Shown: one piece after another, positions 1 through 64,000 of the stretch
Numbering within the stretch: the stretch's first letter is position 1
Layout: each line of letters starts with the position of its first letter
IMG/VR virus record: IMGVR_UViG_3300025168_000068
Location: 7,717-71,716 of that record
Length of the DNA stretch: 64,000 nucleotides
Strand: one strand, 5' to 3'
From: a virus
Program-made: the position numbers and the translations under genes
Notes under the pieces: model-generated
The model's input: only the letters and a program-made list of their open reading frames with translations
Told to the model about the DNA's origin: nothing
The model's database searches: none

Positions 1-105
1 AATGTTGCTGAACTAAAAGAAATGCTGAAAGAAGCAGGTCTTTCTGTAAAGGGCAAAAAAGCAGACCTTGTGGCTCGATTAGAAGCACACATGGGTGAGG
101 CTTAG
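1..105 (+). CDS. SAP-domain protein, C-terminal part (5' truncated by the window)
   Basis: Frame 1 reads NVAELKEMLKEAGLSVKGKKADLVARLEAHMGEA*, matching the SAP pattern (V.ELK..L...GL...G.KA.LV.RL); not in the ORF track. Confidence 0.8.
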   Translation, partial: NVAELKEMLKEAGLSVKGKKADLVARLEAHMGEA

Positions 106-347
106 TGTCTACAAATGACCTTATCTCTCTTAGAATAGACAACTTAGAATCTGTTACTGATAGACACGAAAAAACTATTGAACAATTAGTTCAATCACAG
201 ATTGAATCTAAGACCGGACTTATTAAAGTTGCTACTGAGTTAGAAATAACTAATGGACTTATAGCATCTTATATGGCTAATATGCAAAAAGTAATTCTTG
301 CATTAATAGCAATAGTTGCGGGGGCTATGGGTATCACACAGATGTGA
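105..347 (+). CDS. Small coiled-coil protein with C-terminal TM helix (possible lysis/holin-like)
   Basis: Heptad-like N-terminus, hydrophobic tail VILALIAIVAGAMGI; GGTGAGG upstream. Confidence 0.55.
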   Translation: MSTNDLISLRIDNLESVTDRHEKTIEQLVQSQIESKTGLIKVATELEITNGLIASYMANMQKVILALIAIVAGAMGITQM

Positions 348-351
348 GTTT

Positions 352-549
352 ATGGCAAGTGATATAGAAAAATGGAATACATGGATAAATCACTTAGGTT
401 CTACTACCGCTAATACTTCTGTAACAGTTAGCAATATTGAAAAGACACTTAAAGAATATAGGACTGTAAGTAAGCGTATGCTTTGGTTTAATACGATATT
501 AATGTTAGGAGTGATTGGTTTAAATGGTATATTATTGTTCTACAAGTGA
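352..549 (+). CDS. Small membrane protein
   Basis: ATG at 352; C-terminal MLWFNTILMLGVIGLNGILLF. Confidence 0.55.
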   Translation: MASDIEKWNTWINHLGSTTANTSVTVSNIEKTLKEYRTVSKRMLWFNTILMLGVIGLNGILLFYK

Positions 550-1054
550 TGTTGGCGGAAGGTTAGGATTAAACAGCGCACAAAGACAACAAGCGGGTAG
601 TTTGTTAATATCTGCTATACGCAGGGCATCTATAGAAATTGAACAAGTTTACAATGATTATGGTAGAGCAAATCCTATTGTAATACAAACTACTTCTAAC
701 GGCGCAGTAGCCATAGGTGCTACTTCTATAACTCTTGTAAGTGCTACAGGCTTTACTAATACTGGAAGCGGTAATATAGATGGTGATACTTTTTCTTGGA
801 CCGGAAAAACGGGACTGCAATTGACCGGCGTAACCGGAACTTCTGTTGCTCATGCAACGGGTGTTATAGTTCAATCAGGAGAGTTCGGTCATGTGCTTAG
901 AGAAGTATGTGCAGACCTAGCAGCATCTTATTATATGGAAGATGAAGCGACATTTCAAACAGGCGGGCCGGATGGGTCTTTGAGAGGAACAATGCTTAGA
1001 GAAAGAGGTAGTGAAAACCTCAAGAGGGTTGCTCATCTTGGTAGTTTTTCTTGA
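524..1054 (+). CDS. Head-tail adaptor (Mu gp36/SPP1 gp15-like) with inserted beta domain
   Basis: YCSTSDV...AIRRASIEIE...LREVCADLAASY pattern; position before neck/tail genes. Confidence 0.6.
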   Translation: MVYYCSTSDVGGRLGLNSAQRQQAGSLLISAIRRASIEIEQVYNDYGRANPIVIQTTSNGAVAIGATSITLVSATGFTNTGSGNIDGDTFSWTGKTGLQLTGVTGTSVAHATGVIVQSGEFGHVLREVCADLAASYYMEDEATFQTGGPDGSLRGTMLRERGSENLKRVAHLGSFS

Positions 1055-1066
1055 GGTGATGTAATA

Positions 1067-1654
1067 GTGGATTTTAAAACAAGTAACCTAACCATAGATG
1101 TTAGAAACTATATGGAAAGATTTGGTGAAGATGCAGAACGAGAGTTATTTAAGCAACTTAAAAAAATAGGTGAAGGGGAAGTAAGGAATACTAAGGCTAG
1201 ATTAACTAGAAGTATTACAGACCAAAAAAGTATGGCCGGTAGGGTAGCAGAAACAATAGATGTTGATATAAATATAGGCGATAAAGGCGGTCAATTAAGA
1301 TTTGGTTCACGAAACGAAAGCGGCTCAAACTTTGGTGGTATTAGAGGTAAAAGTAGAGGCGACAAAGCAGCAAACATTTCAGCGTTGGCTGCATACGGTA
1401 AAGATAGAGCAAAACCTTTGACTAAATTAACTAGAGTAAAACAAAGTCAAAAAATAGAATCCAGTAGAAAGGGTGTAGGTAGTAGCACAGGTAGATTAAT
1501 TGCTTTACCAAAAGGCTATATAAGTAGAGAATGGAATGCTATAGGCGGTAAAGGAGGTGCAGGTTGGATGCAAACAGCAGAAACTAATATCTTAACTAAG
1601 ATGGAAAAAATACCTGAAATACTAAAGCAAGTTTTTGATGAGGTGGGCGAATGA
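1067..1654 (+). CDS. Putative neck protein (HK97 gp10-like)
   Basis: Basic 195-aa protein between adaptor and tail terminator; GAGGTGA RBS. Confidence 0.45.
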   Translation: MDFKTSNLTIDVRNYMERFGEDAERELFKQLKKIGEGEVRNTKARLTRSITDQKSMAGRVAETIDVDINIGDKGGQLRFGSRNESGSNFGGIRGKSRGDKAANISALAAYGKDRAKPLTKLTRVKQSQKIESSRKGVGSSTGRLIALPKGYISREWNAIGGKGGAGWMQTAETNILTKMEKIPEILKQVFDEVGE

Positions 1655-2712
1655 GCATAGCAACAACTACACAATACTGGTCCTCAAGATTAACAGGTAA
1701 TGACCCTACAGAGCCAATAGGTAATTTCAACGAAGCATGGACTGGTAGTGCAGGTTCAGAAGTAAATAATTATTGGGTTATTCCTTCTAGTGGAGGGTAT
1801 TATGATATTACTCCTACAACAACAAGTTACACAATACTTTCATCTTTAATCTATACTACTACACCTAGCGATAATGCAATACTATTAGAACTAGACAACG
1901 GAACAAAAAAAATACAAGTTAAAGCAACTGGTAATTCTACATCTCTAAAATTAGTGGGTGCTACTACAACTACAATTAGTGATTTAGATTTAACAGCAAC
2001 AGAAATAAACGCAGTTCCTACAATACTTAGACTTACTTTAGACGCTAATGGAAATGCTAATCTATACATTAACGAACACATACAAGATGATAATGCACAA
2101 GATATTTACTATAGTGTAACTGGTGCTACAGGCTCTAGTGCTATTGTAAAATGGGGCAATAGTAGTGGGGAAGTAAAATGGGGTTCTGTTTATTATTCTA
2201 AGTTTGGTGCATTTAATCCCGAAGAGTTAATGTCAAGTGACTTTGCTCAAGATGCCTTAAGTCGCATGGGTCTATCAATAGTGCAGGTCTTAAGAGATAG
2301 CGACAAAATGTATCTCAAAACTCAAGTTCCTGATTCATCTATACTTTATGGTTATGATATATCTTCTAATATGCTTAGTAGATTAAGACCTCCTATAATT
2401 AATGTTATGATAGAAAGACTAAACTCACCGGAGTTCGACGCACTAGGTGGTTCTAGGGTTACACAAATCTATGAGGTATTAATTTTTATAACAACAAAAG
2501 GAACAAATTATGAAAATGCTTATCGCTCTTGTTTGAATATAACAGGTGAGGTATTCGATGAACTATATACAAAAACTGGTTTGCTCGGAAGCACTGATAG
2601 TATTACTAATTACACTTGTTTGCTAGACACTAAAGTAGACCCCGACGAAACTGTATGCACTCATAGACTAGGACTAACATATATGCGTAAAATAGATATG
2701 CGTCATAGGTAA
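1651..2712 (+). CDS. Putative tail terminator with N-terminal beta-sandwich domain
   Basis: Directly precedes the tail tube; C-terminal PPIINV...YEVLIFI...VFDEL pattern; Thr/Ser-rich N-half. Confidence 0.5.
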   Translation: MSIATTTQYWSSRLTGNDPTEPIGNFNEAWTGSAGSEVNNYWVIPSSGGYYDITPTTTSYTILSSLIYTTTPSDNAILLELDNGTKKIQVKATGNSTSLKLVGATTTTISDLDLTATEINAVPTILRLTLDANGNANLYINEHIQDDNAQDIYYSVTGATGSSAIVKWGNSSGEVKWGSVYYSKFGAFNPEELMSSDFAQDALSRMGLSIVQVLRDSDKMYLKTQVPDSSILYGYDISSNMLSRLRPPIINVMIERLNSPEFDALGGSRVTQIYEVLIFITTKGTNYENAYRSCLNITGEVFDELYTKTGLLGSTDSITNYTCLLDTKVDPDETVCTHRLGLTYMRKIDMRHR

Positions 2713-2769
2713 CTACATTATATTTAAGTGACACTCTTCCCGTATCTACTTCTACATAGAGGGTATAAT

Positions 2770-4023
2770 ATGGTTGAGTTTTTGAATAGATACATGGGTC
2801 TTAGTATAGAAAATGGTTACGGCACAGCAGGTAGCACAGTAACATACGGAGAAGTAGATAGTGAGTCGCTTCAACACAAGTTCGAGTTGCTTACAAGAAG
2901 CGATATGTCACATCACATGGCTACAAAGTCAGTTGTAGGAACATCGTATTCAGAAGGCGGATTTGATTTAGCCATTCAGTGTGATGATTTCATGGGTAAA
3001 TTACTATACGGATGTTGGCCTCATCAACTTACGCCAGTCGGCTCGTCAGGCAATCCTTACTTACACACTATGTTAGAACCTACACTTGTAGGACACACAT
3101 ACCCTTCCTTTACTATTACAGTAGGAAGAGAAGAAAAAGAACATAAATACACAGGTATGGCACTTGACACTCTATCACTTTCTGCTAATGTAGGAGAATA
3201 CACAATGGCAAGCGCGAGTTTTGTCGGTAAGGCTGAATCCGGCACCGGCTCATTAATCGCTACTGATGCTATGTTCTTTTCCGGTGATGCTTTAGACGCA
3301 CTACACTTTGCAGATGGAGAAGTTACATTCCACGATGGCGCAGGAACAATAGTGGCTAGTGCTAAGGTTAAATCATTTTCAGTAGACATATCTATGAATA
3401 GAGATACAGACAATGCTTACGCTATTGGTAACTCTACATACACTACAATACCGGCAGCACAAAGAAGAGAAATCACAGGTAGCCTAGAGTTTAACGAAGT
3501 TGTCTATGCAAGTGCTACTAATGCTGATGAGCCTACATACGACGGCCTAATCGGGGCCGAGGGTCTTGCTTACAGTTCTACAGTCGCACAACCGGCATTA
3601 AAACTAAAGTTTACAGATACAGCAGGGACAGAATACTTTGAACTTGATTTATACCATCTTAGATTTGAAGCACCGGAGGCAAATGTTAGCGGTAGAGATA
3701 CTAATACTATGTCAGTTAATTTCCTTGCTTTGGGACAACAAGGAAGCACAAGACAGTTTACTGGCACTACAGCAACTAGTGCTACCGTTACTGTAGACGC
3801 TGCTAATGCAGCAAAAGTAAAAGTTGGCGATATGGTAAACTCAACAGGTATTCCTAGCGGAACATATATTATAGCAAAGCCTAGTGCAACGACACTTACT
3901 TTAAGTGCTAATGCAACTACTAGTGCATCAGAAACAATAACTATACTACCTAACTATACTTCTTCGTCGGTTACACTTAACGGCGCAAATCTAAAAACTG
4001 GTATTTATGCTCAGGATAACTGA
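2770..4023 (+). CDS. Major tail tube protein with C-terminal accessory domain
   Basis: ATG 2770; YMGLSIENGYGT start, SFTITVG, TLSLSANVGE, REITGSLE motifs typical of siphovirus tube proteins. Confidence 0.8.
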   Translation: MVEFLNRYMGLSIENGYGTAGSTVTYGEVDSESLQHKFELLTRSDMSHHMATKSVVGTSYSEGGFDLAIQCDDFMGKLLYGCWPHQLTPVGSSGNPYLHTMLEPTLVGHTYPSFTITVGREEKEHKYTGMALDTLSLSANVGEYTMASASFVGKAESGTGSLIATDAMFFSGDALDALHFADGEVTFHDGAGTIVASAKVKSFSVDISMNRDTDNAYAIGNSTYTTIPAAQRREITGSLEFNEVVYASATNADEPTYDGLIGAEGLAYSSTVAQPALKLKFTDTAGTEYFELDLYHLRFEAPEANVSGRDTNTMSVNFLALGQQGSTRQFTGTTATSATVTVDAANAAKVKVGDMVNSTGIPSGTYIIAKPSATTLTLSANATTSASETITILPNYTSSSVTLNGANLKTGIYAQDN

Positions 4024-4035
4024 TAGGTGAATAAA

Positions 4036-4170
4036 ATGGAAACATACGAAAACGATTTAGGAACATGGTCTAAAGAAATGAAGAATGGTAGATTAGTTGA
4101 AAAACTTATCAAACCAAAGAAAGCAGCATCTAAGAAAAAGTCTGCTAAGAAAACTTCTAAAAAAGAATAA
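4036..4170 (+). CDS. Lys-rich microprotein (44 aa)
   Basis: METYENDLGTWSKEMKNGRLVEKLIKPKKAASKKKSAKKTSKKE*; AGGTGA RBS; below the ORF-track cutoff. Confidence 0.65.
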   Translation: METYENDLGTWSKEMKNGRLVEKLIKPKKAASKKKSAKKTSKKE

Positions 4171-4222
4171 GCCTTAAATAACTAATACTTTTTAGTATTA
4201 AATAGCGAAGTGAGTGGTAACT

Positions 4223-4573
4223 ATGCCGGTAATGAAAAAAGAGATAGAGTTAGAAGATGGAACGAAGATATGGGTAAAGCAAGCCTCCGGCACTAAAAAA
4301 CTGAAAATACAGGCTATACAGTCAAGAGTATTTAGAAAGTTCTCACACTTCGGCGACCCTAGTGATTGGACTTTAGAACAGAATGAAGAGTTTGCAGAAT
4401 CACTAGATAGTGCGGGCGCGGGTTTTGAAGCGCAAGTAGATACATGGTTAGGAGATTGTATTATAGACAGTCAATTAAGTATTGATGATTTAACTACAGA
4501 AGAACTTATGTTAGTTCTTAACTTTGTAAGAGGGGATGACCCCGATGGTGCAGTCCCTTTATTGAGTTCCTAA
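4223..4573 (+). CDS. Tail assembly chaperone (gpG-like)
   Basis: Acidic protein between tube and TMP, ending just after a slippery heptamer. Confidence 0.75.
   Translation: MPVMKKEIELEDGTKIWVKQASGTKKLKIQAIQSRVFRKFSHFGDPSDWTLEQNEEFAESLDSAGAGFEAQVDTWLGDCIIDSQLSIDDLTTEELMLVLNFVRGDDPDGAVPLLSS
4555..4561 (+). other. -1 programmed ribosomal frameshift site C CCT TTA
   Basis: X XXY YYZ heptamer in the TAC frame; the -1 frame is open into 4594-4872. Confidence 0.8.
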
Positions 4574-4872
4574 GAGTTGCCCCGACTCTTTGTATGGCAT
4601 ACAAGGGATTACTACCTTCCGATTTATGGGGAAAATATGACTGTGAAGGCGGTATGCACAAACTAATCTTAGATTTAAATATTGCTAGTTCTATGAATGA
4701 AATGATTAGTAAAGCAAGCAGTGGGACTAAGAGTGGTAAAGATATAGTGGCCCGTAGAAATCAAAAAAGAAAGAAAAGGCAATTGTTAAAGGACAGTAAT
4801 GATGTCCTCAATATGTTGAGAGAAAGCGGAGTTCCTACGAGAACCAATAGTGGAGATAAGGTAAATGATTGA
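4561..4872 (+). CDS. Tail assembly chaperone frameshift extension (gpGT-like)
   Basis: -1 frame reads IEFLRVAPTLCMAYKGLLPSDLW..., in frame with ORF 4594-4872. Confidence 0.7.
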   Translation: MEFLRVAPTLCMAYKGLLPSDLWGKYDCEGGMHKLILDLNIASSMNEMISKASSGTKSGKDIVARRNQKRKKRQLLKDSNDVLNMLRESGVPTRTNSGDKVND

Positions 4873-7846
4873 ATCGTATGCTTTAACTACTTTCACCCCT
4901 ATGGTATTTATTGTTGCTGCCATAACTATGATAGTCCTCAGAACTGGGGCTTCGATGGTTTTCTTCGACATAGTAGGAACATTTCAGTCTCAAAGATTAA
5001 TCAAAGATGCGGGCGCAGCAAGCGTAGCATTAGAAGGTCTAATGGTAGACGGTTTCGCTAATATAGGTGAAGCGGCAGGTGAACTTAATGAGATATTTGA
5101 GGAAATGCACTTAGCCTTCGTGCCTCTTGCAGAAGATGTAGAACGGGCTAGAATTGAGTTTGAAAAGTTTATTGACAATAAAGAAGCAGTTGATAGTCTT
5201 GCTAGAGCAGTAACTAACATAGGTGCTGAGTATGGTTATGTGGGCGCAGAAGCGTTGAAAGCAGGTGCTAGGACAGCACAATTGACAACTATATTAGGAG
5301 AGGCTGCCGTTCCCGCCGCTACTGAAATGGGTATAGCATTTGGTATGATTGGTGAGATGGATGCGGAAACCGCTATGACAACGCTAATCAATCTGATGCA
5401 ACAAACTGAGTTCGTATTTGATGGCACTACTAAAGCAGCATATGCACAAATGACAGGTCTTGAGAGAGCAGAACAAGTCACAAAAACTTTTGCTAATACT
5501 CTAAATACACTTAACAGTATTGAGGATAACTCCGCAAGTAACATGATACAACTAACTGAAACTTTAGAGAAGTTCGCTGCACAAGGACACCTTACTGGTG
5601 AAAGTATTTCATTCATGGCCGCTATGTCTGCCGTTCTTATTGAAGCCGGTGAAGATGCAGGGAAAGCCGGAACCGCCATGAAAATGATTTATGCTAGGTT
5701 AGGCGGAGATGTCGGCGGGGCTGCCACTGCACTACAGGAAATGGGTATAGCAACACATAGAACAGATGGCTCGCTACGTTCTTTGTCTGAGATACTAACA
5801 GACTTGCACGAAGATGGATTTAAAAATATGTCTGCTGCAAGAAAGCAAGATATAGCATTACAGGTAGCCGGTAATAGACACTACGTTAGGTTCCTCAAGT
5901 TAGCAGAAAACTTTGACAGGGCTATTCTTTTGAACAACGAAGGTCTTAGTCAAAGTGCTGCCGTATTTACTGAGAGTGGTGACGCTCAAGGTTATTTATC
6001 AGATAGATTACAAGAAAATGTTCATTTACTAGACGTTCAAAGAGCAAAGTTAGCAAACGTAGAAGCGGAGTTAGGTAAGAAACTTATACCTACTGAGATA
6101 GCAGCAATACAAACTAATATAGCCCTTAAAGAAAGTTACATAGACATAATGGAAGCACTAGATAATACTATCCCCGGATTAGGAAAAACTGCACAATTTC
6201 TATCAGGTTCAAGAAAAATTATAACTGATTCTTTTGCACCTTTCTTTAATACATACATTGGAATACGTTCTTCTAATCTAGCCCTGATGACTCAAATACA
6301 AATTATGAGAGCAGTTAGCGGCCAAAGAATCGCAGGGTTCGATAATGAAATGAAGTTTTCTGCCGGTAGACGCGAAATGATAAAACAAGAAAATGATATG
6401 CAAGTTTATTCCATGCGGATTCAGATGATTAAAAACGGTATGACAGCAGAGCAAGCCAAAAATCAAATTATTGTTTTAGATAGATTGAGGATGGAAACTG
6501 AGGCTAAACTTTTCAACTCAAGATTAGATTTACAAAAAAGAAGAATGCAAATAGATGGTTTAAAAGACCAAGTAAAGAGTATTCAGTTAGAGGGACTAAA
6601 ACTCATAGACGCAAAAAAACTACTTATAGAAGATTTAAGGATTAAACAAAATAAAAAGGAAATTAAAATACTGGAACACCAAACTATAATAAAAAAGAAG
6701 AAGCATACAGCAGACCAAATAAGATTAAATACAGACCTTTCTAGGATTGAACAAAACGAGGCCATTAAAAAATTAAATATTGCTAGCGACCAAACTAAAT
6801 TAATTAATGCTACTAATGCTATGAAAAGCGCGGGATTAAAAATATCAACTGCTGAACTTGAAATAGATGGTCTAAGAAGTTATCGCTTACAAGATATAGA
6901 AAGAATACAATCAAGAATATCCCAAATTAAAAATACTGATAAATCCACAGAAAGAGAACTCTTTTTATTAAATCAACAAATACAAGCATTACAGACTATA
7001 GAGAGTGTTGAAGAGATGGATAGACTTAGTGACAGTCTAGGTATGTTAGACACAAGCGCGAGAGATGCAAGGTTGGGTATGGGCGGTCTTAGTATGGATA
7101 TGAACTTCGCTATGATTGGTATGATGTTGGCTACTTCTGCTAGTATGGTTTTAGGAGGTAGTATGAAAGACGGGACTCAGAAAATGAGAATGCAAAGAAC
7201 TGCTGCAATTGCTATGGGTATATCTACAATTATGATGACGGTTCAAATGGCGGCAGCACAATTTCAAATGGTTAGATTATCCGGTGCTATGATAAACGGT
7301 GGTTTGGCTGCCGATAAAGCAGCAGCGTCTAATTACAACCTCGCTGCTTCTAATGTTGCTGTAGCAAAATCAGCCGGTGCTGCGTCTATGGGCATGAGAG
7401 GATTGTTAGTAGCGAGTGGTGTAGGAGTTATTGTATTAGGTCTTTCTTATGGTATTGCTAGATTTGCTGAATATATGGGTGTGTTTGACGTAGCAGTAGA
7501 TGATACAGTAGAAGGGTTAGACGAGTTATTATCCGTCGGGCAAGACAGTTACGATTGGATAGATGAGTTCACTGGTTCTTTAGAAGATGGCGAAGAGGCT
7601 ATGGCTAAGTTTAACGATAATCGAGAAGAAATGTTCTACGGTTTCAAAGCAGGTAATGCTGTAGGGGCTTTAGTAAAACAAGTAAAACAACAAGGAGTGG
7701 AAAACTTCGTAGCAAATACAGAAGTAATTATGACTAACAACTTTAATGGTATGACTACAAGGCAAGTCGCAAATGAAATTATAGAATTGATACAAGAGGA
7801 AGCAGGTATTAGCAATATCAATACGAGTATGGCAAGTCTAGGGTGA
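4865..7846 (+). CDS. Tail tape measure protein (TP901-like)
   Basis: 993 aa, helical, Ala/Met-rich; GEDAGKAGTAMKMIYARL and GSLRSLSEILTDL core; follows TAC. Confidence 0.9.
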   Translation: MIESYALTTFTPMVFIVAAITMIVLRTGASMVFFDIVGTFQSQRLIKDAGAASVALEGLMVDGFANIGEAAGELNEIFEEMHLAFVPLAEDVERARIEFEKFIDNKEAVDSLARAVTNIGAEYGYVGAEALKAGARTAQLTTILGEAAVPAATEMGIAFGMIGEMDAETAMTTLINLMQQTEFVFDGTTKAAYAQMTGLERAEQVTKTFANTLNTLNSIEDNSASNMIQLTETLEKFAAQGHLTGESISFMAAMSAVLIEAGEDAGKAGTAMKMIYARLGGDVGGAATALQEMGIATHRTDGSLRSLSEILTDLHEDGFKNMSAARKQDIALQVAGNRHYVRFLKLAENFDRAILLNNEGLSQSAAVFTESGDAQGYLSDRLQENVHLLDVQRAKLANVEAELGKKLIPTEIAAIQTNIALKESYIDIMEALDNTIPGLGKTAQFLSGSRKIITDSFAPFFNTYIGIRSSNLALMTQIQIMRAVSGQRIAGFDNEMKFSAGRREMIKQENDMQVYSMRIQMIKNGMTAEQAKNQIIVLDRLRMETEAKLFNSRLDLQKRRMQIDGLKDQVKSIQLEGLKLIDAKKLLIEDLRIKQNKKEIKILEHQTIIKKKKHTADQIRLNTDLSRIEQNEAIKKLNIASDQTKLINATNAMKSAGLKISTAELEIDGLRSYRLQDIERIQSRISQIKNTDKSTERELFLLNQQIQALQTIESVEEMDRLSDSLGMLDTSARDARLGMGGLSMDMNFAMIGMMLATSASMVLGGSMKDGTQKMRMQRTAAIAMGISTIMMTVQMAAAQFQMVRLSGAMINGGLAADKAAASNYNLAASNVAVAKSAGAASMGMRGLLVASGVGVIVLGLSYGIARFAEYMGVFDVAVDDTVEGLDELLSVGQDSYDWIDEFTGSLEDGEEAMAKFNDNREEMFYGFKAGNAVGALVKQVKQQGVENFVANTEVIMTNNFNGMTTRQVANEIIELIQEEAGISNINTSMASLG

Positions 7847-7850
7847 TATT

Positions 7851-10800
7851 TTGGTTAGGTCTGTTAATGGTAAATATAATCTTTGGATAGCGGGTTACTA
7901 CGATGACTTCGGAGGGGCTAGGGCCATAGCAGAAGATAATAATAGTCCTAGTGCTACAGGGTCATACGACCATACCAAAACTCATTATGGAAATCCTATG
8001 AACGGAGAGGCTACTTTAAATCCCAAATATCGTTGGTCTATAATAGAGAGGTCATTGGTTACTAACTATGACTCAACTCTTGTAGGAACAAATAACACTA
8101 CTAGATACTTACAGAACAATGGTTCCTTTGAGTATATAGGACAAGATGTTATTAGAAATAAATCAGACAAATGGGAAGGTAAAGCACAGTTACAATATCC
8201 TGATGGGAATGTAGGTAACAAATATAGATATGGTGGTAGTGGTAGTGACGCATATCAATTGTTTACAAACGGTTATGATACACTAGGTAAATATATAATA
8301 CCTTTAGGTGCTAGTGATTCTACGTTTGGTAGAACAAACTCAATAGGTTATGGAGACGGTAACTTTACTTCTAAGAATGCCGGATATGTAGATGCTACTT
8401 ACACAGTTGCTTTCACGCAAAAAGCAAATCTAATAGGCACATGGATGGGAGAAACAATGAGATTCGATAACGCTTCACACATTTGCCCTGAAAATGTATT
8501 CTTCCCTGTTACTTCACCGGCAAGCAAACCTTTTTTAGCCATTCAATCTTACTACCAAACTGCACCTAATAGTGGAGTAGTTCCTTCAACAGCATCTATA
8601 ATATACGACGGTTCATTAAATAGTAGAGCAGACGGTGACATATTCCATCTTAGAGTAGCAGTAAGGTCTTTTAACGGTAGCACAACATCAGAAGGTAACG
8701 CGGGGGCTAATGTTAATGTCATGTTGGGATTTACTAGCAGGGTTGGCGATACATACGAAGATGGTTTTACTCATAGTAGTAACACCCCTGCAATCAGTTT
8801 CAACCTATCTCTCAACAACTATGATTCCTACGGTGCTTTATACAACGGTAACGCTACTAAGACAACTTACACCAATGATACCGCTTGGATTGACGTTGAT
8901 GTTACTTTAGATTATACTAATGGTGCTTACGTTGTATATCAAGATGGGGCGCAAGTAAGTTCCGGTTCTTTTACTGGAACTGCTGCTAATATGTATGGTT
9001 ATCAAATCACAGCATATCCTGATGACAACAAAGACAATTCTGTAATAACTTTAATGTTAGATAGGGTTGCTCTATACAGACCATTAACAAATCATCCATC
9101 GGGTATACAATTAGCCCCAGTAAACGATTTAAAAATAACCTCCGTAGTCAATGGTATATCTTCTTGTAAACTAAGTATAAGTGATGATGCAGACAACGAT
9201 GATGGGGATATAGGATTCTCAGCAAATGATTATGATTATACTTTAACCCCTATTTTTGATAGTTCGATAACTAGCGATTGGTATTTGTTAGTGTTTGGTG
9301 CAAGTGGTTATGACTGGGATGTTTCTTCAAGAATAGATAGACCGCTTTGGAGAGGCATAATAGAAAAGATGAGAATTAAACAACAGGGTAGAGATAGGAT
9401 TGTAGAACTACAGGCTAGGGATAATCTATCTCTACTAGATAGACAAGTTCCTCTTTGGGAAGTAGGTCAAGACGGACTCAATGATGACGAATCACAGAAT
9501 CCTTTTTGGTTGTATGACTCTCAAGGGTTTAGTAACACTATGAACTTTGGAGTTAAGCCTCTTAAGTTACTAAGTAAAGAATTAGGTTTTGATTCTGATG
9601 ATGCATTCTTGGAAAGAACAGACCAACGTATGCAATTAGGTTCAGGACACCCTATACAGATGTATGTCAATGAAGATGCAGACGGTCCTAACGACGTAGA
9701 AGATGATTACGCAGGGGTAGGAATAAATAGTGTAGGTAAAAATGGTAATAAAACTATTATATTCCTCAGTGGTAATGCCTCTTACACTACTAGTAGTTCT
9801 ATAACTATAAGAGGTGGGGCGAAAAATGGTATGAATATAACAGCACAGACTCCATCTGCTGTAGGCACTCATATTGACCGTGACGGACAGACTCAACAAA
9901 CTCTTTCATTTACACAAACTCAATTGCCATATCAAGGTTCTTCAATAGTGGGAGGTAATGCTAAAGGTAATATTGTATATGCAGGTAAGTTTGACTGGTC
10001 CGATGAAACCGATTATGATTATTGGTATAATAAAATAACATATAACGGTCAATTTATAATTCGTAGTCCTAACACCTTTCCTACTTTCCCCGATGAAATG
10101 AATCAAAGTGATAGGATTGCGGGTTACTCCGCAGTAAATCTAGCACTAGCGGAATTAGACCAATATATTATTGTAAATGCTTTCCACCCTTCATCCGAAC
10201 AATACTCGTTTTGTTTTGATGAGGACCCTAATCTTAAACCTTATGATTTCTTTAGAGTGCCTGTCAATTCAAATCCTAATGGAACTGTTAATAATGTTTT
10301 ATCTGACAAAGTTCATTATGTTATGTCTATAAGAAAAGTAATGAATCAGCACGTTTTGAATAATAACGATATTCATACTGAACTACAAACAGGTAGTAGA
10401 CAAAGATGGATTGTCACTACTAACACAAGTTACTTTCAAAGTGGTTCAGGAACAGGGGTAGAGTTTGGTAATTTTACGACTTACGACGGTTTGCTCTCAG
10501 GTGACGATAGATTATTTTATGAAAGTTCTGTTAGTATTGGAACGCCAATATCAACCTCATTACCTACAAACCAACCTGATTTAACTTCTAAAGTATCTCA
10601 GGCAGTATGGATGAGAGACTTACCTAAATCTTTGTGGTTCCAATATCACTTTGGTGATATAACTACTAACACACATATAGCAGACACTACTACAGCAGCC
10701 ATAGTTTCTTCAAATGCTACTACAGTGCAGATTTCTTCTACTACTAAAACTGCATTAGATAATGCTAATGTATCTAGTGGTGTGGCAGAATTAAACGGTA

Positions 10801-13800
10801 GTGATTTATTTATTTTCAAGGGTGTTGTAACTGTAGGTAGTAATCATTATTTAGTAGGCTGTCAATTCATTAGTAGAACTCATAGTAATGGTGTAGCACT
10901 AAAGTTCCCACAAATAAGAAATGATTACAAACACCTTTGGTTACTTTGGTCCGACATGAGAAATAACGGTAGAGCGAGTGCTGATAGCGGGACTAGAAAA
11001 CGAAACTTTGGTTTACAAAGCCCCTCGTCTAGTAATTATGAAATAAATATATTTTTCAAAGACCAAGTAAATAATCAAAACCAAAAAGATTTGTTTACAA
11101 CATTAAAGACAGGAGAAGATGTAGATATATGGAGTGTTGATTCTACGCTAGACCCTACAACTGGTTCGGCCTTCTCAAGACCTATTGACTATAGTAATCC
11201 TATACCTGTTAATACTATAACAGCAGTTACAGGTAATGCTAACGCTTCTTTAAACGGTAAAACACTTGTAACATATCCTTCCGCACATAATTTAACTGCG
11301 ACTACTTATCATGTAGCATTATACAATACTAATTCACATGACGGCGCGTATGAAATACTTAACGTCCCTAGCACTACGACATTGATATTAGACAAAGTGT
11401 TTGGTAGTGCCGACTCCGGTAAAACAGGGGGTATTCTATCTGCAAAAACCACAGGGACAACTCTCTTGTTTGACAAACCTCACTACAAGGAATGGCATAA
11501 TCTAGGAGGCGCATTTTTAATTATAGATTCTTCTAAGTTCTTTAACATAAACTCCAATGCCAACAACGGTAGGGTAGGACAAGCAGCAGGTGGAAAGACT
11601 ACCCTGAGTGATTATACGGCTACTGTTAGGGGATTCCCCGACCTAATAGATAATTATTGGAGTGAAGCAATATCTACTTCTGCTAATTCCGGTTCGTTAT
11701 ATTCTGAACATCCTAATAAACACCTAATAAGAAATGATTTAGTTCTTACTACTAATAACAGTAAAGTGGGAGATTTCTTCTTGTGTATAGATACTGATGA
11801 TTTCGACAATAGCGGTTATGGAAGAATAGTAGGAGTCAAAAATGACGGTAATAATTCGCAAACAAAAACAGAAGTATTTTTTGGGTGGCAGGGTAAGAAC
11901 GGTAACGATAGAACGGGAACCGTAACTGGTTACGGTAATAATCCCAGTGCCGGTTATTTTGAATTAACAGATAGTAACGCAACCTTTCAAACATGGGGAA
12001 TAGAAAAAGGAATGTATATTATAAATACAACTACAGATAAAACTATAGAAGATATATATTCTTTTAGTTCAAACGGAGGTAGGTTTAGGATTCTTTCTGT
12101 TGAAAGTCAGACTGTCATAAGAGTAGAATTAACTTATTATTCTACACAGTTAATACAATCCTCCCCATTTATAGGCTTAGGTAGCGGTAGAGTTCCCTCT
12201 ATACCTTTAACTAGTGACATGACTAGTAACAGATGGGGTGTTAATAATTCTTACCTTATACCTGAACAATTGAGTGGTGTGGCTACTATTGCTAAAGGCG
12301 CATTCATGATTGACGCAGACAGCACTCAAGATGAAATAAGAGAAGAGGTCGAAAGACTATACGAAACTATTTGTGGCGTAGATACTATACAACAAAGATA
12401 TATTATGATGGATTTTATTGTTAATGAAACCTTCCTATACAATAATGGCACATTTAGTATAGAAGATAAATTAGCGGCTGCCAACCTAGAATTAGGGTTT
12501 AAAACTAAATACGATGCCGTTTCTATTACAAATACTTTAGCCCCTATTCATTTAATGGATTTGATGATGTATGTTGATGGGTTTGTAGAGTGTAGAACAA
12601 GTAATACATATTTCGACCACGATAAGTTTAGAGCATTATGGACCGCCGCTACTATGAAAACATGGTTGCCTCAGACTAGACTTTCTACTACATACGATAT
12701 TAACAATATACCTATAACTGAAAATATTTCAACCGACGGTGGCACTTCACACCCTTTCGCCAATATAGATTCTTACGGTGGACCGTATGATAGCAGAACA
12801 CAAGACCTATTAAAAATTGTTAGAAATATACAAAAGAGGTCCGGTCAAGGAATAGATAAATCCCTAGTAACAAGTTTCTCATTCTTACAAGGTAGAGATG
12901 GTAAAATAGAATACCGACCTAAATATAATAGCGGTCATAATTTTACTAGAAACAATTTATCAATAAGTGACTTGGACGGAGATATAGCAGGTAAAATAGA
13001 CAACGTAAGAGTTTATTATAAAAATGGATATTCGTTTGTAGATTTCCCTAAACCCGAACTAACAGATACTACTAGATGGAAAGTAATAGAACATCCTGAT
13101 ATTACTTCCGACCTTGAAGCGTTAAGTATAGCAAAGAAAGAATATAACACTCAAAAGAATCCTAGACTAAGTATTAAAGCAAGTCCTATGAAAGCCAGTG
13201 AACAGTTTAATGGCTCGTCTAGGGTAGTGGCCGACACTATGCTAGACGGCGGTAGGTTTGGTTACATAGCCGACCCTCAAAGAGTTATACAAGGCTATGA
13301 TGATTTAACGCAAGCCGATGCTTACTCTTGGACTAGGTTAGGAACAGGCGGGACTTTATTTGGTGGTATGGTTAATGGCATGGATGGGATGATGGACGAT
13401 GCTTCGGATATTTATAATAGGTTTGGTAATTCAAACAATGCTTCCGGTTGGCCTATAACTTGGAATAATAATTACTATTGGTATGGTTCTAACAGTTTAA
13501 GTTATGCACTACAGATAGTTCACATACCAAAGTATATGCCTAAAGTAAATAGTAATGGCGAGCCTCTAAGATTGGCTATAAGTGTAAATACTAATTTAAC
13601 TTCTAGTATTGACGATGCGGTATTTACATTACATCTTTTAGATTATCAATTTAGTGCAAGTCAGAATAGTGAAGGGCATGGTCCTAGTTTAGCGGCAACT
13701 ACAGTTTCTAATACTGGGACATCACTACAAGAAATAAATATGAAAGGTAGTGGTTTTTATGAAATAAATGTGCCTAGTAGTTACTGGGCAAGCACAGGTC

Positions 13801-15068
13801 AGGCTTCGGGAATAAAAGTAGTAATTAGTTTTAATGCTGAGTATTGTAAAGCATTACTTAGACATAGATGTGGGAGTAGAGAAAGTGGTAATTTATTCAA
13901 GAATGCTAATAGTATTACTGGGACTACTATCACCACTGGTAACAGTAGTAGTATATTCCCTCTAGGTATGAGAAAATATACTGAGATGAAAGGCTATGCA
14001 AATACTAGAGCAGAATGGTATGCGCCTAGATTATTGATTACGGATGATTTAGTATACCTACCGGCTACCTTTGCTACATATACTGATAAAGGTCTTGGTC
14101 TAACAAACGAGGTTTTGAGTATTCAAAAGGTAGACTGGCGAGTTTCGTCAGATGGTTTGGAAACCATTAATTTGAGATTAGAAAGGGATGAATCTCTCGC
14201 AGCAGCAGGTGTGTTACCTTACATCTTTTCAGGCATGGGAACACCTACCTTAGATACACAGGCTGTAAGTGTGGCTGATTCAGACGAAGGTAATAATACA
14301 GGTGTGGGCGGTGGAACTTTCACTCCACCCGGCGGAGTGTCCGGTGCAGACAACATAGACCCTAACAAGGATAACCCCGAAGGAGGAAATGCTTACAGCA
14401 ACGAACAAGGTGGAACACACTTCAAAAAGACTATAGGAATACAAGAATTAACTACTACATTATATTCCACCCTTAAAGGTAGGGGTAATCTCTCAGACTC
14501 CACACTGTCTTACAATAACAAGTTCACGATTTTAGGCCAACAGAAGCCATCTAAGCGACCTTCTGCTATGAAGGCTACCGAGGGACTAGGGCAGACGATA
14601 ACGCCCTCTACAGGCTCTCTAACGGTAACAAATAAGGGTATATCATTTGGTGGTGCAGGTCATCCCGAAGATAACGCTCAACCTAACACAACAACATCAT
14701 TCTTTATGAAAAGCCCTACCGATGTGATGACTAATGAAATTAATATAACCGCTAAAGTAAGTATGAAGTATCAAGAGCAAACTAAAATAGCGATACTTTT
14801 GGTAAAAGCAGAATGCTTAGAGACAGGCTCGTTTACTAACAACAGTGTAGTGGTTAGAACTAATACAGAAAATACAATACAGTTGCTATCTACAGATATA
14901 GAAGGTATAAAGAAAGCAGGTAACACTATGAAAATTACTATCAGTAGAAGTGCAGGTCAAAACGCAGATACGGCCTCAACAATGTCTGTAAATGTAAGTG
15001 ACATACAGGTAAACTACAGAAGGGCAGCCGTGTTTTCAGACAGTGGTTCATCTACTTTTACTAATTAG
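7851..15068 (+). CDS. Giant tail-tip/hub and adhesion protein (2405 aa)
   Basis: Follows TMP; hub-like LWRGIIEKMRIK...ELQARDNLSLLDR; LamG-like WIDVDVTLDYTNGAYVVYQDG; beta-rich. Confidence 0.7.
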   Translation: MVRSVNGKYNLWIAGYYDDFGGARAIAEDNNSPSATGSYDHTKTHYGNPMNGEATLNPKYRWSIIERSLVTNYDSTLVGTNNTTRYLQNNGSFEYIGQDVIRNKSDKWEGKAQLQYPDGNVGNKYRYGGSGSDAYQLFTNGYDTLGKYIIPLGASDSTFGRTNSIGYGDGNFTSKNAGYVDATYTVAFTQKANLIGTWMGETMRFDNASHICPENVFFPVTSPASKPFLAIQSYYQTAPNSGVVPSTASIIYDGSLNSRADGDIFHLRVAVRSFNGSTTSEGNAGANVNVMLGFTSRVGDTYEDGFTHSSNTPAISFNLSLNNYDSYGALYNGNATKTTYTNDTAWIDVDVTLDYTNGAYVVYQDGAQVSSGSFTGTAANMYGYQITAYPDDNKDNSVITLMLDRVALYRPLTNHPSGIQLAPVNDLKITSVVNGISSCKLSISDDADNDDGDIGFSANDYDYTLTPIFDSSITSDWYLLVFGASGYDWDVSSRIDRPLWRGIIEKMRIKQQGRDRIVELQARDNLSLLDRQVPLWEVGQDGLNDDESQNPFWLYDSQGFSNTMNFGVKPLKLLSKELGFDSDDAFLERTDQRMQLGSGHPIQMYVNEDADGPNDVEDDYAGVGINSVGKNGNKTIIFLSGNASYTTSSSITIRGGAKNGMNITAQTPSAVGTHIDRDGQTQQTLSFTQTQLPYQGSSIVGGNAKGNIVYAGKFDWSDETDYDYWYNKITYNGQFIIRSPNTFPTFPDEMNQSDRIAGYSAVNLALAELDQYIIVNAFHPSSEQYSFCFDEDPNLKPYDFFRVPVNSNPNGTVNNVLSDKVHYVMSIRKVMNQHVLNNNDIHTELQTGSRQRWIVTTNTSYFQSGSGTGVEFGNFTTYDGLLSGDDRLFYESSVSIGTPISTSLPTNQPDLTSKVSQAVWMRDLPKSLWFQYHFGDITTNTHIADTTTAAIVSSNATTVQISSTTKTALDNANVSSGVAELNGSDLFIFKGVVTVGSNHYLVGCQFISRTHSNGVALKFPQIRNDYKHLWLLWSDMRNNGRASADSGTRKRNFGLQSPSSSNYEINIFFKDQVNNQNQKDLFTTLKTGEDVDIWSVDSTLDPTTGSAFSRPIDYSNPIPVNTITAVTGNANASLNGKTLVTYPSAHNLTATTYHVALYNTNSHDGAYEILNVPSTTTLILDKVFGSADSGKTGGILSAKTTGTTLLFDKPHYKEWHNLGGAFLIIDSSKFFNINSNANNGRVGQAAGGKTTLSDYTATVRGFPDLIDNYWSEAISTSANSGSLYSEHPNKHLIRNDLVLTTNNSKVGDFFLCIDTDDFDNSGYGRIVGVKNDGNNSQTKTEVFFGWQGKNGNDRTGTVTGYGNNPSAGYFELTDSNATFQTWGIEKGMYIINTTTDKTIEDIYSFSSNGGRFRILSVESQTVIRVELTYYSTQLIQSSPFIGLGSGRVPSIPLTSDMTSNRWGVNNSYLIPEQLSGVATIAKGAFMIDADSTQDEIREEVERLYETICGVDTIQQRYIMMDFIVNETFLYNNGTFSIEDKLAAANLELGFKTKYDAVSITNTLAPIHLMDLMMYVDGFVECRTSNTYFDHDKFRALWTAATMKTWLPQTRLSTTYDINNIPITENISTDGGTSHPFANIDSYGGPYDSRTQDLLKIVRNIQKRSGQGIDKSLVTSFSFLQGRDGKIEYRPKYNSGHNFTRNNLSISDLDGDIAGKIDNVRVYYKNGYSFVDFPKPELTDTTRWKVIEHPDITSDLEALSIAKKEYNTQKNPRLSIKASPMKASEQFNGSSRVVADTMLDGGRFGYIADPQRVIQGYDDLTQADAYSWTRLGTGGTLFGGMVNGMDGMMDDASDIYNRFGNSNNASGWPITWNNNYYWYGSNSLSYALQIVHIPKYMPKVNSNGEPLRLAISVNTNLTSSIDDAVFTLHLLDYQFSASQNSEGHGPSLAATTVSNTGTSLQEINMKGSGFYEINVPSSYWASTGQASGIKVVISFNAEYCKALLRHRCGSRESGNLFKNANSITGTTITTGNSSSIFPLGMRKYTEMKGYANTRAEWYAPRLLITDDLVYLPATFATYTDKGLGLTNEVLSIQKVDWRVSSDGLETINLRLERDESLAAAGVLPYIFSGMGTPTLDTQAVSVADSDEGNNTGVGGGTFTPPGGVSGADNIDPNKDNPEGGNAYSNEQGGTHFKKTIGIQELTTTLYSTLKGRGNLSDSTLSYNNKFTILGQQKPSKRPSAMKATEGLGQTITPSTGSLTVTNKGISFGGAGHPEDNAQPNTTTSFFMKSPTDVMTNEINITAKVSMKYQEQTKIAILLVKAECLETGSFTNNSVVVRTNTENTIQLLSTDIEGIKKAGNTMKITISRSAGQNADTASTMSVNVSDIQVNYRRAAVFSDSGSSTFTN

Positions 15069-15789
15069 TGTATTTATCTCTCAGGGCTAAAATATCTTTA
15101 GCCCTACCTCTACCTATACCTTGCACTTCCATAAGACTTTTCTGAGTAGTCTTAGAGTTTAATATTTTAGGTATGGAACCAAACTTCCGCAAAAGATTTT
15201 CGGCGGCCTCTACGGACACACCTTCTATAGAAGATAGAGACTTGATTCTATTATCCAACTTCTTCATATCATGTAGTTTCTTTTCTTTAGCCGGTAATTT
15301 ATCTCTAGTAACCGCACCCTGAATAGCCATCTGAGTATGATTACTAACCAACCAGTCGCAGAAATCATCCATAGTTAGAAGTTCCATATATTTAATTTTG
15401 GGAAACCTTTGGTAGAATGTCATCTTGAACGATTGATTCACCTTTTTCATTCTAGCCAATTCTATAGCCATTGACTTAGAGTTGGGAGTTCCTTTGCCTA
15501 CAACGTAAGGTTTGTATTTAGTTCCATAGACTACCAATATAGGATTCTCAAAGTCATCTTGTAAATCTCTCAGTTGGTCTAGTATAGTTCTATTTCTACC
15601 CATGCCTATGATACTTCTATAGAGGTCATTGATTTCTTTAGCCTCTATACCCCATGTTCCCATAACATAATCACCCGTAGGCAATCTTCTAACTTTCATA
15701 GTTCCTTCTTTACCTAAATCAGCATCACCTAGACGCATCAATAATTTGGCTTTTACTTTCTCACTTTCCCGGTCATCTACAAGAAGCAT
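15061..15789 (-). CDS. ERCC4/XPF-family structure-specific nuclease with HhH motifs
   Basis: VDDRE, LPTGDY...IEAKEINDLYRSI; C-terminal IEGVS...AENLLRKFGS and VQGIGRGRA. Confidence 0.9.
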   Translation of the reverse strand: MLLVDDRESEKVKAKLLMRLGDADLGKEGTMKVRRLPTGDYVMGTWGIEAKEINDLYRSIIGMGRNRTILDQLRDLQDDFENPILVVYGTKYKPYVVGKGTPNSKSMAIELARMKKVNQSFKMTFYQRFPKIKYMELLTMDDFCDWLVSNHTQMAIQGAVTRDKLPAKEKKLHDMKKLDNRIKSLSSIEGVSVEAAENLLRKFGSIPKILNSKTTQKSLMEVQGIGRGRAKDILALRDKYTN

Positions 15790-15827
15790 GATGAATACTA
15801 TTTGAATATTCTATATGAACCGTTGCA

Positions 15828-16838
15828 TTAGTATGTGCCGTCATCTCTCCAACAAGAACCTACACACAAACCCCTTGCTTTTATCCACGAACAGGAGGGA
15901 GAATTACCATAACTAATAATACTTTCAACGTGAAAGGTGCTTGTCTTTCTATTATAGTCTCTCCAATTCAAAGTTTCTATATAATCAACAATTGACTCTA
16001 CCATGTTTCTTTTGTCCTCGACGGAGACTGTTTCAATTGGTGCGAACCATCTTAGATTTTCTGCTAGATGCTGCACTAATGCTAACCTAACTTCGTGTCT
16101 CGGATTATCTACCTTAGTAGCACCATCTAAACAAGGAGGTATAGGTATCTGCTGCATAGTTCCTATCTCACCATCAAAAACTAATTCGTTATTAGACACT
16201 GGCTGCATTGGATTGTTAGCCACCCATTTTATGATACTAAACGAAGAGTTAGGTGTCATACCTACGAAGGGGTCATTCTTACTTAGAGAAGGGTCAGGGA
16301 CACAAGGTATTCTATAACCCAAAGGGTCGCTCATAAACGCTTCCTTGTCTACATTAACAGCCCACTTACCCCTAGTAATATTATAGGTGTCAGGAACTCT
16401 AGTTAATTTCTGAGGATGTCCCACACCGTCTAATGTCTCAAGACCTTTACTCATCTTTCTTTGGTATCTATCAATATGTTTAACCATAGAAGTCCCGCAA
16501 ACTTTCTTCTCGAAGAATTGATGTATATGAAATCCCCTTCCAGTAAAGACTAGCCTAACATCACCCTCTAATCTATTGAGTAACATATACACATCACGCT
16601 TTACATCATTAAGTGTGCCACCTTCTAACATATCGAAATCCCACCATGCCCTATCTATTATGACAGATTCTAAATCGGGCTTCCAACTTCTAATCGGGTC
16701 TAATCTCTCAAAGTTATAGAGAGAAGTATAACAAGATGCTTTACCGTTGATTTTATTAATATAATTATCATATTCTTTCTTGGATTTACATAGCCTACGC
16801 TTCAAGCCAATCTCTCTAGGAAATGATAACATAGTCAT
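15828..16838 (-). CDS. Archaeo-eukaryotic primase, PriS fused to a PriL-type Fe-S domain
   Basis: WWDFD, FTGRGFHIH, RVPDTYN; C-terminal PPCL...HEVRLALV...PSCSWIKARGLCVGSC. Confidence 0.85.
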   Translation of the reverse strand: MTMLSFPREIGLKRRLCKSKKEYDNYINKINGKASCYTSLYNFERLDPIRSWKPDLESVIIDRAWWDFDMLEGGTLNDVKRDVYMLLNRLEGDVRLVFTGRGFHIHQFFEKKVCGTSMVKHIDRYQRKMSKGLETLDGVGHPQKLTRVPDTYNITRGKWAVNVDKEAFMSDPLGYRIPCVPDPSLSKNDPFVGMTPNSSFSIIKWVANNPMQPVSNNELVFDGEIGTMQQIPIPPCLDGATKVDNPRHEVRLALVQHLAENLRWFAPIETVSVEDKRNMVESIVDYIETLNWRDYNRKTSTFHVESIISYGNSPSCSWIKARGLCVGSCWRDDGTY

Positions 16839-16842
16839 ACTA

Positions 16843-16992
16843 TCACGCCTTTTGTTGGTGGCCGCATTTACAAGTTAAAACTTGTATAACTTCATAGACC
16901 CCGCCTACCTGTCCTGTTACTCTTGCCATCTCTTCTATATTCACCCAATCTGTATTGTCACAGTTGGCACATTTATCATTACTAAAACTCAT
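16843..16992 (-). CDS. Zn-ribbon microprotein (49 aa)
   Basis: MSFSNDKCANC...LTCKCGHQQKA*; ATGA overlap with the upstream stop. Confidence 0.7.
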   Translation of the reverse strand: MSFSNDKCANCDNTDWVNIEEMARVTGQVGGVYEVIQVLTCKCGHQQKA

Positions 16993-17825
16993 ATTGTTCC
17001 CTCAGTATATCCTGTTAGTTCGGCCTCACAATTAAGATTAAAGTCGCACCATATAGGACAAAAATAATCATTCCATTTCATAGGCCATTGTTGGGCTACT
17101 AGCGACTTGATAGTGTTACTTAATGATTTGTCGAAGGCATTAATTGACCTAGAAGAAACTTGTTCCATAAGTGCATACCCGCCGTATTTTCCCTCAAAGA
17201 CAGTCTTGTTTCTTTTATTACCTTCTGCTAATAATTTACAGTCTAAAGTAGTTTCATCCTTTTCATAATCGGGAAGAATATATAAGAAATGAGTTACCTC
17301 CGCATAATCCATAAGACCTAACAGTCGAAGGTAGTAAACCATTTCCTTTCGGGTGCGATTTATTTTACCTATGTTAGCAGAACCAGTTTTCAATTCTACG
17401 ATAGTGAGTGTGCCGTCGGGGTTACGGATAACCCCGTCAATCATACCTACCCACACTACCTCATAACCTTGATAGTTTTCACGCACTGTATGTTTTACTT
17501 CGGCTTCTACTAAATCAAGTCCACCTAAATACGCTGCTACCTGATGAACTAAATCAACCATTCTGATAATAGCAGGGTCGGATTCTACGTTTAGTTCTTG
17601 GGAGACTGCATCCATAGCCACTTCACCGGATAACAAACCTGCTTCCAACACAGAATGAATAGCACTACCTCTAATCATTTCCTCGGAAGGCGGAGGTCTA
17701 GGAACCCCACTCACGTAGTTCCAATAGAATTGTCTAGGACATTTCATGTATGTCATTAAGGAAGATTTACTTATCCTTAGATGTCCTTCATCAGAAGGGT
17801 TGTAAGACGAATCATTCTTGTTCAT
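16989..17825 (-). CDS. Cas4-like PD-(D/E)XK exonuclease
   Basis: ISKSSL...KCPRQ, GSAIH, GMIDG...IVELKTG, C-terminal CPIWCDFNLNC (1+3 Cys). Confidence 0.85.
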   Translation of the reverse strand: MNKNDSSYNPSDEGHLRISKSSLMTYMKCPRQFYWNYVSGVPRPPPSEEMIRGSAIHSVLEAGLLSGEVAMDAVSQELNVESDPAIIRMVDLVHQVAAYLGGLDLVEAEVKHTVRENYQGYEVVWVGMIDGVIRNPDGTLTIVELKTGSANIGKINRTRKEMVYYLRLLGLMDYAEVTHFLYILPDYEKDETTLDCKLLAEGNKRNKTVFEGKYGGYALMEQVSSRSINAFDKSLSNTIKSLVAQQWPMKWNDYFCPIWCDFNLNCEAELTGYTEGTI

Positions 17826-18069
17826 CAACAGCACCCTCTTTCAAGGCTGCTCTAGTATCTAACCAGTTAGGTGTATTAGACAGTACAACTACGAAATCCT
17901 TCTCGTCTATATTACTATCTAACGCAAGTAGATTGCCCCTTACCATACCTGCTCTAATTCCTTTTCTTTCATTGATAGGTGAAGTTTTCCACCAAACTCT
18001 ATCAGCACCATATTCATTTATTGCTATCCTGAGAACATCTAAATCCCCTGTGACTAATATTTTGTTCAT
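17812..18069 (-). CDS. Hypothetical protein
   Basis: Tightly packed ORF in the operon. Confidence 0.6.
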   Translation of the reverse strand: MNKILVTGDLDVLRIAINEYGADRVWWKTSPINERKGIRAGMVRGNLLALDSNIDEKDFVVVLSNTPNWLDTRAALKEGAVDEQE

Positions 18070-18110
18070 ACCTTTTCATCTCCTGTATCGTTTAATAAAT
18101 ATTATTATAT

Positions 18111-18422
18111 TTATTCTTGTGACCCATTATCCCAATCTTCTACAGTAGTCTGTTTAGAATCCGACAAATCATAATCCTTGCCACACTGAGGACAAGTGGT
18201 ATCTATCTCAACGTGTTCTAGTTTAGGTATCAATGTAGTGAATCCGCATTCACATTCATGTTCCACTATTAAATTATCTTTCTTCATTATACCTAAAAGT
18301 ATCATATTCATTTTATTTAAATCGCCAATAACCTGACCGCTAAAGTTAGTCAAGAAAGAACCCATTTCCTGTAGTCCTTGTTCATGTCTTTCTAAAGCCT
18401 CTTTTATCTCAGCACTCTTCAT
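18111..18422 (-). CDS. Coiled-coil + Zn-ribbon protein with PIP-like tail
   Basis: CECG...CPQCG; KQTTVEDW near the C-terminus. Confidence 0.65.
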   Translation of the reverse strand: MKSAEIKEALERHEQGLQEMGSFLTNFSGQVIGDLNKMNMILLGIMKKDNLIVEHECECGFTTLIPKLEHVEIDTTCPQCGKDYDLSDSKQTTVEDWDNGSQE

Positions 18423-18455
18423 TTTATCTCCGCCCTTTCTCATATTATCATCTCA

Positions 18456-18475
18456 CTTCATTAAGCATATAAACC
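18456..18475 (-). promoter_or_regulatory. Replication-module promoter (copy 1)
   Basis: Minus strand GGTTTATATGCTTAATGAAG, identical to 22940-22959; contains a TATA box. Confidence 0.7.
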
Positions 18476-18479
18476 TATG

Positions 18480-20711
18480 TTATAGCCACTTTATACCCGC
18501 TACACCTTCTAGAGAATTAACTAGTGGTTGCATAGACCAACCTGCTAATTCATAGTAAGGTTTTGCTTTATTGACTATAAATCTCTCAGCCAATATCTTG
18601 TAACCTATTTCAGTAACACCTTCGATTTCACTAGGTTCATCGAATGCTATATACTTTCCTTTAGGGGTTATAGTAGATAAGAAGTAGGAGTCCTTTCTAT
18701 AATTCTTACCTAGATATTCATTGGCCCAAGCCGCCCCTGCTGACGAACCTGACAACACCTTGTATTTACTTAGGTCCTGTCTCAATCTACCTTTCATACA
18801 TATATCCAACGGGTCAATATCCTTAGAGACTACTTTAGAAATTAAAGTAGATAGTTCGAGTGTCACATCGGTTTCCGATTTATCGTTGAGTATTCCCTGT
18901 ATAACATCAGTCATACTCTCCTTCATAATAGGAGGCATACGGCTTTGCTTCAATTCAATCCCTTTGAAGTATGACTTAGGTTCGTGGTATTTCCCATCAG
19001 TCCAAGACACTAGACCTGCATATCTATTCTTAGCAGCAATAATAATTCTAGGACACCACTTCTCGAACTCGGTTTCTATCGGACTCATATTGTCGTTGAT
19101 TATTTTCAGTGCTGCCACACCTTCTTCCGGCGTGTTAATTTCACAGAAGATAGAATCAGTGTGACCGTAAATTGTTTTCATCCCTAATGCTTCTGCCTCT
19201 ACCTTCAATTCCTGTAGAGTGCTTCTACTTGTATAGGTTATCGCCGCCGCTACTTCGGGATGGTAAAGACCATACTTCGCGTCACCCGCCACACCATACA
19301 TTGACGCTACAAGAGATTTACAAGCAAACTGCATAGTCTCCCATTTATTTCTTTCAGTATCACTGTCGGACATTATTACCCTCATCTTGTATTCATTTCT
19401 CATGTTAGTCATGTAATCCATTTGTCTACATAACAACCCTTTACTTTCAAGGTTAAACTTACTACCATTACCACAATCAACGCCGTTGTAATCTAAAGTC
19501 TCCCATGAGATACCATACTTACTGACATTACTATGATACATAGCCTTAACGTCCAAGATACCTATTTTGCTATACACTCCCGCTACAGGCTGCATAACAT
19601 TAGCACCTTCATATTCCTTCTTAGCAAACTTTGGTCTTGATGGAATCCTACCTGTAAACTCTTTATCTTTCAACGCTAAAATAGTAAACATTTGAGTTAT
19701 GTGAGGTGTGCTACGAATCTCACATTGAACTAAGTGCTGTAACGCTGTATAATAACCCAATGCATTTACTGTTGAATCTAATCTAGGTAGAAGTCTAACG
19801 TCCTGTCTACAATAATGTATGTAGAGGGGTAGGTCTGAATAATAAGTGTCGTGTCCGTCGGGCAAATCCACCTTATCTTCACCTAGAACTTCCTTAGACA
19901 CTTCACTCAAACTGTAAGCAGGTAACTTACCGTTCTTTAACTCCCATATCTTAGAGAAAGCAATCATCAGGTCAATACACATCCTACCTACTATGGGCTG
20001 TTCCCAATCACCGAACTCATATCGTATGGACCTCTTAGGAGACATGGCTCTAGGTTCTATACCGTTAGCCCTACACCTCTCAAATATCGTCTTAATATCA
20101 GCACCAGTGACATACCAACCAGTTAGTATATCGGGGTCGTGCTTATCCATGTGCCTGATAAAATGTATCAACATACTCTTCTCATCAGGGAACCCTAATG
20201 CGGGCGTTTCATATTCAAAGTCACCGTATTTACTGAATGATGTTTTTTCCTTTAGAGATGGTTCTACAAACCATACAAACTCCTTATCAGTATAGTTATC
20301 ATAAACTACTATAACCCTCATTCTATTAGTAGCCGGACTCCACTCACAATCTAAGAACCATGTTCGATGTTCATAATTAGGTATAGCATCATGTTCCTGT
20401 AACCTATCAACCATTACACGATTAGCATGAGACAGATTTGCTTCCCATGTATAATCTCCTTGATTATACGCAGTCTCTCTCATAGTGTATGGGTCACTAC
20501 AAACTATCTTAGTAAGGGATTCTCCGTAGACACCCTTGTAGCCAGTTTCCTTACCTACACTTTCGATGTATTCTGCCGATTCATCGGCAACAAAGAAGTA
20601 GGGGTAGTAGTTACTATGACTAACGCTTTTCCTTTCTTTCGTTTTAGGGTCACGGTATCTAATGCTTACTGCTTTACCCCTTAACTTATCTACTATCAAG
20701 GTTCTCACCAT
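18480..20711 (-). CDS. polB: Family B DNA polymerase
   Basis: ExoI FLDCEW, ExoIII YCRQD, motif A LDVKAMYHS, B KSLVASMYG, C YGHTDS, KNRYAG, KGIE. Confidence 0.95.
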   Translation of the reverse strand: MVRTLIVDKLRGKAVSIRYRDPKTKERKSVSHSNYYPYFFVADESAEYIESVGKETGYKGVYGESLTKIVCSDPYTMRETAYNQGDYTWEANLSHANRVMVDRLQEHDAIPNYEHRTWFLDCEWSPATNRMRVIVVYDNYTDKEFVWFVEPSLKEKTSFSKYGDFEYETPALGFPDEKSMLIHFIRHMDKHDPDILTGWYVTGADIKTIFERCRANGIEPRAMSPKRSIRYEFGDWEQPIVGRMCIDLMIAFSKIWELKNGKLPAYSLSEVSKEVLGEDKVDLPDGHDTYYSDLPLYIHYCRQDVRLLPRLDSTVNALGYYTALQHLVQCEIRSTPHITQMFTILALKDKEFTGRIPSRPKFAKKEYEGANVMQPVAGVYSKIGILDVKAMYHSNVSKYGISWETLDYNGVDCGNGSKFNLESKGLLCRQMDYMTNMRNEYKMRVIMSDSDTERNKWETMQFACKSLVASMYGVAGDAKYGLYHPEVAAAITYTSRSTLQELKVEAEALGMKTIYGHTDSIFCEINTPEEGVAALKIINDNMSPIETEFEKWCPRIIIAAKNRYAGLVSWTDGKYHEPKSYFKGIELKQSRMPPIMKESMTDVIQGILNDKSETDVTLELSTLISKVVSKDIDPLDICMKGRLRQDLSKYKVLSGSSAGAAWANEYLGKNYRKDSYFLSTITPKGKYIAFDEPSEIEGVTEIGYKILAERFIVNKAKPYYELAGWSMQPLVNSLEGVAGIKWL

Positions 20712-21081
20712 GTCGTGCTAAAAACTTTCTACCTGCCTTTAGGTATTCTTTCTTGAATCCTCTACTTCTAGGAGTGATACTATGTTTGGCTAACCATTGG
20801 TGTATTGCTACAGCAGATACACCAAACTGTTCTCCTATATCAGCGCAAGAACGGTATTGATTACAATAGTTCTCGACCATCCATTCACGGTTTCTATAGT
20901 GCGCTTGAGTAGGACATTCTTGTATGGTTACTTTAACGCTGAAAACAGTATTAGTAGACTCACTTGGTCTTTCTGTCATCAGTTGATTAAGTTGTAACTT
21001 ATCAATATCTCCATCCATTAATTCGTTCAGTTGTTTTTCATTCAATTTTACTTCATGTGTTTTCTTATACATTATAATCAC
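20686..21081 (-). CDS. HTH DNA-binding protein
   Basis: RSCADIGEQFGVSAVAIHQWLAKHSI. Confidence 0.7.
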   Translation of the reverse strand: MIIMYKKTHEVKLNEKQLNELMDGDIDKLQLNQLMTERPSESTNTVFSVKVTIQECPTQAHYRNREWMVENYCNQYRSCADIGEQFGVSAVAIHQWLAKHSITPRSRGFKKEYLKAGRKFLARHGENLDSR

Positions 21082-21983
21082 CTCGTTACACTCGCTTGTA
21101 GGATAAAGTCATCGTCGCCCTCTCCAAAAGAAAGTAATAGTCTATGTCCTTGTTCGTATGCAGTAAAATCAAATATAGATAATCTGACCTTACCGTTGAT
21201 GTGTGCTAGAGTCTGCTCTAGCCCACCGGAAAATGTTACTGCGTCGGGTAGCGTCCACTCATTAAGAAAATGATTGGTAGCATCAATTGTTGTAGTGTTC
21301 TTACCTTTATTGTAAGCACCAGTTCCAACATACAACCCCCTATCGTGCAGTTCAAATGTATAGCGGTTTAGTTTCTGACCGTTCATGTTATCAGTTCTAA
21401 GTGCTTCATACAAATCAATCGCCTCGAAGTTCATATCCACAGTCGGTTCAAAGGATTCACCACTAGCCGTAGTATAAGTTACAGGTTCATTGAAATCAGA
21501 AGTCTGATTTATTTTAGCCATTAAACCAATTGATTTATTCAACCAAGTTGATAGTGTCTCATTACTATTACTAAATGCCTTAGCATTTGGATTAGCGTCT
21601 ATAGTAGTAGTCTTGTTATTAGATATAATACGAACTTTATTACTAGAAGGACTTTGATGTATTTTTAATTTACCACCATGATATTTTAAAACACCGAGTA
21701 AAGTATCAATGTCTGAAACATATATGTTACCGTCGTATGTTCTATCGCTAACGTAAGATTCGCCGTTCTCCAAAAGAGGCACACTAAAGTGAGATACCGA
21801 AGTCACACCATCTTTAACGATAGAAGTAGTTCGCATCCTTCCATTGACACAGACCAAAACACAAGAGGTAACTTGATTTGTTTTACTACCCCCTATGAAA
21901 TGGGGCCGTTGGGTTTTCTTGAGAAGAATCTCCAACGCCCCAGTATCAACTAGGAAGTAATTATTACTAATAGGGTTAGACAT
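21078..21983 (-). CDS. Divergent sliding clamp (PCNA-like)
   Basis: ~300 aa, twice-repeated beta-alpha-beta-beta-beta pattern; C-terminal VTFSGGLEQTL...VRLSI...LLLSF...FILQA; near PolB, and RFC is encoded. Confidence 0.55.
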   Translation of the reverse strand: MSNPISNNYFLVDTGALEILLKKTQRPHFIGGSKTNQVTSCVLVCVNGRMRTTSIVKDGVTSVSHFSVPLLENGESYVSDRTYDGNIYVSDIDTLLGVLKYHGGKLKIHQSPSSNKVRIISNNKTTTIDANPNAKAFSNSNETLSTWLNKSIGLMAKINQTSDFNEPVTYTTASGESFEPTVDMNFEAIDLYEALRTDNMNGQKLNRYTFELHDRGLYVGTGAYNKGKNTTTIDATNHFLNEWTLPDAVTFSGGLEQTLAHINGKVRLSIFDFTAYEQGHRLLLSFGEGDDDFILQASVTR

Positions 21984-21985
21984 AT

Positions 21986-22927
21986 TCACCACTTCAATAT
22001 AGGCAAGCCAGTCCATGTAACTTTGTTATCTTTAACGCTTAGAATAGTATGCGTCGAACCTAGATGTTCCATGTTCTTACCTTTCATTTCTTCTATAGTT
22101 CCTTTGATTACCCATTCACCTTGAGCCAAAGTCTTATCGCCTTTGACACCAGTAGCCAAGTCTGCTTTCTTCATATACCTTGCTAGGAATATCTGCTGAC
22201 TGAACAACCTCATGGTTCCTTTCTCCCATTCAGGAACTTCGCCTACACTCATCATAACTTTCTTACCTGTTCCGTCATCCATGAACTCTTTAATATCTTT
22301 CAAGTGGAAAGTAAAGAATACCTTGTTTACAGGAAGGCTGTGTATTCTATTCAGCACACCACGATTGAGTCTATTCCTCTCTCTCCATTCCTTCTGATTG
22401 AATGTCCCATCTTCCGTTTCAATAACTCCTCTATCTAGTAGAGAGGTTCGCATAGCGTGTTCGCACCATTTTAAGAAGGTAGAGCCACCGTCAAAGATAA
22501 CTCCTCCCCAATCATCCGGTGCTGCTGCTATTTCATCAGCCAAGATGTTTACAAACCAAGATGTTTTATCGAGTAAAGATTTATGATTAACTGAATTATC
22601 TTCGTTAAAGATAGAATCATCAGTCTCGTCATGTAACGGTATTACCATAATATTTTCAGCGTTAGGGTAGATATAATCTACCGTAGACTTCGCTGAGTTA
22701 TCCACATCGAAGATTGCTATTTTCTTTCCCGCTTTGATTTCCTCATCAAGCATAGACAGGGCAAGACCAGTCTTACCACAATTCTCTCGTGCTACAAGAG
22801 CCATTCTAATATCTACTGATTGAGCCTGTTTATTATTAAATCTCTCTCTAAAGTATTCCTCACCATAAGTTACCTTCGGTGCATTCGTTGTTACTGCGCT
22901 ATTCTGATTAGTTCCCCAAGCCGACAT
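21986..22927 (-). CDS. RecA/RadA-superfamily ATPase (Sak4/AAA_24-like)
   Basis: Walker A ARENCGKT, AIFDVD, Walker B GVIFDGG, FFTFH. Confidence 0.75.
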   Translation of the reverse strand: MSAWGTNQNSAVTTNAPKVTYGEEYFRERFNNKQAQSVDIRMALVARENCGKTGLALSMLDEEIKAGKKIAIFDVDNSAKSTVDYIYPNAENIMVIPLHDETDDSIFNEDNSVNHKSLLDKTSWFVNILADEIAAAPDDWGGVIFDGGSTFLKWCEHAMRTSLLDRGVIETEDGTFNQKEWRERNRLNRGVLNRIHSLPVNKVFFTFHLKDIKEFMDDGTGKKVMMSVGEVPEWEKGTMRLFSQQIFLARYMKKADLATGVKGDKTLAQGEWVIKGTIEEMKGKNMEHLGSTHTILSVKDNKVTWTGLPILKW

Positions 22928-22939
22928 AAACATACCTCG

Positions 22940-22959
22940 CTTCATTAAGCATATAAACC
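22940..22959 (-). promoter_or_regulatory. Replication-module promoter (copy 2)
   Basis: 20-bp identity with 18456-18475. Confidence 0.7.
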
Positions 22960-24516
22960 CTACTCAGTAGGTAATGCTACAGCGACCTCCGTCGTCAAAA
23001 CTAATCTACTAATACTCATAGCACTACGCAAAGAAGAGATTACTACGTCTAATGGGTCTATCACCCTGTAACCTACAACACTAAGAGGTTCCTTTGCTTT
23101 AGCGTCATACCACCGACCATTTAACCAATCCTTTTGTTGTGTCGAACCTCTTACTCCTCTTGCACTATGACGTTCGCTATTGTATCTAATAACTATAGGT
23201 ATCTCCTCACAGGCTTCTTGTATTATATCCATGATAGAGTTTCTCCATCCGGCATCCGAGTTCAATACTTGATAATACGCTAGACCTCCGCCTTTGACTA
23301 CTCCCGACTGTAAAGCGGCCTTAGTAGCATTAACGGCATCGTCAAATCTCTCAAGACGTTCACGTATTTCCAACTCACTATTACCACCAACATGAACGAT
23401 AGATACTTTACCCTGTAATCTAGCGATTCTGTTGTTTAATTTCTCAGCATCCCAATCATTTAATTCTTCGATGCCTTCACCTATAGATAATATATATTCA
23501 TCCACGTTAATGTCCGTATCAAGATTCTGAGATATGATAGTAGAAGTATCTTTCACCGTTATAGTAACTGAATCCCCCAAGTCCTCTTTTACAAGTTCGG
23601 TAATTGTATCTCCCGCACCTTCCTTGAATACTTTAGAGCCTGTTATACAGCCAATGTCGTCTAACCATGCTTCTGCTTCTTCACCCCAAGCAGGGACTTT
23701 AACTATACAGGCATTGATGGCCTTGTTAGCCACATTAACTAAAAGATTAGGTAGAGCATTACCACTAACATTTCTACATATGAATAGGACAGGTCTGTTA
23801 TCTCCCTTAGCAATCTCAAGGGCAGGTATCAATGTGCTAAAGTCATCAATAACTTCTGTAGTCAAAACGACATAAGCATCCTTCATATCTAGTTTACCTT
23901 CCGGGGCAAAGTAATGTGAAATGTAACCCGAAGGTATCTCGAAACCATTCTGCGTTTCTATAAAGGTAGAAGTATTCTTACTAGGTTGTAGAGTAACAGT
24001 AGAAAACTTGTTGTCTACATCGAATGCCTTTGAAAGTATTCCTCCTATCTCGGAATCATTGTTACCCGCTACATAAGCCACATTGAATAATTGTTGTTTA
24101 GAGTCTAAAGGAACCGCCAGTTCGGTAAGACCTTGTATCATAGAATCAATAGAGGTTTCCATTTCATCTACTACATCTAACATATTCTTAGAGTAATCAT
24201 TACAATAAACAATAGCCCCTTCACACATCTTCTGTGCTAGGACGGTAGCGGTAGTTGTGCCGTCACCTGACTTAGCCTGTGCCTCACTAGAGACTTGTTG
24301 TATCAAATTAACCCCCATATTAACAAATGGGTCGGGATGACTTATGGACTTAGCAATAGTCACACCGTCATTCAACGCCAAAGGAAAGTTGTTTTCCCTC
24401 TCTAAAAGAACGGTGCTTGCACCTGCGCCCAATGTAGGTCTAATTACATCAGCCACTAAATTAATTCCTTCCATCAAAGATTCTCTCAGTTCTACTCCAC
24501 GTTTAATCTCACTCAT
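22960..24516 (-). CDS. groEL: Group I chaperonin GroEL-like
   Basis: NDGVTIAK, GDGTTTATVLA, RIARLQG, ERFDDAVNATKAA, GVVKGGG. Confidence 0.95.
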   Translation of the reverse strand: MSEIKRGVELRESLMEGINLVADVIRPTLGAGASTVLLERENNFPLALNDGVTIAKSISHPDPFVNMGVNLIQQVSSEAQAKSGDGTTTATVLAQKMCEGAIVYCNDYSKNMLDVVDEMETSIDSMIQGLTELAVPLDSKQQLFNVAYVAGNNDSEIGGILSKAFDVDNKFSTVTLQPSKNTSTFIETQNGFEIPSGYISHYFAPEGKLDMKDAYVVLTTEVIDDFSTLIPALEIAKGDNRPVLFICRNVSGNALPNLLVNVANKAINACIVKVPAWGEEAEAWLDDIGCITGSKVFKEGAGDTITELVKEDLGDSVTITVKDTSTIISQNLDTDINVDEYILSIGEGIEELNDWDAEKLNNRIARLQGKVSIVHVGGNSELEIRERLERFDDAVNATKAALQSGVVKGGGLAYYQVLNSDAGWRNSIMDIIQEACEEIPIVIRYNSERHSARGVRGSTQQKDWLNGRWYDAKAKEPLSVVGYRVIDPLDVVISSLRSAMSISRLVLTTEVAVALPTE

Positions 24517-24736
24517 TTGTTTCAACTCCTAAAATATTACTGTAGTGTATGAATAGATACTTGCTCACTTTCATTATCTTACTATCGTCACAAACAATAC
24601 AATCCATAGGTAGTAGAGAAAGGTGTGGAGGCACACCTTCCCCTACAGACACTATTGAAAAATTATCTTTTACGACGAAAGAAGATGTCTCCTTAGTTAC
24701 AAGTTCTATTAAGACATATTCTCCGGTGGCGTTCAC
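24509..24736 (-). CDS. groES: GroES-like co-chaperonin
   Basis: 75 aa directly upstream of groEL; GEYVLI...IVSVGEG...YLFIHYSNILG. Confidence 0.7.
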   Translation of the reverse strand: MNATGEYVLIELVTKETSSFVVKDNFSIVSVGEGVPPHLSLLPMDCIVCDDSKIMKVSKYLFIHYSNILGVETNE

Positions 24737-25938
24737 TCATCCCACCCTGAGTCATCTTCTGCTACGACTGGTGCGATTTCATCGAAAGCATACCATCCAT
24801 TAACTGATAGTCTATCTTCACCTTCTTTAGTTCTCCAAGCCTGTCCTAGCATCAGAACCTTAGTTCCGACAGCAAAGGTAACTTTATCGTCTTGTTCAGA
24901 AGGAACGTATATTTCTACACCTTCTGCTGATGACATAATATCTACATCAGAAACCATTAGGACGTAGCCGCCGTTATCTCTAGGGTCAATGTGAATTACT
25001 TCACCGACAACAATAAGACTTCTATCCCACCAACCATCTTTACCGTTGAAAGTATCGTAGTATGATGCTAGGTCACTTAATCCTGAAAGTGTATTTTCCA
25101 TTCCTACTACATCGTAAGCAACACCGCCTTTGATTGAACCATCTTCATAAATTACTGGCGCGGTATTAAAGATAGACGCAACTGACTGACTAGCAGTAAA
25201 GGTAGATACTTTAGGCTTCACATAGGCAACAGTTCCGGCAGCGTTAGGACGCATAGCAAAGGTGCATGGTGTGAAAGTAGGGTATTGAACATCGGCTGCT
25301 GCTTGTGTAGCCTTTACAGTAATTAGTTTAGGGTCTGAATTATCTCCTGTAACCCTTCCTAAGAATAGCATAGTTCTTTCTCTCTCATCTTGAGGTCTAG
25401 GTCGGCCATACTTAAAGTTAGCATCACCGGACGGGAAAGTCTTGTTGTTCTTATCCCATACAACATAGAAGTGTGTGTTGTCATCTAATCGTTGTGTGTG
25501 TCTAGGTAGTTCAGTAACGTCTGCTGTTTCAGAACCGAAATAATCTTGTTTAGAATGACGGGTAAAAGAACCGTCGTGATTATCCTCAAACAAAACTACA
25601 GTTCCATTATCAACAAAGGACTGTCTAACATCTTCACTAGCAACACGAAGTTGGTTAGTCATTTTGTTATACAGGATTTTACCCCATTCCTTGCTTCGTG
25701 GAACTGAGACAAACATACCTTCGTATGTTACTGCACCGGAACGGCTCAGTGCCGCTTGTTCGGTTGTTAGTTGTCGTGCTGCAACTCTTAATGCTAATAC
25801 ATTACAGTCATCATCTGACTTACCTGCATTCTTCCATGCCCCACCTTGTAAGGCTAGAATTGCTTCTGCTTTCTGCCTCATTATGTCTGCACTTACATTT
25901 ACTTTTTTCGCTATATTATCTATCATACTGTTATCCAT
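24733..25938 (-). CDS. RPA-like ssDNA-binding protein (OB folds)
   Basis: N-terminal helical IAKKVNVS...ALRVAAR; OB-like VVGEVIHID...GTKVLMLG; acidic tail DDSGWDE. Confidence 0.6.
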   Translation of the reverse strand: MDNSMIDNIAKKVNVSADIMRQKAEAILALQGGAWKNAGKSDDDCNVLALRVAARQLTTEQAALSRSGAVTYEGMFVSVPRSKEWGKILYNKMTNQLRVASEDVRQSFVDNGTVVLFEDNHDGSFTRHSKQDYFGSETADVTELPRHTQRLDDNTHFYVVWDKNNKTFPSGDANFKYGRPRPQDERERTMLFLGRVTGDNSDPKLITVKATQAAADVQYPTFTPCTFAMRPNAAGTVAYVKPKVSTFTASQSVASIFNTAPVIYEDGSIKGGVAYDVVGMENTLSGLSDLASYYDTFNGKDGWWDRSLIVVGEVIHIDPRDNGGYVLMVSDVDIMSSAEGVEIYVPSEQDDKVTFAVGTKVLMLGQAWRTKEGEDRLSVNGWYAFDEIAPVVAEDDSGWDE

Positions 25939-25992
25939 ATCATATCACCTCTTGGGTATCTTCTCCGTATTTCTTTAGGCTAATAAAGGTAA

Positions 25993-26934
25993 TCATATAC
26001 ATAGCCTCACGAAATTATGGAGTGTGATTCTAGGGTCTACGCCTAGCAGTAAATCCCTTTCGGCGGTTACTGCCGCGTCAATGACTTTCAATTTAGATGC
26101 TGATTTGGCGGAGGAATTGACAGCATAATTAAATATTTCTTTTACCTTTGTTCTAACCTCTAAAAGATTATCAGATTCGCCTATTAGTTTCAAAGCGGCT
26201 TCGTAATCCTTCTCGACAAAACATAACTTCAAAATAGGTTCGCAGTTTAGTCCGTCATCCTTTAGAGATAAAAGGAATTGTTCTGCCGCCTTGTCATCTA
26301 TTATGTTACAATATACTTGTAGTGCGTTTATCGCTGCCCGTAAATCACCTTCGTGTGCCTCGGCAATAAGGTGTAGTTTACTTTCTCGATTTCCAATCCC
26401 TTCTAGGCTTGATATTTCAAGTAATTTACCATACACAAGTTCCTTCGGTATTTCATGGAAATAATGAATACTGCACCTAGACTGAATCCATGCTGTGATT
26501 TTAGATAAATCATTACAGGTTAAAATAAACTTAGCGTGTGCGCCTTCCATAATTCCTTTCAAGGCTGATTGAGCCGCAGGTGTCAATTGGTCTGCTTCGT
26601 CCAATAGAATCACTTTATTGTAATAACCATTACTACATAGGGGAATTATTTCTTCTTCGATGAAATCAATACCTCTAGTCCTTTTACTACTAGCGTTAAA
26701 GACATACAACTGCGAATCAAACTTCTCGGCTAAAGCGTAGGCTAAAGACGTTTTACCTGTTCCTGCATTCCTACTATAGAATATATGATTGCCGACAAAA
26801 GTATCTTCAAACTTGGCGACTATTTCATTCTGCCCTATTATCGAATCAAAGACTGGCCTATACTTCTCGGTCCAAAGCACACCCGCATATGCATTCTTAG
26901 TAGCAACAATATCCTTACTATTTTCTTCCCACAT
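25993..26934 (-). CDS. rfcS: Replication factor C small subunit (clamp loader)
   Basis: WTEKYRP, GTGKT, NASSKRTRGID, LDEAD, SRC, GDLRAAIN. Confidence 0.95.
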   Translation of the reverse strand: MWEENSKDIVATKNAYAGVLWTEKYRPVFDSIIGQNEIVAKFEDTFVGNHIFYSRNAGTGKTSLAYALAEKFDSQLYVFNASSKRTRGIDFIEEEIIPLCSNGYYNKVILLDEADQLTPAAQSALKGIMEGAHAKFILTCNDLSKITAWIQSRCSIHYFHEIPKELVYGKLLEISSLEGIGNRESKLHLIAEAHEGDLRAAINALQVYCNIIDDKAAEQFLLSLKDDGLNCEPILKLCFVEKDYEAALKLIGESDNLLEVRTKVKEIFNYAVNSSAKSASKLKVIDAAVTAERDLLLGVDPRITLHNFVRLCI

Positions 26935-27322
26935 CTAAACCGCCCCCGATTCTCCTTTCTAATACTACTTGCTTTAGACTGTGATATACTTTTGATAATT
27001 CAACATGAGTAGGGGTATCTCTACCCATACCCCTAACTTTCCTATCCGTGTCTAACGCCATAGCCACACCTAACATCATGCCGCTAATAAAGTGTTCATC
27101 CCACCCATTGACTGATTCAGCATGACTGTCTAAGTTCTCATCCCCTCCGTTGTAGAAGGGATTAGTTGCTGCATTTAGACAGAACCTAACGTGTGATATA
27201 TCTTCTACTATTTCCCCTGTTAAAATACTATCAGTAACAGAAGGATGCTTCTTATTTTCGGCTGTAAAGGATTGGTTAATCATTCTAAAGACCCTGTCCC
27301 ATTCGTCATCTTCGCGTGACAT
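26918..27322 (-). CDS. Hypothetical protein
   Basis: ORF in the operon. Confidence 0.55.
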   Translation of the reverse strand: MSREDDEWDRVFRMINQSFTAENKKHPSVTDSILTGEIVEDISHVRFCLNAATNPFYNGGDENLDSHAESVNGWDEHFISGMMLGVAMALDTDRKVRGMGRDTPTHVELSKVYHSLKQVVLERRIGGGLDVGRK

Positions 27323-27585
27323 TGATTATGATACCAGTTAAGTGTTCTAATAACATTAGTAGGTCTTGTTCTTCTTGTAGCAATAGTTCTGCCTCTAATG
27401 TATTTCCTACCAAACTTATTCTCGTATTCTATTTTACATAATCCACATATATCTAATTTACTAGATACTTTCTCCCCCATACTATGTTCGCCCCATGTCG
27501 TGATAGGTATTTTAGCCCCGCATAATCTATCGTCACCGTTAAAGGTAAGATGCATAACTGTAGGTGAGTAATGTCTAGGTGTCAT
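27280..27585 (-). CDS. Hypothetical Zn-binding protein
   Basis: H...LCG...CGLC. Confidence 0.55.
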   Translation of the reverse strand: MTPRHYSPTVMHLTFNGDDRLCGAKIPITTWGEHSMGEKVSSKLDICGLCKIEYENKFGRKYIRGRTIATRRTRPTNVIRTLNWYHNQCHAKMTNGTGSLE

Positions 27586-27854
27586 TCTTCTTCATCTCCT
27601 GAGTAAATGTATAGTGTGCTTCGCGTCTGTGTAGATGTAGACAGTCCTCTATTAGATTGAGTGATAACACCTAGTCTAGTAATACTCCTAGACCTTCTCA
27701 ACTTGTTAGCAATAGAGTTCTTACTACCCAACCTTTTGTTTCGGGATAAAAGATATTGGTAAATATCTTGAACGGTAAAGGAACCATGTTTCTCACTATA
27801 CTCCTTGATAGCCGGTAACTCTCTCCATGTATCTAATCTTGATTTAACCTTCAA
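27582..27854 (-). CDS. Winged-helix-like protein
   Basis: FTVQDIYQYL...SKNSIANKLRR...TLYIY. Confidence 0.55.
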   Translation of the reverse strand: MKVKSRLDTWRELPAIKEYSEKHGSFTVQDIYQYLLSRNKRLGSKNSIANKLRRSRSITRLGVITQSNRGLSTSTQTRSTLYIYSGDEEE

Positions 27855-28459
27855 TCTAAGTCCCTCCTTAATTCTCTATGTATAGCAATAGTTGGAATCC
27901 ACCAGTCGGGCGCATCTCTGCCCTTGTTCCATGCTGCAAACGTCTTATCGTGATAATATTCACGGTATGCTGCAACTGCTAAGTCTCCTGTGGCATGAGT
28001 GATTTTATTGCCACCCTCATCTGTAAGCACATCAAACGGACTACTTGCTACATGGATGTAGTCAGGTCTATGCTCGTCAGGCATACATAGTGCAAATGGT
28101 GTAAGGTCGCCTTCGGGTATCATGTTACGCATAGTGTATAGATGTTCTATACCTGCTTCGCAAAAGTGAACCTTACCGAAACGCTTAGTATACTCGTCAC
28201 ATAACATGGCTGCATGATGACAAGCCCATATGTAGTTAGTGCGGGATTCTCCCACCCAACGGGTAGCGGGATGGTTATGGTAACCACCCTTGAGAAACGT
28301 ACCCTTCTGAGTAATAGGCATCTGTTCCGGTATAGCGCCGTGACGTATGACTGCACTCCCTAGTTGTTGTAATAATTCTACAACCATCTTAGGCGTGTGC
28401 ATATCACAATACATCTTGGCTGCTAGTATTGGATTCTTGTCTAAAATAAATATGTTCAT
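27851..28459 (-). CDS. Pyrimidine-dimer DNA glycosylase-like protein (T4 endonuclease V family)
   Basis: MNIFILD...AAKMYCDMH..KM, HNHPATRW, EYTKRFGKVH, AYREYY. Confidence 0.75.
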   Translation of the reverse strand: MNIFILDKNPILAAKMYCDMHTPKMVVELLQQLGSAVIRHGAIPEQMPITQKGTFLKGGYHNHPATRWVGESRTNYIWACHHAAMLCDEYTKRFGKVHFCEAGIEHLYTMRNMIPEGDLTPFALCMPDEHRPDYIHVASSPFDVLTDEGGNKITHATGDLAVAAYREYYHDKTFAAWNKGRDAPDWWIPTIAIHRELRRDLD

Positions 28460-28698
28460 TGTTTCACCGCCGTATAGTCTACATGGGTCTTAGGAAGCCT
28501 GTGTGTTCTTCGCTGTGCCATGTTGTTAATCAATGTTCTTACATTGAGTATTCCGTTCTCGTATCTAGCCTGTGCTACCTTGTCATTATCAGGGACTAAT
28601 CTATTTTCCAATTCTGTCAAATCTACATTATCCATAATAAATATCAATGCCTCGTATTCTACTTGTATTTGTGTCTGCGCTCTATTCATGTGTATCAC
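28456..28698 (-). CDS. Hypothetical protein
   Basis: ORF with AGGTGA RBS and an upstream TATA-like box. Confidence 0.6.
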   Translation of the reverse strand: MIHMNRAQTQIQVEYEALIFIMDNVDLTELENRLVPDNDKVAQARYENGILNVRTLINNMAQRRTHRLPKTHVDYTAVKQ

Positions 28699-28720
28699 CT
28701 TTCCGTTATATTGAAATTAG

Positions 28721-28739
28721 TTCATTAGGTTAATAAACC
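28721..28739 (-). promoter_or_regulatory. Replication-module promoter variant
   Basis: Minus strand GGTTTATTAACCTAATGAA, similar to the 18456/22940 motif. Confidence 0.55.
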
Positions 28740-28753
28740 TATCTACTAGATGC

Positions 28754-29161
28754 TCATGCCTTTTTGGGCGTTCTGATACAGTGTAGACATATATCGCTGT
28801 TTTCCGGCATTATTCTTATTTTGCCACATGAACATTTACTAGCCCTTGCTCTTTCTGATGGAGTCATAACTGTAGGACTTCTAGTATAGATAATATCTTC
28901 TTTTACCCTTATTAGATTCCTGTCAATATCATATACCAAATGACTTGCCGATGCACCTACAGCATTCTCAACCTTCTCAGAACCTACAGCCTTGATTTGA
29001 CTATTCTTACTAAGTAGGGCGGATAGCGAATGCTGTGAAGGTATGGCCCTTACATTCTTTTCCTTTGAAAGTAAATCGGCAACGGCTTCCTTAGTCATAG
29101 CACCGTAGTTCCATAAGAGTTCTACTATCACTCGCCGGATGCGACGATTGTTAGCACTCAT
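28754..29161 (-). CDS. Winged-helix + Zn-finger protein
   Basis: GAMTKEAVADLL...SLSALLSKN...VYDI; CSCG...CLHC. Confidence 0.6.
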   Translation of the reverse strand: MSANNRRIRRVIVELLWNYGAMTKEAVADLLSKEKNVRAIPSQHSLSALLSKNSQIKAVGSEKVENAVGASASHLVYDIDRNLIRVKEDIIYTRSPTVMTPSERARASKCSCGKIRIMPENSDICLHCIRTPKKA

Positions 29162-29190
29162 ATAAATATATCCACGATAGTTTAACTATA

Positions 29191-29385
29191 TCAATCGTTC
29201 TCCATAGAGAGGAACATTGAGGCTTCTGCAAAGGATTGATTCTCAGGCGCATTACCATCAACGACGAAAGGAATACCGGAAGCGTAGGCGTAATAGAATA
29301 TAATAGGACCACAAACAAGTAAGAAGAATCCAATTAGTATAAACAAATCAGTTAGTATTATCTTCAATTCATTCATCATAGCCAT
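29191..29385 (-). CDS. Small membrane protein
   Basis: LFILIGFFLLVCGPIIFYYAYA. Confidence 0.5.
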   Translation of the reverse strand: MAMMNELKIILTDLFILIGFFLLVCGPIIFYYAYASGIPFVVDGNAPENQSFAEASMFLSMEND

Positions 29386-30038
29386 TTAGTGACCTTCTGC
29401 CTCCGTTTCTTAACTCCCTTCGGCAAACTTTCCGAGTCATTAGAGCGTATAATATTAGCGACGTTTTCGTCACACTGGACTAGCCTTTCCCAGTGTTTAT
29501 CATTACTCCTAAATATACTAGGCACAGTCTTTCCTTCCTTAACTTTCTTGGGATAGTTTATTGTTTTACTTTCACCCTTAATTCCATAACATAAGATTGC
29601 ATTAGTATAATCGTCGGACAAATGTTTGTATGTCTTACTTATCCTACGATACAATTCTATATCGTTATTGTTCTGTCTAACGAATGACATAGATAGAGGG
29701 ACTGGAACTCCTTTCATTACCTTGTAAACTCTCCTTCTATCGGACCATGAGAAGAGTGCCTTGACCCATCTAAAGTTAGTAGGCTTCTTCTTCATTGACT
29801 TATCTAAAACAATATCATCTTCTAATCCTTTAGGGATTGAAATATTCTTATCAGTCTCGACTACCAACCTACCACTAACCAAAGGTAGCCACTCCTTAAT
29901 TTCTTTAGACGTTAAAGAACCTAACAGGATGTATGTAGTATCTTTATCGGATAGGTCGCAGTCTATATTCTTATACATAGTAACGTGCTTACCTTTTCTG
30001 AATACCGAGGCATCCCTCGTAAAAATTATTACCCCCAT
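29376..30038 (-). CDS. Hypothetical basic protein
   Basis: 220-aa ORF in the operon. Confidence 0.6.
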   Translation of the reverse strand: MGVIIFTRDASVFRKGKHVTMYKNIDCDLSDKDTTYILLGSLTSKEIKEWLPLVSGRLVVETDKNISIPKGLEDDIVLDKSMKKKPTNFRWVKALFSWSDRRRVYKVMKGVPVPLSMSFVRQNNNDIELYRRISKTYKHLSDDYTNAILCYGIKGESKTINYPKKVKEGKTVPSIFRSNDKHWERLVQCDENVANIIRSNDSESLPKGVKKRRQKVTKWL

Positions 30039-30044
30039 TTTTTC

Positions 30045-30311
30045 TCATTCTCCTTTATTAACAAAGAAATAAGCATTTGTTTCGTAGATAAAATCCTTGA
30101 GCCTAGCATACTGAGATTTACTCATACCCCATGCTTCATATATTGATGTGCTTTGAATAGAATAACCGTTAATATACCATCTAATTCCTTTCGCGGTAAT
30201 CATAGCAACAAGACCGTCATCATACATGGCTTCGCATAGTTTACCCATCTCATTTTCTTTAATCGCTGTTCTATATAATCTACGGTTGGGCTTACTTCTC
30301 CACGATTTCAT
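30045..30311 (-). CDS. Hypothetical protein
   Basis: ATGA overlap, GAGGTGA RBS. Confidence 0.6.
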   Translation of the reverse strand: MKSWRSKPNRRLYRTAIKENEMGKLCEAMYDDGLVAMITAKGIRWYINGYSIQSTSIYEAWGMSKSQYARLKDFIYETNAYFFVNKGE

Positions 30312-30934
30312 TCTATCACCTCAAATGAAGCGTCAATTATTGAAGGTGCTTTCAGTGCGGCCATTTGTAATTCAAATGTATCTAACAATTGAGGGTGGTC
30401 TTTCAAAGTCTCAACTAATATTCTAGTGATGTGTTGGGTCTGTGCCTGTGCTAACATTAACTGTGAATCTACTCCAATCTCCTTCTTCAACTGACCTACT
30501 AACTTTAAGGAAGTATTGGCTTGACCTATTAATTTGGCAGCATCAGAAACGAAGTCCGATGTAATCGCCCCACCCTGTAGTTGCTTCTGTTCCTCTAGTT
30601 CATTTAGATACCCTTGTATGCGTATTACAATATCCTCTGCTGCGTCCAAAGTAGAAATAGACTGCACCCTAGCACTCTCTATATGTTGAGCCTCCTGTGG
30701 GTCGTATTCTATATGGTTGTCAAGATGTTCAATGACGGTTCCTTCCTCCCAACCATACTTGGCTTCAAGGTATGCGGGTTCGTAATCTTGATTCTTCAAT
30801 GCCAATTCAAAATCCTTCCTCAATGTATGTTCGCAAAATGCACAACCTCCATCAAGAACCCAACGCAATACTTCTATGGCGAAAGCATCATTCTCTTTAG
30901 ATAATCTTCTTCGTATCTCAATCTCTCTTTTCAT
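30308..30934 (-). CDS. Zn-binding HTH/coiled-coil protein (terminase small subunit candidate)
   Basis: CAFCEH...EHLDNH followed by long helices; function uncertain. Confidence 0.4.
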   Translation of the reverse strand: MKREIEIRRRLSKENDAFAIEVLRWVLDGGCAFCEHTLRKDFELALKNQDYEPAYLEAKYGWEEGTVIEHLDNHIEYDPQEAQHIESARVQSISTLDAAEDIVIRIQGYLNELEEQKQLQGGAITSDFVSDAAKLIGQANTSLKLVGQLKKEIGVDSQLMLAQAQTQHITRILVETLKDHPQLLDTFELQMAALKAPSIIDASFEVIE

Positions 30935-31197
30935 TAATCATACCTCCATAGGTTAGGCTCTTTACTGTTTACTCTTTCTACGGCTATAGTATATCTAGGG
31001 TGTCTGAGTAAAGCGTAATGTAATGATACCGCTTGATTCCTTGTAGTGCTACCCTTAACGTAGATTGAGTTGATAAACTTATTACCGTTCCTCAATACTA
31101 AACCATGTAACACTTGTGTTGTGTTAAAGGTCTTACCTTTATTCTTTTCACCGTATCGGTTCAAGGCATCATCTAGAAACTTACCGTTCTTACTCAT
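30934..31197 (-). CDS. Winged-helix-like protein
   Basis: TFNTTQVLHGL...LHYALLRHPRY...NLWRY. Confidence 0.5.
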   Translation of the reverse strand: MSKNGKFLDDALNRYGEKNKGKTFNTTQVLHGLVLRNGNKFINSIYVKGSTTRNQAVSLHYALLRHPRYTIAVERVNSKEPNLWRYD

Positions 31198-31567
31198 CCC
31201 TGTAACACCCCAAACTAGAAATTAACGCTCTCCTTTCATTTACCATTTCAGTATTAGTCCAGTCGAAACTAGGGTCATCGTCAAAGTAACTATTATACTG
31301 AGTCATATTACACGTAAATGTTTTCGGTGTTGTATTATGGTTGGTGAATACAGGATGTCTAAGCATCTTAGACCGTAACTTACTGTATGTCGAAGAACCC
31401 CTACATTTTCTATATAGTTTCCCCGACTTGGTAGTCATGTGTTGAAACACCTCAGAAGCCGAACAGGGTCGTTTGACCTTCATCAGATACCTAGCGGCAG
31501 CCTTGACAGTATTGTTCTGTTGGCTCATACTCCTTTTAGATAGGTGGCCGGATAATCTCTTACTCAT
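31190..31567 (-). CDS. Winged-helix-like protein
   Basis: PCSASEVFQHM...KLRSKMLRHPVF. Confidence 0.5.
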   Translation of the reverse strand: MSKRLSGHLSKRSMSQQNNTVKAAARYLMKVKRPCSASEVFQHMTTKSGKLYRKCRGSSTYSKLRSKMLRHPVFTNHNTTPKTFTCNMTQYNSYFDDDPSFDWTNTEMVNERRALISSLGCYRDE

Positions 31568-32886
31568 TGTTTTACCCCCCATTCTATTTCTTCGGTAACT
31601 GCCGGGTGTCCGAATCTACAAGTAACTCCTTTGCGCCCTCTTCTCTTTACATCAGGTTCGTATTCGACATACCACGATTGACCTTGCAGGTTTTCCACAA
31701 TCCACCTCTTAGCGGATTGATAATCACCGTTAGTAACCATGCGAGATACTTCCTTGACAACCTGAGACTTAGATAAATCTTGCATCCAAAATGTAGTCTT
31801 GATTAATTCGGTATCGGCATCCATCACTCTTCTTCTTTGAGTTAGGCTTTGAGATAGAATACTCCTTAAAGTATCATCCATAGTTATTACTAAAGGAACA
31901 TTACCTCTATACTCAGGTTGCATCATGTGATAACCTATAGCCAACCTTCGGAACAGGTCTGCCTCATAAGACCTTACGCTAGGTCTATCAATCCACTCGG
32001 CTATATCATCATCAAATAGAATACCGCTAGGAGGATTACTAACCGCTTCTAACATACGGCTTTGAATCCATTCCTTGATTGCTATATTCTTTCCCGCCAA
32101 TTCTATTCTAGTTTCCCTAGTCATGTTAGACTGTTTGTGTTGCGCCTGTTTAAACTTCAACTCTTTCTCAGGACTCATCTCAATATCAATAATAAAGAAT
32201 CTTCTATCTAACCCTGAATCTAATTCAAACCTAGCAGGTTGTGTAGCAGCCCACATAGTATAACGGGTAGTGTATTGCACCCATCCCATCTTCAATGCCT
32301 TCTGAACTCTACCATTATCTAGGGACGTAAGTAACTGATTCTTCATGTCTAGGCTATGGTCTTTCTTAGACGCATCAGACATAGAAGAGAACTCCTCAAA
32401 CCCTAAGAAGCCACCGCACATCTCTCTAGCAATAGGGCGACCTGCTATATCTCCTAATTCGTTTAGACTTCCAAACATACCTGCCTCGGTAATAGAGTTA
32501 GCCCCCATCATTGTCTTGTAGCCATGTCCTAAGTCGGCGTTAGTAGAGTGTAGTAGTCCTGTGCCTTCTGCTAGAAAAAGATTGATTAGAACGGACTTAC
32601 CGCTACCCTTTGCACCCCTCATTAGAATATGTATTCTAGTATCAGGTAGTTGGGACATAGGCGTATAGAATGGCATATTGTTATGCCTCAACGGACAGTT
32701 ATCAATAGTGAAATCTAGGTCAGGGTCTAGTAGTGGGTCCTCCGGGTCGAAGTCACACCTACTGCACTTGTTTAGAGCGTTGAATAAGTGACTACCAATA
32801 CTACAGATGAAAATTGGTATCTTATCTTCCACATCTACATAATAGTTTCTTGAAACGAAATCATTCACCTCGTTAAAAATATTCAT
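31564..32886 (-). CDS. MCM-like AAA+ ATPase (putative replicative helicase)
   Basis: HILMRGAKGSGKS, SITEAGMFGS, GGFLGFEEF, AATQP, GLDRRF. Confidence 0.75.
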   Translation of the reverse strand: MNIFNEVNDFVSRNYYVDVEDKIPIFICSIGSHLFNALNKCSRCDFDPEDPLLDPDLDFTIDNCPLRHNNMPFYTPMSQLPDTRIHILMRGAKGSGKSVLINLFLAEGTGLLHSTNADLGHGYKTMMGANSITEAGMFGSLNELGDIAGRPIAREMCGGFLGFEEFSSMSDASKKDHSLDMKNQLLTSLDNGRVQKALKMGWVQYTTRYTMWAATQPARFELDSGLDRRFFIIDIEMSPEKELKFKQAQHKQSNMTRETRIELAGKNIAIKEWIQSRMLEAVSNPPSGILFDDDIAEWIDRPSVRSYEADLFRRLAIGYHMMQPEYRGNVPLVITMDDTLRSILSQSLTQRRRVMDADTELIKTTFWMQDLSKSQVVKEVSRMVTNGDYQSAKRWIVENLQGQSWYVEYEPDVKRRGRKGVTCRFGHPAVTEEIEWGVKQ

Positions 32887-33686
32887 TCCCAATCACCTAT
32901 CATTCCTTGTAAAGTTTGGGCTGAAAGTAATAAGTCGCGTATTCTTTCATACTCAGACTCGATATACTTTAAGCCGTATTTCTCTTCTATAAGACTGAGC
33001 ATAGTATCTGTTGATATTTCATCCACTGGTGTATCTGCACCTTGACAAACCATAATAATACTTTTAGCGTCAGTAAAGGCTTCAAACATATCAGCAAATA
33101 CCCATGATATAGGCACAAGGTAAACATCTTCTTCCATTTCCCTTTTCTGTAAGTTTGTATTCACTACATACATATCACTACTATTCCACTCATACTCAAT
33201 GTATTCTCCATTCTTCAATACATCAATCCTACTACTGTATCTCTCCAACGTGTCGCTAGTCATAAAGAACATTTCAGAAGGATTGTATTGCTTTAACGAT
33301 AAAATTACATCTCTAATAATCGGGTATGTGTATAACCACGCATTTCTATTGTAGCCTTCTTCCAAAGTAGGTTCTATCGGGAAAGTATTACTTATCCTAA
33401 GAATAAGGATGCTATCGTTTTCCTCGTTCTTTCTTTCATACAATCTCCACTCATGCCATACTGGGTCGGGTATTGCTGATATTGCTTCTACGTTCATCAG
33501 TTTACTGTATACACTAGCAACGTGTGAATCTTTACCATCAACTAAACTAGACCCTGCTAGATAAGATGCACTACCGTATTCGTCTTGGGAGTAAACTATT
33601 AATTTTACATCTCCCTTGAAGAACGGTTTCGCGTTACTGTTGTGCCACACAATTTCTGTGTCTTTCATTTGCTCTATATATTTCAT
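32883..33686 (-). CDS. PAC2 (proteasome assembly chaperone)-like protein
   Basis: LIVY...GSASYLAGSSLV...VASVYS, WRLYE...ILILR, YPIIRDVIL...EMFFMTS, PVDEISTDTMLSLIEEKYGL follow the PAC2 element order. Confidence 0.45.
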   Translation of the reverse strand: MKYIEQMKDTEIVWHNSNAKPFFKGDVKLIVYSQDEYGSASYLAGSSLVDGKDSHVASVYSKLMNVEAISAIPDPVWHEWRLYERKNEENDSILILRISNTFPIEPTLEEGYNRNAWLYTYPIIRDVILSLKQYNPSEMFFMTSDTLERYSSRIDVLKNGEYIEYEWNSSDMYVVNTNLQKREMEEDVYLVPISWVFADMFEAFTDAKSIIMVCQGADTPVDEISTDTMLSLIEEKYGLKYIESEYERIRDLLLSAQTLQGMIGDWE

Positions 33687-33719
33687 AATATCACCTGCTA
33701 TATTTTAACGGGGGTTCAT

Positions 33720-33905
33720 GGGGCATTTAATTCTTTTTTTGATTTGTAATTCCCTAGAAAGAATAAAACGCTATACTGCTCTATTGTTTCTTTTATTTTT
33801 ATTTATTTCAAAGAGAGTAGAGAAAGGAACTATTCCTTTACTACCTTTGAACAATAAAAAGAATTACAAAAAACGCCCTACTGCGCCCCATTAATTCTTT
33901 CTGAA
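33720..33905 (-). promoter_or_regulatory. Conserved element A (box-IR-box)
   Basis: AAAACGCTATACTGC 33765-33779, TTCAAAG 33807-33813, central hairpin, CTTTGAA 33845-33851, AAAACGCCCTACTGCG 33870-33885; reverse complement aligns with 54006-54227. Confidence 0.75.
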
Positions 33906-34811
33906 CGTCCTCCTAACATCCAAAAACATTTCATGCATCAATCTATTTCTGTCATGTCTAACCAAGTTATTGATGCGAATACTATGTTTTACATGACCCG
34001 ACAAAACAGGATAGAGTCTATCGGTAAAGTCAGTCTCTACTACTACCGGACACCATTTTCTAGTCTCTTCGATACCTGCGTGTAAATCTCTGATTACTCT
34101 TTCTACCTTGAAAGCATCTTCAAAATTAACATTCTTAGCAAGTGTCGGTTGTATGAAATAATTAGATACAGCCCACACATAAGACTCATCTACTGATTTG
34201 TGTTGCTTCTGCATTACATTATATTTACCGTTAATGTATGTATTGCCATCATTCAGTATTTCCATCTCAATCTCATCTGAATATTGTGAAGTAGCAATAA
34301 GTTTTACTGAGTCATCATCATAATTATATATCTTAGGAGTATATCCTAGATTCTCAAGTAAATCTACACAAGCGTTCAAATCGTGAGAATCCTGTATACC
34401 CTTCGTGTTTATACTCGTAATTACTTTATGCCCTGTTGTAAGTATTCTGAATCTACCTGTCAAAGTTTTAGCCGAACCTTCTAAAGTCATCCAGTATTCG
34501 AGAGTTTCTTTTAGTGCCATTCTCTTGTAGATTGCCATGAAAGCCTTATGACCCATACTACTATCCAATAGACCCGTTAATAATGATTTGATAACTGCTC
34601 TATCTACAATATAGAAAGTCTGTCCTTTCATTTCTAGTTCAACAAGTGGTTGCCATATACTTCGGTTCTGTTTACCATTTCTAGCAGCACTAGCATAATG
34701 TATACTACAAGACTCTACATCCAAAAATAAATTGTTCTGTATATCATTCTTGTATGGTTTTAGATTAAAGTCTGAATCAAACATATCATCCAAGTTATTA
34801 ACCCATGTCAT
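33891..34811 (-). CDS. Hypothetical protein
   Basis: 306-aa ORF, GGGGTGA RBS. Confidence 0.65.
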   Translation of the reverse strand: MTWVNNLDDMFDSDFNLKPYKNDIQNNLFLDVESCSIHYASAARNGKQNRSIWQPLVELEMKGQTFYIVDRAVIKSLLTGLLDSSMGHKAFMAIYKRMALKETLEYWMTLEGSAKTLTGRFRILTTGHKVITSINTKGIQDSHDLNACVDLLENLGYTPKIYNYDDDSVKLIATSQYSDEIEMEILNDGNTYINGKYNVMQKQHKSVDESYVWAVSNYFIQPTLAKNVNFEDAFKVERVIRDLHAGIEETRKWCPVVVETDFTDRLYPVLSGHVKHSIRINNLVRHDRNRLMHEMFLDVRRTFRKN

Positions 34812-34834
34812 AGTTTCACCCCCAAAGAAGGGGT

Positions 34835-34901
34835 GTGACTACGCCTATATGAAAGACAAACAAACAAATGCACAAAACGAGCAAAGGAAAGGCGTAGCCA
34901 C
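34835..34901. other. 12-bp stem enclosing a 43-nt strand-biased loop
   Basis: GTGACTACGCCT (34835-34846) and AGGCGTAGCCAC (34890-34901). Confidence 0.5.
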
Positions 34902-35004
34902 GATGCTATTGAGGCAATACCTTTGTCGCTGTTCTGATGGTAGTTCATGCCGTAGTTAAATGTTACTACATCGAAGAATACTCTTGAGTGTCCGATTATT
35001 CTCA

Positions 35005-35112
35005 TCATGCTAACCACACTCCCAAACCCGCTAGTAGTATTCCTATAGCGATTCCTCTACAGATGAAAGAAAATATCTCAAAGAAATAATCTTTTAAGGT
35101 TGATTGTATCAT
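35005..35112 (-). CDS. 35-aa membrane microprotein with N-terminal PIP-like motif
   Basis: MIQSTLKDYFFEIFSFICRGIAIGILLAGLGVWLA*; GGAGG upstream and ATGA overlap. Confidence 0.55.
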   Translation of the reverse strand: MIQSTLKDYFFEIFSFICRGIAIGILLAGLGVWLA

Positions 35113-35198
35113 TCTTCTCCCTCCTCAAGATGCTGTCGAAGTAACATATCATTGTAGGCCGCTATACCTTTCTCGAACTCTCTTACAACGTCTTTCAT
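35109..35198 (-). CDS. 29-aa microprotein
   Basis: MKDVVREFEKGIAAYNDMLLRQHLEEGEE*; ATGA overlaps at both ends. Confidence 0.5.
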   Translation of the reverse strand: MKDVVREFEKGIAAYNDMLLRQHLEEGEE

Positions 35199-35455
35199 TC
35201 TTCCTCGCCTCCACAGTAAACTAGAGAATTACGATGACACTCATCACAGTCTCCGTCATACATAGTCGGTTCAATATTATCCCCGTAGTTGTAAGGCACA
35301 TCGTCTATCGCTAGGCATACAGCACATACGTTAGATTCACCTTCTACCTCATCTGATACACGATACATCCCCGTTATACACGGTTTGTCACCCTTATACC
35401 AAAATGTGTTCATCAATTCAATTCCTTGTTTAAGTTTCATTCTTCTTGTTTTCAT
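35195..35455 (-). CDS. Zn-finger hypothetical protein
   Basis: CAVC...CDEC. Confidence 0.55.
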   Translation of the reverse strand: MKTRRMKLKQGIELMNTFWYKGDKPCITGMYRVSDEVEGESNVCAVCLAIDDVPYNYGDNIEPTMYDGDCDECHRNSLVYCGGEEE

Positions 35456-35640
35456 TTTAATTCCTCCAATAATTTTTCCGTATATACAATTGCATCCATC
35501 AGTTCTTCTTGGAAATGCTTTAACCATTGTTCTATACTTAGGTCACTTCTTTCCATAGTAACCCCATACTTATTTTTACCGACTGCTGCTCTAGCCTGTA
35601 TCTTCTCACATACTTTATCCTCTATTCTACTCATCATCAT
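35452..35640 (-). CDS. Small all-alpha NTP pyrophosphatase-like (MazG-like) phage protein
   Basis: RAAVGKNKYG...WLKHFQEELMDAIVY. Confidence 0.55.
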   Translation of the reverse strand: MMMSRIEDKVCEKIQARAAVGKNKYGVTMERSDLSIEQWLKHFQEELMDAIVYTEKLLEELK

Positions 35641-35704
35641 TCCTCCTCGTAAGGTTCGTCTAAATATTCGTGGTCGTATGAGGTCATGCTATCAGGATAA
35701 GGCA

Positions 35705-36007
35705 TCATCTAATCCCTCCTATGACTTTCCAGTAATCAGGTTCGCTATCATCTTCCGGTCTTTTATTTTCTTTGACGACGTTAGAATAATCCTTAATCAA
35801 TTTACGATATGATTTCACACTATCCTTAGTTCTAGGTGCAGCAACCCCTAACCACGCCCAACCTTCATGTATTATACATCTAAGATGGATTAACTCCTCT
35901 TCTAATTGCTCTCTCGTATAATAATCCAATCCGGCATCTGCTTTTATCTTGATAGTAAGTTTCTCTCTAGGACTTACATATTCTCCTATCTTAACCATAC
36001 TAAGCAC
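35705..36007 (-). CDS. Hypothetical protein
   Basis: ORF in the early cluster. Confidence 0.55.
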   Translation of the reverse strand: MLSMVKIGEYVSPREKLTIKIKADAGLDYYTREQLEEELIHLRCIIHEGWAWLGVAAPRTKDSVKSYRKLIKDYSNVVKENKRPEDDSEPDYWKVIGGIR

Positions 36008-36275
36008 CTCTCTCTACCCATTCCATATAGGCTTCATAATCAATCATGTGGTAGGTCTTTAGGGCTACCTTCATACCAGTGTTTCTGATGAACTCAGAAC
36101 GTATACCCTTGCAGCCTCTCATCAGATTACTAACACTCCTTTGGTTAGAGGTATTCAGTCTAGGCGACCGTTCCTGTAGTTTATCTACAATCTGCTGTGC
36201 AGTCAATGCTTCATCTACCGATGAAAGTATTGTCCCTATCTTCTTCCTTCTGTTTATCTGTTTTCTTTTACCCAT
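36000..36275 (-). CDS. Winged-helix-like protein
   Basis: ALTAQQIVDKL...NQRSVSNLMRG...KTYHM. Confidence 0.6.
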   Translation of the reverse strand: MGKRKQINRRKKIGTILSSVDEALTAQQIVDKLQERSPRLNTSNQRSVSNLMRGCKGIRSEFIRNTGMKVALKTYHMIDYEAYMEWVERGA

Positions 36276-36277
36276 GA

Positions 36278-37405
36278 TTACTCCTCCTTTTGTTGTAAAA
36301 TACTTTTAACCGGAAATAAACTATTCTTACTTTTGAGATACATTATCAGTAGTTGTGTAGACATACGCTCTAACGCTATACAATCCAAGTATCTAACGTA
36401 TAACATATCTATCTTACCATCAGTCAATTTACTACCCACACAAAGGTGTGCAATCTCTTCCGACATAGATGCTCTAATCGTAGCATAATTACTGTTTGCC
36501 TTTAGTATATCCTGTGCTTTCTTTTTTACGAGAGTATAAAACTGTTCTTTAATTTTATATTCGCTGTCTGTTTTAGATGAAACATATAAATCTCCATCTT
36601 CTAGAGATAACTGTTGTCTATGCAACTCAATAGTTTGGTTCGGAAAGCGTTTTACATTGAAATTATTTAATAAGATTTCTTTAACAATATATGTAAAGTA
36701 TTCATCCATATCCGCAAAAGTATTTATTGTATTAGTAGACGACATTCGTTCTTTTTTCTTCACCTCTGTAACAATCCCTTCGAATACCGCATCTACAAAA
36801 TCCTGTGTAAGCGCAGCATCCTCGCTTGTTTTATTCGTGTCATAATCATTCGCTATAGAATCAAACCAGTCTACGAATAGGGGATTGAGTTTCTGAGCAT
36901 TTTGCTCGTAACTAATTCTCATACCTCTTGAATCCTCATACTTTTTGATATATGTATTTGGTCTAGGGCTTATTTTAAATATAGGACATTCTTTGTAATT
37001 AGCAAATGTAATTGCATGGTCTTGGTATTTCACGAAAAGTCTCGCGCCGTCCTTTAATTCATCCTTAGTGTAATTTTGCATCAACCACGTTTTCATCATA
37101 TCTTCGTCAATTTGATGATGACCCTTGTAAGGACAACTATATCCTACTGTTCGATGTATAAAATATTTATCCGGGTTGTAATCCATGTGCCATTTATACA
37201 CAGGTGTAAAAACAGATACCATTAAGAAATCATGGAAGCAATTAGATTGACCGTTTACTAATCTTTTACCATCTTTGTAATCCTGTTTAGTTTTCCTAAT
37301 AGTTATCCAATCGCTTTTACTACCTAGAGTTAAATCAACCCCCATTTCATCTCTACTAATCCCTAGTTTTCGCATAGTTTTGGCGTTCAGTGTAGTTCGC
37401 ATCAT
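36278..37405 (-). CDS. Hypothetical protein
   Basis: Long ORF, no recognised motif. Confidence 0.65.
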   Translation of the reverse strand: MMRTTLNAKTMRKLGISRDEMGVDLTLGSKSDWITIRKTKQDYKDGKRLVNGQSNCFHDFLMVSVFTPVYKWHMDYNPDKYFIHRTVGYSCPYKGHHQIDEDMMKTWLMQNYTKDELKDGARLFVKYQDHAITFANYKECPIFKISPRPNTYIKKYEDSRGMRISYEQNAQKLNPLFVDWFDSIANDYDTNKTSEDAALTQDFVDAVFEGIVTEVKKKERMSSTNTINTFADMDEYFTYIVKEILLNNFNVKRFPNQTIELHRQQLSLEDGDLYVSSKTDSEYKIKEQFYTLVKKKAQDILKANSNYATIRASMSEEIAHLCVGSKLTDGKIDMLYVRYLDCIALERMSTQLLIMYLKSKNSLFPVKSILQQKEE

Positions 37406-37530
37406 CAGAACCACCCTCCGCATTTACCACATATGATAGGATGAGTCGGCATCTCAAAACTGCGCTCGGCTCTACCACAAGTGCATTTACTATCATCATT
37501 AAAGATAAAGTCGTTATCTCCAAAAACCAT
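37405..37530 (-). CDS. Zn-ribbon microprotein (41 aa)
   Basis: CTCG...ICGKCGGWF*; TGATG overlap with the downstream gene. Confidence 0.6.
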   Translation of the reverse strand: MVFGDNDFIFNDDSKCTCGRAERSFEMPTHPIICGKCGGWF

Positions 37531-37617
37531 TCACTCTTCCTCCTGTAATCTTTTAAGGTTTAATCTACGGACTTTATACTTCATGTTGTATCTGTATCTC
37601 TGTGCTGCTTTAGTCAT
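37531..37617 (-). CDS. Basic microprotein (28 aa)
   Basis: MTKAAQRYRYNMKYKVRRLNLKRLQEEE*; GGGTGA RBS. Confidence 0.45.
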   Translation of the reverse strand: MTKAAQRYRYNMKYKVRRLNLKRLQEEE

Positions 37618-37844
37618 TGTTTCACCCCTTTCCTTGATATTATACTAGGAGAGGTTTTCCATACTCCACCAATCGGTATAACTCTTTTACCGTGACCTCT
37701 TCCGTAACTTCTTTCCTCAGTCGCTTTTATCGCAACTGTTTTTGTGTTAATTTTAACTACAACACCTTCCGTCATTTTTCCATCATTCAGGTTCTTCCTA
37801 CCGAATCTTACTTTCATGCCTATTTCAATATCCTCTATATTCAT
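37614..37844 (-). CDS. SH3/KOW-like beta-barrel protein
   Basis: IGMKVRFGRK...TEGVVVKIN...VWKTS; similar to 40537-40887. Confidence 0.55.
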   Translation of the reverse strand: MNIEDIEIGMKVRFGRKNLNDGKMTEGVVVKINTKTVAIKATEERSYGRGHGKRVIPIGGVWKTSPSIISRKGVKQ

Positions 37845-38140
37845 TCTATATCACCTACTGTAAAGATAGTTCCTGATTCTAAATGTATGTCGTAACCAGT
37901 TCCTCTATTTGTCAGCGCATCAATTTTTGTTATGTCAATACTAGTGTGACCCGAATGTGTACGGAATAATAAGTACCTTTGGGGTTTACCAAAGATAGTA
38001 GCGGGGTTGTATTGGTACGCATCTTTACATTCAAGTACAGATTGTATAAGCATCTGCACATCTCCTGTATTTCTCATTGGACCCTCAACTAGTTTAAGGT
38101 CTATACTACTTTTCCTAAATGGTGTATTCTTTAGTGTCAT
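37841..38140 (-). CDS. Hypothetical protein
   Basis: ATGA overlaps. Confidence 0.55.
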   Translation of the reverse strand: MTLKNTPFRKSSIDLKLVEGPMRNTGDVQMLIQSVLECKDAYQYNPATIFGKPQRYLLFRTHSGHTSIDITKIDALTNRGTGYDIHLESGTIFTVGDIE

Positions 38141-38403
38141 TCTACATCACCGACCCTTTTAGGAAATCCTCCTATAACATCCCAGTGTAACTCTAAGTTC
38201 GTTTGTGAGTTCCATGTAGGGTTGCCGTCTGTTTTCCAAAGTATAACCCCTGAGTCAGTCACTTCATAACCTACTACGCTTATTTCAACGCCGTTATGTT
38301 TATTTTTGAATTGACAATCCCTATAGTCATTCATCCCAATTGGTATTGGGGCATTCGTTCTTAATTCATCTTTTTCTTCATCACTCATTATCGGTTCTCT
38401 CAT
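38137..38403 (-). CDS. Hypothetical protein
   Basis: Overlapping start/stop. Confidence 0.55.
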   Translation of the reverse strand: MREPIMSDEEKDELRTNAPIPIGMNDYRDCQFKNKHNGVEISVVGYEVTDSGVILWKTDGNPTWNSQTNLELHWDVIGGFPKRVGDVE

Positions 38404-38807
38404 TATATCAACTCCTCGTTGTTACTTAGTTTTAGCGACTCGGCCCTAGCCTTTAAGGGTGTCGCACCCCTTTCGATAAATAGGTTATACACTCTAAGTA
38501 TCTGTGCTTGTTTACTCATAATCTTTCTACTTGCCATGACTCTCTCACGACAAGTATGCAAGTCTCTCGGTGCATATACTATGCCGTGTTCATTGGTATC
38601 TTTTACGGCCTCGAATAATACATTAGTCCTTAAAAGACTTGATACTTTATTTATATCGTAAAACAGTTTTCTATGATTCTCATTAAGATAATTATATACT
38701 TGTTTTACGCTGAAAGTATCTTGGTCTGTCCTCATCATATAGAAATACATTGTTTCATTCAAGGATAATCTATTGTTCCAATCCAAAGTCGGCTCTACTT
38801 GCTTCAT
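38403..38807 (-). CDS. Winged-helix-like protein
   Basis: ATG 38807 with GGAGGT RBS; TFSVKQVYNYL...INKVSSLLR...IVYA. Confidence 0.55.
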   Translation of the reverse strand: MKQVEPTLDWNNRLSLNETMYFYMMRTDQDTFSVKQVYNYLNENHRKLFYDINKVSSLLRTNVLFEAVKDTNEHGIVYAPRDLHTCRERVMASRKIMSKQAQILRVYNLFIERGATPLKARAESLKLSNNEELI

Positions 38808-40540
38808 TCTACCCACCTCCAATACTTGCTCATGTTCTCCAGTTGGCTTGTGCTGATGGAGGAAATCTCTGATAAGCCTATCGGATTCAGGCCCACAAGA
38901 TTTGCTTGGTTTTTGATTACAGCACATCTCATACGCTTTAGGAATGATTGATGCGCTTCTTTCATTTCTAATAATGTCGTAGTCTTTGTATTGAAATCTT
39001 CTACGATTCTTAGTGCTTCTTTGTAAACTTCGTGTGGATGAGCGATTATAGGTTTTGTCAATTCACGTATATGTCTATATTCATGGTAATAATCGCGGGT
39101 GTATAAATAATCACTAGATACTATCAAACTATTGTCTATTTCTTCATCAGTCATTTCAAGTAACTTTAATCCCTCTTCTATTTCTTCTCTTTTAAAGTTG
39201 ATTTCTATAAGGTTTCGAGGAAAGTAACTATTAGTGTATTCAACGTAATTAGTAATTGCTTTGTTCAGATGTTTGTAATGCTGTAAGTTGTCACCAAATA
39301 TTAGTCTTTGAATATCTTCATCTTCGTTTCGGACTGAACGTAACAGGTGATTAATTCTTTCAGCGCGAATCCAAAACTCAACACTCCATATATCTAGATT
39401 CACTTCGCCCCATATTTTTGTAAAGTGTTTTTCTATACGATTAGCGAGGTCCTCAAACTTTCCTATATTTATTTCAATATCTGCTACTAAAGCCCTAATA
39501 CTATTATGATGTATTTTACCGTCGCTAGACCTGCGACCTCTATAATACTCATCGTCCTCGTTTTCAACTGGTCTAGCCCGTTCTAATGCTTCGATAGTTT
39601 TTCGCATAACAATATTATTATGTTTCTTAAGTTGTTCTACTTTCACGTAACTCTCGAAGTCTTGTTCTTCTAGAACTTCTATGCGATTTGTAAATGTTTT
39701 CACGTTTAAACTAATAGCGTTATTCCTTCTTTGCCCTAACCCTGATGTGTTACCTATCTTAGTATAACCACTAAGTGAGTTCCAACCGATGTTATCTCTT
39801 TTATCGTGACTAACTATAAGATAGTTGTATTCAGGACAGGTCTTACTGAAAGACCTTACTGACATTTTGATTCTTCGTAATTTCTCTAGAAAATATTCGG
39901 TGTTTATTTTATTTAAAATATCTTTGTGCAATCTCGCATTGACTTCTGCTAGTGGTGGCAACGAAACTATATCTTCGTATCTATCCTTTGGTTCGTAACC
40001 CAAAACAATACTAGGAATATAGTAACTTTGTTGCCAATAGAATGTGTGATGATTACCATGAATCGCTGCTATCAAATCTGCATCAGTGAACTCAAGAACG
40101 GACTTCATGTCGAACTCCGTTTTATTTGTCATGGCCCTCCTCGTTTCATAATTATGTTTCCAGTTTCTCAACTCTTTTAGAGTAGACATGAATCTATATA
40201 AATCCCATGCTGCAATATCTACTCTTACTGATTTTTGTTGAAAGAATCTAAGATATGTTATTTTAGGGTCCAATGTATATGCCCTGTCATCAAAGCCTAA
40301 ACTATTTTTTAGTATATCACTAAACCTATCAAAATTAATAGATAGGTGATAATTATATTTTGTAATCTCTCTATACATCGAAGTTATACGTTGAGTAATT
40401 CTTTCGCCGACCCTACCTGTAGTTAAGTGTCTAGTTGTGCTAGTATGAATGTTGCCTAGAGGCACTATCAATGAATCTAAAAATAGTTCAGACTCTAAAT
40501 CAAGTGCGCCATGAGTTTTTTCATAATCATATTCACTCAT
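38804..40540 (-). CDS. Large hypothetical protein (578 aa)
   Basis: Long ORF, GAGGTGA RBS. Confidence 0.7.
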   Translation of the reverse strand: MSEYDYEKTHGALDLESELFLDSLIVPLGNIHTSTTRHLTTGRVGERITQRITSMYREITKYNYHLSINFDRFSDILKNSLGFDDRAYTLDPKITYLRFFQQKSVRVDIAAWDLYRFMSTLKELRNWKHNYETRRAMTNKTEFDMKSVLEFTDADLIAAIHGNHHTFYWQQSYYIPSIVLGYEPKDRYEDIVSLPPLAEVNARLHKDILNKINTEYFLEKLRRIKMSVRSFSKTCPEYNYLIVSHDKRDNIGWNSLSGYTKIGNTSGLGQRRNNAISLNVKTFTNRIEVLEEQDFESYVKVEQLKKHNNIVMRKTIEALERARPVENEDDEYYRGRRSSDGKIHHNSIRALVADIEINIGKFEDLANRIEKHFTKIWGEVNLDIWSVEFWIRAERINHLLRSVRNEDEDIQRLIFGDNLQHYKHLNKAITNYVEYTNSYFPRNLIEINFKREEIEEGLKLLEMTDEEIDNSLIVSSDYLYTRDYYHEYRHIRELTKPIIAHPHEVYKEALRIVEDFNTKTTTLLEMKEAHQSFLKRMRCAVIKNQANLVGLNPIGLSEISSISTSQLENMSKYWRWVE

Positions 40541-40887
40541 TGTTTCACCTCTTCAACATTATCAACAACACGTATCGAACCAATACCAACCTGTTTAAGT
40601 GTTCTGCGGTTATACCACTGGCCGTCATGTTCATTGTAGACCGCCTGAATATATTCACTATGCACACCCCATGTTTTCCCTACAGCATGAGTTCTTTTTC
40701 TGCCTCGCAGTTCTAACGACTTTATTTCGTATACAGTATGCTGAGTCCATTCACCCTTCTTTCTAATTCGGCTTGAAAGTATTTCTCCCTGAGTCCATTC
40801 ACCCTTCTTTCTACCGAACAATACTTTAGAGCCTATACTAAACTTATTCATTCTTATTTCATTCTTCCATTCTTTTGTTCTGTTCAT
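40537..40887 (-). CDS. SH3/KOW-like protein with internal duplication
   Basis: IGSKVLFGRKKGEWTQGEI...RKKGEWTQ. Confidence 0.55.
   Translation of the reverse strand: MNRTKEWKNEIRMNKFSIGSKVLFGRKKGEWTQGEILSSRIRKKGEWTQHTVYEIKSLELRGRKRTHAVGKTWGVHSEYIQAVYNEHDGQWYNRRTLKQVGIGSIRVVDNVEEVKQ
40741..40813. repeat. 25-bp exact direct repeat x2 (period 48 bp, in frame)
   Basis: CTGAGTCCATTCACCCTTCTTTCTA at 40741 and 40789. Confidence 0.85.
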
Positions 40888-40933
40888 TTTACCACTTCCG
40901 TTTTTTTTGAGAGGTTTCGTCCCTCACGTTCTA

Positions 40934-40961
40934 AATTAGGGGTTGCCACTATATCAACCTG
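40934..40961 (-). promoter_or_regulatory. Early promoter motif (copy 1)
   Basis: Minus strand TTGATATAGTGGCAACCCCTAATT; 14-bp core shared with 44384-44397. Confidence 0.65.
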
Positions 40962-41110
40962 TTTACCATGCCAGTATGCTTTTCCCTGATTATAATACAT
41001 ATCTTGTATTTTCAATCTAACAACCCCATTTCTTCCATTTTTTTTAAGGTGTTCATCTGCCAAGACTTGTGCAACAAACTTGGATTATTCTTTGACTTTA
41101 TCCTACTCAT

Positions 41111-41578
41111 TTATTCCCACCCCGAAACTAAATTACTTCTGAGGTTTTTGATATTGAATACTTTACCTGCTAAAGTAATCTCTTCTAACTCCCTGAGTCC
41201 ATTTGTATTTCCGGGCGGGCCATTTTTCAAGTCCTCCGAAAGTTGTCGTATGATACCTGCTCTAATATTACTGTGTAATGTATTTAATTTAGTGTGTAAA
41301 ATATTTCTCTCATAAGAGTTTGGTAATTCTTTGATGTCTTTACCCCAATCATACGAAGTGCAATTTTTTATTATATTAGGGTATCTTTTAGCGATTGCTG
41401 AATCAGCATTCATTTGAGTCTTTTTGAGATTAACTAGGTCATACACACAGCATTCATTTGCATCCCAATGAATTATTCCTAGAGTTAGTAACTTGTTACT
41501 AACTCTATCTATACCGTCGTTTATTATTAATTCAGAGGCACGAAGTTTAAGTGCATTCGTATCTTTAGAATTATTCAT
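41111..41578 (-). CDS. Hypothetical protein
   Basis: GAGGTGA RBS. Confidence 0.6.
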   Translation of the reverse strand: MNNSKDTNALKLRASELIINDGIDRVSNKLLTLGIIHWDANECCVYDLVNLKKTQMNADSAIAKRYPNIIKNCTSYDWGKDIKELPNSYERNILHTKLNTLHSNIRAGIIRQLSEDLKNGPPGNTNGLRELEEITLAGKVFNIKNLRSNLVSGWE

Positions 41579-41756
41579 TTTTCTTCACCTCACAGCATGG
41601 GGCGTAATTGTTTTCGCTACAGCCTTTACAATGTCTCCAATGATTTAGAGGGACTATCTCTCCATACTGGCAGTAGCCCATAGATAACTCACAAGTGCCT
41701 GTTTGATAATAGGTACAGTGAGGACAGCCTCCATCAAGTTTTCTTTTACTACTCAT
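41571..41756 (-). CDS. Cys-rich small protein
   Basis: CPHC..C..C..HCKGC..CC. Confidence 0.55.
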   Translation of the reverse strand: MSSKRKLDGGCPHCTYYQTGTCELSMGYCQYGEIVPLNHWRHCKGCSENNYAPCCEVKKNE

Positions 41757-42376
41757 TCATCATCACCTACAAACATATCACCTATATGCAAAGGCGGCTC
41801 AGTATATCCAAACGCTTTTTCAAAATTATATGAACTAACCCATTCTTCGTATTGTTCGTTAGTAAGTTTTTTTACTATATTTAGAGGGATTACTTTAGGG
41901 TGTATTTTATTTTTGATTACTCTTACAGTCCAGTCATCAGACTCTTTGCAGTTCATAACATAATTGTAATCTATATCAATCTCCGCATCTTGTAGACTTG
42001 TAACTAGACTTTGAGTTGCATAAGCAGCCATCCTCATAACAAATGTTTTAGAGTCTATTTTACTTACATTAGTTTTGAAGTTTATATCTTGCATACGTTC
42101 TAATGACTCCATAGTTTTGTAGTGTTTATGAAAGTTAGGCATAAGGGTTGCGTAGTAATCATACAAATGATGAATCCTAATCCATATTTCTTTGAGGGAC
42201 ATATCATTCATGTTTTGTATTCCACAAGCCTCGGCTACTCTAGCCAATTCTAAACTTTGATAGACCTCGACTTCTACAGGGTCGGCAAGCATGGCCCAAT
42301 CATCAGACGGGGTGTTCCCCTCGATAGGCTTGGTGAGATATTTTCTTACAGATACTTCCAACGGCATTATATCCAC
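41753..42376 (-). CDS. Hypothetical protein
   Basis: 207-aa ORF. Confidence 0.6.
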   Translation of the reverse strand: MDIMPLEVSVRKYLTKPIEGNTPSDDWAMLADPVEVEVYQSLELARVAEACGIQNMNDMSLKEIWIRIHHLYDYYATLMPNFHKHYKTMESLERMQDINFKTNVSKIDSKTFVMRMAAYATQSLVTSLQDAEIDIDYNYVMNCKESDDWTVRVIKNKIHPKVIPLNIVKKLTNEQYEEWVSSYNFEKAFGYTEPPLHIGDMFVGDDE

Positions 42377-42672
42377 CTCTGAGTAATTGCATCATCTATT
42401 TTATAGAGAGCAAAGGAAATACTACCGACAAGGTGATAACCCATATCCATACCAACCCCACCTACTTTTATTCCACCGTGTATGTTGGAAGTTTTCCAAT
42501 CCAATATTTTTGATACTAAATATGTGTAATCATAAGGTCTGTTATCAATGATACATATAACAGATATATACCTAGTCATGCCCGATTTTGTAACGTGGTT
42601 CAGTTTTGTATAGATTATATTACCTGCATCTTCCATAACTTCTTTCATCCTTAAAACATTATCATCAGACAT
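42367..42672 (-). CDS. Conserved phage early hypothetical protein
   Basis: IYTKLNHVTKSGMTRYISV...GIKVGGVGMDMGYHLV, a motif I recall from phage early regions. Confidence 0.6.
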   Translation of the reverse strand: MSDDNVLRMKEVMEDAGNIIYTKLNHVTKSGMTRYISVICIIDNRPYDYTYLVSKILDWKTSNIHGGIKVGGVGMDMGYHLVGSISFALYKIDDAITQRWI

Positions 42673-42673
42673 T

Positions 42674-42961
42674 TTAATCGTGCCTCCTACCTGCGTGTGG
42701 TAAATCTATTTCTTTGATAGGCCATATAGTTTTTATCGAATCCAGTTCTTTTTCTGAGAAGTAACCCAACTCTTCTTCAAAGCCTTGAACGAATCCGAAG
42801 TGATTACCGTCATCGTTTAGTTCTGTGGCGAACCAATACCAACCGGAGAAAGATTCCCAACCCTTGAGAACTGGTGCGTCTCTATCCATATATTTTGAGG
42901 TCAAAAATAGTTTACCCTCTTTAGTAACTAACTTTGTGCTACTCAAAGGGATTCCTCCCAA
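42674..42961 (-). CDS. DUF2958-like protein
   Basis: WYWFATE...FGFVQGFEEELGYFS..EL. Confidence 0.7.
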   Translation of the reverse strand: MGGIPLSSTKLVTKEGKLFLTSKYMDRDAPVLKGWESFSGWYWFATELNDDGNHFGFVQGFEEELGYFSEKELDSIKTIWPIKEIDLPHAGRRHD

Positions 42962-43138
42962 AGTAACTCGTCAATCATTTCTTGTTTCTTGTTTTGCGTC
43001 ATATTTTTTTGTTTTGTATATTTCACTTCAATCCCTCCTAAAAGTTATTTTAATGGTGATAGTAATTTCTCACAATCACTTTCCGCCGACAGCCCGATTT
43101 TTTGAATCGAGCGAATCGCTACGGGTTTTGTGAGATGC

Positions 43139-43164
43139 CCCCACCGAGCCGAAGCCCGGTGAGG
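43139..43164 (-). other. GC-rich C(UUCG)G hairpin 3' of the DUF932 gene
   Basis: Minus strand CCTCACCGGGC-TTCG-GCTCGGTGGGG, 11-bp stem with two G-U pairs. Confidence 0.65.
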
Positions 43165-43201
43165 ATTTAGGTAATTCCGTCATACTTTTACTGCTAAAGT
43201 A

Positions 43202-44287
43202 TTAAGCAGTTACTTCAAGCATTTCTTTGGCTAGTTCCCAACCTTTCCTCTTCTGTCTAGCACCTTGACCGAACATTGATGACTCTTGCTTTTTGATAGC
43301 AAGGGCTTGCATCTTTGCATCGTCGGCATTTGCTTTACCGTCACGCACCGCTTTAGGCACTGTTTCGATATGGTCTAGGTATTCTGTGAGAGAATTATAT
43401 GCGGCCCATAGAGTCCCTGCCATTTTACCGACACGGTTGGTTTTCTTCTCTAGCAGTTTCTCGCATTCTAAGATTTTGTTCAGACCTTTGGTCGAGTATT
43501 GGAATGAGCCATCGGGCTGCTCTTTTGATTCTACCCCTAAAGCATTTGCGAAGTAATCGCGCATTTCCGTTTTCTTCATCTTTATACTGAGCATAGATTC
43601 AGCATCAGCACCCCACTCGTCGAACTCATCAACCATCAATCCTAGAACTTTACGAACATCGTCAAGTTTGGCATGAACCTGTCCGGTATGTCTGACGCTG
43701 TGACCTGCGCCGCCGCTTTGACTTAGAGCCATCGTTAAAGTATTATTACAAACTACACGTATAGGTGTGAGCATGAACTTGATTGCACCTGAACCGTCAT
43801 GCGTATTGCTGATTAGTATGTAACAGTCAATTTTATCTTTACCCATGATTTTAACTTGATACGGTATCTTTGCTAATACCCATACTCTCTCGCCGTTACC
43901 TAATGCGCCACAAACCTCAATCTTTGCCTCTTGACAATTTGTAAGTTCATCTAAGAACTCGAATGCCTCGAAGTTTTGAAACGGCTTCCAAACTTTGCCG
44001 ACTGTCTTACCGCCTTTCGTCAATGATACCATGTCGCCGTCTAAGTCCCTACGGAATACACCGAAGGTATCAGGAACGGTTACGTGTCTCTTGTTTTGTT
44101 CGTCATACACTTGAAGCGGTATTTTTTCTACAAGCCAGTTAAGACGCGCCGCTTCCAACGCTTCTGTTCCTGTCATTAGGTTAGGACCTACGTCCTGACC
44201 TAATCCATGCCACGGGGTTCGCCCCGACCATGCTGTCATCCATTCGTCATTTTTATTTTTCGCTAACTGGTGTGCCATTTTTTTCAC
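43202..44287 (-). CDS. DUF932-family protein
   Basis: TPWHGLG, FQNFEAFEF, GALGNGERVW, NTHDGSG, TPIRVVCNNTL, GTLWAAYNSLTEYLDH. Confidence 0.9.
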   Translation of the reverse strand: MKKMAHQLAKNKNDEWMTAWSGRTPWHGLGQDVGPNLMTGTEALEAARLNWLVEKIPLQVYDEQNKRHVTVPDTFGVFRRDLDGDMVSLTKGGKTVGKVWKPFQNFEAFEFLDELTNCQEAKIEVCGALGNGERVWVLAKIPYQVKIMGKDKIDCYILISNTHDGSGAIKFMLTPIRVVCNNTLTMALSQSGGAGHSVRHTGQVHAKLDDVRKVLGLMVDEFDEWGADAESMLSIKMKKTEMRDYFANALGVESKEQPDGSFQYSTKGLNKILECEKLLEKKTNRVGKMAGTLWAAYNSLTEYLDHIETVPKAVRDGKANADDAKMQALAIKKQESSMFGQGARQKRKGWELAKEMLEVTA

Positions 44288-44373
44288 TTCCTTATTTTTT
44301 TAGTGGTAGCCTTTTTTTTTCGCTGACCTGTTGAGAGTGGCGAACTCTCTTAGTTTGGCGGCTAATACTTTTG

Positions 44374-44411
44374 CCCCTAATATAATTAGGGGTTGCCGAT
44401 ATATAACCCTG
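44374..44411 (-). promoter_or_regulatory. Early promoter motif (copy 2) with overlapping palindrome
   Basis: Minus strand TTATATATCGGCAACCCCTAATT; CCCCTAAT-ATA-ATTAGGGG at 44374-44392. Confidence 0.65.
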
Positions 44412-44433
44412 CCGATTTACTTTTGCCGTGAAT

Positions 44434-44646
44434 CTAATTATCACCCTGTAAATCCTTCCTATAAGGTGCCATCAACAGTTCAGCCTTTTTTTTTCTTTGA
44501 GTTAGACAATACTTAACGTCACGCCTACAACTATTACAGAATCTAGGTTTACCTGCGCCGTCTTTACACAAGTAAAAACAACCGCCGTATTTTTTTGTGT
44601 GCCAGTCCCAATATTCTAATATTTCTTTTTCAGTTACACTAATCAT
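44434..44646 (-). CDS. Cys-rich small protein
   Basis: CFYLC...FCNSC; GGAGG RBS. Confidence 0.55.
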   Translation of the reverse strand: MISVTEKEILEYWDWHTKKYGGCFYLCKDGAGKPRFCNSCRRDVKYCLTQRKKKAELLMAPYRKDLQGDN

Positions 44647-44675
44647 TTATTCTTCCTCCTCAAATCCTTTCATCA

Positions 44676-45050
44676 TTAAATCATCTCCTTCTTCCACTCT
44701 TCCATGAGTGGTTCGATTGTGTTCAGCAAGTTAGTGTTCTCATCAAGCCAAGTCCACAAGCATTCGTATTCCCAATCAGCCTTGCGTAACTGCTCATTCT
44801 CTGCGAGTGATTCGTTGTATGCTTCAAGTAGTTCCACCAAATCTCTTCGGCTCATGTTGTCTAAATCGTCTGTGTCAATCTTAAGTTCTTTTGCTGCTTC
44901 CTCAATTCTTTTTTGTGGATGCCGACTATGTTCAATTATAGGTTTTTTTCCACGACCAAAACAAGATTTGAGTCTAAAGTCAAAACCTGATTTCTCTAAC
45001 ACTTCGCTCGCCGTTGGTTCATTTTCATTTTCATTTTTTTCTTCATTCAT
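44676..45050 (-). CDS. Acidic hypothetical protein
   Basis: GGAGG RBS. Confidence 0.6.
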   Translation of the reverse strand: MNEEKNENENEPTASEVLEKSGFDFRLKSCFGRGKKPIIEHSRHPQKRIEEAAKELKIDTDDLDNMSRRDLVELLEAYNESLAENEQLRKADWEYECLWTWLDENTNLLNTIEPLMEEWKKEMI

Positions 45051-45356
45051 TTATTCTTCCTCCTTAGTTTTCTCAAATAGATAGGTCGAGAAGCCACTCT
45101 TACACGCGCACCTGTAACAATAGTCCCGCGCGTAAGTTTTACCTGTCTCGCTTGATTGAATTATTACTTCAAGGGTTCTTTTATTATTACAATCGAAAGC
45201 GTCGCATCTCAATTTGAGTTTTCTGTCACCTCTCGGATATTGTGAATAGACTAATCTTGAGATTTCTCTAATGTAGAATCTAGGATTATTTTCTATGTAA
45301 TCCAAAATGAAAAGATTAGTATTAAGAAGATGAGGTAAGGCATCCGGCAGCATCAA
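45051..45356 (-). CDS. Zn-finger hypothetical protein
   Basis: CDAFDC...YCYRC. Confidence 0.55.
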   Translation of the reverse strand: MMLPDALPHLLNTNLFILDYIENNPRFYIREISRLVYSQYPRGDRKLKLRCDAFDCNNKRTLEVIIQSSETGKTYARDYCYRCACKSGFSTYLFEKTKEEE

Positions 45357-45496
45357 AGCAACTCCCCGAATGGATTACAGTCATCTGAGCATACGCCCCA
45401 CTGATTACCTAGTGCGCCGTGATTACGGCCCGAAGGAGTATCAATTTTAGGGTATTTGATTTCGCACTTACAGAAAGGACAAATCTCTTTAGCCAT
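45353..45496 (-). CDS. Cys-rich microprotein (47 aa)
   Basis: MAKEICPFCKC...VCSDDC; GAGGTGG RBS. Confidence 0.55.
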   Translation of the reverse strand: MAKEICPFCKCEIKYPKIDTPSGRNHGALGNQWGVCSDDCNPFGELL

Positions 45497-45688
45497 TCAA
45501 AGCCACCTCGCATCAACTAGTCGTCGAGGTGCGCCCTTGATTGGGCAAATGTAAATCAGACCCCTGCGGGTATTTTTTAGGGTTAAAGTATTTGCATCAA
45601 TTTTGTTGATACGCAATTCTCTAATAATCAGGGAGGACACTTCGATATGAAGCCCGAAGGGTGAGGAGGGATTTTCACCCTCACTCAT
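45497..45688 (-). CDS. Hypothetical protein
   Basis: ATGA overlap at 45685-45688. Confidence 0.5.
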   Translation of the reverse strand: MSEGENPSSPFGLHIEVSSLIIRELRINKIDANTLTLKNTRRGLIYICPIKGAPRRLVDARWL

Positions 45689-45771
45689 TTTTCCACCCCA
45701 CACACAGGACAGCGCATATCTCCGCCTGTTAATCTGAATTGATTTCTGTCATCGGGACATTTACACTTCAT
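45685..45771 (-). CDS. Zn-ribbon microprotein (28 aa)
   Basis: MKCKCPDDRNQFRLTGGDMRCPVCGVEK*; GGAGGTGA RBS; ATGA overlaps. Confidence 0.6.
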   Translation of the reverse strand: MKCKCPDDRNQFRLTGGDMRCPVCGVEK

Positions 45772-46226
45772 GCTTTCACCTCCGAACTAAATCCTAAATC
45801 TTCTAAAACTTGCTCGGCTAATACTTCTTGAGCCATACCAATAAACGGATAAGCCGAATCCGCGCCGGACGCATGACGACTCTTCCAAGTTATCAAATCT
45901 TGAGCCTTTGCTTCTACTTTGTCAAGATTGACAACTTCAATTTTTCTGGATTTGTGGTAATAATCTTGATACCTGTCTTTAGCATCTCGAACGATACCTG
46001 CTCTAGTTGTATTGTCTAGCAGTGAGAACATCACAAAGGGACAAGGACAATTAGCCTGTGTTTTTGGCAGCCTGTCAATTTTTTGCTGAAAGTGAGAACG
46101 GATTCTTTCACCGTCGGGATTTGCTTTGACTAGAATGTCAATCAGATTTTCGTTGTTGAGATAATCAACAACCATCTGAAAGAGGCAAATATCGTAAGCG
46201 GGAATATCCCGAATTACCACACTCAT
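45768..46226 (-). CDS. Hypothetical protein
   Basis: GAGGTGG RBS. Confidence 0.6.
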   Translation of the reverse strand: MSVVIRDIPAYDICLFQMVVDYLNNENLIDILVKANPDGERIRSHFQQKIDRLPKTQANCPCPFVMFSLLDNTTRAGIVRDAKDRYQDYYHKSRKIEVVNLDKVEAKAQDLITWKSRHASGADSAYPFIGMAQEVLAEQVLEDLGFSSEVKA

Positions 46227-46705
46227 TGAACCACCTCGTAAGCCAAAGCGACCTTGCCAAATAGTGCCTCGAAGTTATCTTCTACTGCTGCCTCATACAC
46301 GCTCTTGCGTGTGCGTTTTTCATAGATAGGGTGGCTGTCATTATCTCGAATAACCCATGTGCCGACATTGGTTCTTTCTAACATTACTTCAACTCTGAAA
46401 AGAGTGTTCATGTCTATGTTCATGTATGGTCTGTAGATTGTATCTAGTGCATCAGTCTCTTGACGGCATTCATTACATATGGTTGCGGGATAGAATCTAT
46501 CGTGGGACAATTCTATATTTTTCGTAATCAACAGAACGTGAGTTCTCTTGAACTTCGGTGCTTCGATGTCTAAACTACAACATGAGCAAATGAAAGGATT
46601 AATCCTCTCATGGTAGAACGTCTTTCCCTTAACGTCCTCCAATACCTCTTCCGGGGAAGAGGGCAGTCTTGTGTGTGCCTCTAGGTGGGGTGTATACCTT
46701 GCCAT
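46223..46705 (-). CDS. Zn-finger protein, first gene of the leftward early operon
   Basis: CSCC...ICNEC; TATA-like TTATAA about 25 bp upstream. Confidence 0.6.
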   Translation of the reverse strand: MARYTPHLEAHTRLPSSPEEVLEDVKGKTFYHERINPFICSCCSLDIEAPKFKRTHVLLITKNIELSHDRFYPATICNECRQETDALDTIYRPYMNIDMNTLFRVEVMLERTNVGTWVIRDNDSHPIYEKRTRKSVYEAAVEDNFEALFGKVALAYEVVQ

Positions 46706-46756
46706 ATATATTCATCTTAGTCTGCCCTTATAACTGCTTCTATACCCCACTCTGAC

Positions 46757-47840
46757 TTTTGTAACCTTTTTTTACATGGTCTTAGCGCGATTTACTATAT
46801 CTAGTTTCTTTTGTAACCTTTTCTTACTAGGTCTTTATTATCAACTTGAAAGTATCTTCCTTTAGAGTGTATTCTAAACCTAGAAACAAACCCTCTTTTA
46901 ATTTCATACAGATACAACCAATCTTCTGTAACCTTTCTTTTGTAACCTTTAGAAAAGCCTACTGCATTCACTAGGTCACTAGTTTTGTTGGCAACTGCTT
47001 TTGTAACTTTTTAGATTCATCTTGAAAATAGTTTAAAGGTTACAGTTTTTGATTCAAAGGTTACAAAAAATAGTTACAAAAATAACCACTTGCTGTAGAC
47101 CTTTTGTAACCTTTAAGCAGGTCAAAACATTTGGTAATAGGATGGCTGAGATGCGTGTCAAAAAGTTACAATATAGGCGCAGCACTTGATTACTTTTGTA
47201 ACCTTTTTTAGATGCGCTACTTTTGGGGTGAAAATAACTTTTTTTTACGCGAGGACTTTTGTAACCTTTTTGCTTTTGTAACCTTTTTACTTTTGTAACC
47301 TTTTCAAAAAACTGGTGTAAAAACTACACTAGGTGTATGCGCCACTTTTGTAACTTTTTTACTTTTGTAACTTTTTTCACTTTTGTAACCTTTTTGAAAA
47401 TCCACCCAAATAGCCCCAAAAGGTTACAAAAGAAACGCAAAAGGTTACAAAAAAAGGTTACAAAATAAACCACTATACTGCGAGACTTTTGTAACTAATT
47501 AGCCCCTCAAAACACTTAGTAATAGCATAAAACGAATGCAGGTCAAATAGTTACAAAAGTAAATCATGACCCTGAAATACCACAATTAAAACACCAAAAA
47601 CGCTGTACTGCGGCGGTGTAAAAAATGCACCGAAAATAAATACCACAATTGACTTTTGTAACTTTTTTGCTACACTAAGTGTATTTTACAACACTTGCTC
47701 TATTTTTTACATTAAGTGTTTTTTTCTTACCTAGTGTGGAAAGTAAAGTCGGCTTTTGTAACCTTTTAAATCGCTTTTGTAACCTTTCCGGGTCCCTACT
47801 ATACAGCCTTGAGTTGTATAGTGCCTTTTGTAACCTTTGA
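46757..47840. repeat. Array of about 26 TTTTGTAAC(C/T)TTT repeats in both orientations
   Basis: Forward copies e.g. 46757, 47257, 47274, 47291, 47363, 47381, 47754, 47775; reverse copies near 47056, 47418, 47440, 47453; irregular spacing; no ORFs. Confidence 0.9.
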
Positions 47841-47951
47841 CTTATTGAAAAATCGCAAAAGCAGGTTCAAAGGGGTATGAAAAAAAAGGGCCTAAAATTA
47901 CCGGAAACCGGAAATAAAAGAGGTGTAAAAACTACACCGAAAAAACCGCTA

Positions 47952-48263
47952 AATTAGCCTAAAATCAAAGATTAATGTCAAACTGATGTTAAAAAATAGT
48001 AAAAACCCAGTAATTAGGCTAAAATCAAAGATTAGGCCGACATTGAAAAAGTGCCTAATTAGGACAGAATCAAAGATTATGGCCGCCTCGCGTCCGCAGT
48101 CCATCGAATAGGGTAAAAAAAGCCAGTAATTAGGCCACAAACCCACATTATTAAAAAATGTAAAATAATTATTATTGGGAGAAACTATGCACATTACCGG
48201 AATACGGACCGAAAACCAGAACGCACGACTGCATATGAAAAAGTGCGAAATTAGGCCAAAATC
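47952..48263. repeat. AATTAG(G/C)..AAAATCAAAGATTA repeat family
   Basis: Full copies at 47952, 48012, 48057; partial copies at 48128, 48249. Confidence 0.8.
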
Positions 48264-48319
48264 GTTCCAGAGTATACTATAAAGTAAAGGGGACGATGAG
48301 AGGTCAGGAGGCAATTAAG

Positions 48320-49672
48320 ATGATACTTAATAATTCTAAGATTATGACGCATAAAATGATGAACGCCCCGAAGGAGTATACTTCCTTCGGTATAGAGGAG
48401 GTAGCAAATGCACCTTCAAACTGGAGTGATGTTTCAAACGTCACTCAGCAACTAGGTGACAATAAGTTCACTAAGACCCAACTAGTTCATGCTGTCAGAG
48501 CAGTAAACAGAATACTAAGACAACAGAACATAAAACCGATAGTAGTAGGTAAGAAATCGAAAGAGGACTTAGTAGACGAGTTAGACCTAGTATGTTACCA
48601 AGATACTGAGATGTATGGATTCACAGCAAGAAAGAACAAGAACCTATTACTTACAGTTCGAACATTGAAAGACTTCGCTATGGCAGGTCTACTTACTCAG
48701 GAACTAGGAACAAGAGCCTACCTTGAAATTGGTACTGGCAAATCAATCGGCACAGTTAGCAGTATTCACAACAACAAGAAGAGAGCAACTAAGACAATTA
48801 CAGATAAGGAATATGTTGAAGCAATCGTTACTTCAAGTCACAAGGCCTTCAACAAATCTAACTGGGTGAATAGTGCTTGTGAGACTGAGGGCTTCGTTGG
48901 CAAATATGCCCTTGATGGATTCGGCACAGAATCAGAAATAAGATATGCTTGTAATCAGAATCATGAAGCAGTTGAGCAGGGTTCAGATGCTTGGGCTGTA
49001 TGTGTTTCAGAAGTTACCGGGGTTATGTCCTATGCTGCTAAGAATACTACATCATTCAAGTGTCCTAACTGTAGAGGTCCGGCGACACTGGAAACATACC
49101 GACATTCAGTATCAAAGAAGAACGGAACCTTCCTAAGTATGCCATTGATTAAACTAACAGACTCACCATTCAAGACGATTGGTATGAGTGCAAGAACTCA
49201 CATGGTAAAGAAGGAAAGAACCGAGATGCAATACGATGAGTTAGGTAATCCGATTAAATCAGAAACAATTCAATTCAGTGTAAGAGAGAAAACCGAGACT
49301 ATCCAACCTCGTCTATACCCGATTCATATTCAGGGTAAAGGTGGCCGTGTTGCTAGAAAAATCAACGGCAAAACCGTTTGGCATGACGTTTACTTTCAAC
49401 AACTAGTATTCGAGTCGGAAACTGCTCAATCCTTCGCTGTATGGTGTGCCGTTGAGTGCTTCGTTGGAGAAAATCCAGAACACCCTCTAGAGTCAAAGAA
49501 GATATTGAATCGAGTATTCATGCCAAGACCTTCAATACTCTCAACTATCCTAGTTAATACCCTATTGAATGATGATTCAATGTCATTTAGTAGACCTCAG
49601 AAAGTTGTAGCACTAGATGAGTTAGTTGAGACAACAATAGACACCGTAGAAGATGGGGCGGGGGTGGTCTGA
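48320..49672 (+). CDS. Orphan protein with HeH-like motif and Zn ribbon, adjacent to the repeat hub
   Basis: AGGAGG RBS before ATG 48320; FTKTQLVHAVR...KSKEDLVDEL; FKCPNC. Confidence 0.7.
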   Translation: MILNNSKIMTHKMMNAPKEYTSFGIEEVANAPSNWSDVSNVTQQLGDNKFTKTQLVHAVRAVNRILRQQNIKPIVVGKKSKEDLVDELDLVCYQDTEMYGFTARKNKNLLLTVRTLKDFAMAGLLTQELGTRAYLEIGTGKSIGTVSSIHNNKKRATKTITDKEYVEAIVTSSHKAFNKSNWVNSACETEGFVGKYALDGFGTESEIRYACNQNHEAVEQGSDAWAVCVSEVTGVMSYAAKNTTSFKCPNCRGPATLETYRHSVSKKNGTFLSMPLIKLTDSPFKTIGMSARTHMVKKERTEMQYDELGNPIKSETIQFSVREKTETIQPRLYPIHIQGKGGRVARKINGKTVWHDVYFQQLVFESETAQSFAVWCAVECFVGENPEHPLESKKILNRVFMPRPSILSTILVNTLLNDDSMSFSRPQKVVALDELVETTIDTVEDGAGVV

Positions 49673-49674
49673 GA

Positions 49675-50199
49675 ATGACTACCTCCCCCCTCACTTCTTA
49701 TTCTGATTATTATACCCCTATCGAACTTACTCTTGAAGTTCTCAATGCAGTTGTGATTCGTCCTCATAGTGATAGTCAAATTAAATGGTTCGGCCACGAA
49801 TTAATCAGTTCTAATTATGACTTGAACCATTGTAACAATCATTATCATAATATCAACTACCCTACTCTAGTTAAATTATTCATTGAAACTATAGAACCAA
49901 TGTTTAGACCTACCATTGAAACAAACTGGCATGAAGAAGAAGTGGAAGTATGGAATACATACCTTGCTCAACTCGAAAACCATGATTACCGAAAACCAAT
50001 TCCGACTATGTATATTACAGATAATGAATGCCCATATTGTGATTCATGCACACCGGCACCATTTACATTCTCAATAGCACTTGAAATTATTGAATCGGTT
50101 GAAGATTGGATGAAAGAAATGGAACATATCAACAACATGGATAATGATTTATTATTGGCAATAATCAGAGTCCGTATTGATGATGAGTTGGAGGTGTGA
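49675..50199 (+). CDS. Hypothetical protein
   Basis: Acidic; CPYCDSC. Confidence 0.6.
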   Translation: MTTSPLTSYSDYYTPIELTLEVLNAVVIRPHSDSQIKWFGHELISSNYDLNHCNNHYHNINYPTLVKLFIETIEPMFRPTIETNWHEEEVEVWNTYLAQLENHDYRKPIPTMYITDNECPYCDSCTPAPFTFSIALEIIESVEDWMKEMEHINNMDNDLLLAIIRVRIDDELEV

Positions 50200-50387
50200 G
50201 ATTGACAACCTCACCCCTCACCCCTCCTATCCTCAATCAATGCCTATATTGCCCCGTTTACCTATGGAATCCGGCTCAAATCGTATGCACTGAGTGCAAA
50301 AATAGCCGTTTAGCATCTATCCTATGCCATAGTGACGGGATTACGGTTGAGCAATTGCCGTTTCCTAGCCTCTCAAGGTGGATTTAA
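50196..50387 (+). CDS. Small Zn-finger protein
   Basis: CLYC...CTEC; GGAGGT just upstream, GTGA overlap. Confidence 0.5.
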   Translation: MRLTTSPLTPPILNQCLYCPVYLWNPAQIVCTECKNSRLASILCHSDGITVEQLPFPSLSRWI

Positions 50388-50626
50388 GGCACTTAATTAA
50401 CATACAGGTAAAAGTTACTGCCCGACGAAAAAGCCTCCCTTAAATGTGCCTTTAAACGGCCATTTTTGGGAGGTCTAGGTTTTTTGATGGTTTGAGTGAA
50501 AACTAGGCATCCAAAACCTACAGATACACCCCTACCCTGAATGGCTACCACCTTTTCAGATTTAAAATAATTTTTTTGAAAAAATATTTTTAGGACACTT
50601 ATTGTTGGCTTGTATTGGGTTGATGA

Positions 50627-50905
50627 CTACCGCCCCTCGTCATTAGCCCGCTTATACTCCTTACGTTTACCGTTAGGGTATATTCTCACAACTCTACTAA
50701 CTATACGTCCTTTGTGTATTTCACGGCGAATCCAAGCCGGTATAGATTTAACAGTCATCTGCTTCCAATGTCTAGGAATCTCAGAAGAAAACCTATTGGC
50801 AATCTGTTCTGAGTTTTTCCAATCGTTATCAAAGAAACCTTCTTCATACATTTTGTCGAAACTGTTTTGCACACGCACTTTTCTTTTTTCCGGCCCGTGT
50901 CTCAT
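50627..50905 (-). CDS. Winged-helix-like small protein downstream of TerL
   Basis: WKNSEQIANRF...SIPAWIRR...KEYK. Confidence 0.55.
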   Translation of the reverse strand: MRHGPEKRKVRVQNSFDKMYEEGFFDNDWKNSEQIANRFSSEIPRHWKQMTVKSIPAWIRREIHKGRIVSRVVRIYPNGKRKEYKRANDEGR

Positions 50906-52398
50906 TTTCTAATCACCCTACCACCAATACCCGAACCAATACTAGGAAGTCCTTTACTACCACCTAACCATTGACCGGCCTTTAGAGTTTTCATAACTAC
51001 CGGCATATCCGGTGTTCTGTATGTAAATTGGTCTATTGCATGAGCCAAAGCCATTGTAGTATCGTTGTGCTTACCTAAATCTACAATTAACCCTTCTCTC
51101 CAAGCATGAGTTTCTAATTCCTCTAATACTATATTTACTATACGTCTTGTATCGTCACTACCGAAAGGGAATATTACAAGTTCTCTTTCAAACCATACAC
51201 GCAGACGATTTAACAATCCCTGCTTTAAAGTTCTGTTACTTACTTTACTTTGCCTGTAATCTACCATAGCGCCTTTTTGCACTAACAGACTTTCATACAT
51301 TTGTTGAAATCCTACATCTTCGGCAGCAACAGGACAGTTACCATATCTTTTTATCAATTCTATTAGAACATCTGCTTGCTTATCCGGCGGAAAGTCATTT
51401 CTTCTCCACATATTAACAAAATGAATAAATCCTTCTTCGTCTTGTCTTAGTATAACCATAACGCTGTAATCTTGCCCTAATCCATGTGAAGGGTCAAATC
51501 CTATAACATAACGTGAATCATCCCTCTTATCAGGCTCTAGTATGTTATTTATCTTTAGATTCTTTCTTATTAGATTTCTAGGATATACTGCCGACTCATC
51601 ATCAACAACTTTACACAAATACTCCTGCGCAAACTCTAAATCCCCAATAGAGTTTTTTTGTTCTAGTAAATACTCTATAGGTCTAAGTTCTTCCCATAGT
51701 GCCACAGGCTTTATTTTATCGGGGTCTGCCCTCCATTCATCCCAGTTTGGTATAGAGGACCAAATCCCTGTTTTCCAATCATCATTATCTAACATTTCAG
51801 TATGGTATATGTCATTCATAGACATAGGAGTTCCTACACAAAATAAACTAGATTTAGGGTCAAGCATAGGCATAACTACTTTACGCAACCAATTTCTTAA
51901 TTGACCTAAGTTCAAATCTTTTTTAGCGTCTAAAAGAATATCATCTAAAACTACAACGCCCGGATGGTCGCCTCTAATAGCACTACCTACAGAAGTGCAT
52001 CTAATAACCGCGCCATTAGTGAGATACAGTTCTGTTTTACCACCTCTAGTAGTATCTAAGTATTTACTCAACTGAGGGTGTTTTGTTAAATCTCCTCTAA
52101 TTTCCGCTAAACGTCTAATTGCAGTATCTCTACTGGCGGAAAACAGCCATGCGTTTATAGGTGCGTTGTTGAATCTGTCAAAAAGTGCCATGTGTAATAA
52201 CTTAACACCTACAGTTGTGCTTTTAGAATGACCTCTAGGTGCGACTATACATACTTTGTGAACGTAAGAGCCTTTTCTATTGCCATAAAGTTCTAACCAT
52301 TCGCCAATGTGTTCACCCCAAGTATAACCTAACCAACGGTAAAAATAACCTACGTCATCTCTACTTCTTTCTAATGACAATTCTGTGCTAAAACTCAT
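50902..52398 (-). CDS. terL: Terminase large subunit
   Basis: APRGHSKST, IRGDHPGVVVLDD, GTPM, FAQEY, RNase H-like IGFDPS...DYS, HNDTTMALA. Confidence 0.95.
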   Translation of the reverse strand: MSFSTELSLERSRDDVGYFYRWLGYTWGEHIGEWLELYGNRKGSYVHKVCIVAPRGHSKSTTVGVKLLHMALFDRFNNAPINAWLFSASRDTAIRRLAEIRGDLTKHPQLSKYLDTTRGGKTELYLTNGAVIRCTSVGSAIRGDHPGVVVLDDILLDAKKDLNLGQLRNWLRKVVMPMLDPKSSLFCVGTPMSMNDIYHTEMLDNDDWKTGIWSSIPNWDEWRADPDKIKPVALWEELRPIEYLLEQKNSIGDLEFAQEYLCKVVDDESAVYPRNLIRKNLKINNILEPDKRDDSRYVIGFDPSHGLGQDYSVMVILRQDEEGFIHFVNMWRRNDFPPDKQADVLIELIKRYGNCPVAAEDVGFQQMYESLLVQKGAMVDYRQSKVSNRTLKQGLLNRLRVWFERELVIFPFGSDDTRRIVNIVLEELETHAWREGLIVDLGKHNDTTMALAHAIDQFTYRTPDMPVVMKTLKAGQWLGGSKGLPSIGSGIGGRVIRK

Positions 52399-52517
52399 TT
52401 TGGAACTAACCCCTTTTCAAAACAATAAGGACAAACCCTTTCTAACACTTTTGCTCGCATCATACGACTGGAAGCCCAACCGCATTTGGTGCATTTAACA
52501 GACTCCCATTTAACCAT
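52395..52517 (-). CDS. Zn-ribbon microprotein (40 aa) coupled to TerL
   Basis: MVKWESVKCTKCGW...VCPYCFEKGLVPK*; ATGA overlap with the TerL start. Confidence 0.65.
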   Translation of the reverse strand: MVKWESVKCTKCGWASSRMMRAKVLERVCPYCFEKGLVPK

Positions 52518-53946
52518 GTTTCATCACTGGTGCGTATAATGTGCCTATAATCCCATCTTTTTTATCTACTAGGTGAGCAAAAAGACCTGCACGTTCTGTA
52601 ACAAATCCTTTTCTGTAATGCCATCTATCGTGACCTGCTAAACTAGGCAACTGTATTACAAAACAGCCTCCTTTTTGCATCATGTGCGTATAATGCTTAT
52701 GTCCGTGAAACCACATTCTGTTAGAGCATTTACCCCATAAGTTTCTTTCTTCATTAGCCATAATCAAAGGCAGGTCTAAACTCTTTACAAAGTCTCCGTG
52801 AGTAAAACCTAATAGGTTATTACCCCAAGATACATATTGCCTAGATTTAGGACTAACTAAAACGCTTACATCTTCTACATCTTGATATGCAGCCTGTAAA
52901 TACAAAGCCAATGCTAATGCAGCAAATCTATCGTGATTACCCGACATAAAGACTATTTCTACTGGCGCTACCTTTCTAAGCATTTCAATATGCTCTTTTG
53001 CTAGTTCGCAACCATTCATTAATATTTGAGCAGGTGTGCCGGACATATCCTGTGCAGTTCCCGCAGTAGTTGTGCCTCCGTCATTATCTATATGGAACCA
53101 ATCACTACCTGTAGCCAAAATTACTTTTTCAGGTTCGCTAGGCAATCTATTAATAAGATTCTGAGTTCTATCAAGAAGTCTTGACCTAGCCTCTTCCATA
53201 TCAAAATGCACACCTACTTCATCAACCCATCCACCTTTACCATAGTGTAAGTCGGTAGGAGATATAACTACAGCATAAGGATTACCTTTAGGCATTTTAA
53301 TCTTTTTAGGATTCTTTGCTACTGTAATTTTATTGATATTATCAACAAACTCATCTAAAAGCGTAGCCCGTAGTTCTCTATACTTCATAGCATCTTTTTC
53401 TATGTTACTCCATTTTGCTTTATCTATATCTACCAATAGTTTCTGTTTTTCAGAAAATACCAATTCATTTAGTAAGTCTTTCCGGTCTTTTGTAACTACC
53501 TCTTCATCTGTAAACGGTATCATACTATGTTTCCATTTGTGAGCGCGAACATATTCACCTAACCATAATTCAGGCATATTAAACTCTCTTGACAAATCAC
53601 TTACAGTATACCCGCCCGTCATGTCACTATAGGCTCTTTTCATCTCACGGTGAGAATTACCGCTTATACAAATCATATGAGCCATACTATCTAAATAAGT
53701 AAGGTAGACATCTTTGCTCGCATCATAATGAGTCTTGACTCTTTCTAATGGTGCTGATAGAGGATTACTATATTCCTCTGCATCGGGTTGAAAGTTTCCT
53801 CCCCAATCTCTAATGGCAAATCGCCATGCGTCAATGCTTCTTTTAGGCTCTATACTGTTTAGAAATCTTGCGAACTCCGACGCACTACTAAATCCCTCAG
53901 TTGCATATTTTTCTATTAGGTCTGTTCCACCGTGATACTTTCCCAT
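52510..53946 (-). CDS. Calcineurin-like metallophosphoesterase with N-terminal extension
   Basis: TDLHYG, GSDWFH, GNHD, THGD, GHKH. Confidence 0.85.
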   Translation of the reverse strand: MGKYHGGTDLIEKYATEGFSSASEFARFLNSIEPKRSIDAWRFAIRDWGGNFQPDAEEYSNPLSAPLERVKTHYDASKDVYLTYLDSMAHMICISGNSHREMKRAYSDMTGGYTVSDLSREFNMPELWLGEYVRAHKWKHSMIPFTDEEVVTKDRKDLLNELVFSEKQKLLVDIDKAKWSNIEKDAMKYRELRATLLDEFVDNINKITVAKNPKKIKMPKGNPYAVVISPTDLHYGKGGWVDEVGVHFDMEEARSRLLDRTQNLINRLPSEPEKVILATGSDWFHIDNDGGTTTAGTAQDMSGTPAQILMNGCELAKEHIEMLRKVAPVEIVFMSGNHDRFAALALALYLQAAYQDVEDVSVLVSPKSRQYVSWGNNLLGFTHGDFVKSLDLPLIMANEERNLWGKCSNRMWFHGHKHYTHMMQKGGCFVIQLPSLAGHDRWHYRKGFVTERAGLFAHLVDKKDGIIGTLYAPVMKHG

Positions 53947-54005
53947 ATAAAGAGTAGGGTATGGATAGGTTCTTAAACCTTTTTTTTTCTGTAACATACA
54001 ATTCT

Positions 54006-54227
54006 TTCAGAAAAAATTAATGGCTTGCAGTATAGCGTTTTTTTGAATTAATTTATTTGTTCAAAGGGAGGTAATGTATTTGTCGGCTTATTCTAATACA
54101 TTAACTATTATAATTACGAAGTAATTCTTCTACACCTTTGAATAAAAAAAAGAATTAAGAAAATGGGTCGCAGTAATGCTTTTTATTTTTTCTACAAAAA
54201 AGGTAAAAAATAGAAAAAATTAATCCC
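54006..54227 (+). promoter_or_regulatory. Conserved element B (box-IR-box)
   Basis: GCAGTATAGCGTTTT 54027-54041, TTCAAAG 54060-54066, hairpins, CTTTGAA 54136-54142, CGCAGTAATGCTTTT 54169-54183; homologous to element A. Confidence 0.75.
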
Positions 54228-54261
54228 AAACTTTATTATACAGTCGAAAAATGGTAAAAAC

Positions 54262-55659
54262 ATGGCCGAGCGCAGTTTTTGGAATCCTTTCGCAAGAAAA
54301 GATGTAACAGCGAGTGAAAAAACAATAAAGAGGGTAGGAAGCAATCAAAAGTTTTCTGCTGTAGCAGGTATTCCTGATATAGTTAGAGATACGGAAAGAT
54401 TGAGACAAGACAGTAAGTTTGACAATGAGTTTGACCTTTACGACCACATGATAAAATTAGACCCTGAACTAAACGGTGCGGTTCGCGCAGTTTCTTTGAC
54501 AGCAAACAATTATGAAATAAATTACGACAAAGGTAAGAATGCTACAATTAGAAACGCTATACAAGAACTAGTAGAAGAAACACTGGATTTTGACGATGTA
54601 ATGATTAACACTATGAGAAATCTTATGGTTTACGGTAATGATATAAATAAATTAGTGGGTAAAGAAGGTATTGGTATTACCAATCTACAAAACCTACCAA
54701 TTAAACAAATAACAATCGTTGATGAAAGAGGCGGCTTAGGTTCTTACTTTGTTGCTGATGAAGATAATCCTATTATTGATTCTGTTACATATATGGTTAG
54801 AGAAGGAACTATGTATGAAAGAGAGATACCTAACGCAGAAATACTACACGTTAGGGTAGATTATAGAAGTAATTGGTTTACCGACAACAAAGGTCGAAAG
54901 ACCTATGGTGTATGGGGCGCTTCCCGATTTACGTCACTTAAGCAAGCAATACGAATGAAATACAACACAATGAACAACCGTATCTCATTGGAAGATGCTA
55001 TGACAAAACAATACATTACTATTGACAAATCTGCAATCGAACATATACAAGACCCTGCTGAACAACAGGAAAGACTTCTTTACATTATGGATGAGGTAAT
55101 AACTTTGTTTCAAGGATTAAGAGGCGACCAAATACCAGTTCTTCCTCATTACGTTGAATTACACCACGTTGATTTAGGTAACGCTTTGCCTAACTCAAGT
55201 GATTTCTTAGACAGTGTTAATGCTGATATTGCGGCTGTATTACAAGTGCCAAGAGTAGCAGCAGGTCAAGAAAAAGGTTCGACGTTTGCTGCAACATTCA
55301 ACGCAAACCTGTGGGCTGTTCAAGCAATTAGCCGTATGCATAGAATCCTCCAAGATAGCACAATGAAGATTTTTTCTGAGCATTTGAATCTTATGGGTAT
55401 AGAACATAAAATGAAAGATTTACCTACAATCACCTTTGACACTATGGATAGTGAAACACCGCTAAACGTAATGCAGAGAATGGTTATGGGTTACACAAAT
55501 GGTATTCTAACACTAAACCAAGCACTAGAAGGTCTTAGTCTCCCGTCTGCTAAAGACGGGGATGAAAGAAAAGATGTTAAAAGTCCTGAAAGTGTAGGTG
55601 AATTACCTAGACAAAACTCCCAACCTTCTGCACCAACAGAAGATGGTGAAGAATTATGA
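54262..55659 (+). CDS. Portal protein
   Basis: 465 aa; DPELNGAVR, LMVYGND, EILHVR, YGVWGAS, IAAVLQVP, GILTLNQ; first gene of the head operon. Confidence 0.85.
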   Translation: MAERSFWNPFARKDVTASEKTIKRVGSNQKFSAVAGIPDIVRDTERLRQDSKFDNEFDLYDHMIKLDPELNGAVRAVSLTANNYEINYDKGKNATIRNAIQELVEETLDFDDVMINTMRNLMVYGNDINKLVGKEGIGITNLQNLPIKQITIVDERGGLGSYFVADEDNPIIDSVTYMVREGTMYEREIPNAEILHVRVDYRSNWFTDNKGRKTYGVWGASRFTSLKQAIRMKYNTMNNRISLEDAMTKQYITIDKSAIEHIQDPAEQQERLLYIMDEVITLFQGLRGDQIPVLPHYVELHHVDLGNALPNSSDFLDSVNADIAAVLQVPRVAAGQEKGSTFAATFNANLWAVQAISRMHRILQDSTMKIFSEHLNLMGIEHKMKDLPTITFDTMDSETPLNVMQRMVMGYTNGILTLNQALEGLSLPSAKDGDERKDVKSPESVGELPRQNSQPSAPTEDGEEL

Positions 55660-56261
55660 AAGTATTAGTTGCCTGTGAGTTTTCGGGGAAAGTAAGAGAT
55701 TCTTTTATAAAAAAAGGTCATGAAGCATTAAGTTGTGATTTGTTACCTAGTGAAAGTAATTTAGGTGAACACTATCAAGGAGATGTTAGAGACATATTAA
55801 ACGATGGTTGGGATTTGATGATTGCACACCCTCCTTGCACTCATTTATCTGCATCGGGTGCAAGATGGTTTAGTGAAGGACTTAAATCAAGACAATTACA
55901 AATTGACGCTTTGGAGTTTGTGAAGGTCTTAATGGATGCGCCTATAGAAAGAATATGTATAGAGAATCCAGTATCAATAATTTCTACTCAAATAAAACAA
56001 CCGGACCAAATAATTCACCCTTATATGTTTGGGCATGACGCAAGAAAAAGAACTTGTCTTTGGTTAAAAAACCTCCCTACATTAATACCTACAAAAGTAG
56101 TTGAACCTCTTTTAGTAACTTACAAAGGTAAAACATTTTCGCATGATTATGGAGGCGCTGATTTAAATTACGGTAAAAGAAGGTCCGTCACTTATGATGG
56201 TATTGCTAACGCTATGGCTGCACAATGGGGTTCCGTAAAAAATGGAGGGCTTAATTTTTGA
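55656..56261 (+). CDS. Compact C5 DNA cytosine methyltransferase
   Basis: VLVACEFSG, SCDL, AHPPCT, IENP, HPYMFG, KRTCLW. Confidence 0.85.
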   Translation: MKVLVACEFSGKVRDSFIKKGHEALSCDLLPSESNLGEHYQGDVRDILNDGWDLMIAHPPCTHLSASGARWFSEGLKSRQLQIDALEFVKVLMDAPIERICIENPVSIISTQIKQPDQIIHPYMFGHDARKRTCLWLKNLPTLIPTKVVEPLLVTYKGKTFSHDYGGADLNYGKRRSVTYDGIANAMAAQWGSVKNGGLNF

Positions 56262-56767
56262 TACCTGAAATACAATTTTTTATTTATTCACTTCTTATGG
56301 CTGCATTAGGATGGGTTTTAGCGACAATATTTAAAAGACAGACTAAAGGAGGTAAGGTCATGGGGAAAGTTAAACTTACCAATCCAAATGAAACACTCAT
56401 GCTAATTTTTGGTATGGGAGTAGTTATGGCGTGGGTTATAATAGCAACGGCAGCATCTTATTATAGCGTAGTCGAACAAAGAGATATATCAGATTCACAA
56501 TTAACAGTTATTGGTCTATTAGGTGGTCCGGCACTTCTTATAATTACCAATGTATTAGATTTATTCAAAGGTAATGAAAGTGCCAAGATTGCAGTATTAC
56601 CTGATAGACTTAATGCTGATGTAGCATCTACTGATGCAGCGAAAAACCACACTCGTAAATTAGAAGAGTTAAAACTACAACACGATTTAGATATGGAAGC
56701 CATGCAGCAAAAACATAGTTTAGACATGGAAGCATTTCAAATTACTAAGTCCAGTAAATCTAAATAA
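56258..56767 (+). CDS. Membrane protein with coiled-coil tail (alternative start 56360)
   Basis: Two to three hydrophobic segments; GGAGGT before 56360. Confidence 0.65.
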   Translation: MIPEIQFFIYSLLMAALGWVLATIFKRQTKGGKVMGKVKLTNPNETLMLIFGMGVVMAWVIIATAASYYSVVEQRDISDSQLTVIGLLGGPALLIITNVLDLFKGNESAKIAVLPDRLNADVASTDAAKNHTRKLEELKLQHDLDMEAMQQKHSLDMEAFQITKSSKSK

Positions 56768-56875
56768 TCATAAAACACTAGGATGACCTAGTGTTATGAC
56801 ACTTAACGAAGTTTGTTGCATCTTATTATTTATCGCTATTTCCTTTATGGCCCTTGATACGGAAAAGTGGGGTTA

Positions 56876-57226
56876 ATGGATAAAGACGAAGTGATAGAAA
56901 AGGTTATTGCTATATGTATGATGAGTATTTTTCTTGTGCCTTTTACTGCACCGGCTTATGAAGGCAGCCCCTTTTATGACCCCAATTTAATTACTTGTAG
57001 CACTGTTACAGGTGAAATAATAGATATGCAACCTTTTTATATTATAGTAAGAGTTGAAGATAACTATACTAATATTAACGAAGATTTTAAAGTATATGTT
57101 AGTCCGGCAGCATATAACAACTATACTATAAGTGATACTCATATAGAACCTATATGCACTTTATCTGATTATTCCTTATATAAAGATTTAATAGAAAGTT
57201 TAAAGCAATCGGGTATTTTAGAATAG
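56876..57226 (+). CDS. Membrane-anchored hypothetical protein
   Basis: N-terminal hydrophobic helix followed by beta strands. Confidence 0.55.
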   Translation: MDKDEVIEKVIAICMMSIFLVPFTAPAYEGSPFYDPNLITCSTVTGEIIDMQPFYIIVRVEDNYTNINEDFKVYVSPAAYNNYTISDTHIEPICTLSDYSLYKDLIESLKQSGILE

Positions 57227-57256
57227 TTAATAAGACAACAGCAAAGTTCTCCGGTC

Positions 57257-59062
57257 ATGTCGTGCGGTTGCGGTTGTAGTGGTGAAGTAGTAGCATACGA
57301 AGAATGGGAAGAAGAAGAAGATGTTACAGCAGCAGAATATCAAGGTCGCTCAGTAACACTCAATAAACCGTTTAGAACAAGTGGTGGACCTAAAAAGTTC
57401 GCAGTATATACTAAAAATGGTAGTGGCACTGTAGTTATAGTAAGATTTGGCGACCCTAATATGGAAATCAAAAGGGACGACCCTGCTAGAAGAAAAGCAT
57501 TTCGTTCAAGACATAACTGTCAAACACCCGGACCAAAATGGAAGGCACGTTATTGGTCTTGCAGACAATGGCGTGGTGGTAAAAAGGTTGAAGCAGAAGA
57601 TGGTAGTCCTTGTGGATGCGGTTGTAATGACGAAAATGCAGAAGCAAAAGATGCAGATGACCCTTGCACATCAGGTTACGAACAATACGGTATGAAAATG
57701 AAAAATGGAAGAAAGGTTCCTAATTGCATTCCTATTAAGAAAAGTGCTGACGAAGTAGAAGCAGCAGAACCTACACCCACAAGCACAGAATCACATGACG
57801 AATACATGACACGATGTCAAGAAGCAGGTTACTCTAAAGAACAATGTATGAAAGCACACGAAGGACATGATTTTGGCGAAGAAGCAAGTTATGACGACAA
57901 AAAGAAAAAGAAAGGTTATGCAGAAGAATGTGGTTATGGGGAAGAAATGATTGAGGGAGAATGCAGAAGAGTTGCAGTATCATTAGATTTACAAATAGAA
58001 GATATGACTATACAGGTGGAAGCATCTGCTAACGGTGATTCTAAAATTAGAATAGAGGGTATAGCATTTCATGAAGGCAAAAACAAAAACAATTGGTCCT
58101 TAACAAAAGAAGGGGCTATAGCAACTATAAAACAAATGATAGGTGCTGATGTAACTTTACTACATCCAAAACCTAACGAACACGGTGCGGGCTTTACTAG
58201 AAACATGAGTGGTGATGTAGAAGAAGCCACAGTTGGATATATTGAAAGCGCAGAATTAGTAGAGTTAGGCGAAGGTAAATGGAACGTAAGATATGTTGCG
58301 TATGTTGTTAGGGATGAATTATTCCCTAGTTTAGAAGCAGGTCTTTGGTCTAGGGAAGGTTACGGCGTTTCAATAGGAGGTAGCGGAGTCCCTATTTCGG
58401 CGGAAGAAAATAATATAGTTTTTGGTGAGGATTTCACTTTCGACCATCTAGCAATAGTGCATAAACCGGCTTACCAAAGGGCAAATATAGAAAAAGTGGA
58501 AAGAATAGAAGAAAAGGATGCTAAGGCAACCTTGATAAGTCATTCTTTATCTGCAACAGTCATAAAAGGAATGGAATACAGTATGTCCGAAGAAGTAGAA
58601 ACTACAATTAATGACGAAATGGAAACTCTCAAAGCAGAACTTGTTTTGGCTAACGCTACAGTAGCGGAGTTCAAAGCAGAAAAAGTTGCTAGAGCAGAAG
58701 AAGAAAGAAGTGGATTTGTTGCACAAGCAACAGAACTAGGTATGTCGGGACACGAAGATTTGTCTACTGGCACTCTAAAATCACTTATAGCATCTTGGGA
58801 AGAGGCGCACCCTGCACCTACCCCAGTTGAGATGACACCTATTGCATCAGAAGTAAAACCTACTGAGACAATTGTGGAAAGTTCAACAGAATCTACAGCA
58901 GTAGTAGCAAACTACCTAAACGGTAAAATGATTTCTACTGACGAACAAATCTATGCAAGAGCATGGAACGCATGGGCTAGTGCTTGGAACAACACATTAG
59001 GCGTTGAAGAAAGAAAATCAATGGCAGCCCCTATCTATTCCCAATTAAAGGAGATGAGATAA
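57257..59062 (+). CDS. Prohead protease with N-terminal Cys-rich modules and C-terminal scaffold
   Basis: IEGIAFHEG, VSIGG, FDHLAIVHKPAY; acidic coiled coil; upstream of MCP. Confidence 0.8.
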   Translation: MSCGCGCSGEVVAYEEWEEEEDVTAAEYQGRSVTLNKPFRTSGGPKKFAVYTKNGSGTVVIVRFGDPNMEIKRDDPARRKAFRSRHNCQTPGPKWKARYWSCRQWRGGKKVEAEDGSPCGCGCNDENAEAKDADDPCTSGYEQYGMKMKNGRKVPNCIPIKKSADEVEAAEPTPTSTESHDEYMTRCQEAGYSKEQCMKAHEGHDFGEEASYDDKKKKKGYAEECGYGEEMIEGECRRVAVSLDLQIEDMTIQVEASANGDSKIRIEGIAFHEGKNKNNWSLTKEGAIATIKQMIGADVTLLHPKPNEHGAGFTRNMSGDVEEATVGYIESAELVELGEGKWNVRYVAYVVRDELFPSLEAGLWSREGYGVSIGGSGVPISAEENNIVFGEDFTFDHLAIVHKPAYQRANIEKVERIEEKDAKATLISHSLSATVIKGMEYSMSEEVETTINDEMETLKAELVLANATVAEFKAEKVARAEEERSGFVAQATELGMSGHEDLSTGTLKSLIASWEEAHPAPTPVEMTPIASEVKPTETIVESSTESTAVVANYLNGKMISTDEQIYARAWNAWASAWNNTLGVEERKSMAAPIYSQLKEMR

Positions 59063-59063
59063 A

Positions 59064-59477
59064 ATGGTAGCATATTCAGGAAATGACCCGGTAAACGTAG
59101 TAGATATAGCAGAAACTTTCGCAAGCAAAGGACTTTTAGTTAAGTATGGCGCAGGTGGAATACTAATGACAGCAAGTGTAACTGATACACCAATCGCTTA
59201 CACAATCGGAGAATCAAGCCGAGATGCAAACCAAGCATTAGAAGCAGCAGGAACAGGAACAGTATCAGTAGTTTCTCTTGACGGTATTTGCTATCTTAAA
59301 ACAGGTGCAGCAAAAGCAGCACCTAAGTTTGGAATGTCCGTATATGTTTCACAGACTGCTGACGCTAACGGAACAGTCACAATAGATGACGCAACCAATT
59401 CAGCAGTATTCGTTGGATTCTACTTTGGTGGAGAAGGTGCAATAGCATCGGGAGATTACATTCCTGTATCTTGTTAG
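59064..59477 (+). CDS. Capsid decoration/cement protein
   Basis: 137 aa, Gly/Ala/Thr-rich beta protein immediately before MCP. Confidence 0.65.
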   Translation: MVAYSGNDPVNVVDIAETFASKGLLVKYGAGGILMTASVTDTPIAYTIGESSRDANQALEAAGTGTVSVVSLDGICYLKTGAAKAAPKFGMSVYVSQTADANGTVTIDDATNSAVFVGFYFGGEGAIASGDYIPVSC

Positions 59478-59508
59478 ATATATGAATTAAATTATAGGAG
59501 TTGAAAAA

Positions 59509-60420
59509 ATGGTAAACAATACATTAGAGCAAATATTAAACGTCGAAGCAGCAAAAGGTCCTTTCGGAGTAGAGGATTCAGTCTTAGAGCAAACTCTAAG
59601 AGATTTCATACAACTACAATCAAACACAATCGCTATCGCAACTGACTTAGTTGGTTCAAGAAGCGTTTCTTGGTTAGAGTTCAAGTGGTATACAGGAATA
59701 ACTGGAACATTCAGTTACCCATTAGATGATGTAGCACTAACTGACCCAACAAACATCGGAACAGCAAACTACACAACCAAACTTGAAAAAGGACAGGGTA
59801 GAGTTACTTTCCTAGATGCAGTTCGCCTTCGTGGTGAAACATGGGAGAACATTGACCGCCAACAACTTGCTATCGTAAGAGCAAGGGCTGATTTAATTGA
59901 CAACCACATTCTAGGTAAACTAGTAGGTGGCGCAGGTCAAACAGAAGCAGCAACAGCAGTATTCGGTTCGGCTAACGCAGATGAAGAATCAGACTTGTTA
60001 GATGCTATGGATAAAATCTTTGCTAACGCAAAGGTTACAGGTAACGAGCCAATGGCTCTTGTATTACCTGCTGATAAAAGGTCTGCACTTTTGAACACAA
60101 CACTATACGGAAACGTAGTTGAGTCACTAGCAGACCATTTGGCTAGAATCGCAAGCCTAAGAATCTACTACACAAGAGATTACGGTGCAACTGGCGCAAT
60201 CGGAAATGACGGATTACTATTAATTCCGGGCGCAGAAACAGCCGAGTTCTTTTCATACAACGGTGCAGGTTTCCAAGAGACAGAATTAACAAGATTGCCG
60301 GGTGTCGGTTTCGATTGGCTATTAACTTCCTACATGGGAAGCGTTATCCACGAACACCAAGACGGTGCAGCAGCAGGTAAGAACAACCGAATCTGTAAAA
60401 TTACTGGCGTAAGGGCTTAA
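59509..60420 (+). CDS. Major capsid protein (HK97 fold)
   Basis: 303 aa; position; DLLDAMDKI...PMALVLP; strongly biased codons. Confidence 0.8.
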   Translation: MVNNTLEQILNVEAAKGPFGVEDSVLEQTLRDFIQLQSNTIAIATDLVGSRSVSWLEFKWYTGITGTFSYPLDDVALTDPTNIGTANYTTKLEKGQGRVTFLDAVRLRGETWENIDRQQLAIVRARADLIDNHILGKLVGGAGQTEAATAVFGSANADEESDLLDAMDKIFANAKVTGNEPMALVLPADKRSALLNTTLYGNVVESLADHLARIASLRIYYTRDYGATGAIGNDGLLLIPGAETAEFFSYNGAGFQETELTRLPGVGFDWLLTSYMGSVIHEHQDGAAAGKNNRICKITGVRA

Positions 60421-60433
60421 GGAGGCATAACAT

Positions 60434-60850
60434 ATGCCTCAAAACCGTAAATTACAAAACTTACTTTCGGGTAAGAATGCTAGCGTATCAGCAGATGCAA
60501 CCGACGGGGCTTTACCTTTAATCTATGCAATAGAGATTGATGGTGGGGCAACTGAATCAGTTACACTTACTGTTAATAAAAAAATTAGAGTAGCAGATGT
60601 TTGGATTCAATTGAACTCAGACGGTGGTTTGGATGCAAATAACATCCAAATCTTTGATGCAACCGATACTTCACTTTGTGGCTCTATCATAACAGGAACA
60701 TCAGCAGACACAGTAATTGTTAGAGCAGCAGCATTAGCAGATAACGTAGCAACTATTAGTGCTAACGGCACTTTAAAGTTTACATCTACATCATCTAACA
60801 ACACAGCACCGGCAGTTACAGTATATGTTTTATGCTATCCAGTTGCTTAG
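60434..60850 (+). CDS. Putative minor capsid/virion protein
   Basis: Beta-rich; AGGAGG RBS after MCP. Confidence 0.55.
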   Translation: MPQNRKLQNLLSGKNASVSADATDGALPLIYAIEIDGGATESVTLTVNKKIRVADVWIQLNSDGGLDANNIQIFDATDTSLCGSIITGTSADTVIVRAAALADNVATISANGTLKFTSTSSNNTAPAVTVYVLCYPVA

Positions 60851-60870
60851 AATAACTAAAGGGATTTAAA

Positions 60871-61260
60871 ATGGAAAAACAAGAAGGGGCGAAGCCAAAG
60901 AAAGAAACTAAGGCTTCTCTAGTAAAGAAGTTAAACGCGGCTGACATACCTGTTCCTAAAGGGGCAAGTATTGAAGATATGAAACACCGTTTAAAATATT
61001 ATAAAAGTGGTGTAGGTTACTTAGTTAGACCGCATAAGTTACAATCTAAAAAATATAAAAACCATCCTATGTCATTACTTACAGATAAAAGTGGTATCTA
61101 TTGGCTACCTGCTAGTGAAATGGCGGAAAGGATAGTTAAGACTAAATTAATAGTAGTATTAATGAGAACTAACGAACCTTCAAATGACGCTACTATAATA
61201 GACATACCAACAGACTACGCGGAGAGGTTCGGATATGGCAGTAACGACAAGTCAAATTAG
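60871..61260 (+). CDS. Hypothetical protein with HeH-like N-terminus
   Basis: TKASLVKKLNAADIPVPKGASIEDM. Confidence 0.55.
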   Translation: MEKQEGAKPKKETKASLVKKLNAADIPVPKGASIEDMKHRLKYYKSGVGYLVRPHKLQSKKYKNHPMSLLTDKSGIYWLPASEMAERIVKTKLIVVLMRTNEPSNDATIIDIPTDYAERFGYGSNDKSN

Positions 61261-61666
61261 AGATTTACTTAACAGACCTAGAGGTCTTAACGAAGGAACT
61301 ATTACTGAATATATCACTATTAGAACTGCCGAGGTAAACAAAAAGGCTCGTAGGGCCGAGTTTGTAGGAGTCACAGCAGAAAACGCACCAACAGATGTGT
61401 TAAAAGAATCAGCAGTAAAAATGTTGGTTTGTGCAGACTGTCTCAAAGTATTAATAGATACTATTCCCGCATTAGTGCCTGAAAAAGATAAAGGCACATC
61501 TGATATTAGATTCGCAGCACAGTTAAAGTCATTTGAAATGGCTGCTTCTAGTGCTTTGAAAAATATAGAAGAGAAAGGTGGAACTGCTTTTAAAGTAAAG
61601 ACTACCTCTAGTAGAGTAGGTGGCACAGTCGGTAGTGCTTTGGCAGGTTCTCTCACACAAGATTGA
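61235..61666 (+). CDS. Putative head-tail adaptor
   Basis: VTTSQIRDLL...TITEYI...KESAVKMLVC; helical, post-MCP position. Confidence 0.55.
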   Translation: MAVTTSQIRDLLNRPRGLNEGTITEYITIRTAEVNKKARRAEFVGVTAENAPTDVLKESAVKMLVCADCLKVLIDTIPALVPEKDKGTSDIRFAAQLKSFEMAASSALKNIEEKGGTAFKVKTTSSRVGGTVGSALAGSLTQD

Positions 61667-61676
61667 GGGATAAGTC

Positions 61677-63020
61677 ATGGCTGATTATTACTGGAAAGGC
61701 GGAACTGATACCGAATCACAAACCGCAGGTAACTGGGTTACAGCAAGTGGTGGCTCAACACTACATACTACTATACCCGATTCTGATGATATTTTATATT
61801 TTGATGTTACAGCAACTAAAGAATGTATATTTACTGGTGACAGTGTATCATATATATCTATTACTATAAAAAACACATTTACTCATGCAGTTCAAATTAA
61901 TGGTAGTATAATTAGTCTAAACGGTCTTTGTGTAGAAAAATCAGGAATATTAAAATCTTCTACTGCTAGCATTATTAGATTTCACAGCACCCCTATTTAT
62001 AGAACTTTAAGTAGTGGAACTAACGACAATTATATTAAAATCTTAAATACTGATAAAACTTTAGACTTTAAAACATTAGGTATGTTTAGTAATTCTACTA
62101 GTAGGGCTAATTTATCTTTTTACTTTGACCCGCCTAATGGTTCTACTTTTGTTTTACAAAATGGTGTATACCCTAATATACTTATAGAATGCCTTCTTAA
62201 TAGTGTCGCTACTTTTAGTCCTCAATTTACTTATGACGTAGAAAACACTGTAGGGACAGCAGAAGATTATAATTATAATAATTTTCCTCACGTTGATATT
62301 CTTAATTTAGGTATAGATGATTCAATAACTGTTTCACCACGAACTAAAAATGTAACAGATACACAAAAAATATATAGAGTAAACGGTAGTTTAACACTTA
62401 CTAATAACACATTTAAGTGGGGATATACTGAATTACAAATAACTCCGTTCTCATCGGGCAGTAAACTACCTGTAACCGGAGAAGTTACTTACGGTAACAA
62501 TAATACATTTAACACTCAATATAAAAAATTAACTATTCTTCCTTCTTCTACGTCTAGTCATTATTTTTCTCTAGGTAATAATTTAATATTAGGTTGTGAA
62601 GAATTAGATATACAAGGTAACGCTAGATTATACGGTCCTGTATATGGCGACGGTAATTCTGCTGAAATACATATTACTAACAGACCTACTATAGACGGTG
62701 ATTGGAACTTTACACAAGTAGCAGAAGGTATATACAGAAATAATGGAACAACTACACCTAGATATTCAGTTCCTCATGGTGGAACTGGTAAAAATACTAT
62801 AACTTCTAAAGCATTATTATATGGTAACGGTCAAGGACCTTTAACCGAATTAACAATAGGTTCAGAAGGAACTGTTTTAACTGTAAATAGTGGAACACCT
62901 ACATGGCAAGCATCAACAAGTGGAACAGGTAGTGGTGGCGGAACACTTGATATAGGAGATTTAGTCCTATCAGTAGATGGGGATTCGGGGCTTATAATCA
63001 TGGGTTCATTGGTGGTTTAA
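61677..63020 (+). CDS. Virion structural/fibre protein
   Basis: YYWKGG...AGNW start; VPHGGTG...LLYGNG...GTVLTVNSGTPTW fibre motifs. Confidence 0.65.
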   Translation: MADYYWKGGTDTESQTAGNWVTASGGSTLHTTIPDSDDILYFDVTATKECIFTGDSVSYISITIKNTFTHAVQINGSIISLNGLCVEKSGILKSSTASIIRFHSTPIYRTLSSGTNDNYIKILNTDKTLDFKTLGMFSNSTSRANLSFYFDPPNGSTFVLQNGVYPNILIECLLNSVATFSPQFTYDVENTVGTAEDYNYNNFPHVDILNLGIDDSITVSPRTKNVTDTQKIYRVNGSLTLTNNTFKWGYTELQITPFSSGSKLPVTGEVTYGNNNTFNTQYKKLTILPSSTSSHYFSLGNNLILGCEELDIQGNARLYGPVYGDGNSAEIHITNRPTIDGDWNFTQVAEGIYRNNGTTTPRYSVPHGGTGKNTITSKALLYGNGQGPLTELTIGSEGTVLTVNSGTPTWQASTSGTGSGGGTLDIGDLVLSVDGDSGLIIMGSLVV

Positions 63021-63076
63021 GTGCAAGTATTATTAAACAAGTCTTATTCGATTATATTAGAAAGGAGTAGAAAGTA

Positions 63077-64000
63077 ATGGCACTAACAAGCAACAAAAAT
63101 CTTTTTACTGCGACTACTACTCAAAGAGCAGGTGTTACACCTACTAAAGAGCAAATATTTTTAGACACTAATACAGGCTCGGCTGCTAACGGTTTGTTTA
63201 TCGGTGATGGTTCAGTAGCAGGTGGTAGAGCAGCAGATGTTAGACCGCTAGAAACAAAAAATGCTAATTATACATTTACTAGAGCAGACGAAGCACGAAT
63301 GGTTATACATACTAATTCTTCTACATATACATACACAATACCTACTTATGCTTCCGTTCCTTTTCCAATAGGTTTAACTGAATTACAGGTTATGAATGAA
63401 GGTAGCGGTAATATTACTATTGCTACTGACGCGGGAACAGTTGTTAGTCTTGTAGGACAAGGAGTTAGTAATGCGGGAACAGGTGGAACCTTTACTCTAA
63501 CACAGAATCAAAAAGTTTTCTTGAGACAAAGTGCAGTTCAAGATACTTGGATTGCATATCAAAATAATGCTACAGGGCCAACGGGACCACAAGGTGCGAC
63601 AGGTGCAGCAGGTCCTCCCGGTCCAACCGGCGGTGCGGGTCCTCCCGGTCCAACAGGTTCAACCGGACCTACAGGTCCTACGGGGCCACAAGGTTCTCAA
63701 GGAATACAAGGGGTAACAGGTTCAGTAGGACCGACAGGTTCGGCAGCAGGTGTAGGAACACCAACTATTACAACGGGTACTTTAGGGGTAAATGTAAGTG
63801 GGCCGAACACGGCAAAAGTGTTTGAGTTTACGGTGCCTTTAGGTCCGGGCGGTCCTATAGGTCCGGCAGGTACTAGAGTAGGTTTAGTTTGGAAGTTTTC
63901 TACTACTGTAACAGAAGCCGACCCCGGTTCAGGGTTTATGAGATTTGACAATGCTACATTCGCTAACATTACTGAAATATTTATAGATGAAGAAGATGCA
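63077..64000 (+). CDS. Collagen-like fibre protein (3' truncated by the window)
   Basis: ATG 63077, open to the window end; [10 protein letters not shown]...; 19 Gly-X-Y triplets at 63575-63745; not in the ORF track. Confidence 0.85.

Follow-up and report, generated by a model that had tools for sequence, protein, structure and literature searches.

Twin box-and-palindrome cassettes at the heads of the replication and morphogenesis operons of an uncultured marine tailed virus: a candidate shared transcription-control element

Results

The virus is an uncultured marine tailed virus with a 71.7-kb genome, of which we analysed a stretch of 64,000 nucleotides (hereafter the window). Its two big modules are a replication operon, which runs on the minus strand from 33686 down to 15061, and a morphogenesis operon, which runs on the plus strand from 54262 onward with the portal gene first. 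Two similar elements, here called A and B, are located precisely at the heads of these modules. Together with an iteron-dense hub and one convergent gap, they are the only real non-coding stretches in the window; the remaining intergenic gaps contain small open reading frames (ORFs) with Shine-Dalgarno (SD) sequences, and an SD sequence is present in 33 of the 67 genes. No tRNA genes were found.

Element A (33720-33905, minus strand) was delimited by alignment and by a weight matrix, and is conserved in relatives G001-G012. It is bounded by the stop of ORF 33891-34811 on one side and, on the other, by the start of ORF 32883-33686, which opens the replication operon. Its distal core (core1, 33874-33889, minus) spans 16 nt, includes GCAGTA-nnn-CG and is oriented like core2 (the tandem type); since what it faces is the 3' end of a gene running in the same direction, it would have no promoter of its own to serve. 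The inter-core segment (33786-33873, minus) comprises a T-rich arm, TTCAAAGG, a centre, CTTTGAA and an A-rich arm, and leads into the proximal box (33757-33784, minus; 34.2 bits), which consists of core2 (GCAGTATAGCG, at 33769-33779) and a T-rich tract. The proximal GCAGTA stands 93 nt ahead of the ATG at 33686.

Element B (54006-54227, plus strand), delimited in the same two ways, has the divergent exonuclease/TerL genes on one side and the portal operon on the other. Its distal core (core1, GGCTT-GCAGTA-TAG-CG, 54022-54037, plus) is likewise tandem, and is inverted in place in many relatives. In the inter-core segment (54038-54164, plus), a T-rich arm is followed by TTCAAAGG (54060-54067), a 67-nt centre, CCTTTGAA (54135-54142) and an A-rich arm; the proximal box (54165-54195, plus; 35.9 bits) again joins core2 (GCAGTAATGC, at 54170-54179) to a T-rich tract, with its GCAGTA 92 nt ahead of the portal ATG. 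The exonuclease probably starts at the conserved ATG at 53946 rather than at 53997, which makes the intergenic region at B about 315 bp long.

The twin elements are real. A preliminary description of this DNA had aligned A and B over their whole length, and this alignment was confirmed: the reverse complement of 33720-33905 matched 54006-54227 with a local score of 76, against 20.7 +/- 3.0 (maximum 33) in 500 mononucleotide shuffles. The sequence GCAGTANNGC occurs five times in the window (33770-, 33875-, 47602-, 54027+ and 54170+) where 0.9 copies are expected, a count reached in 0 of 100 dinucleotide shuffles. Scanning the whole 71.7-kb genome with a 44-nt weight matrix made from 43 unique boxes of relatives yielded two outstanding matches, at 54170+ (35.9 bits) and 33779- (34.2 bits); the next matches did not exceed 11.0 bits, and the maximum in 20 shuffles was 9.9. 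A and B of one genome also resemble each other more closely than do A and B of different genomes (mean score 80 versus 52; 0 of 20000 permutations reached the observed value). The similarity thus stands far above shuffles, and the cassettes are kept in relatives, the two points on which the description had staked its proposal. Its account of the layout was equally accurate (box, T-rich arm, TTCAAAGG, variable centre, CCTTTGAA, A-rich arm, second box), as were its observations that A and B share one orientation relative to their downstream genes and that TerL points away from the portal.

The core recurs at a third locus. The hub contains a single full core, GCAGTACAGCG (47601-47611, minus), followed by a T-run and the motif TGTGGTATTT, which is also kept in the hubs of G001 and G004. 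Of the three hub sites proposed previously, this one stands; the site at 47471-47481 (minus; GCAGTATAGTG, 11.0 bits), among the iterons, is a near-core one position off, and the site at 46955-46965 (minus) has only GCAGTA in common with the core. Iterons are concentrated here, with 23 of the 25 window copies of TTTTGTAAC lying in the hub. The core recurs at the hub in several relatives, and it is invariant while the hub iterons vary among them, which suggests that its binder is a very conserved factor. Given a genuine, conserved twin architecture and a core that recurs at the hub, it is reasonable to infer that one factor acts at all three loci.

Both cassettes are kept across uncultured marine relatives. 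Of 76 relatives' loci, 65 carry B ahead of the portal gene, and the set used below comprises these 65 portal-proximal (B) cassettes and 21 A cassettes, 86 in all. The proximal core is aimed at the operon in 65/65 portal and 21/21 A-type cassettes. Its distance to the portal ATG in 42 unique relatives falls at -90 to -92 (20) or -97 to -101 (20), with 2 outliers, and its distance to the TATA-like octamer described below is 60-62 (25) or 68-71 (11), the two classes lying one helical turn apart. The distal core is freer: its 16 nt have been flipped in place at least 2-4 times, with flanks unchanged, and its orientation is independent of the direction of the neighbouring gene. B cassettes are accordingly divergent in 42 cases and tandem in 23, and A cassettes divergent in 9 and tandem in 12; both window cassettes are tandem. 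Strict agreement in type between A and B held in the first genomes and was broken by G005, G007 and G012, in which A is tandem and B divergent. In a distant subgroup with two small ORFs before the portal, a diverged cassette sits at the operon head, away from the portal. The idea that the core is a small conserved hairpin was rejected, as positions 7-9 vary without compensating changes.

Sequences between the proximal box and the first genes resemble archaeal promoters. A TATA-like octamer on the portal side (54232-54239, plus) starts at -30 from the ATG at 54262, and another on the exonuclease side (53970-53977, minus) starts at -31 from the ATG at 53946. The portal octamer starts at -29 to -33 in 35 of 42 unique relatives (21 at -30), the other 7 being mis-picked at -40 in the A-rich tract; the exonuclease octamer stands at -30/-31 in 7/7 unique relatives by eye and in 5/7 by automatic pick. 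Anchored on the ATG, the portal upstream consensus reads AAA at -35 to -33, tTTAtAAA at -30 to -23 and AT|A at -2 to +1. PMC6640164 places the BRE of archaeal promoters at -36 to -32, the TATA box at -30 to -23 and the INR at -1/+1. With the start site assumed at the ATG, B would have a TATA box, a purine-rich BRE and a pyrimidine/purine step at -1/+1. The first genes on both sides, portal and exonuclease, have no SD sequence, and for the portal gene this suggests a leaderless, archaeal-type promoter. In some relatives an SD-like GGTGA or GGAGG follows the octamer ahead of the portal ATG; this suits a leaderless start poorly, and a bacterial extended -10 with a short leader would account for it about equally well.

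Other promoter classes were tried and rejected. Reading the box as a Bacteroidota -7/-33 promoter fits only some relatives, and SD use is high; the consensus of sigma-54 or ECF-type promoters is not matched in spacing or upstream elements. Among the ORFs scanned, there was no match to sigma, TFB or known regulator families, and no DNA-binding protein was tied to the core.

The replication genes have archaeal affinities. The second gene of the operon after A encodes a P-loop ATPase of 442 aa with the Walker A motif GAKGSGKS and, by visual inspection of the sequence, MCM-like Walker B and arginine-finger-like motifs. Its AlphaFold model has a mean pLDDT of 56, with residues 77-239 below 50; a weak Atlas lead for this helicase-like protein is an SF3 RNA_helicase match in 10% of one cluster's members, and all 335 of its homologues come from uncultured marine samples. 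The clamp loader has the RFC small subunit as its top NCBIfam match, and a Hef/XPF-type ERCC4 nuclease is encoded. Among cultured viruses in the matches listed, the family-B polymerase is closest to haloarchaeal tailed viruses (174 bits, versus 102 for the top cyanophage). A GroEL gene sits within the replication cluster; magroviruses, according to PMC5434244, also have GroEL in the replication cluster, along with archaeal-type replisome genes and halovirus-related structural genes. No primase, PCNA (clamp) or RadA was recognised in this virus. TerL had only distant matches, the best to bacterial phages, and the portal had none in a phage collection (megablast, tblastn); neither protein gave a halovirus link. 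Scanning genome contigs with the portal or the helicase alignment found no relative. For the genes flanking A and for ORF 48296-49672, Pfam, PHROGs and NCBIfam returned nothing, and a PDB sequence search gave nothing useful. Taken with the promoter layout, the replication genes point to a putative archaeal, magrovirus-like host, for which the leaderless BRE/TATA register is itself a clue drawn from sequence only.

Discussion

Our data suggest, with somewhat better than even confidence, that A and B constitute a shared transcription-control cassette to which a single conserved factor would bind. The cassette consists of two asymmetric 16-nt cores (approximately GGCTC-GCAGTA-nnn-CG), mirror-image A-rich/T-rich tracts and an AT-rich palindromic spacer of variable length. 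Its two copies would turn on the replication and morphogenesis operons, with B facing the divergent exonuclease/TerL genes as well. A conserved sequence-specific factor, either a virus or a host protein, would bind the cores. The proximal core keeps to a fixed helix face and lies roughly 60 or 70 bp ahead of a putative archaeal-type BRE/TATA promoter, which would start at the first gene's ATG; from this position the factor may recruit or block TBP/TFB, leading to activation or repression. The distal core could then be an orientation-independent auxiliary site that cooperates via the bendable AT-rich spacer. In a variant of this mechanism, the proximal box, with its core and TTTAATT-like tract, may act as a second promoter in its own right, specific to the factor.

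Two groups of archaeal promoters are among the nearest comparisons. The haloarchaeal gas-vesicle promoters PA and PD, with their GvpE-responsive UAS, share with the layout proposed for B, according to PMC2241852, back-to-back promoters in one intergenic region and factor sites upstream of the BRE that serve both directions. They differ in scale, since PA and PD lie 35 nt apart with a UAS that abuts the BRE, while here the ATGs are about 315 bp apart and the cores lie about 60-70 bp upstream of the octamer. They differ also in that the cores here flank a long AT-rich palindrome, that the cassette is repeated at the head of a co-directional operon and that the activator is only hypothetical. The basal and bidirectional BRE-TATA-BRE promoters mapped in Pyrococcus furiosus by dRNA-seq (PMC6640164) match the portal and exonuclease octamers at -30/-31, the purines at -35 to -33 and the T|A at -1/+1, all in register, and the cores here are flanked by near-symmetric AT tracts as in the bidirectional promoters. 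The preliminary description had not recognised the architecture as any known system; the twin arrangement stands as described, but, judged by the rules for archaeal promoters, it is similar to divergent promoters that have factor sites upstream.

In a more specific reading, to which we give a slim chance, the 16-nt core would set promoter polarity: lying between mirror-image TATA-like tracts, it would act as an extended BRE for a dedicated initiation factor of host or virus. Archaeal promoter polarity is set by asymmetric TFB contact, according to the same source (PMC6640164), but the BRE described there is purine-rich, unlike the 11-16-nt core, whose polarity role is hypothetical. If this reading were true, flipping 16 nt in place would re-aim a promoter, as would have happened recurrently at the distal box; a tandem cassette would carry two serial promoters and a divergent cassette a back-to-back pair. 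Promoters would then have been flipped naturally and recurrently by micro-inversion, and these marine, probably archaeal viruses would have their first defined cis-regulatory code.

The preliminary description had also offered paired replication origins and a master transcription switch. A switch fits better because the orientation, distance and helical phasing of the proximal core are fixed, features unexpected of an origin; we regard paired origins as unlikely but still a rival to be taken seriously. On that reading, the cores of A and B would be initiator boxes around an AT-rich unwinding region onto which an initiator, host or viral, would load the MCM/SF3-like helicase of the virus, with the hub as a third site. 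In archaeal chromosomal origins, recognition boxes flank an AT-rich unwinding element, and Bacillus phage SPP1 reportedly has twin origins (oriL/oriR) bound by one initiator. The cassettes are like these in having two asymmetric boxes around a stretch of about 80% AT (inverted in divergent-type cassettes), several copies per genome and one copy beside replication genes, as A immediately precedes the operon that carries, as its second gene, the P-loop ATPase with MCM-like motifs; an invariant core would suit a conserved host initiator, and the cumulative GC-skew minimum falls at B. They are unlike them in that the proximal box is locked to the start codon in orientation and phase, the distal core flips (2-4 times) and no initiator gene adjoins. 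Tandem-type cassettes (23 B, 12 A) lack the inverted geometry, the GC skew tracks the coding strand throughout with no change at A, and the arms hold conserved sequence beyond AT-richness. The iteron-dense hub is a better origin candidate, and the ORFs scanned gave no Orc1/Cdc6 or Rep family match, only the helicase-like ATPase downstream of A.

A cassette acting as RNA, through a transcribed hairpin between the boxes (attenuator, anti-terminator, processing site or put-like element), seems very improbable. A TTC:GAA helix does appear in the minimum-free-energy inter-core fold of 83 of 86 elements, and the alternating A-rich and T-rich tracts make alternative pairings possible. Against this, folding energies show no strand bias (top versus bottom -15.9/-16.1 in tandem and -20.3/-20.4 in divergent cassettes), G-T and A-C mismatches are about equally frequent, and RNAalifold predicts no consensus structure. 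Paired cells amount to 74.7% in 44 diverse sequences versus 72.2% with partners shuffled, indicating little true covariation and a palindrome symmetry that is mostly column composition. The 64-kb window has no Rfam match at gathering score, and both boxes stand downstream of the hairpin in cassettes of the divergent type. As for intrinsic terminators (a G+C-rich stem plus T-run), none was called in B, and the one terminator-like call, at core1 of A, is weak (7 pairs, G-T allowed). In lambdoid late-operon control, a factor site lies inside the late promoter, and putL/putR of HK022 are twin RNA elements; the cassettes resemble these systems in that one regulator or element, duplicated, heads two long opposed operons, and differ from them in showing no sign of an RNA element and no terminator after the box.

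The preliminary description also suggested that A and B may be ends of an invertible 20-kb segment; such a segment, with A and B as its inverted repeats and a site-specific recombinase to flip it, we consider close to discounted. The two elements do stand in inverted orientation some 20 kb apart, and TerL does point away from the portal, but the relatives contain no inversion isomers: the alternative junction was found in 0/65 portal and 0/21 A cassettes, leaving 0 of 86 with alternative neighbours. The exonuclease/TerL side adjoins 65/65 portal cassettes and the p267/helicase operon lies downstream of 21/21 A cassettes; the upstream neighbours of A are co-directional in 12/12 with a match, and the relative orientation of A and B is identical in G001, G002, G003, G005, G008, G009 and G012. 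No recombinase family match was found in the 50 ORFs scanned with Pfam, and A and B have only about 200 bp in common, at modest identity.

A shared transcription-control cassette would bear on a group of viruses that is abundant in ocean metagenomes. In a main-text search of a few Marine Group II virus papers, the word 'promoter' was absent and regulation undescribed. Inversion in place, as seen at the distal core, is evolutionarily unusual, and the core motif may help to spot the borders of modules on fragmentary contigs. With its two copies and invariant core, the cassette predicts that the replication and morphogenesis operons are co-regulated, and supplies a bait sequence for their putative regulator.

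Paired cassettes and the repeat hub

The preliminary description matched a non-coding element at the head of the replication operon (element A, 33720-33905, minus strand) with one heading the portal operon (element B, 54006-54227, plus strand), and our analysis confirmed this likeness. The reverse complement of A aligned with B from end to end with a score of 76 (20.7 ± 3.0 in 500 shuffles), and GCAGTANNGC occurred five times against an expectation of 0.9. A whole-genome scan with a 44-nt matrix built from relatives returned exactly two strong sites, the gene-proximal boxes of A (34.2 bits) and B (35.9 bits; shuffle maximum 9.9). Each box contains a core, an asymmetric 16-nt unit of approximately GGCTC-GCAGTA-nnn-CG. 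Read toward the downstream operon, the cassette comprises an A-rich tract, a distal core, a T-rich arm, TTC..., a variable centre of 13-70 nt, ...GAA, an A-rich arm, the proximal core, a T-rich tract (TTTAATTCTTT-like), a short G+C island, an A-rich tract, a TATA-like octamer, and the ATG. Since most other gaps in the genome hold small ORFs with Shine-Dalgarno (SD) sequences, the only real non-coding regions are A, B, a convergent gap (50200-50626), and a 1.6-kb repeat hub (46706-48295).

Recurrence of the box in this non-coding hub, also proposed earlier, was borne out by one full core and one near-core. The hub also holds 23 of the window's 25 copies of TTTTGTAAC (46757-47826; 17 forward, 6 reverse) and is likely an origin or a regulator array. 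Its iterons differ between viruses at the equivalent place (CTTTTGTAACC in the window, ATTATGTAAC in the relative G001), implying that the hub iteron binder co-evolves; the core is invariant across these viruses, so its putative binder should be highly conserved. Another repeat, AATCAAAGATTA, is present next to the hub in three copies (47963, 48023, and 48068, within 47949-48270), each adjoining TTAGGCC-like words. This family overlaps a minus-strand ORF of doubtful validity (47949-48314) and is also found in the hub of another relative (G004).

Gene content and host

The source of the window is a tailed virus, represented by a single contig of 71,716 bp (38% G+C, no terminal repeats) of which the window spans bases 7717-71716. 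Structural and packaging genes include those for a tape-measure protein (4865-7846), the portal (54262-55659), and TerL (50902-52398, minus strand). The tail module ends with an ORF encoding 2405 aa (7851-15068), for which PHROG gave no match. Upstream of the window, contig bases 1-5000 have 46-56% G+C (~38% elsewhere) and presumably hold a gene of separate origin, for a tail fibre or for host recognition. An Mre11-like exonuclease gene is listed at 52510-53997 (minus strand), though relatives share a start (MGKY/MGRY) that corresponds to the ATG at 53946; a TATA-like octamer precedes this codon by 31 nt. The minus-strand replication module (33686 down to 15061) encodes a family-B DNA polymerase, a clamp loader (top NCBIfam match, RFC small subunit), GroEL, a Cas4/PD-(D/E)XK nuclease, and a Hef/XPF-type ERCC4 nuclease. 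Also downstream of A lies the probable replicative helicase, a 442-aa P-loop ATPase (31564-32892) that has a Walker A motif (GAKGSGKS), Cys and His residues clustered near its N-terminus, and a helical domain at its C-terminus. It had no match in Pfam, PHROG, NCBIfam, or PDB, and its AlphaFold model was poor in the ATPase core; all 335 homologues came from uncultured marine samples, with 65-79% identity across relatives. We rejected a plus-strand 128-aa ORF (35426-35812) as an antisense artefact of low complexity; the true gene there is a 62-aa minus-strand ORF (35452-35640) whose sequence resembles the N-terminal portion of a MazG-type nucleotide pyrophosphohydrolase.

Among cultured viruses, haloarchaeal tailed viruses gave the best matches to the polymerase; no halovirus link was found for TerL or portal. 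That the replication block includes RFC, Hef/XPF, and GroEL agrees with what has been published on magroviruses of Marine Group II archaea (PMC5434244). Anchored on the ATG, 42 unique regions upstream of portal genes share AAA at -35 to -33, tTTAtAAA at -30 to -23, and T|A at -1/+1, in register with the BRE (-36 to -32), TATA (-30 to -23), and INR elements described in Pyrococcus furiosus (PMC6640164). This register implies a leaderless mRNA. In the divergent exonuclease gene, counted from the start conserved in relatives, the octamer is likewise at -30/-31. The operon-first genes (portal, exonuclease, and 46705) lack SD sequences, and strong ones (GAGGTGAT-type) precede 33 of 67 genes and are frequent among internal genes. 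Such a distribution is typical of those archaeal operons whose first genes are leaderless. On these sequence features an archaeal host is likely, not proven; some relatives have an SD-like sequence between octamer and portal ATG, an arrangement compatible with a bacterial extended -10 element.

Conservation among relatives

The motif held up across related genomes. An IMG/VR portal search yielded 80 loci (70-94% amino-acid identity), and the proximal box lay 88-106 nt before the portal ATG in 65 of the 76 whose upstream sequence reached 330 nt or more; in the remaining 11, a subgroup, other ORFs lie ahead of the portal. One of these is L071, from the more distant subgroup L067-L080, where a cassette (2136-2440) heads a small operon with two small ORFs before the portal. 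Its diverged core (GCAGAC... replacing GCAGTA...) suggests an altered specificity of the presumed factor. A pattern scan of IMG/VR for the box returned at least 120 stretches, and we placed 135 unique instances in context using curated genes. Among the matches listed, 65 were portal-proximal, all with the exonuclease divergent on the opposite side, 35 were leftward boxes of divergent-type B cassettes, and 21 headed the operon of p267 (first gene downstream of A) and the ATPase, with a co-directional upstream gene in all 12 where one was identified; the last 14 faced the upstream side of A or had no identified neighbour. Both cassettes were present in each of eight (near-)complete relatives, several of which also had a hub-type single core. 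A and B resembled each other more within genomes (mean score 80) than between them (52; 0 of 20,000 permutations), with G001 and G002 being close relatives.

Core orientation and alternative explanations

The two cores point the same way in tandem-type cassettes, and the distal one is reversed in divergent-type cassettes. Consensus flanks are identical in both types, indicating that exactly the 16-nt core was inverted in place. Among the matches listed, unique B cassettes were mostly divergent (42, versus 23 tandem), and unique A cassettes numbered 9 divergent and 12 tandem. Parsimony on a portal phylogeny (54 sequences) requires four changes of distal-core state, with at least two forced by well-supported branches. 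The state does not track the neighbouring gene's direction. A and B were both tandem in the window genome, G001, G002, and G008, both divergent in G003 and G009, and tandem and divergent, respectively, in G005, G007, and G012. The proximal core never changed orientation and accompanied the operon head; its distance to the octamer fell into two classes (60-62 and 68-71 nt), which keeps the helical face.

The segment between cores usually folds as a long AT-rich hairpin, with a TTC:GAA helix in 83 of 86 minimum-free-energy folds, as an RNA element might. Such a role is disfavoured: folding energies were equal on both strands, RNAalifold found no consensus structure, and a 27-pair helix on 44 diverse sequences was 74.7% paired versus 72.2% with shuffled partners (45-51% when slid). 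The arms are thus a palindrome of conserved sequence with little true covariation, which argues for a role at the DNA level.

Three readings of A and B had been offered: ends of an invertible 20-kb segment, paired replication origins, or a master transcription switch. We reject the invertible segment as far as assemblies can show, given constant neighbours among the matches listed (the exonuclease beside all 65 portal boxes, the p267/ATPase operon beside 21) and no recombinase family match in the 50 ORFs scanned. Paired origins are a possible reading, in that the boxes surround AT-rich DNA, A adjoins a helicase-like gene, and GC skew reaches its minimum at B. However, the skew merely tracks the coding strand, the proximal core's geometry is gene-locked, tandem-type cassettes exist, and the iteron-dense hub is a better origin candidate. 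Orientation and helical phasing favour the switch, since a fixed helical face, constant orientation, and travel with the operon head are features that characterise a factor site acting on a promoter.

We conclude that A and B are two copies of one cassette that probably controls transcription of both the replication and the morphogenesis operon. In this model the distal core would serve as an auxiliary site that works in either orientation, with the AT-rich spacer bending to bring it into reach. In a variant of this transcriptional model, the proximal box may itself be a second promoter whose polarity is set by the core; if so, inversion of 16 nt would re-aim a promoter.
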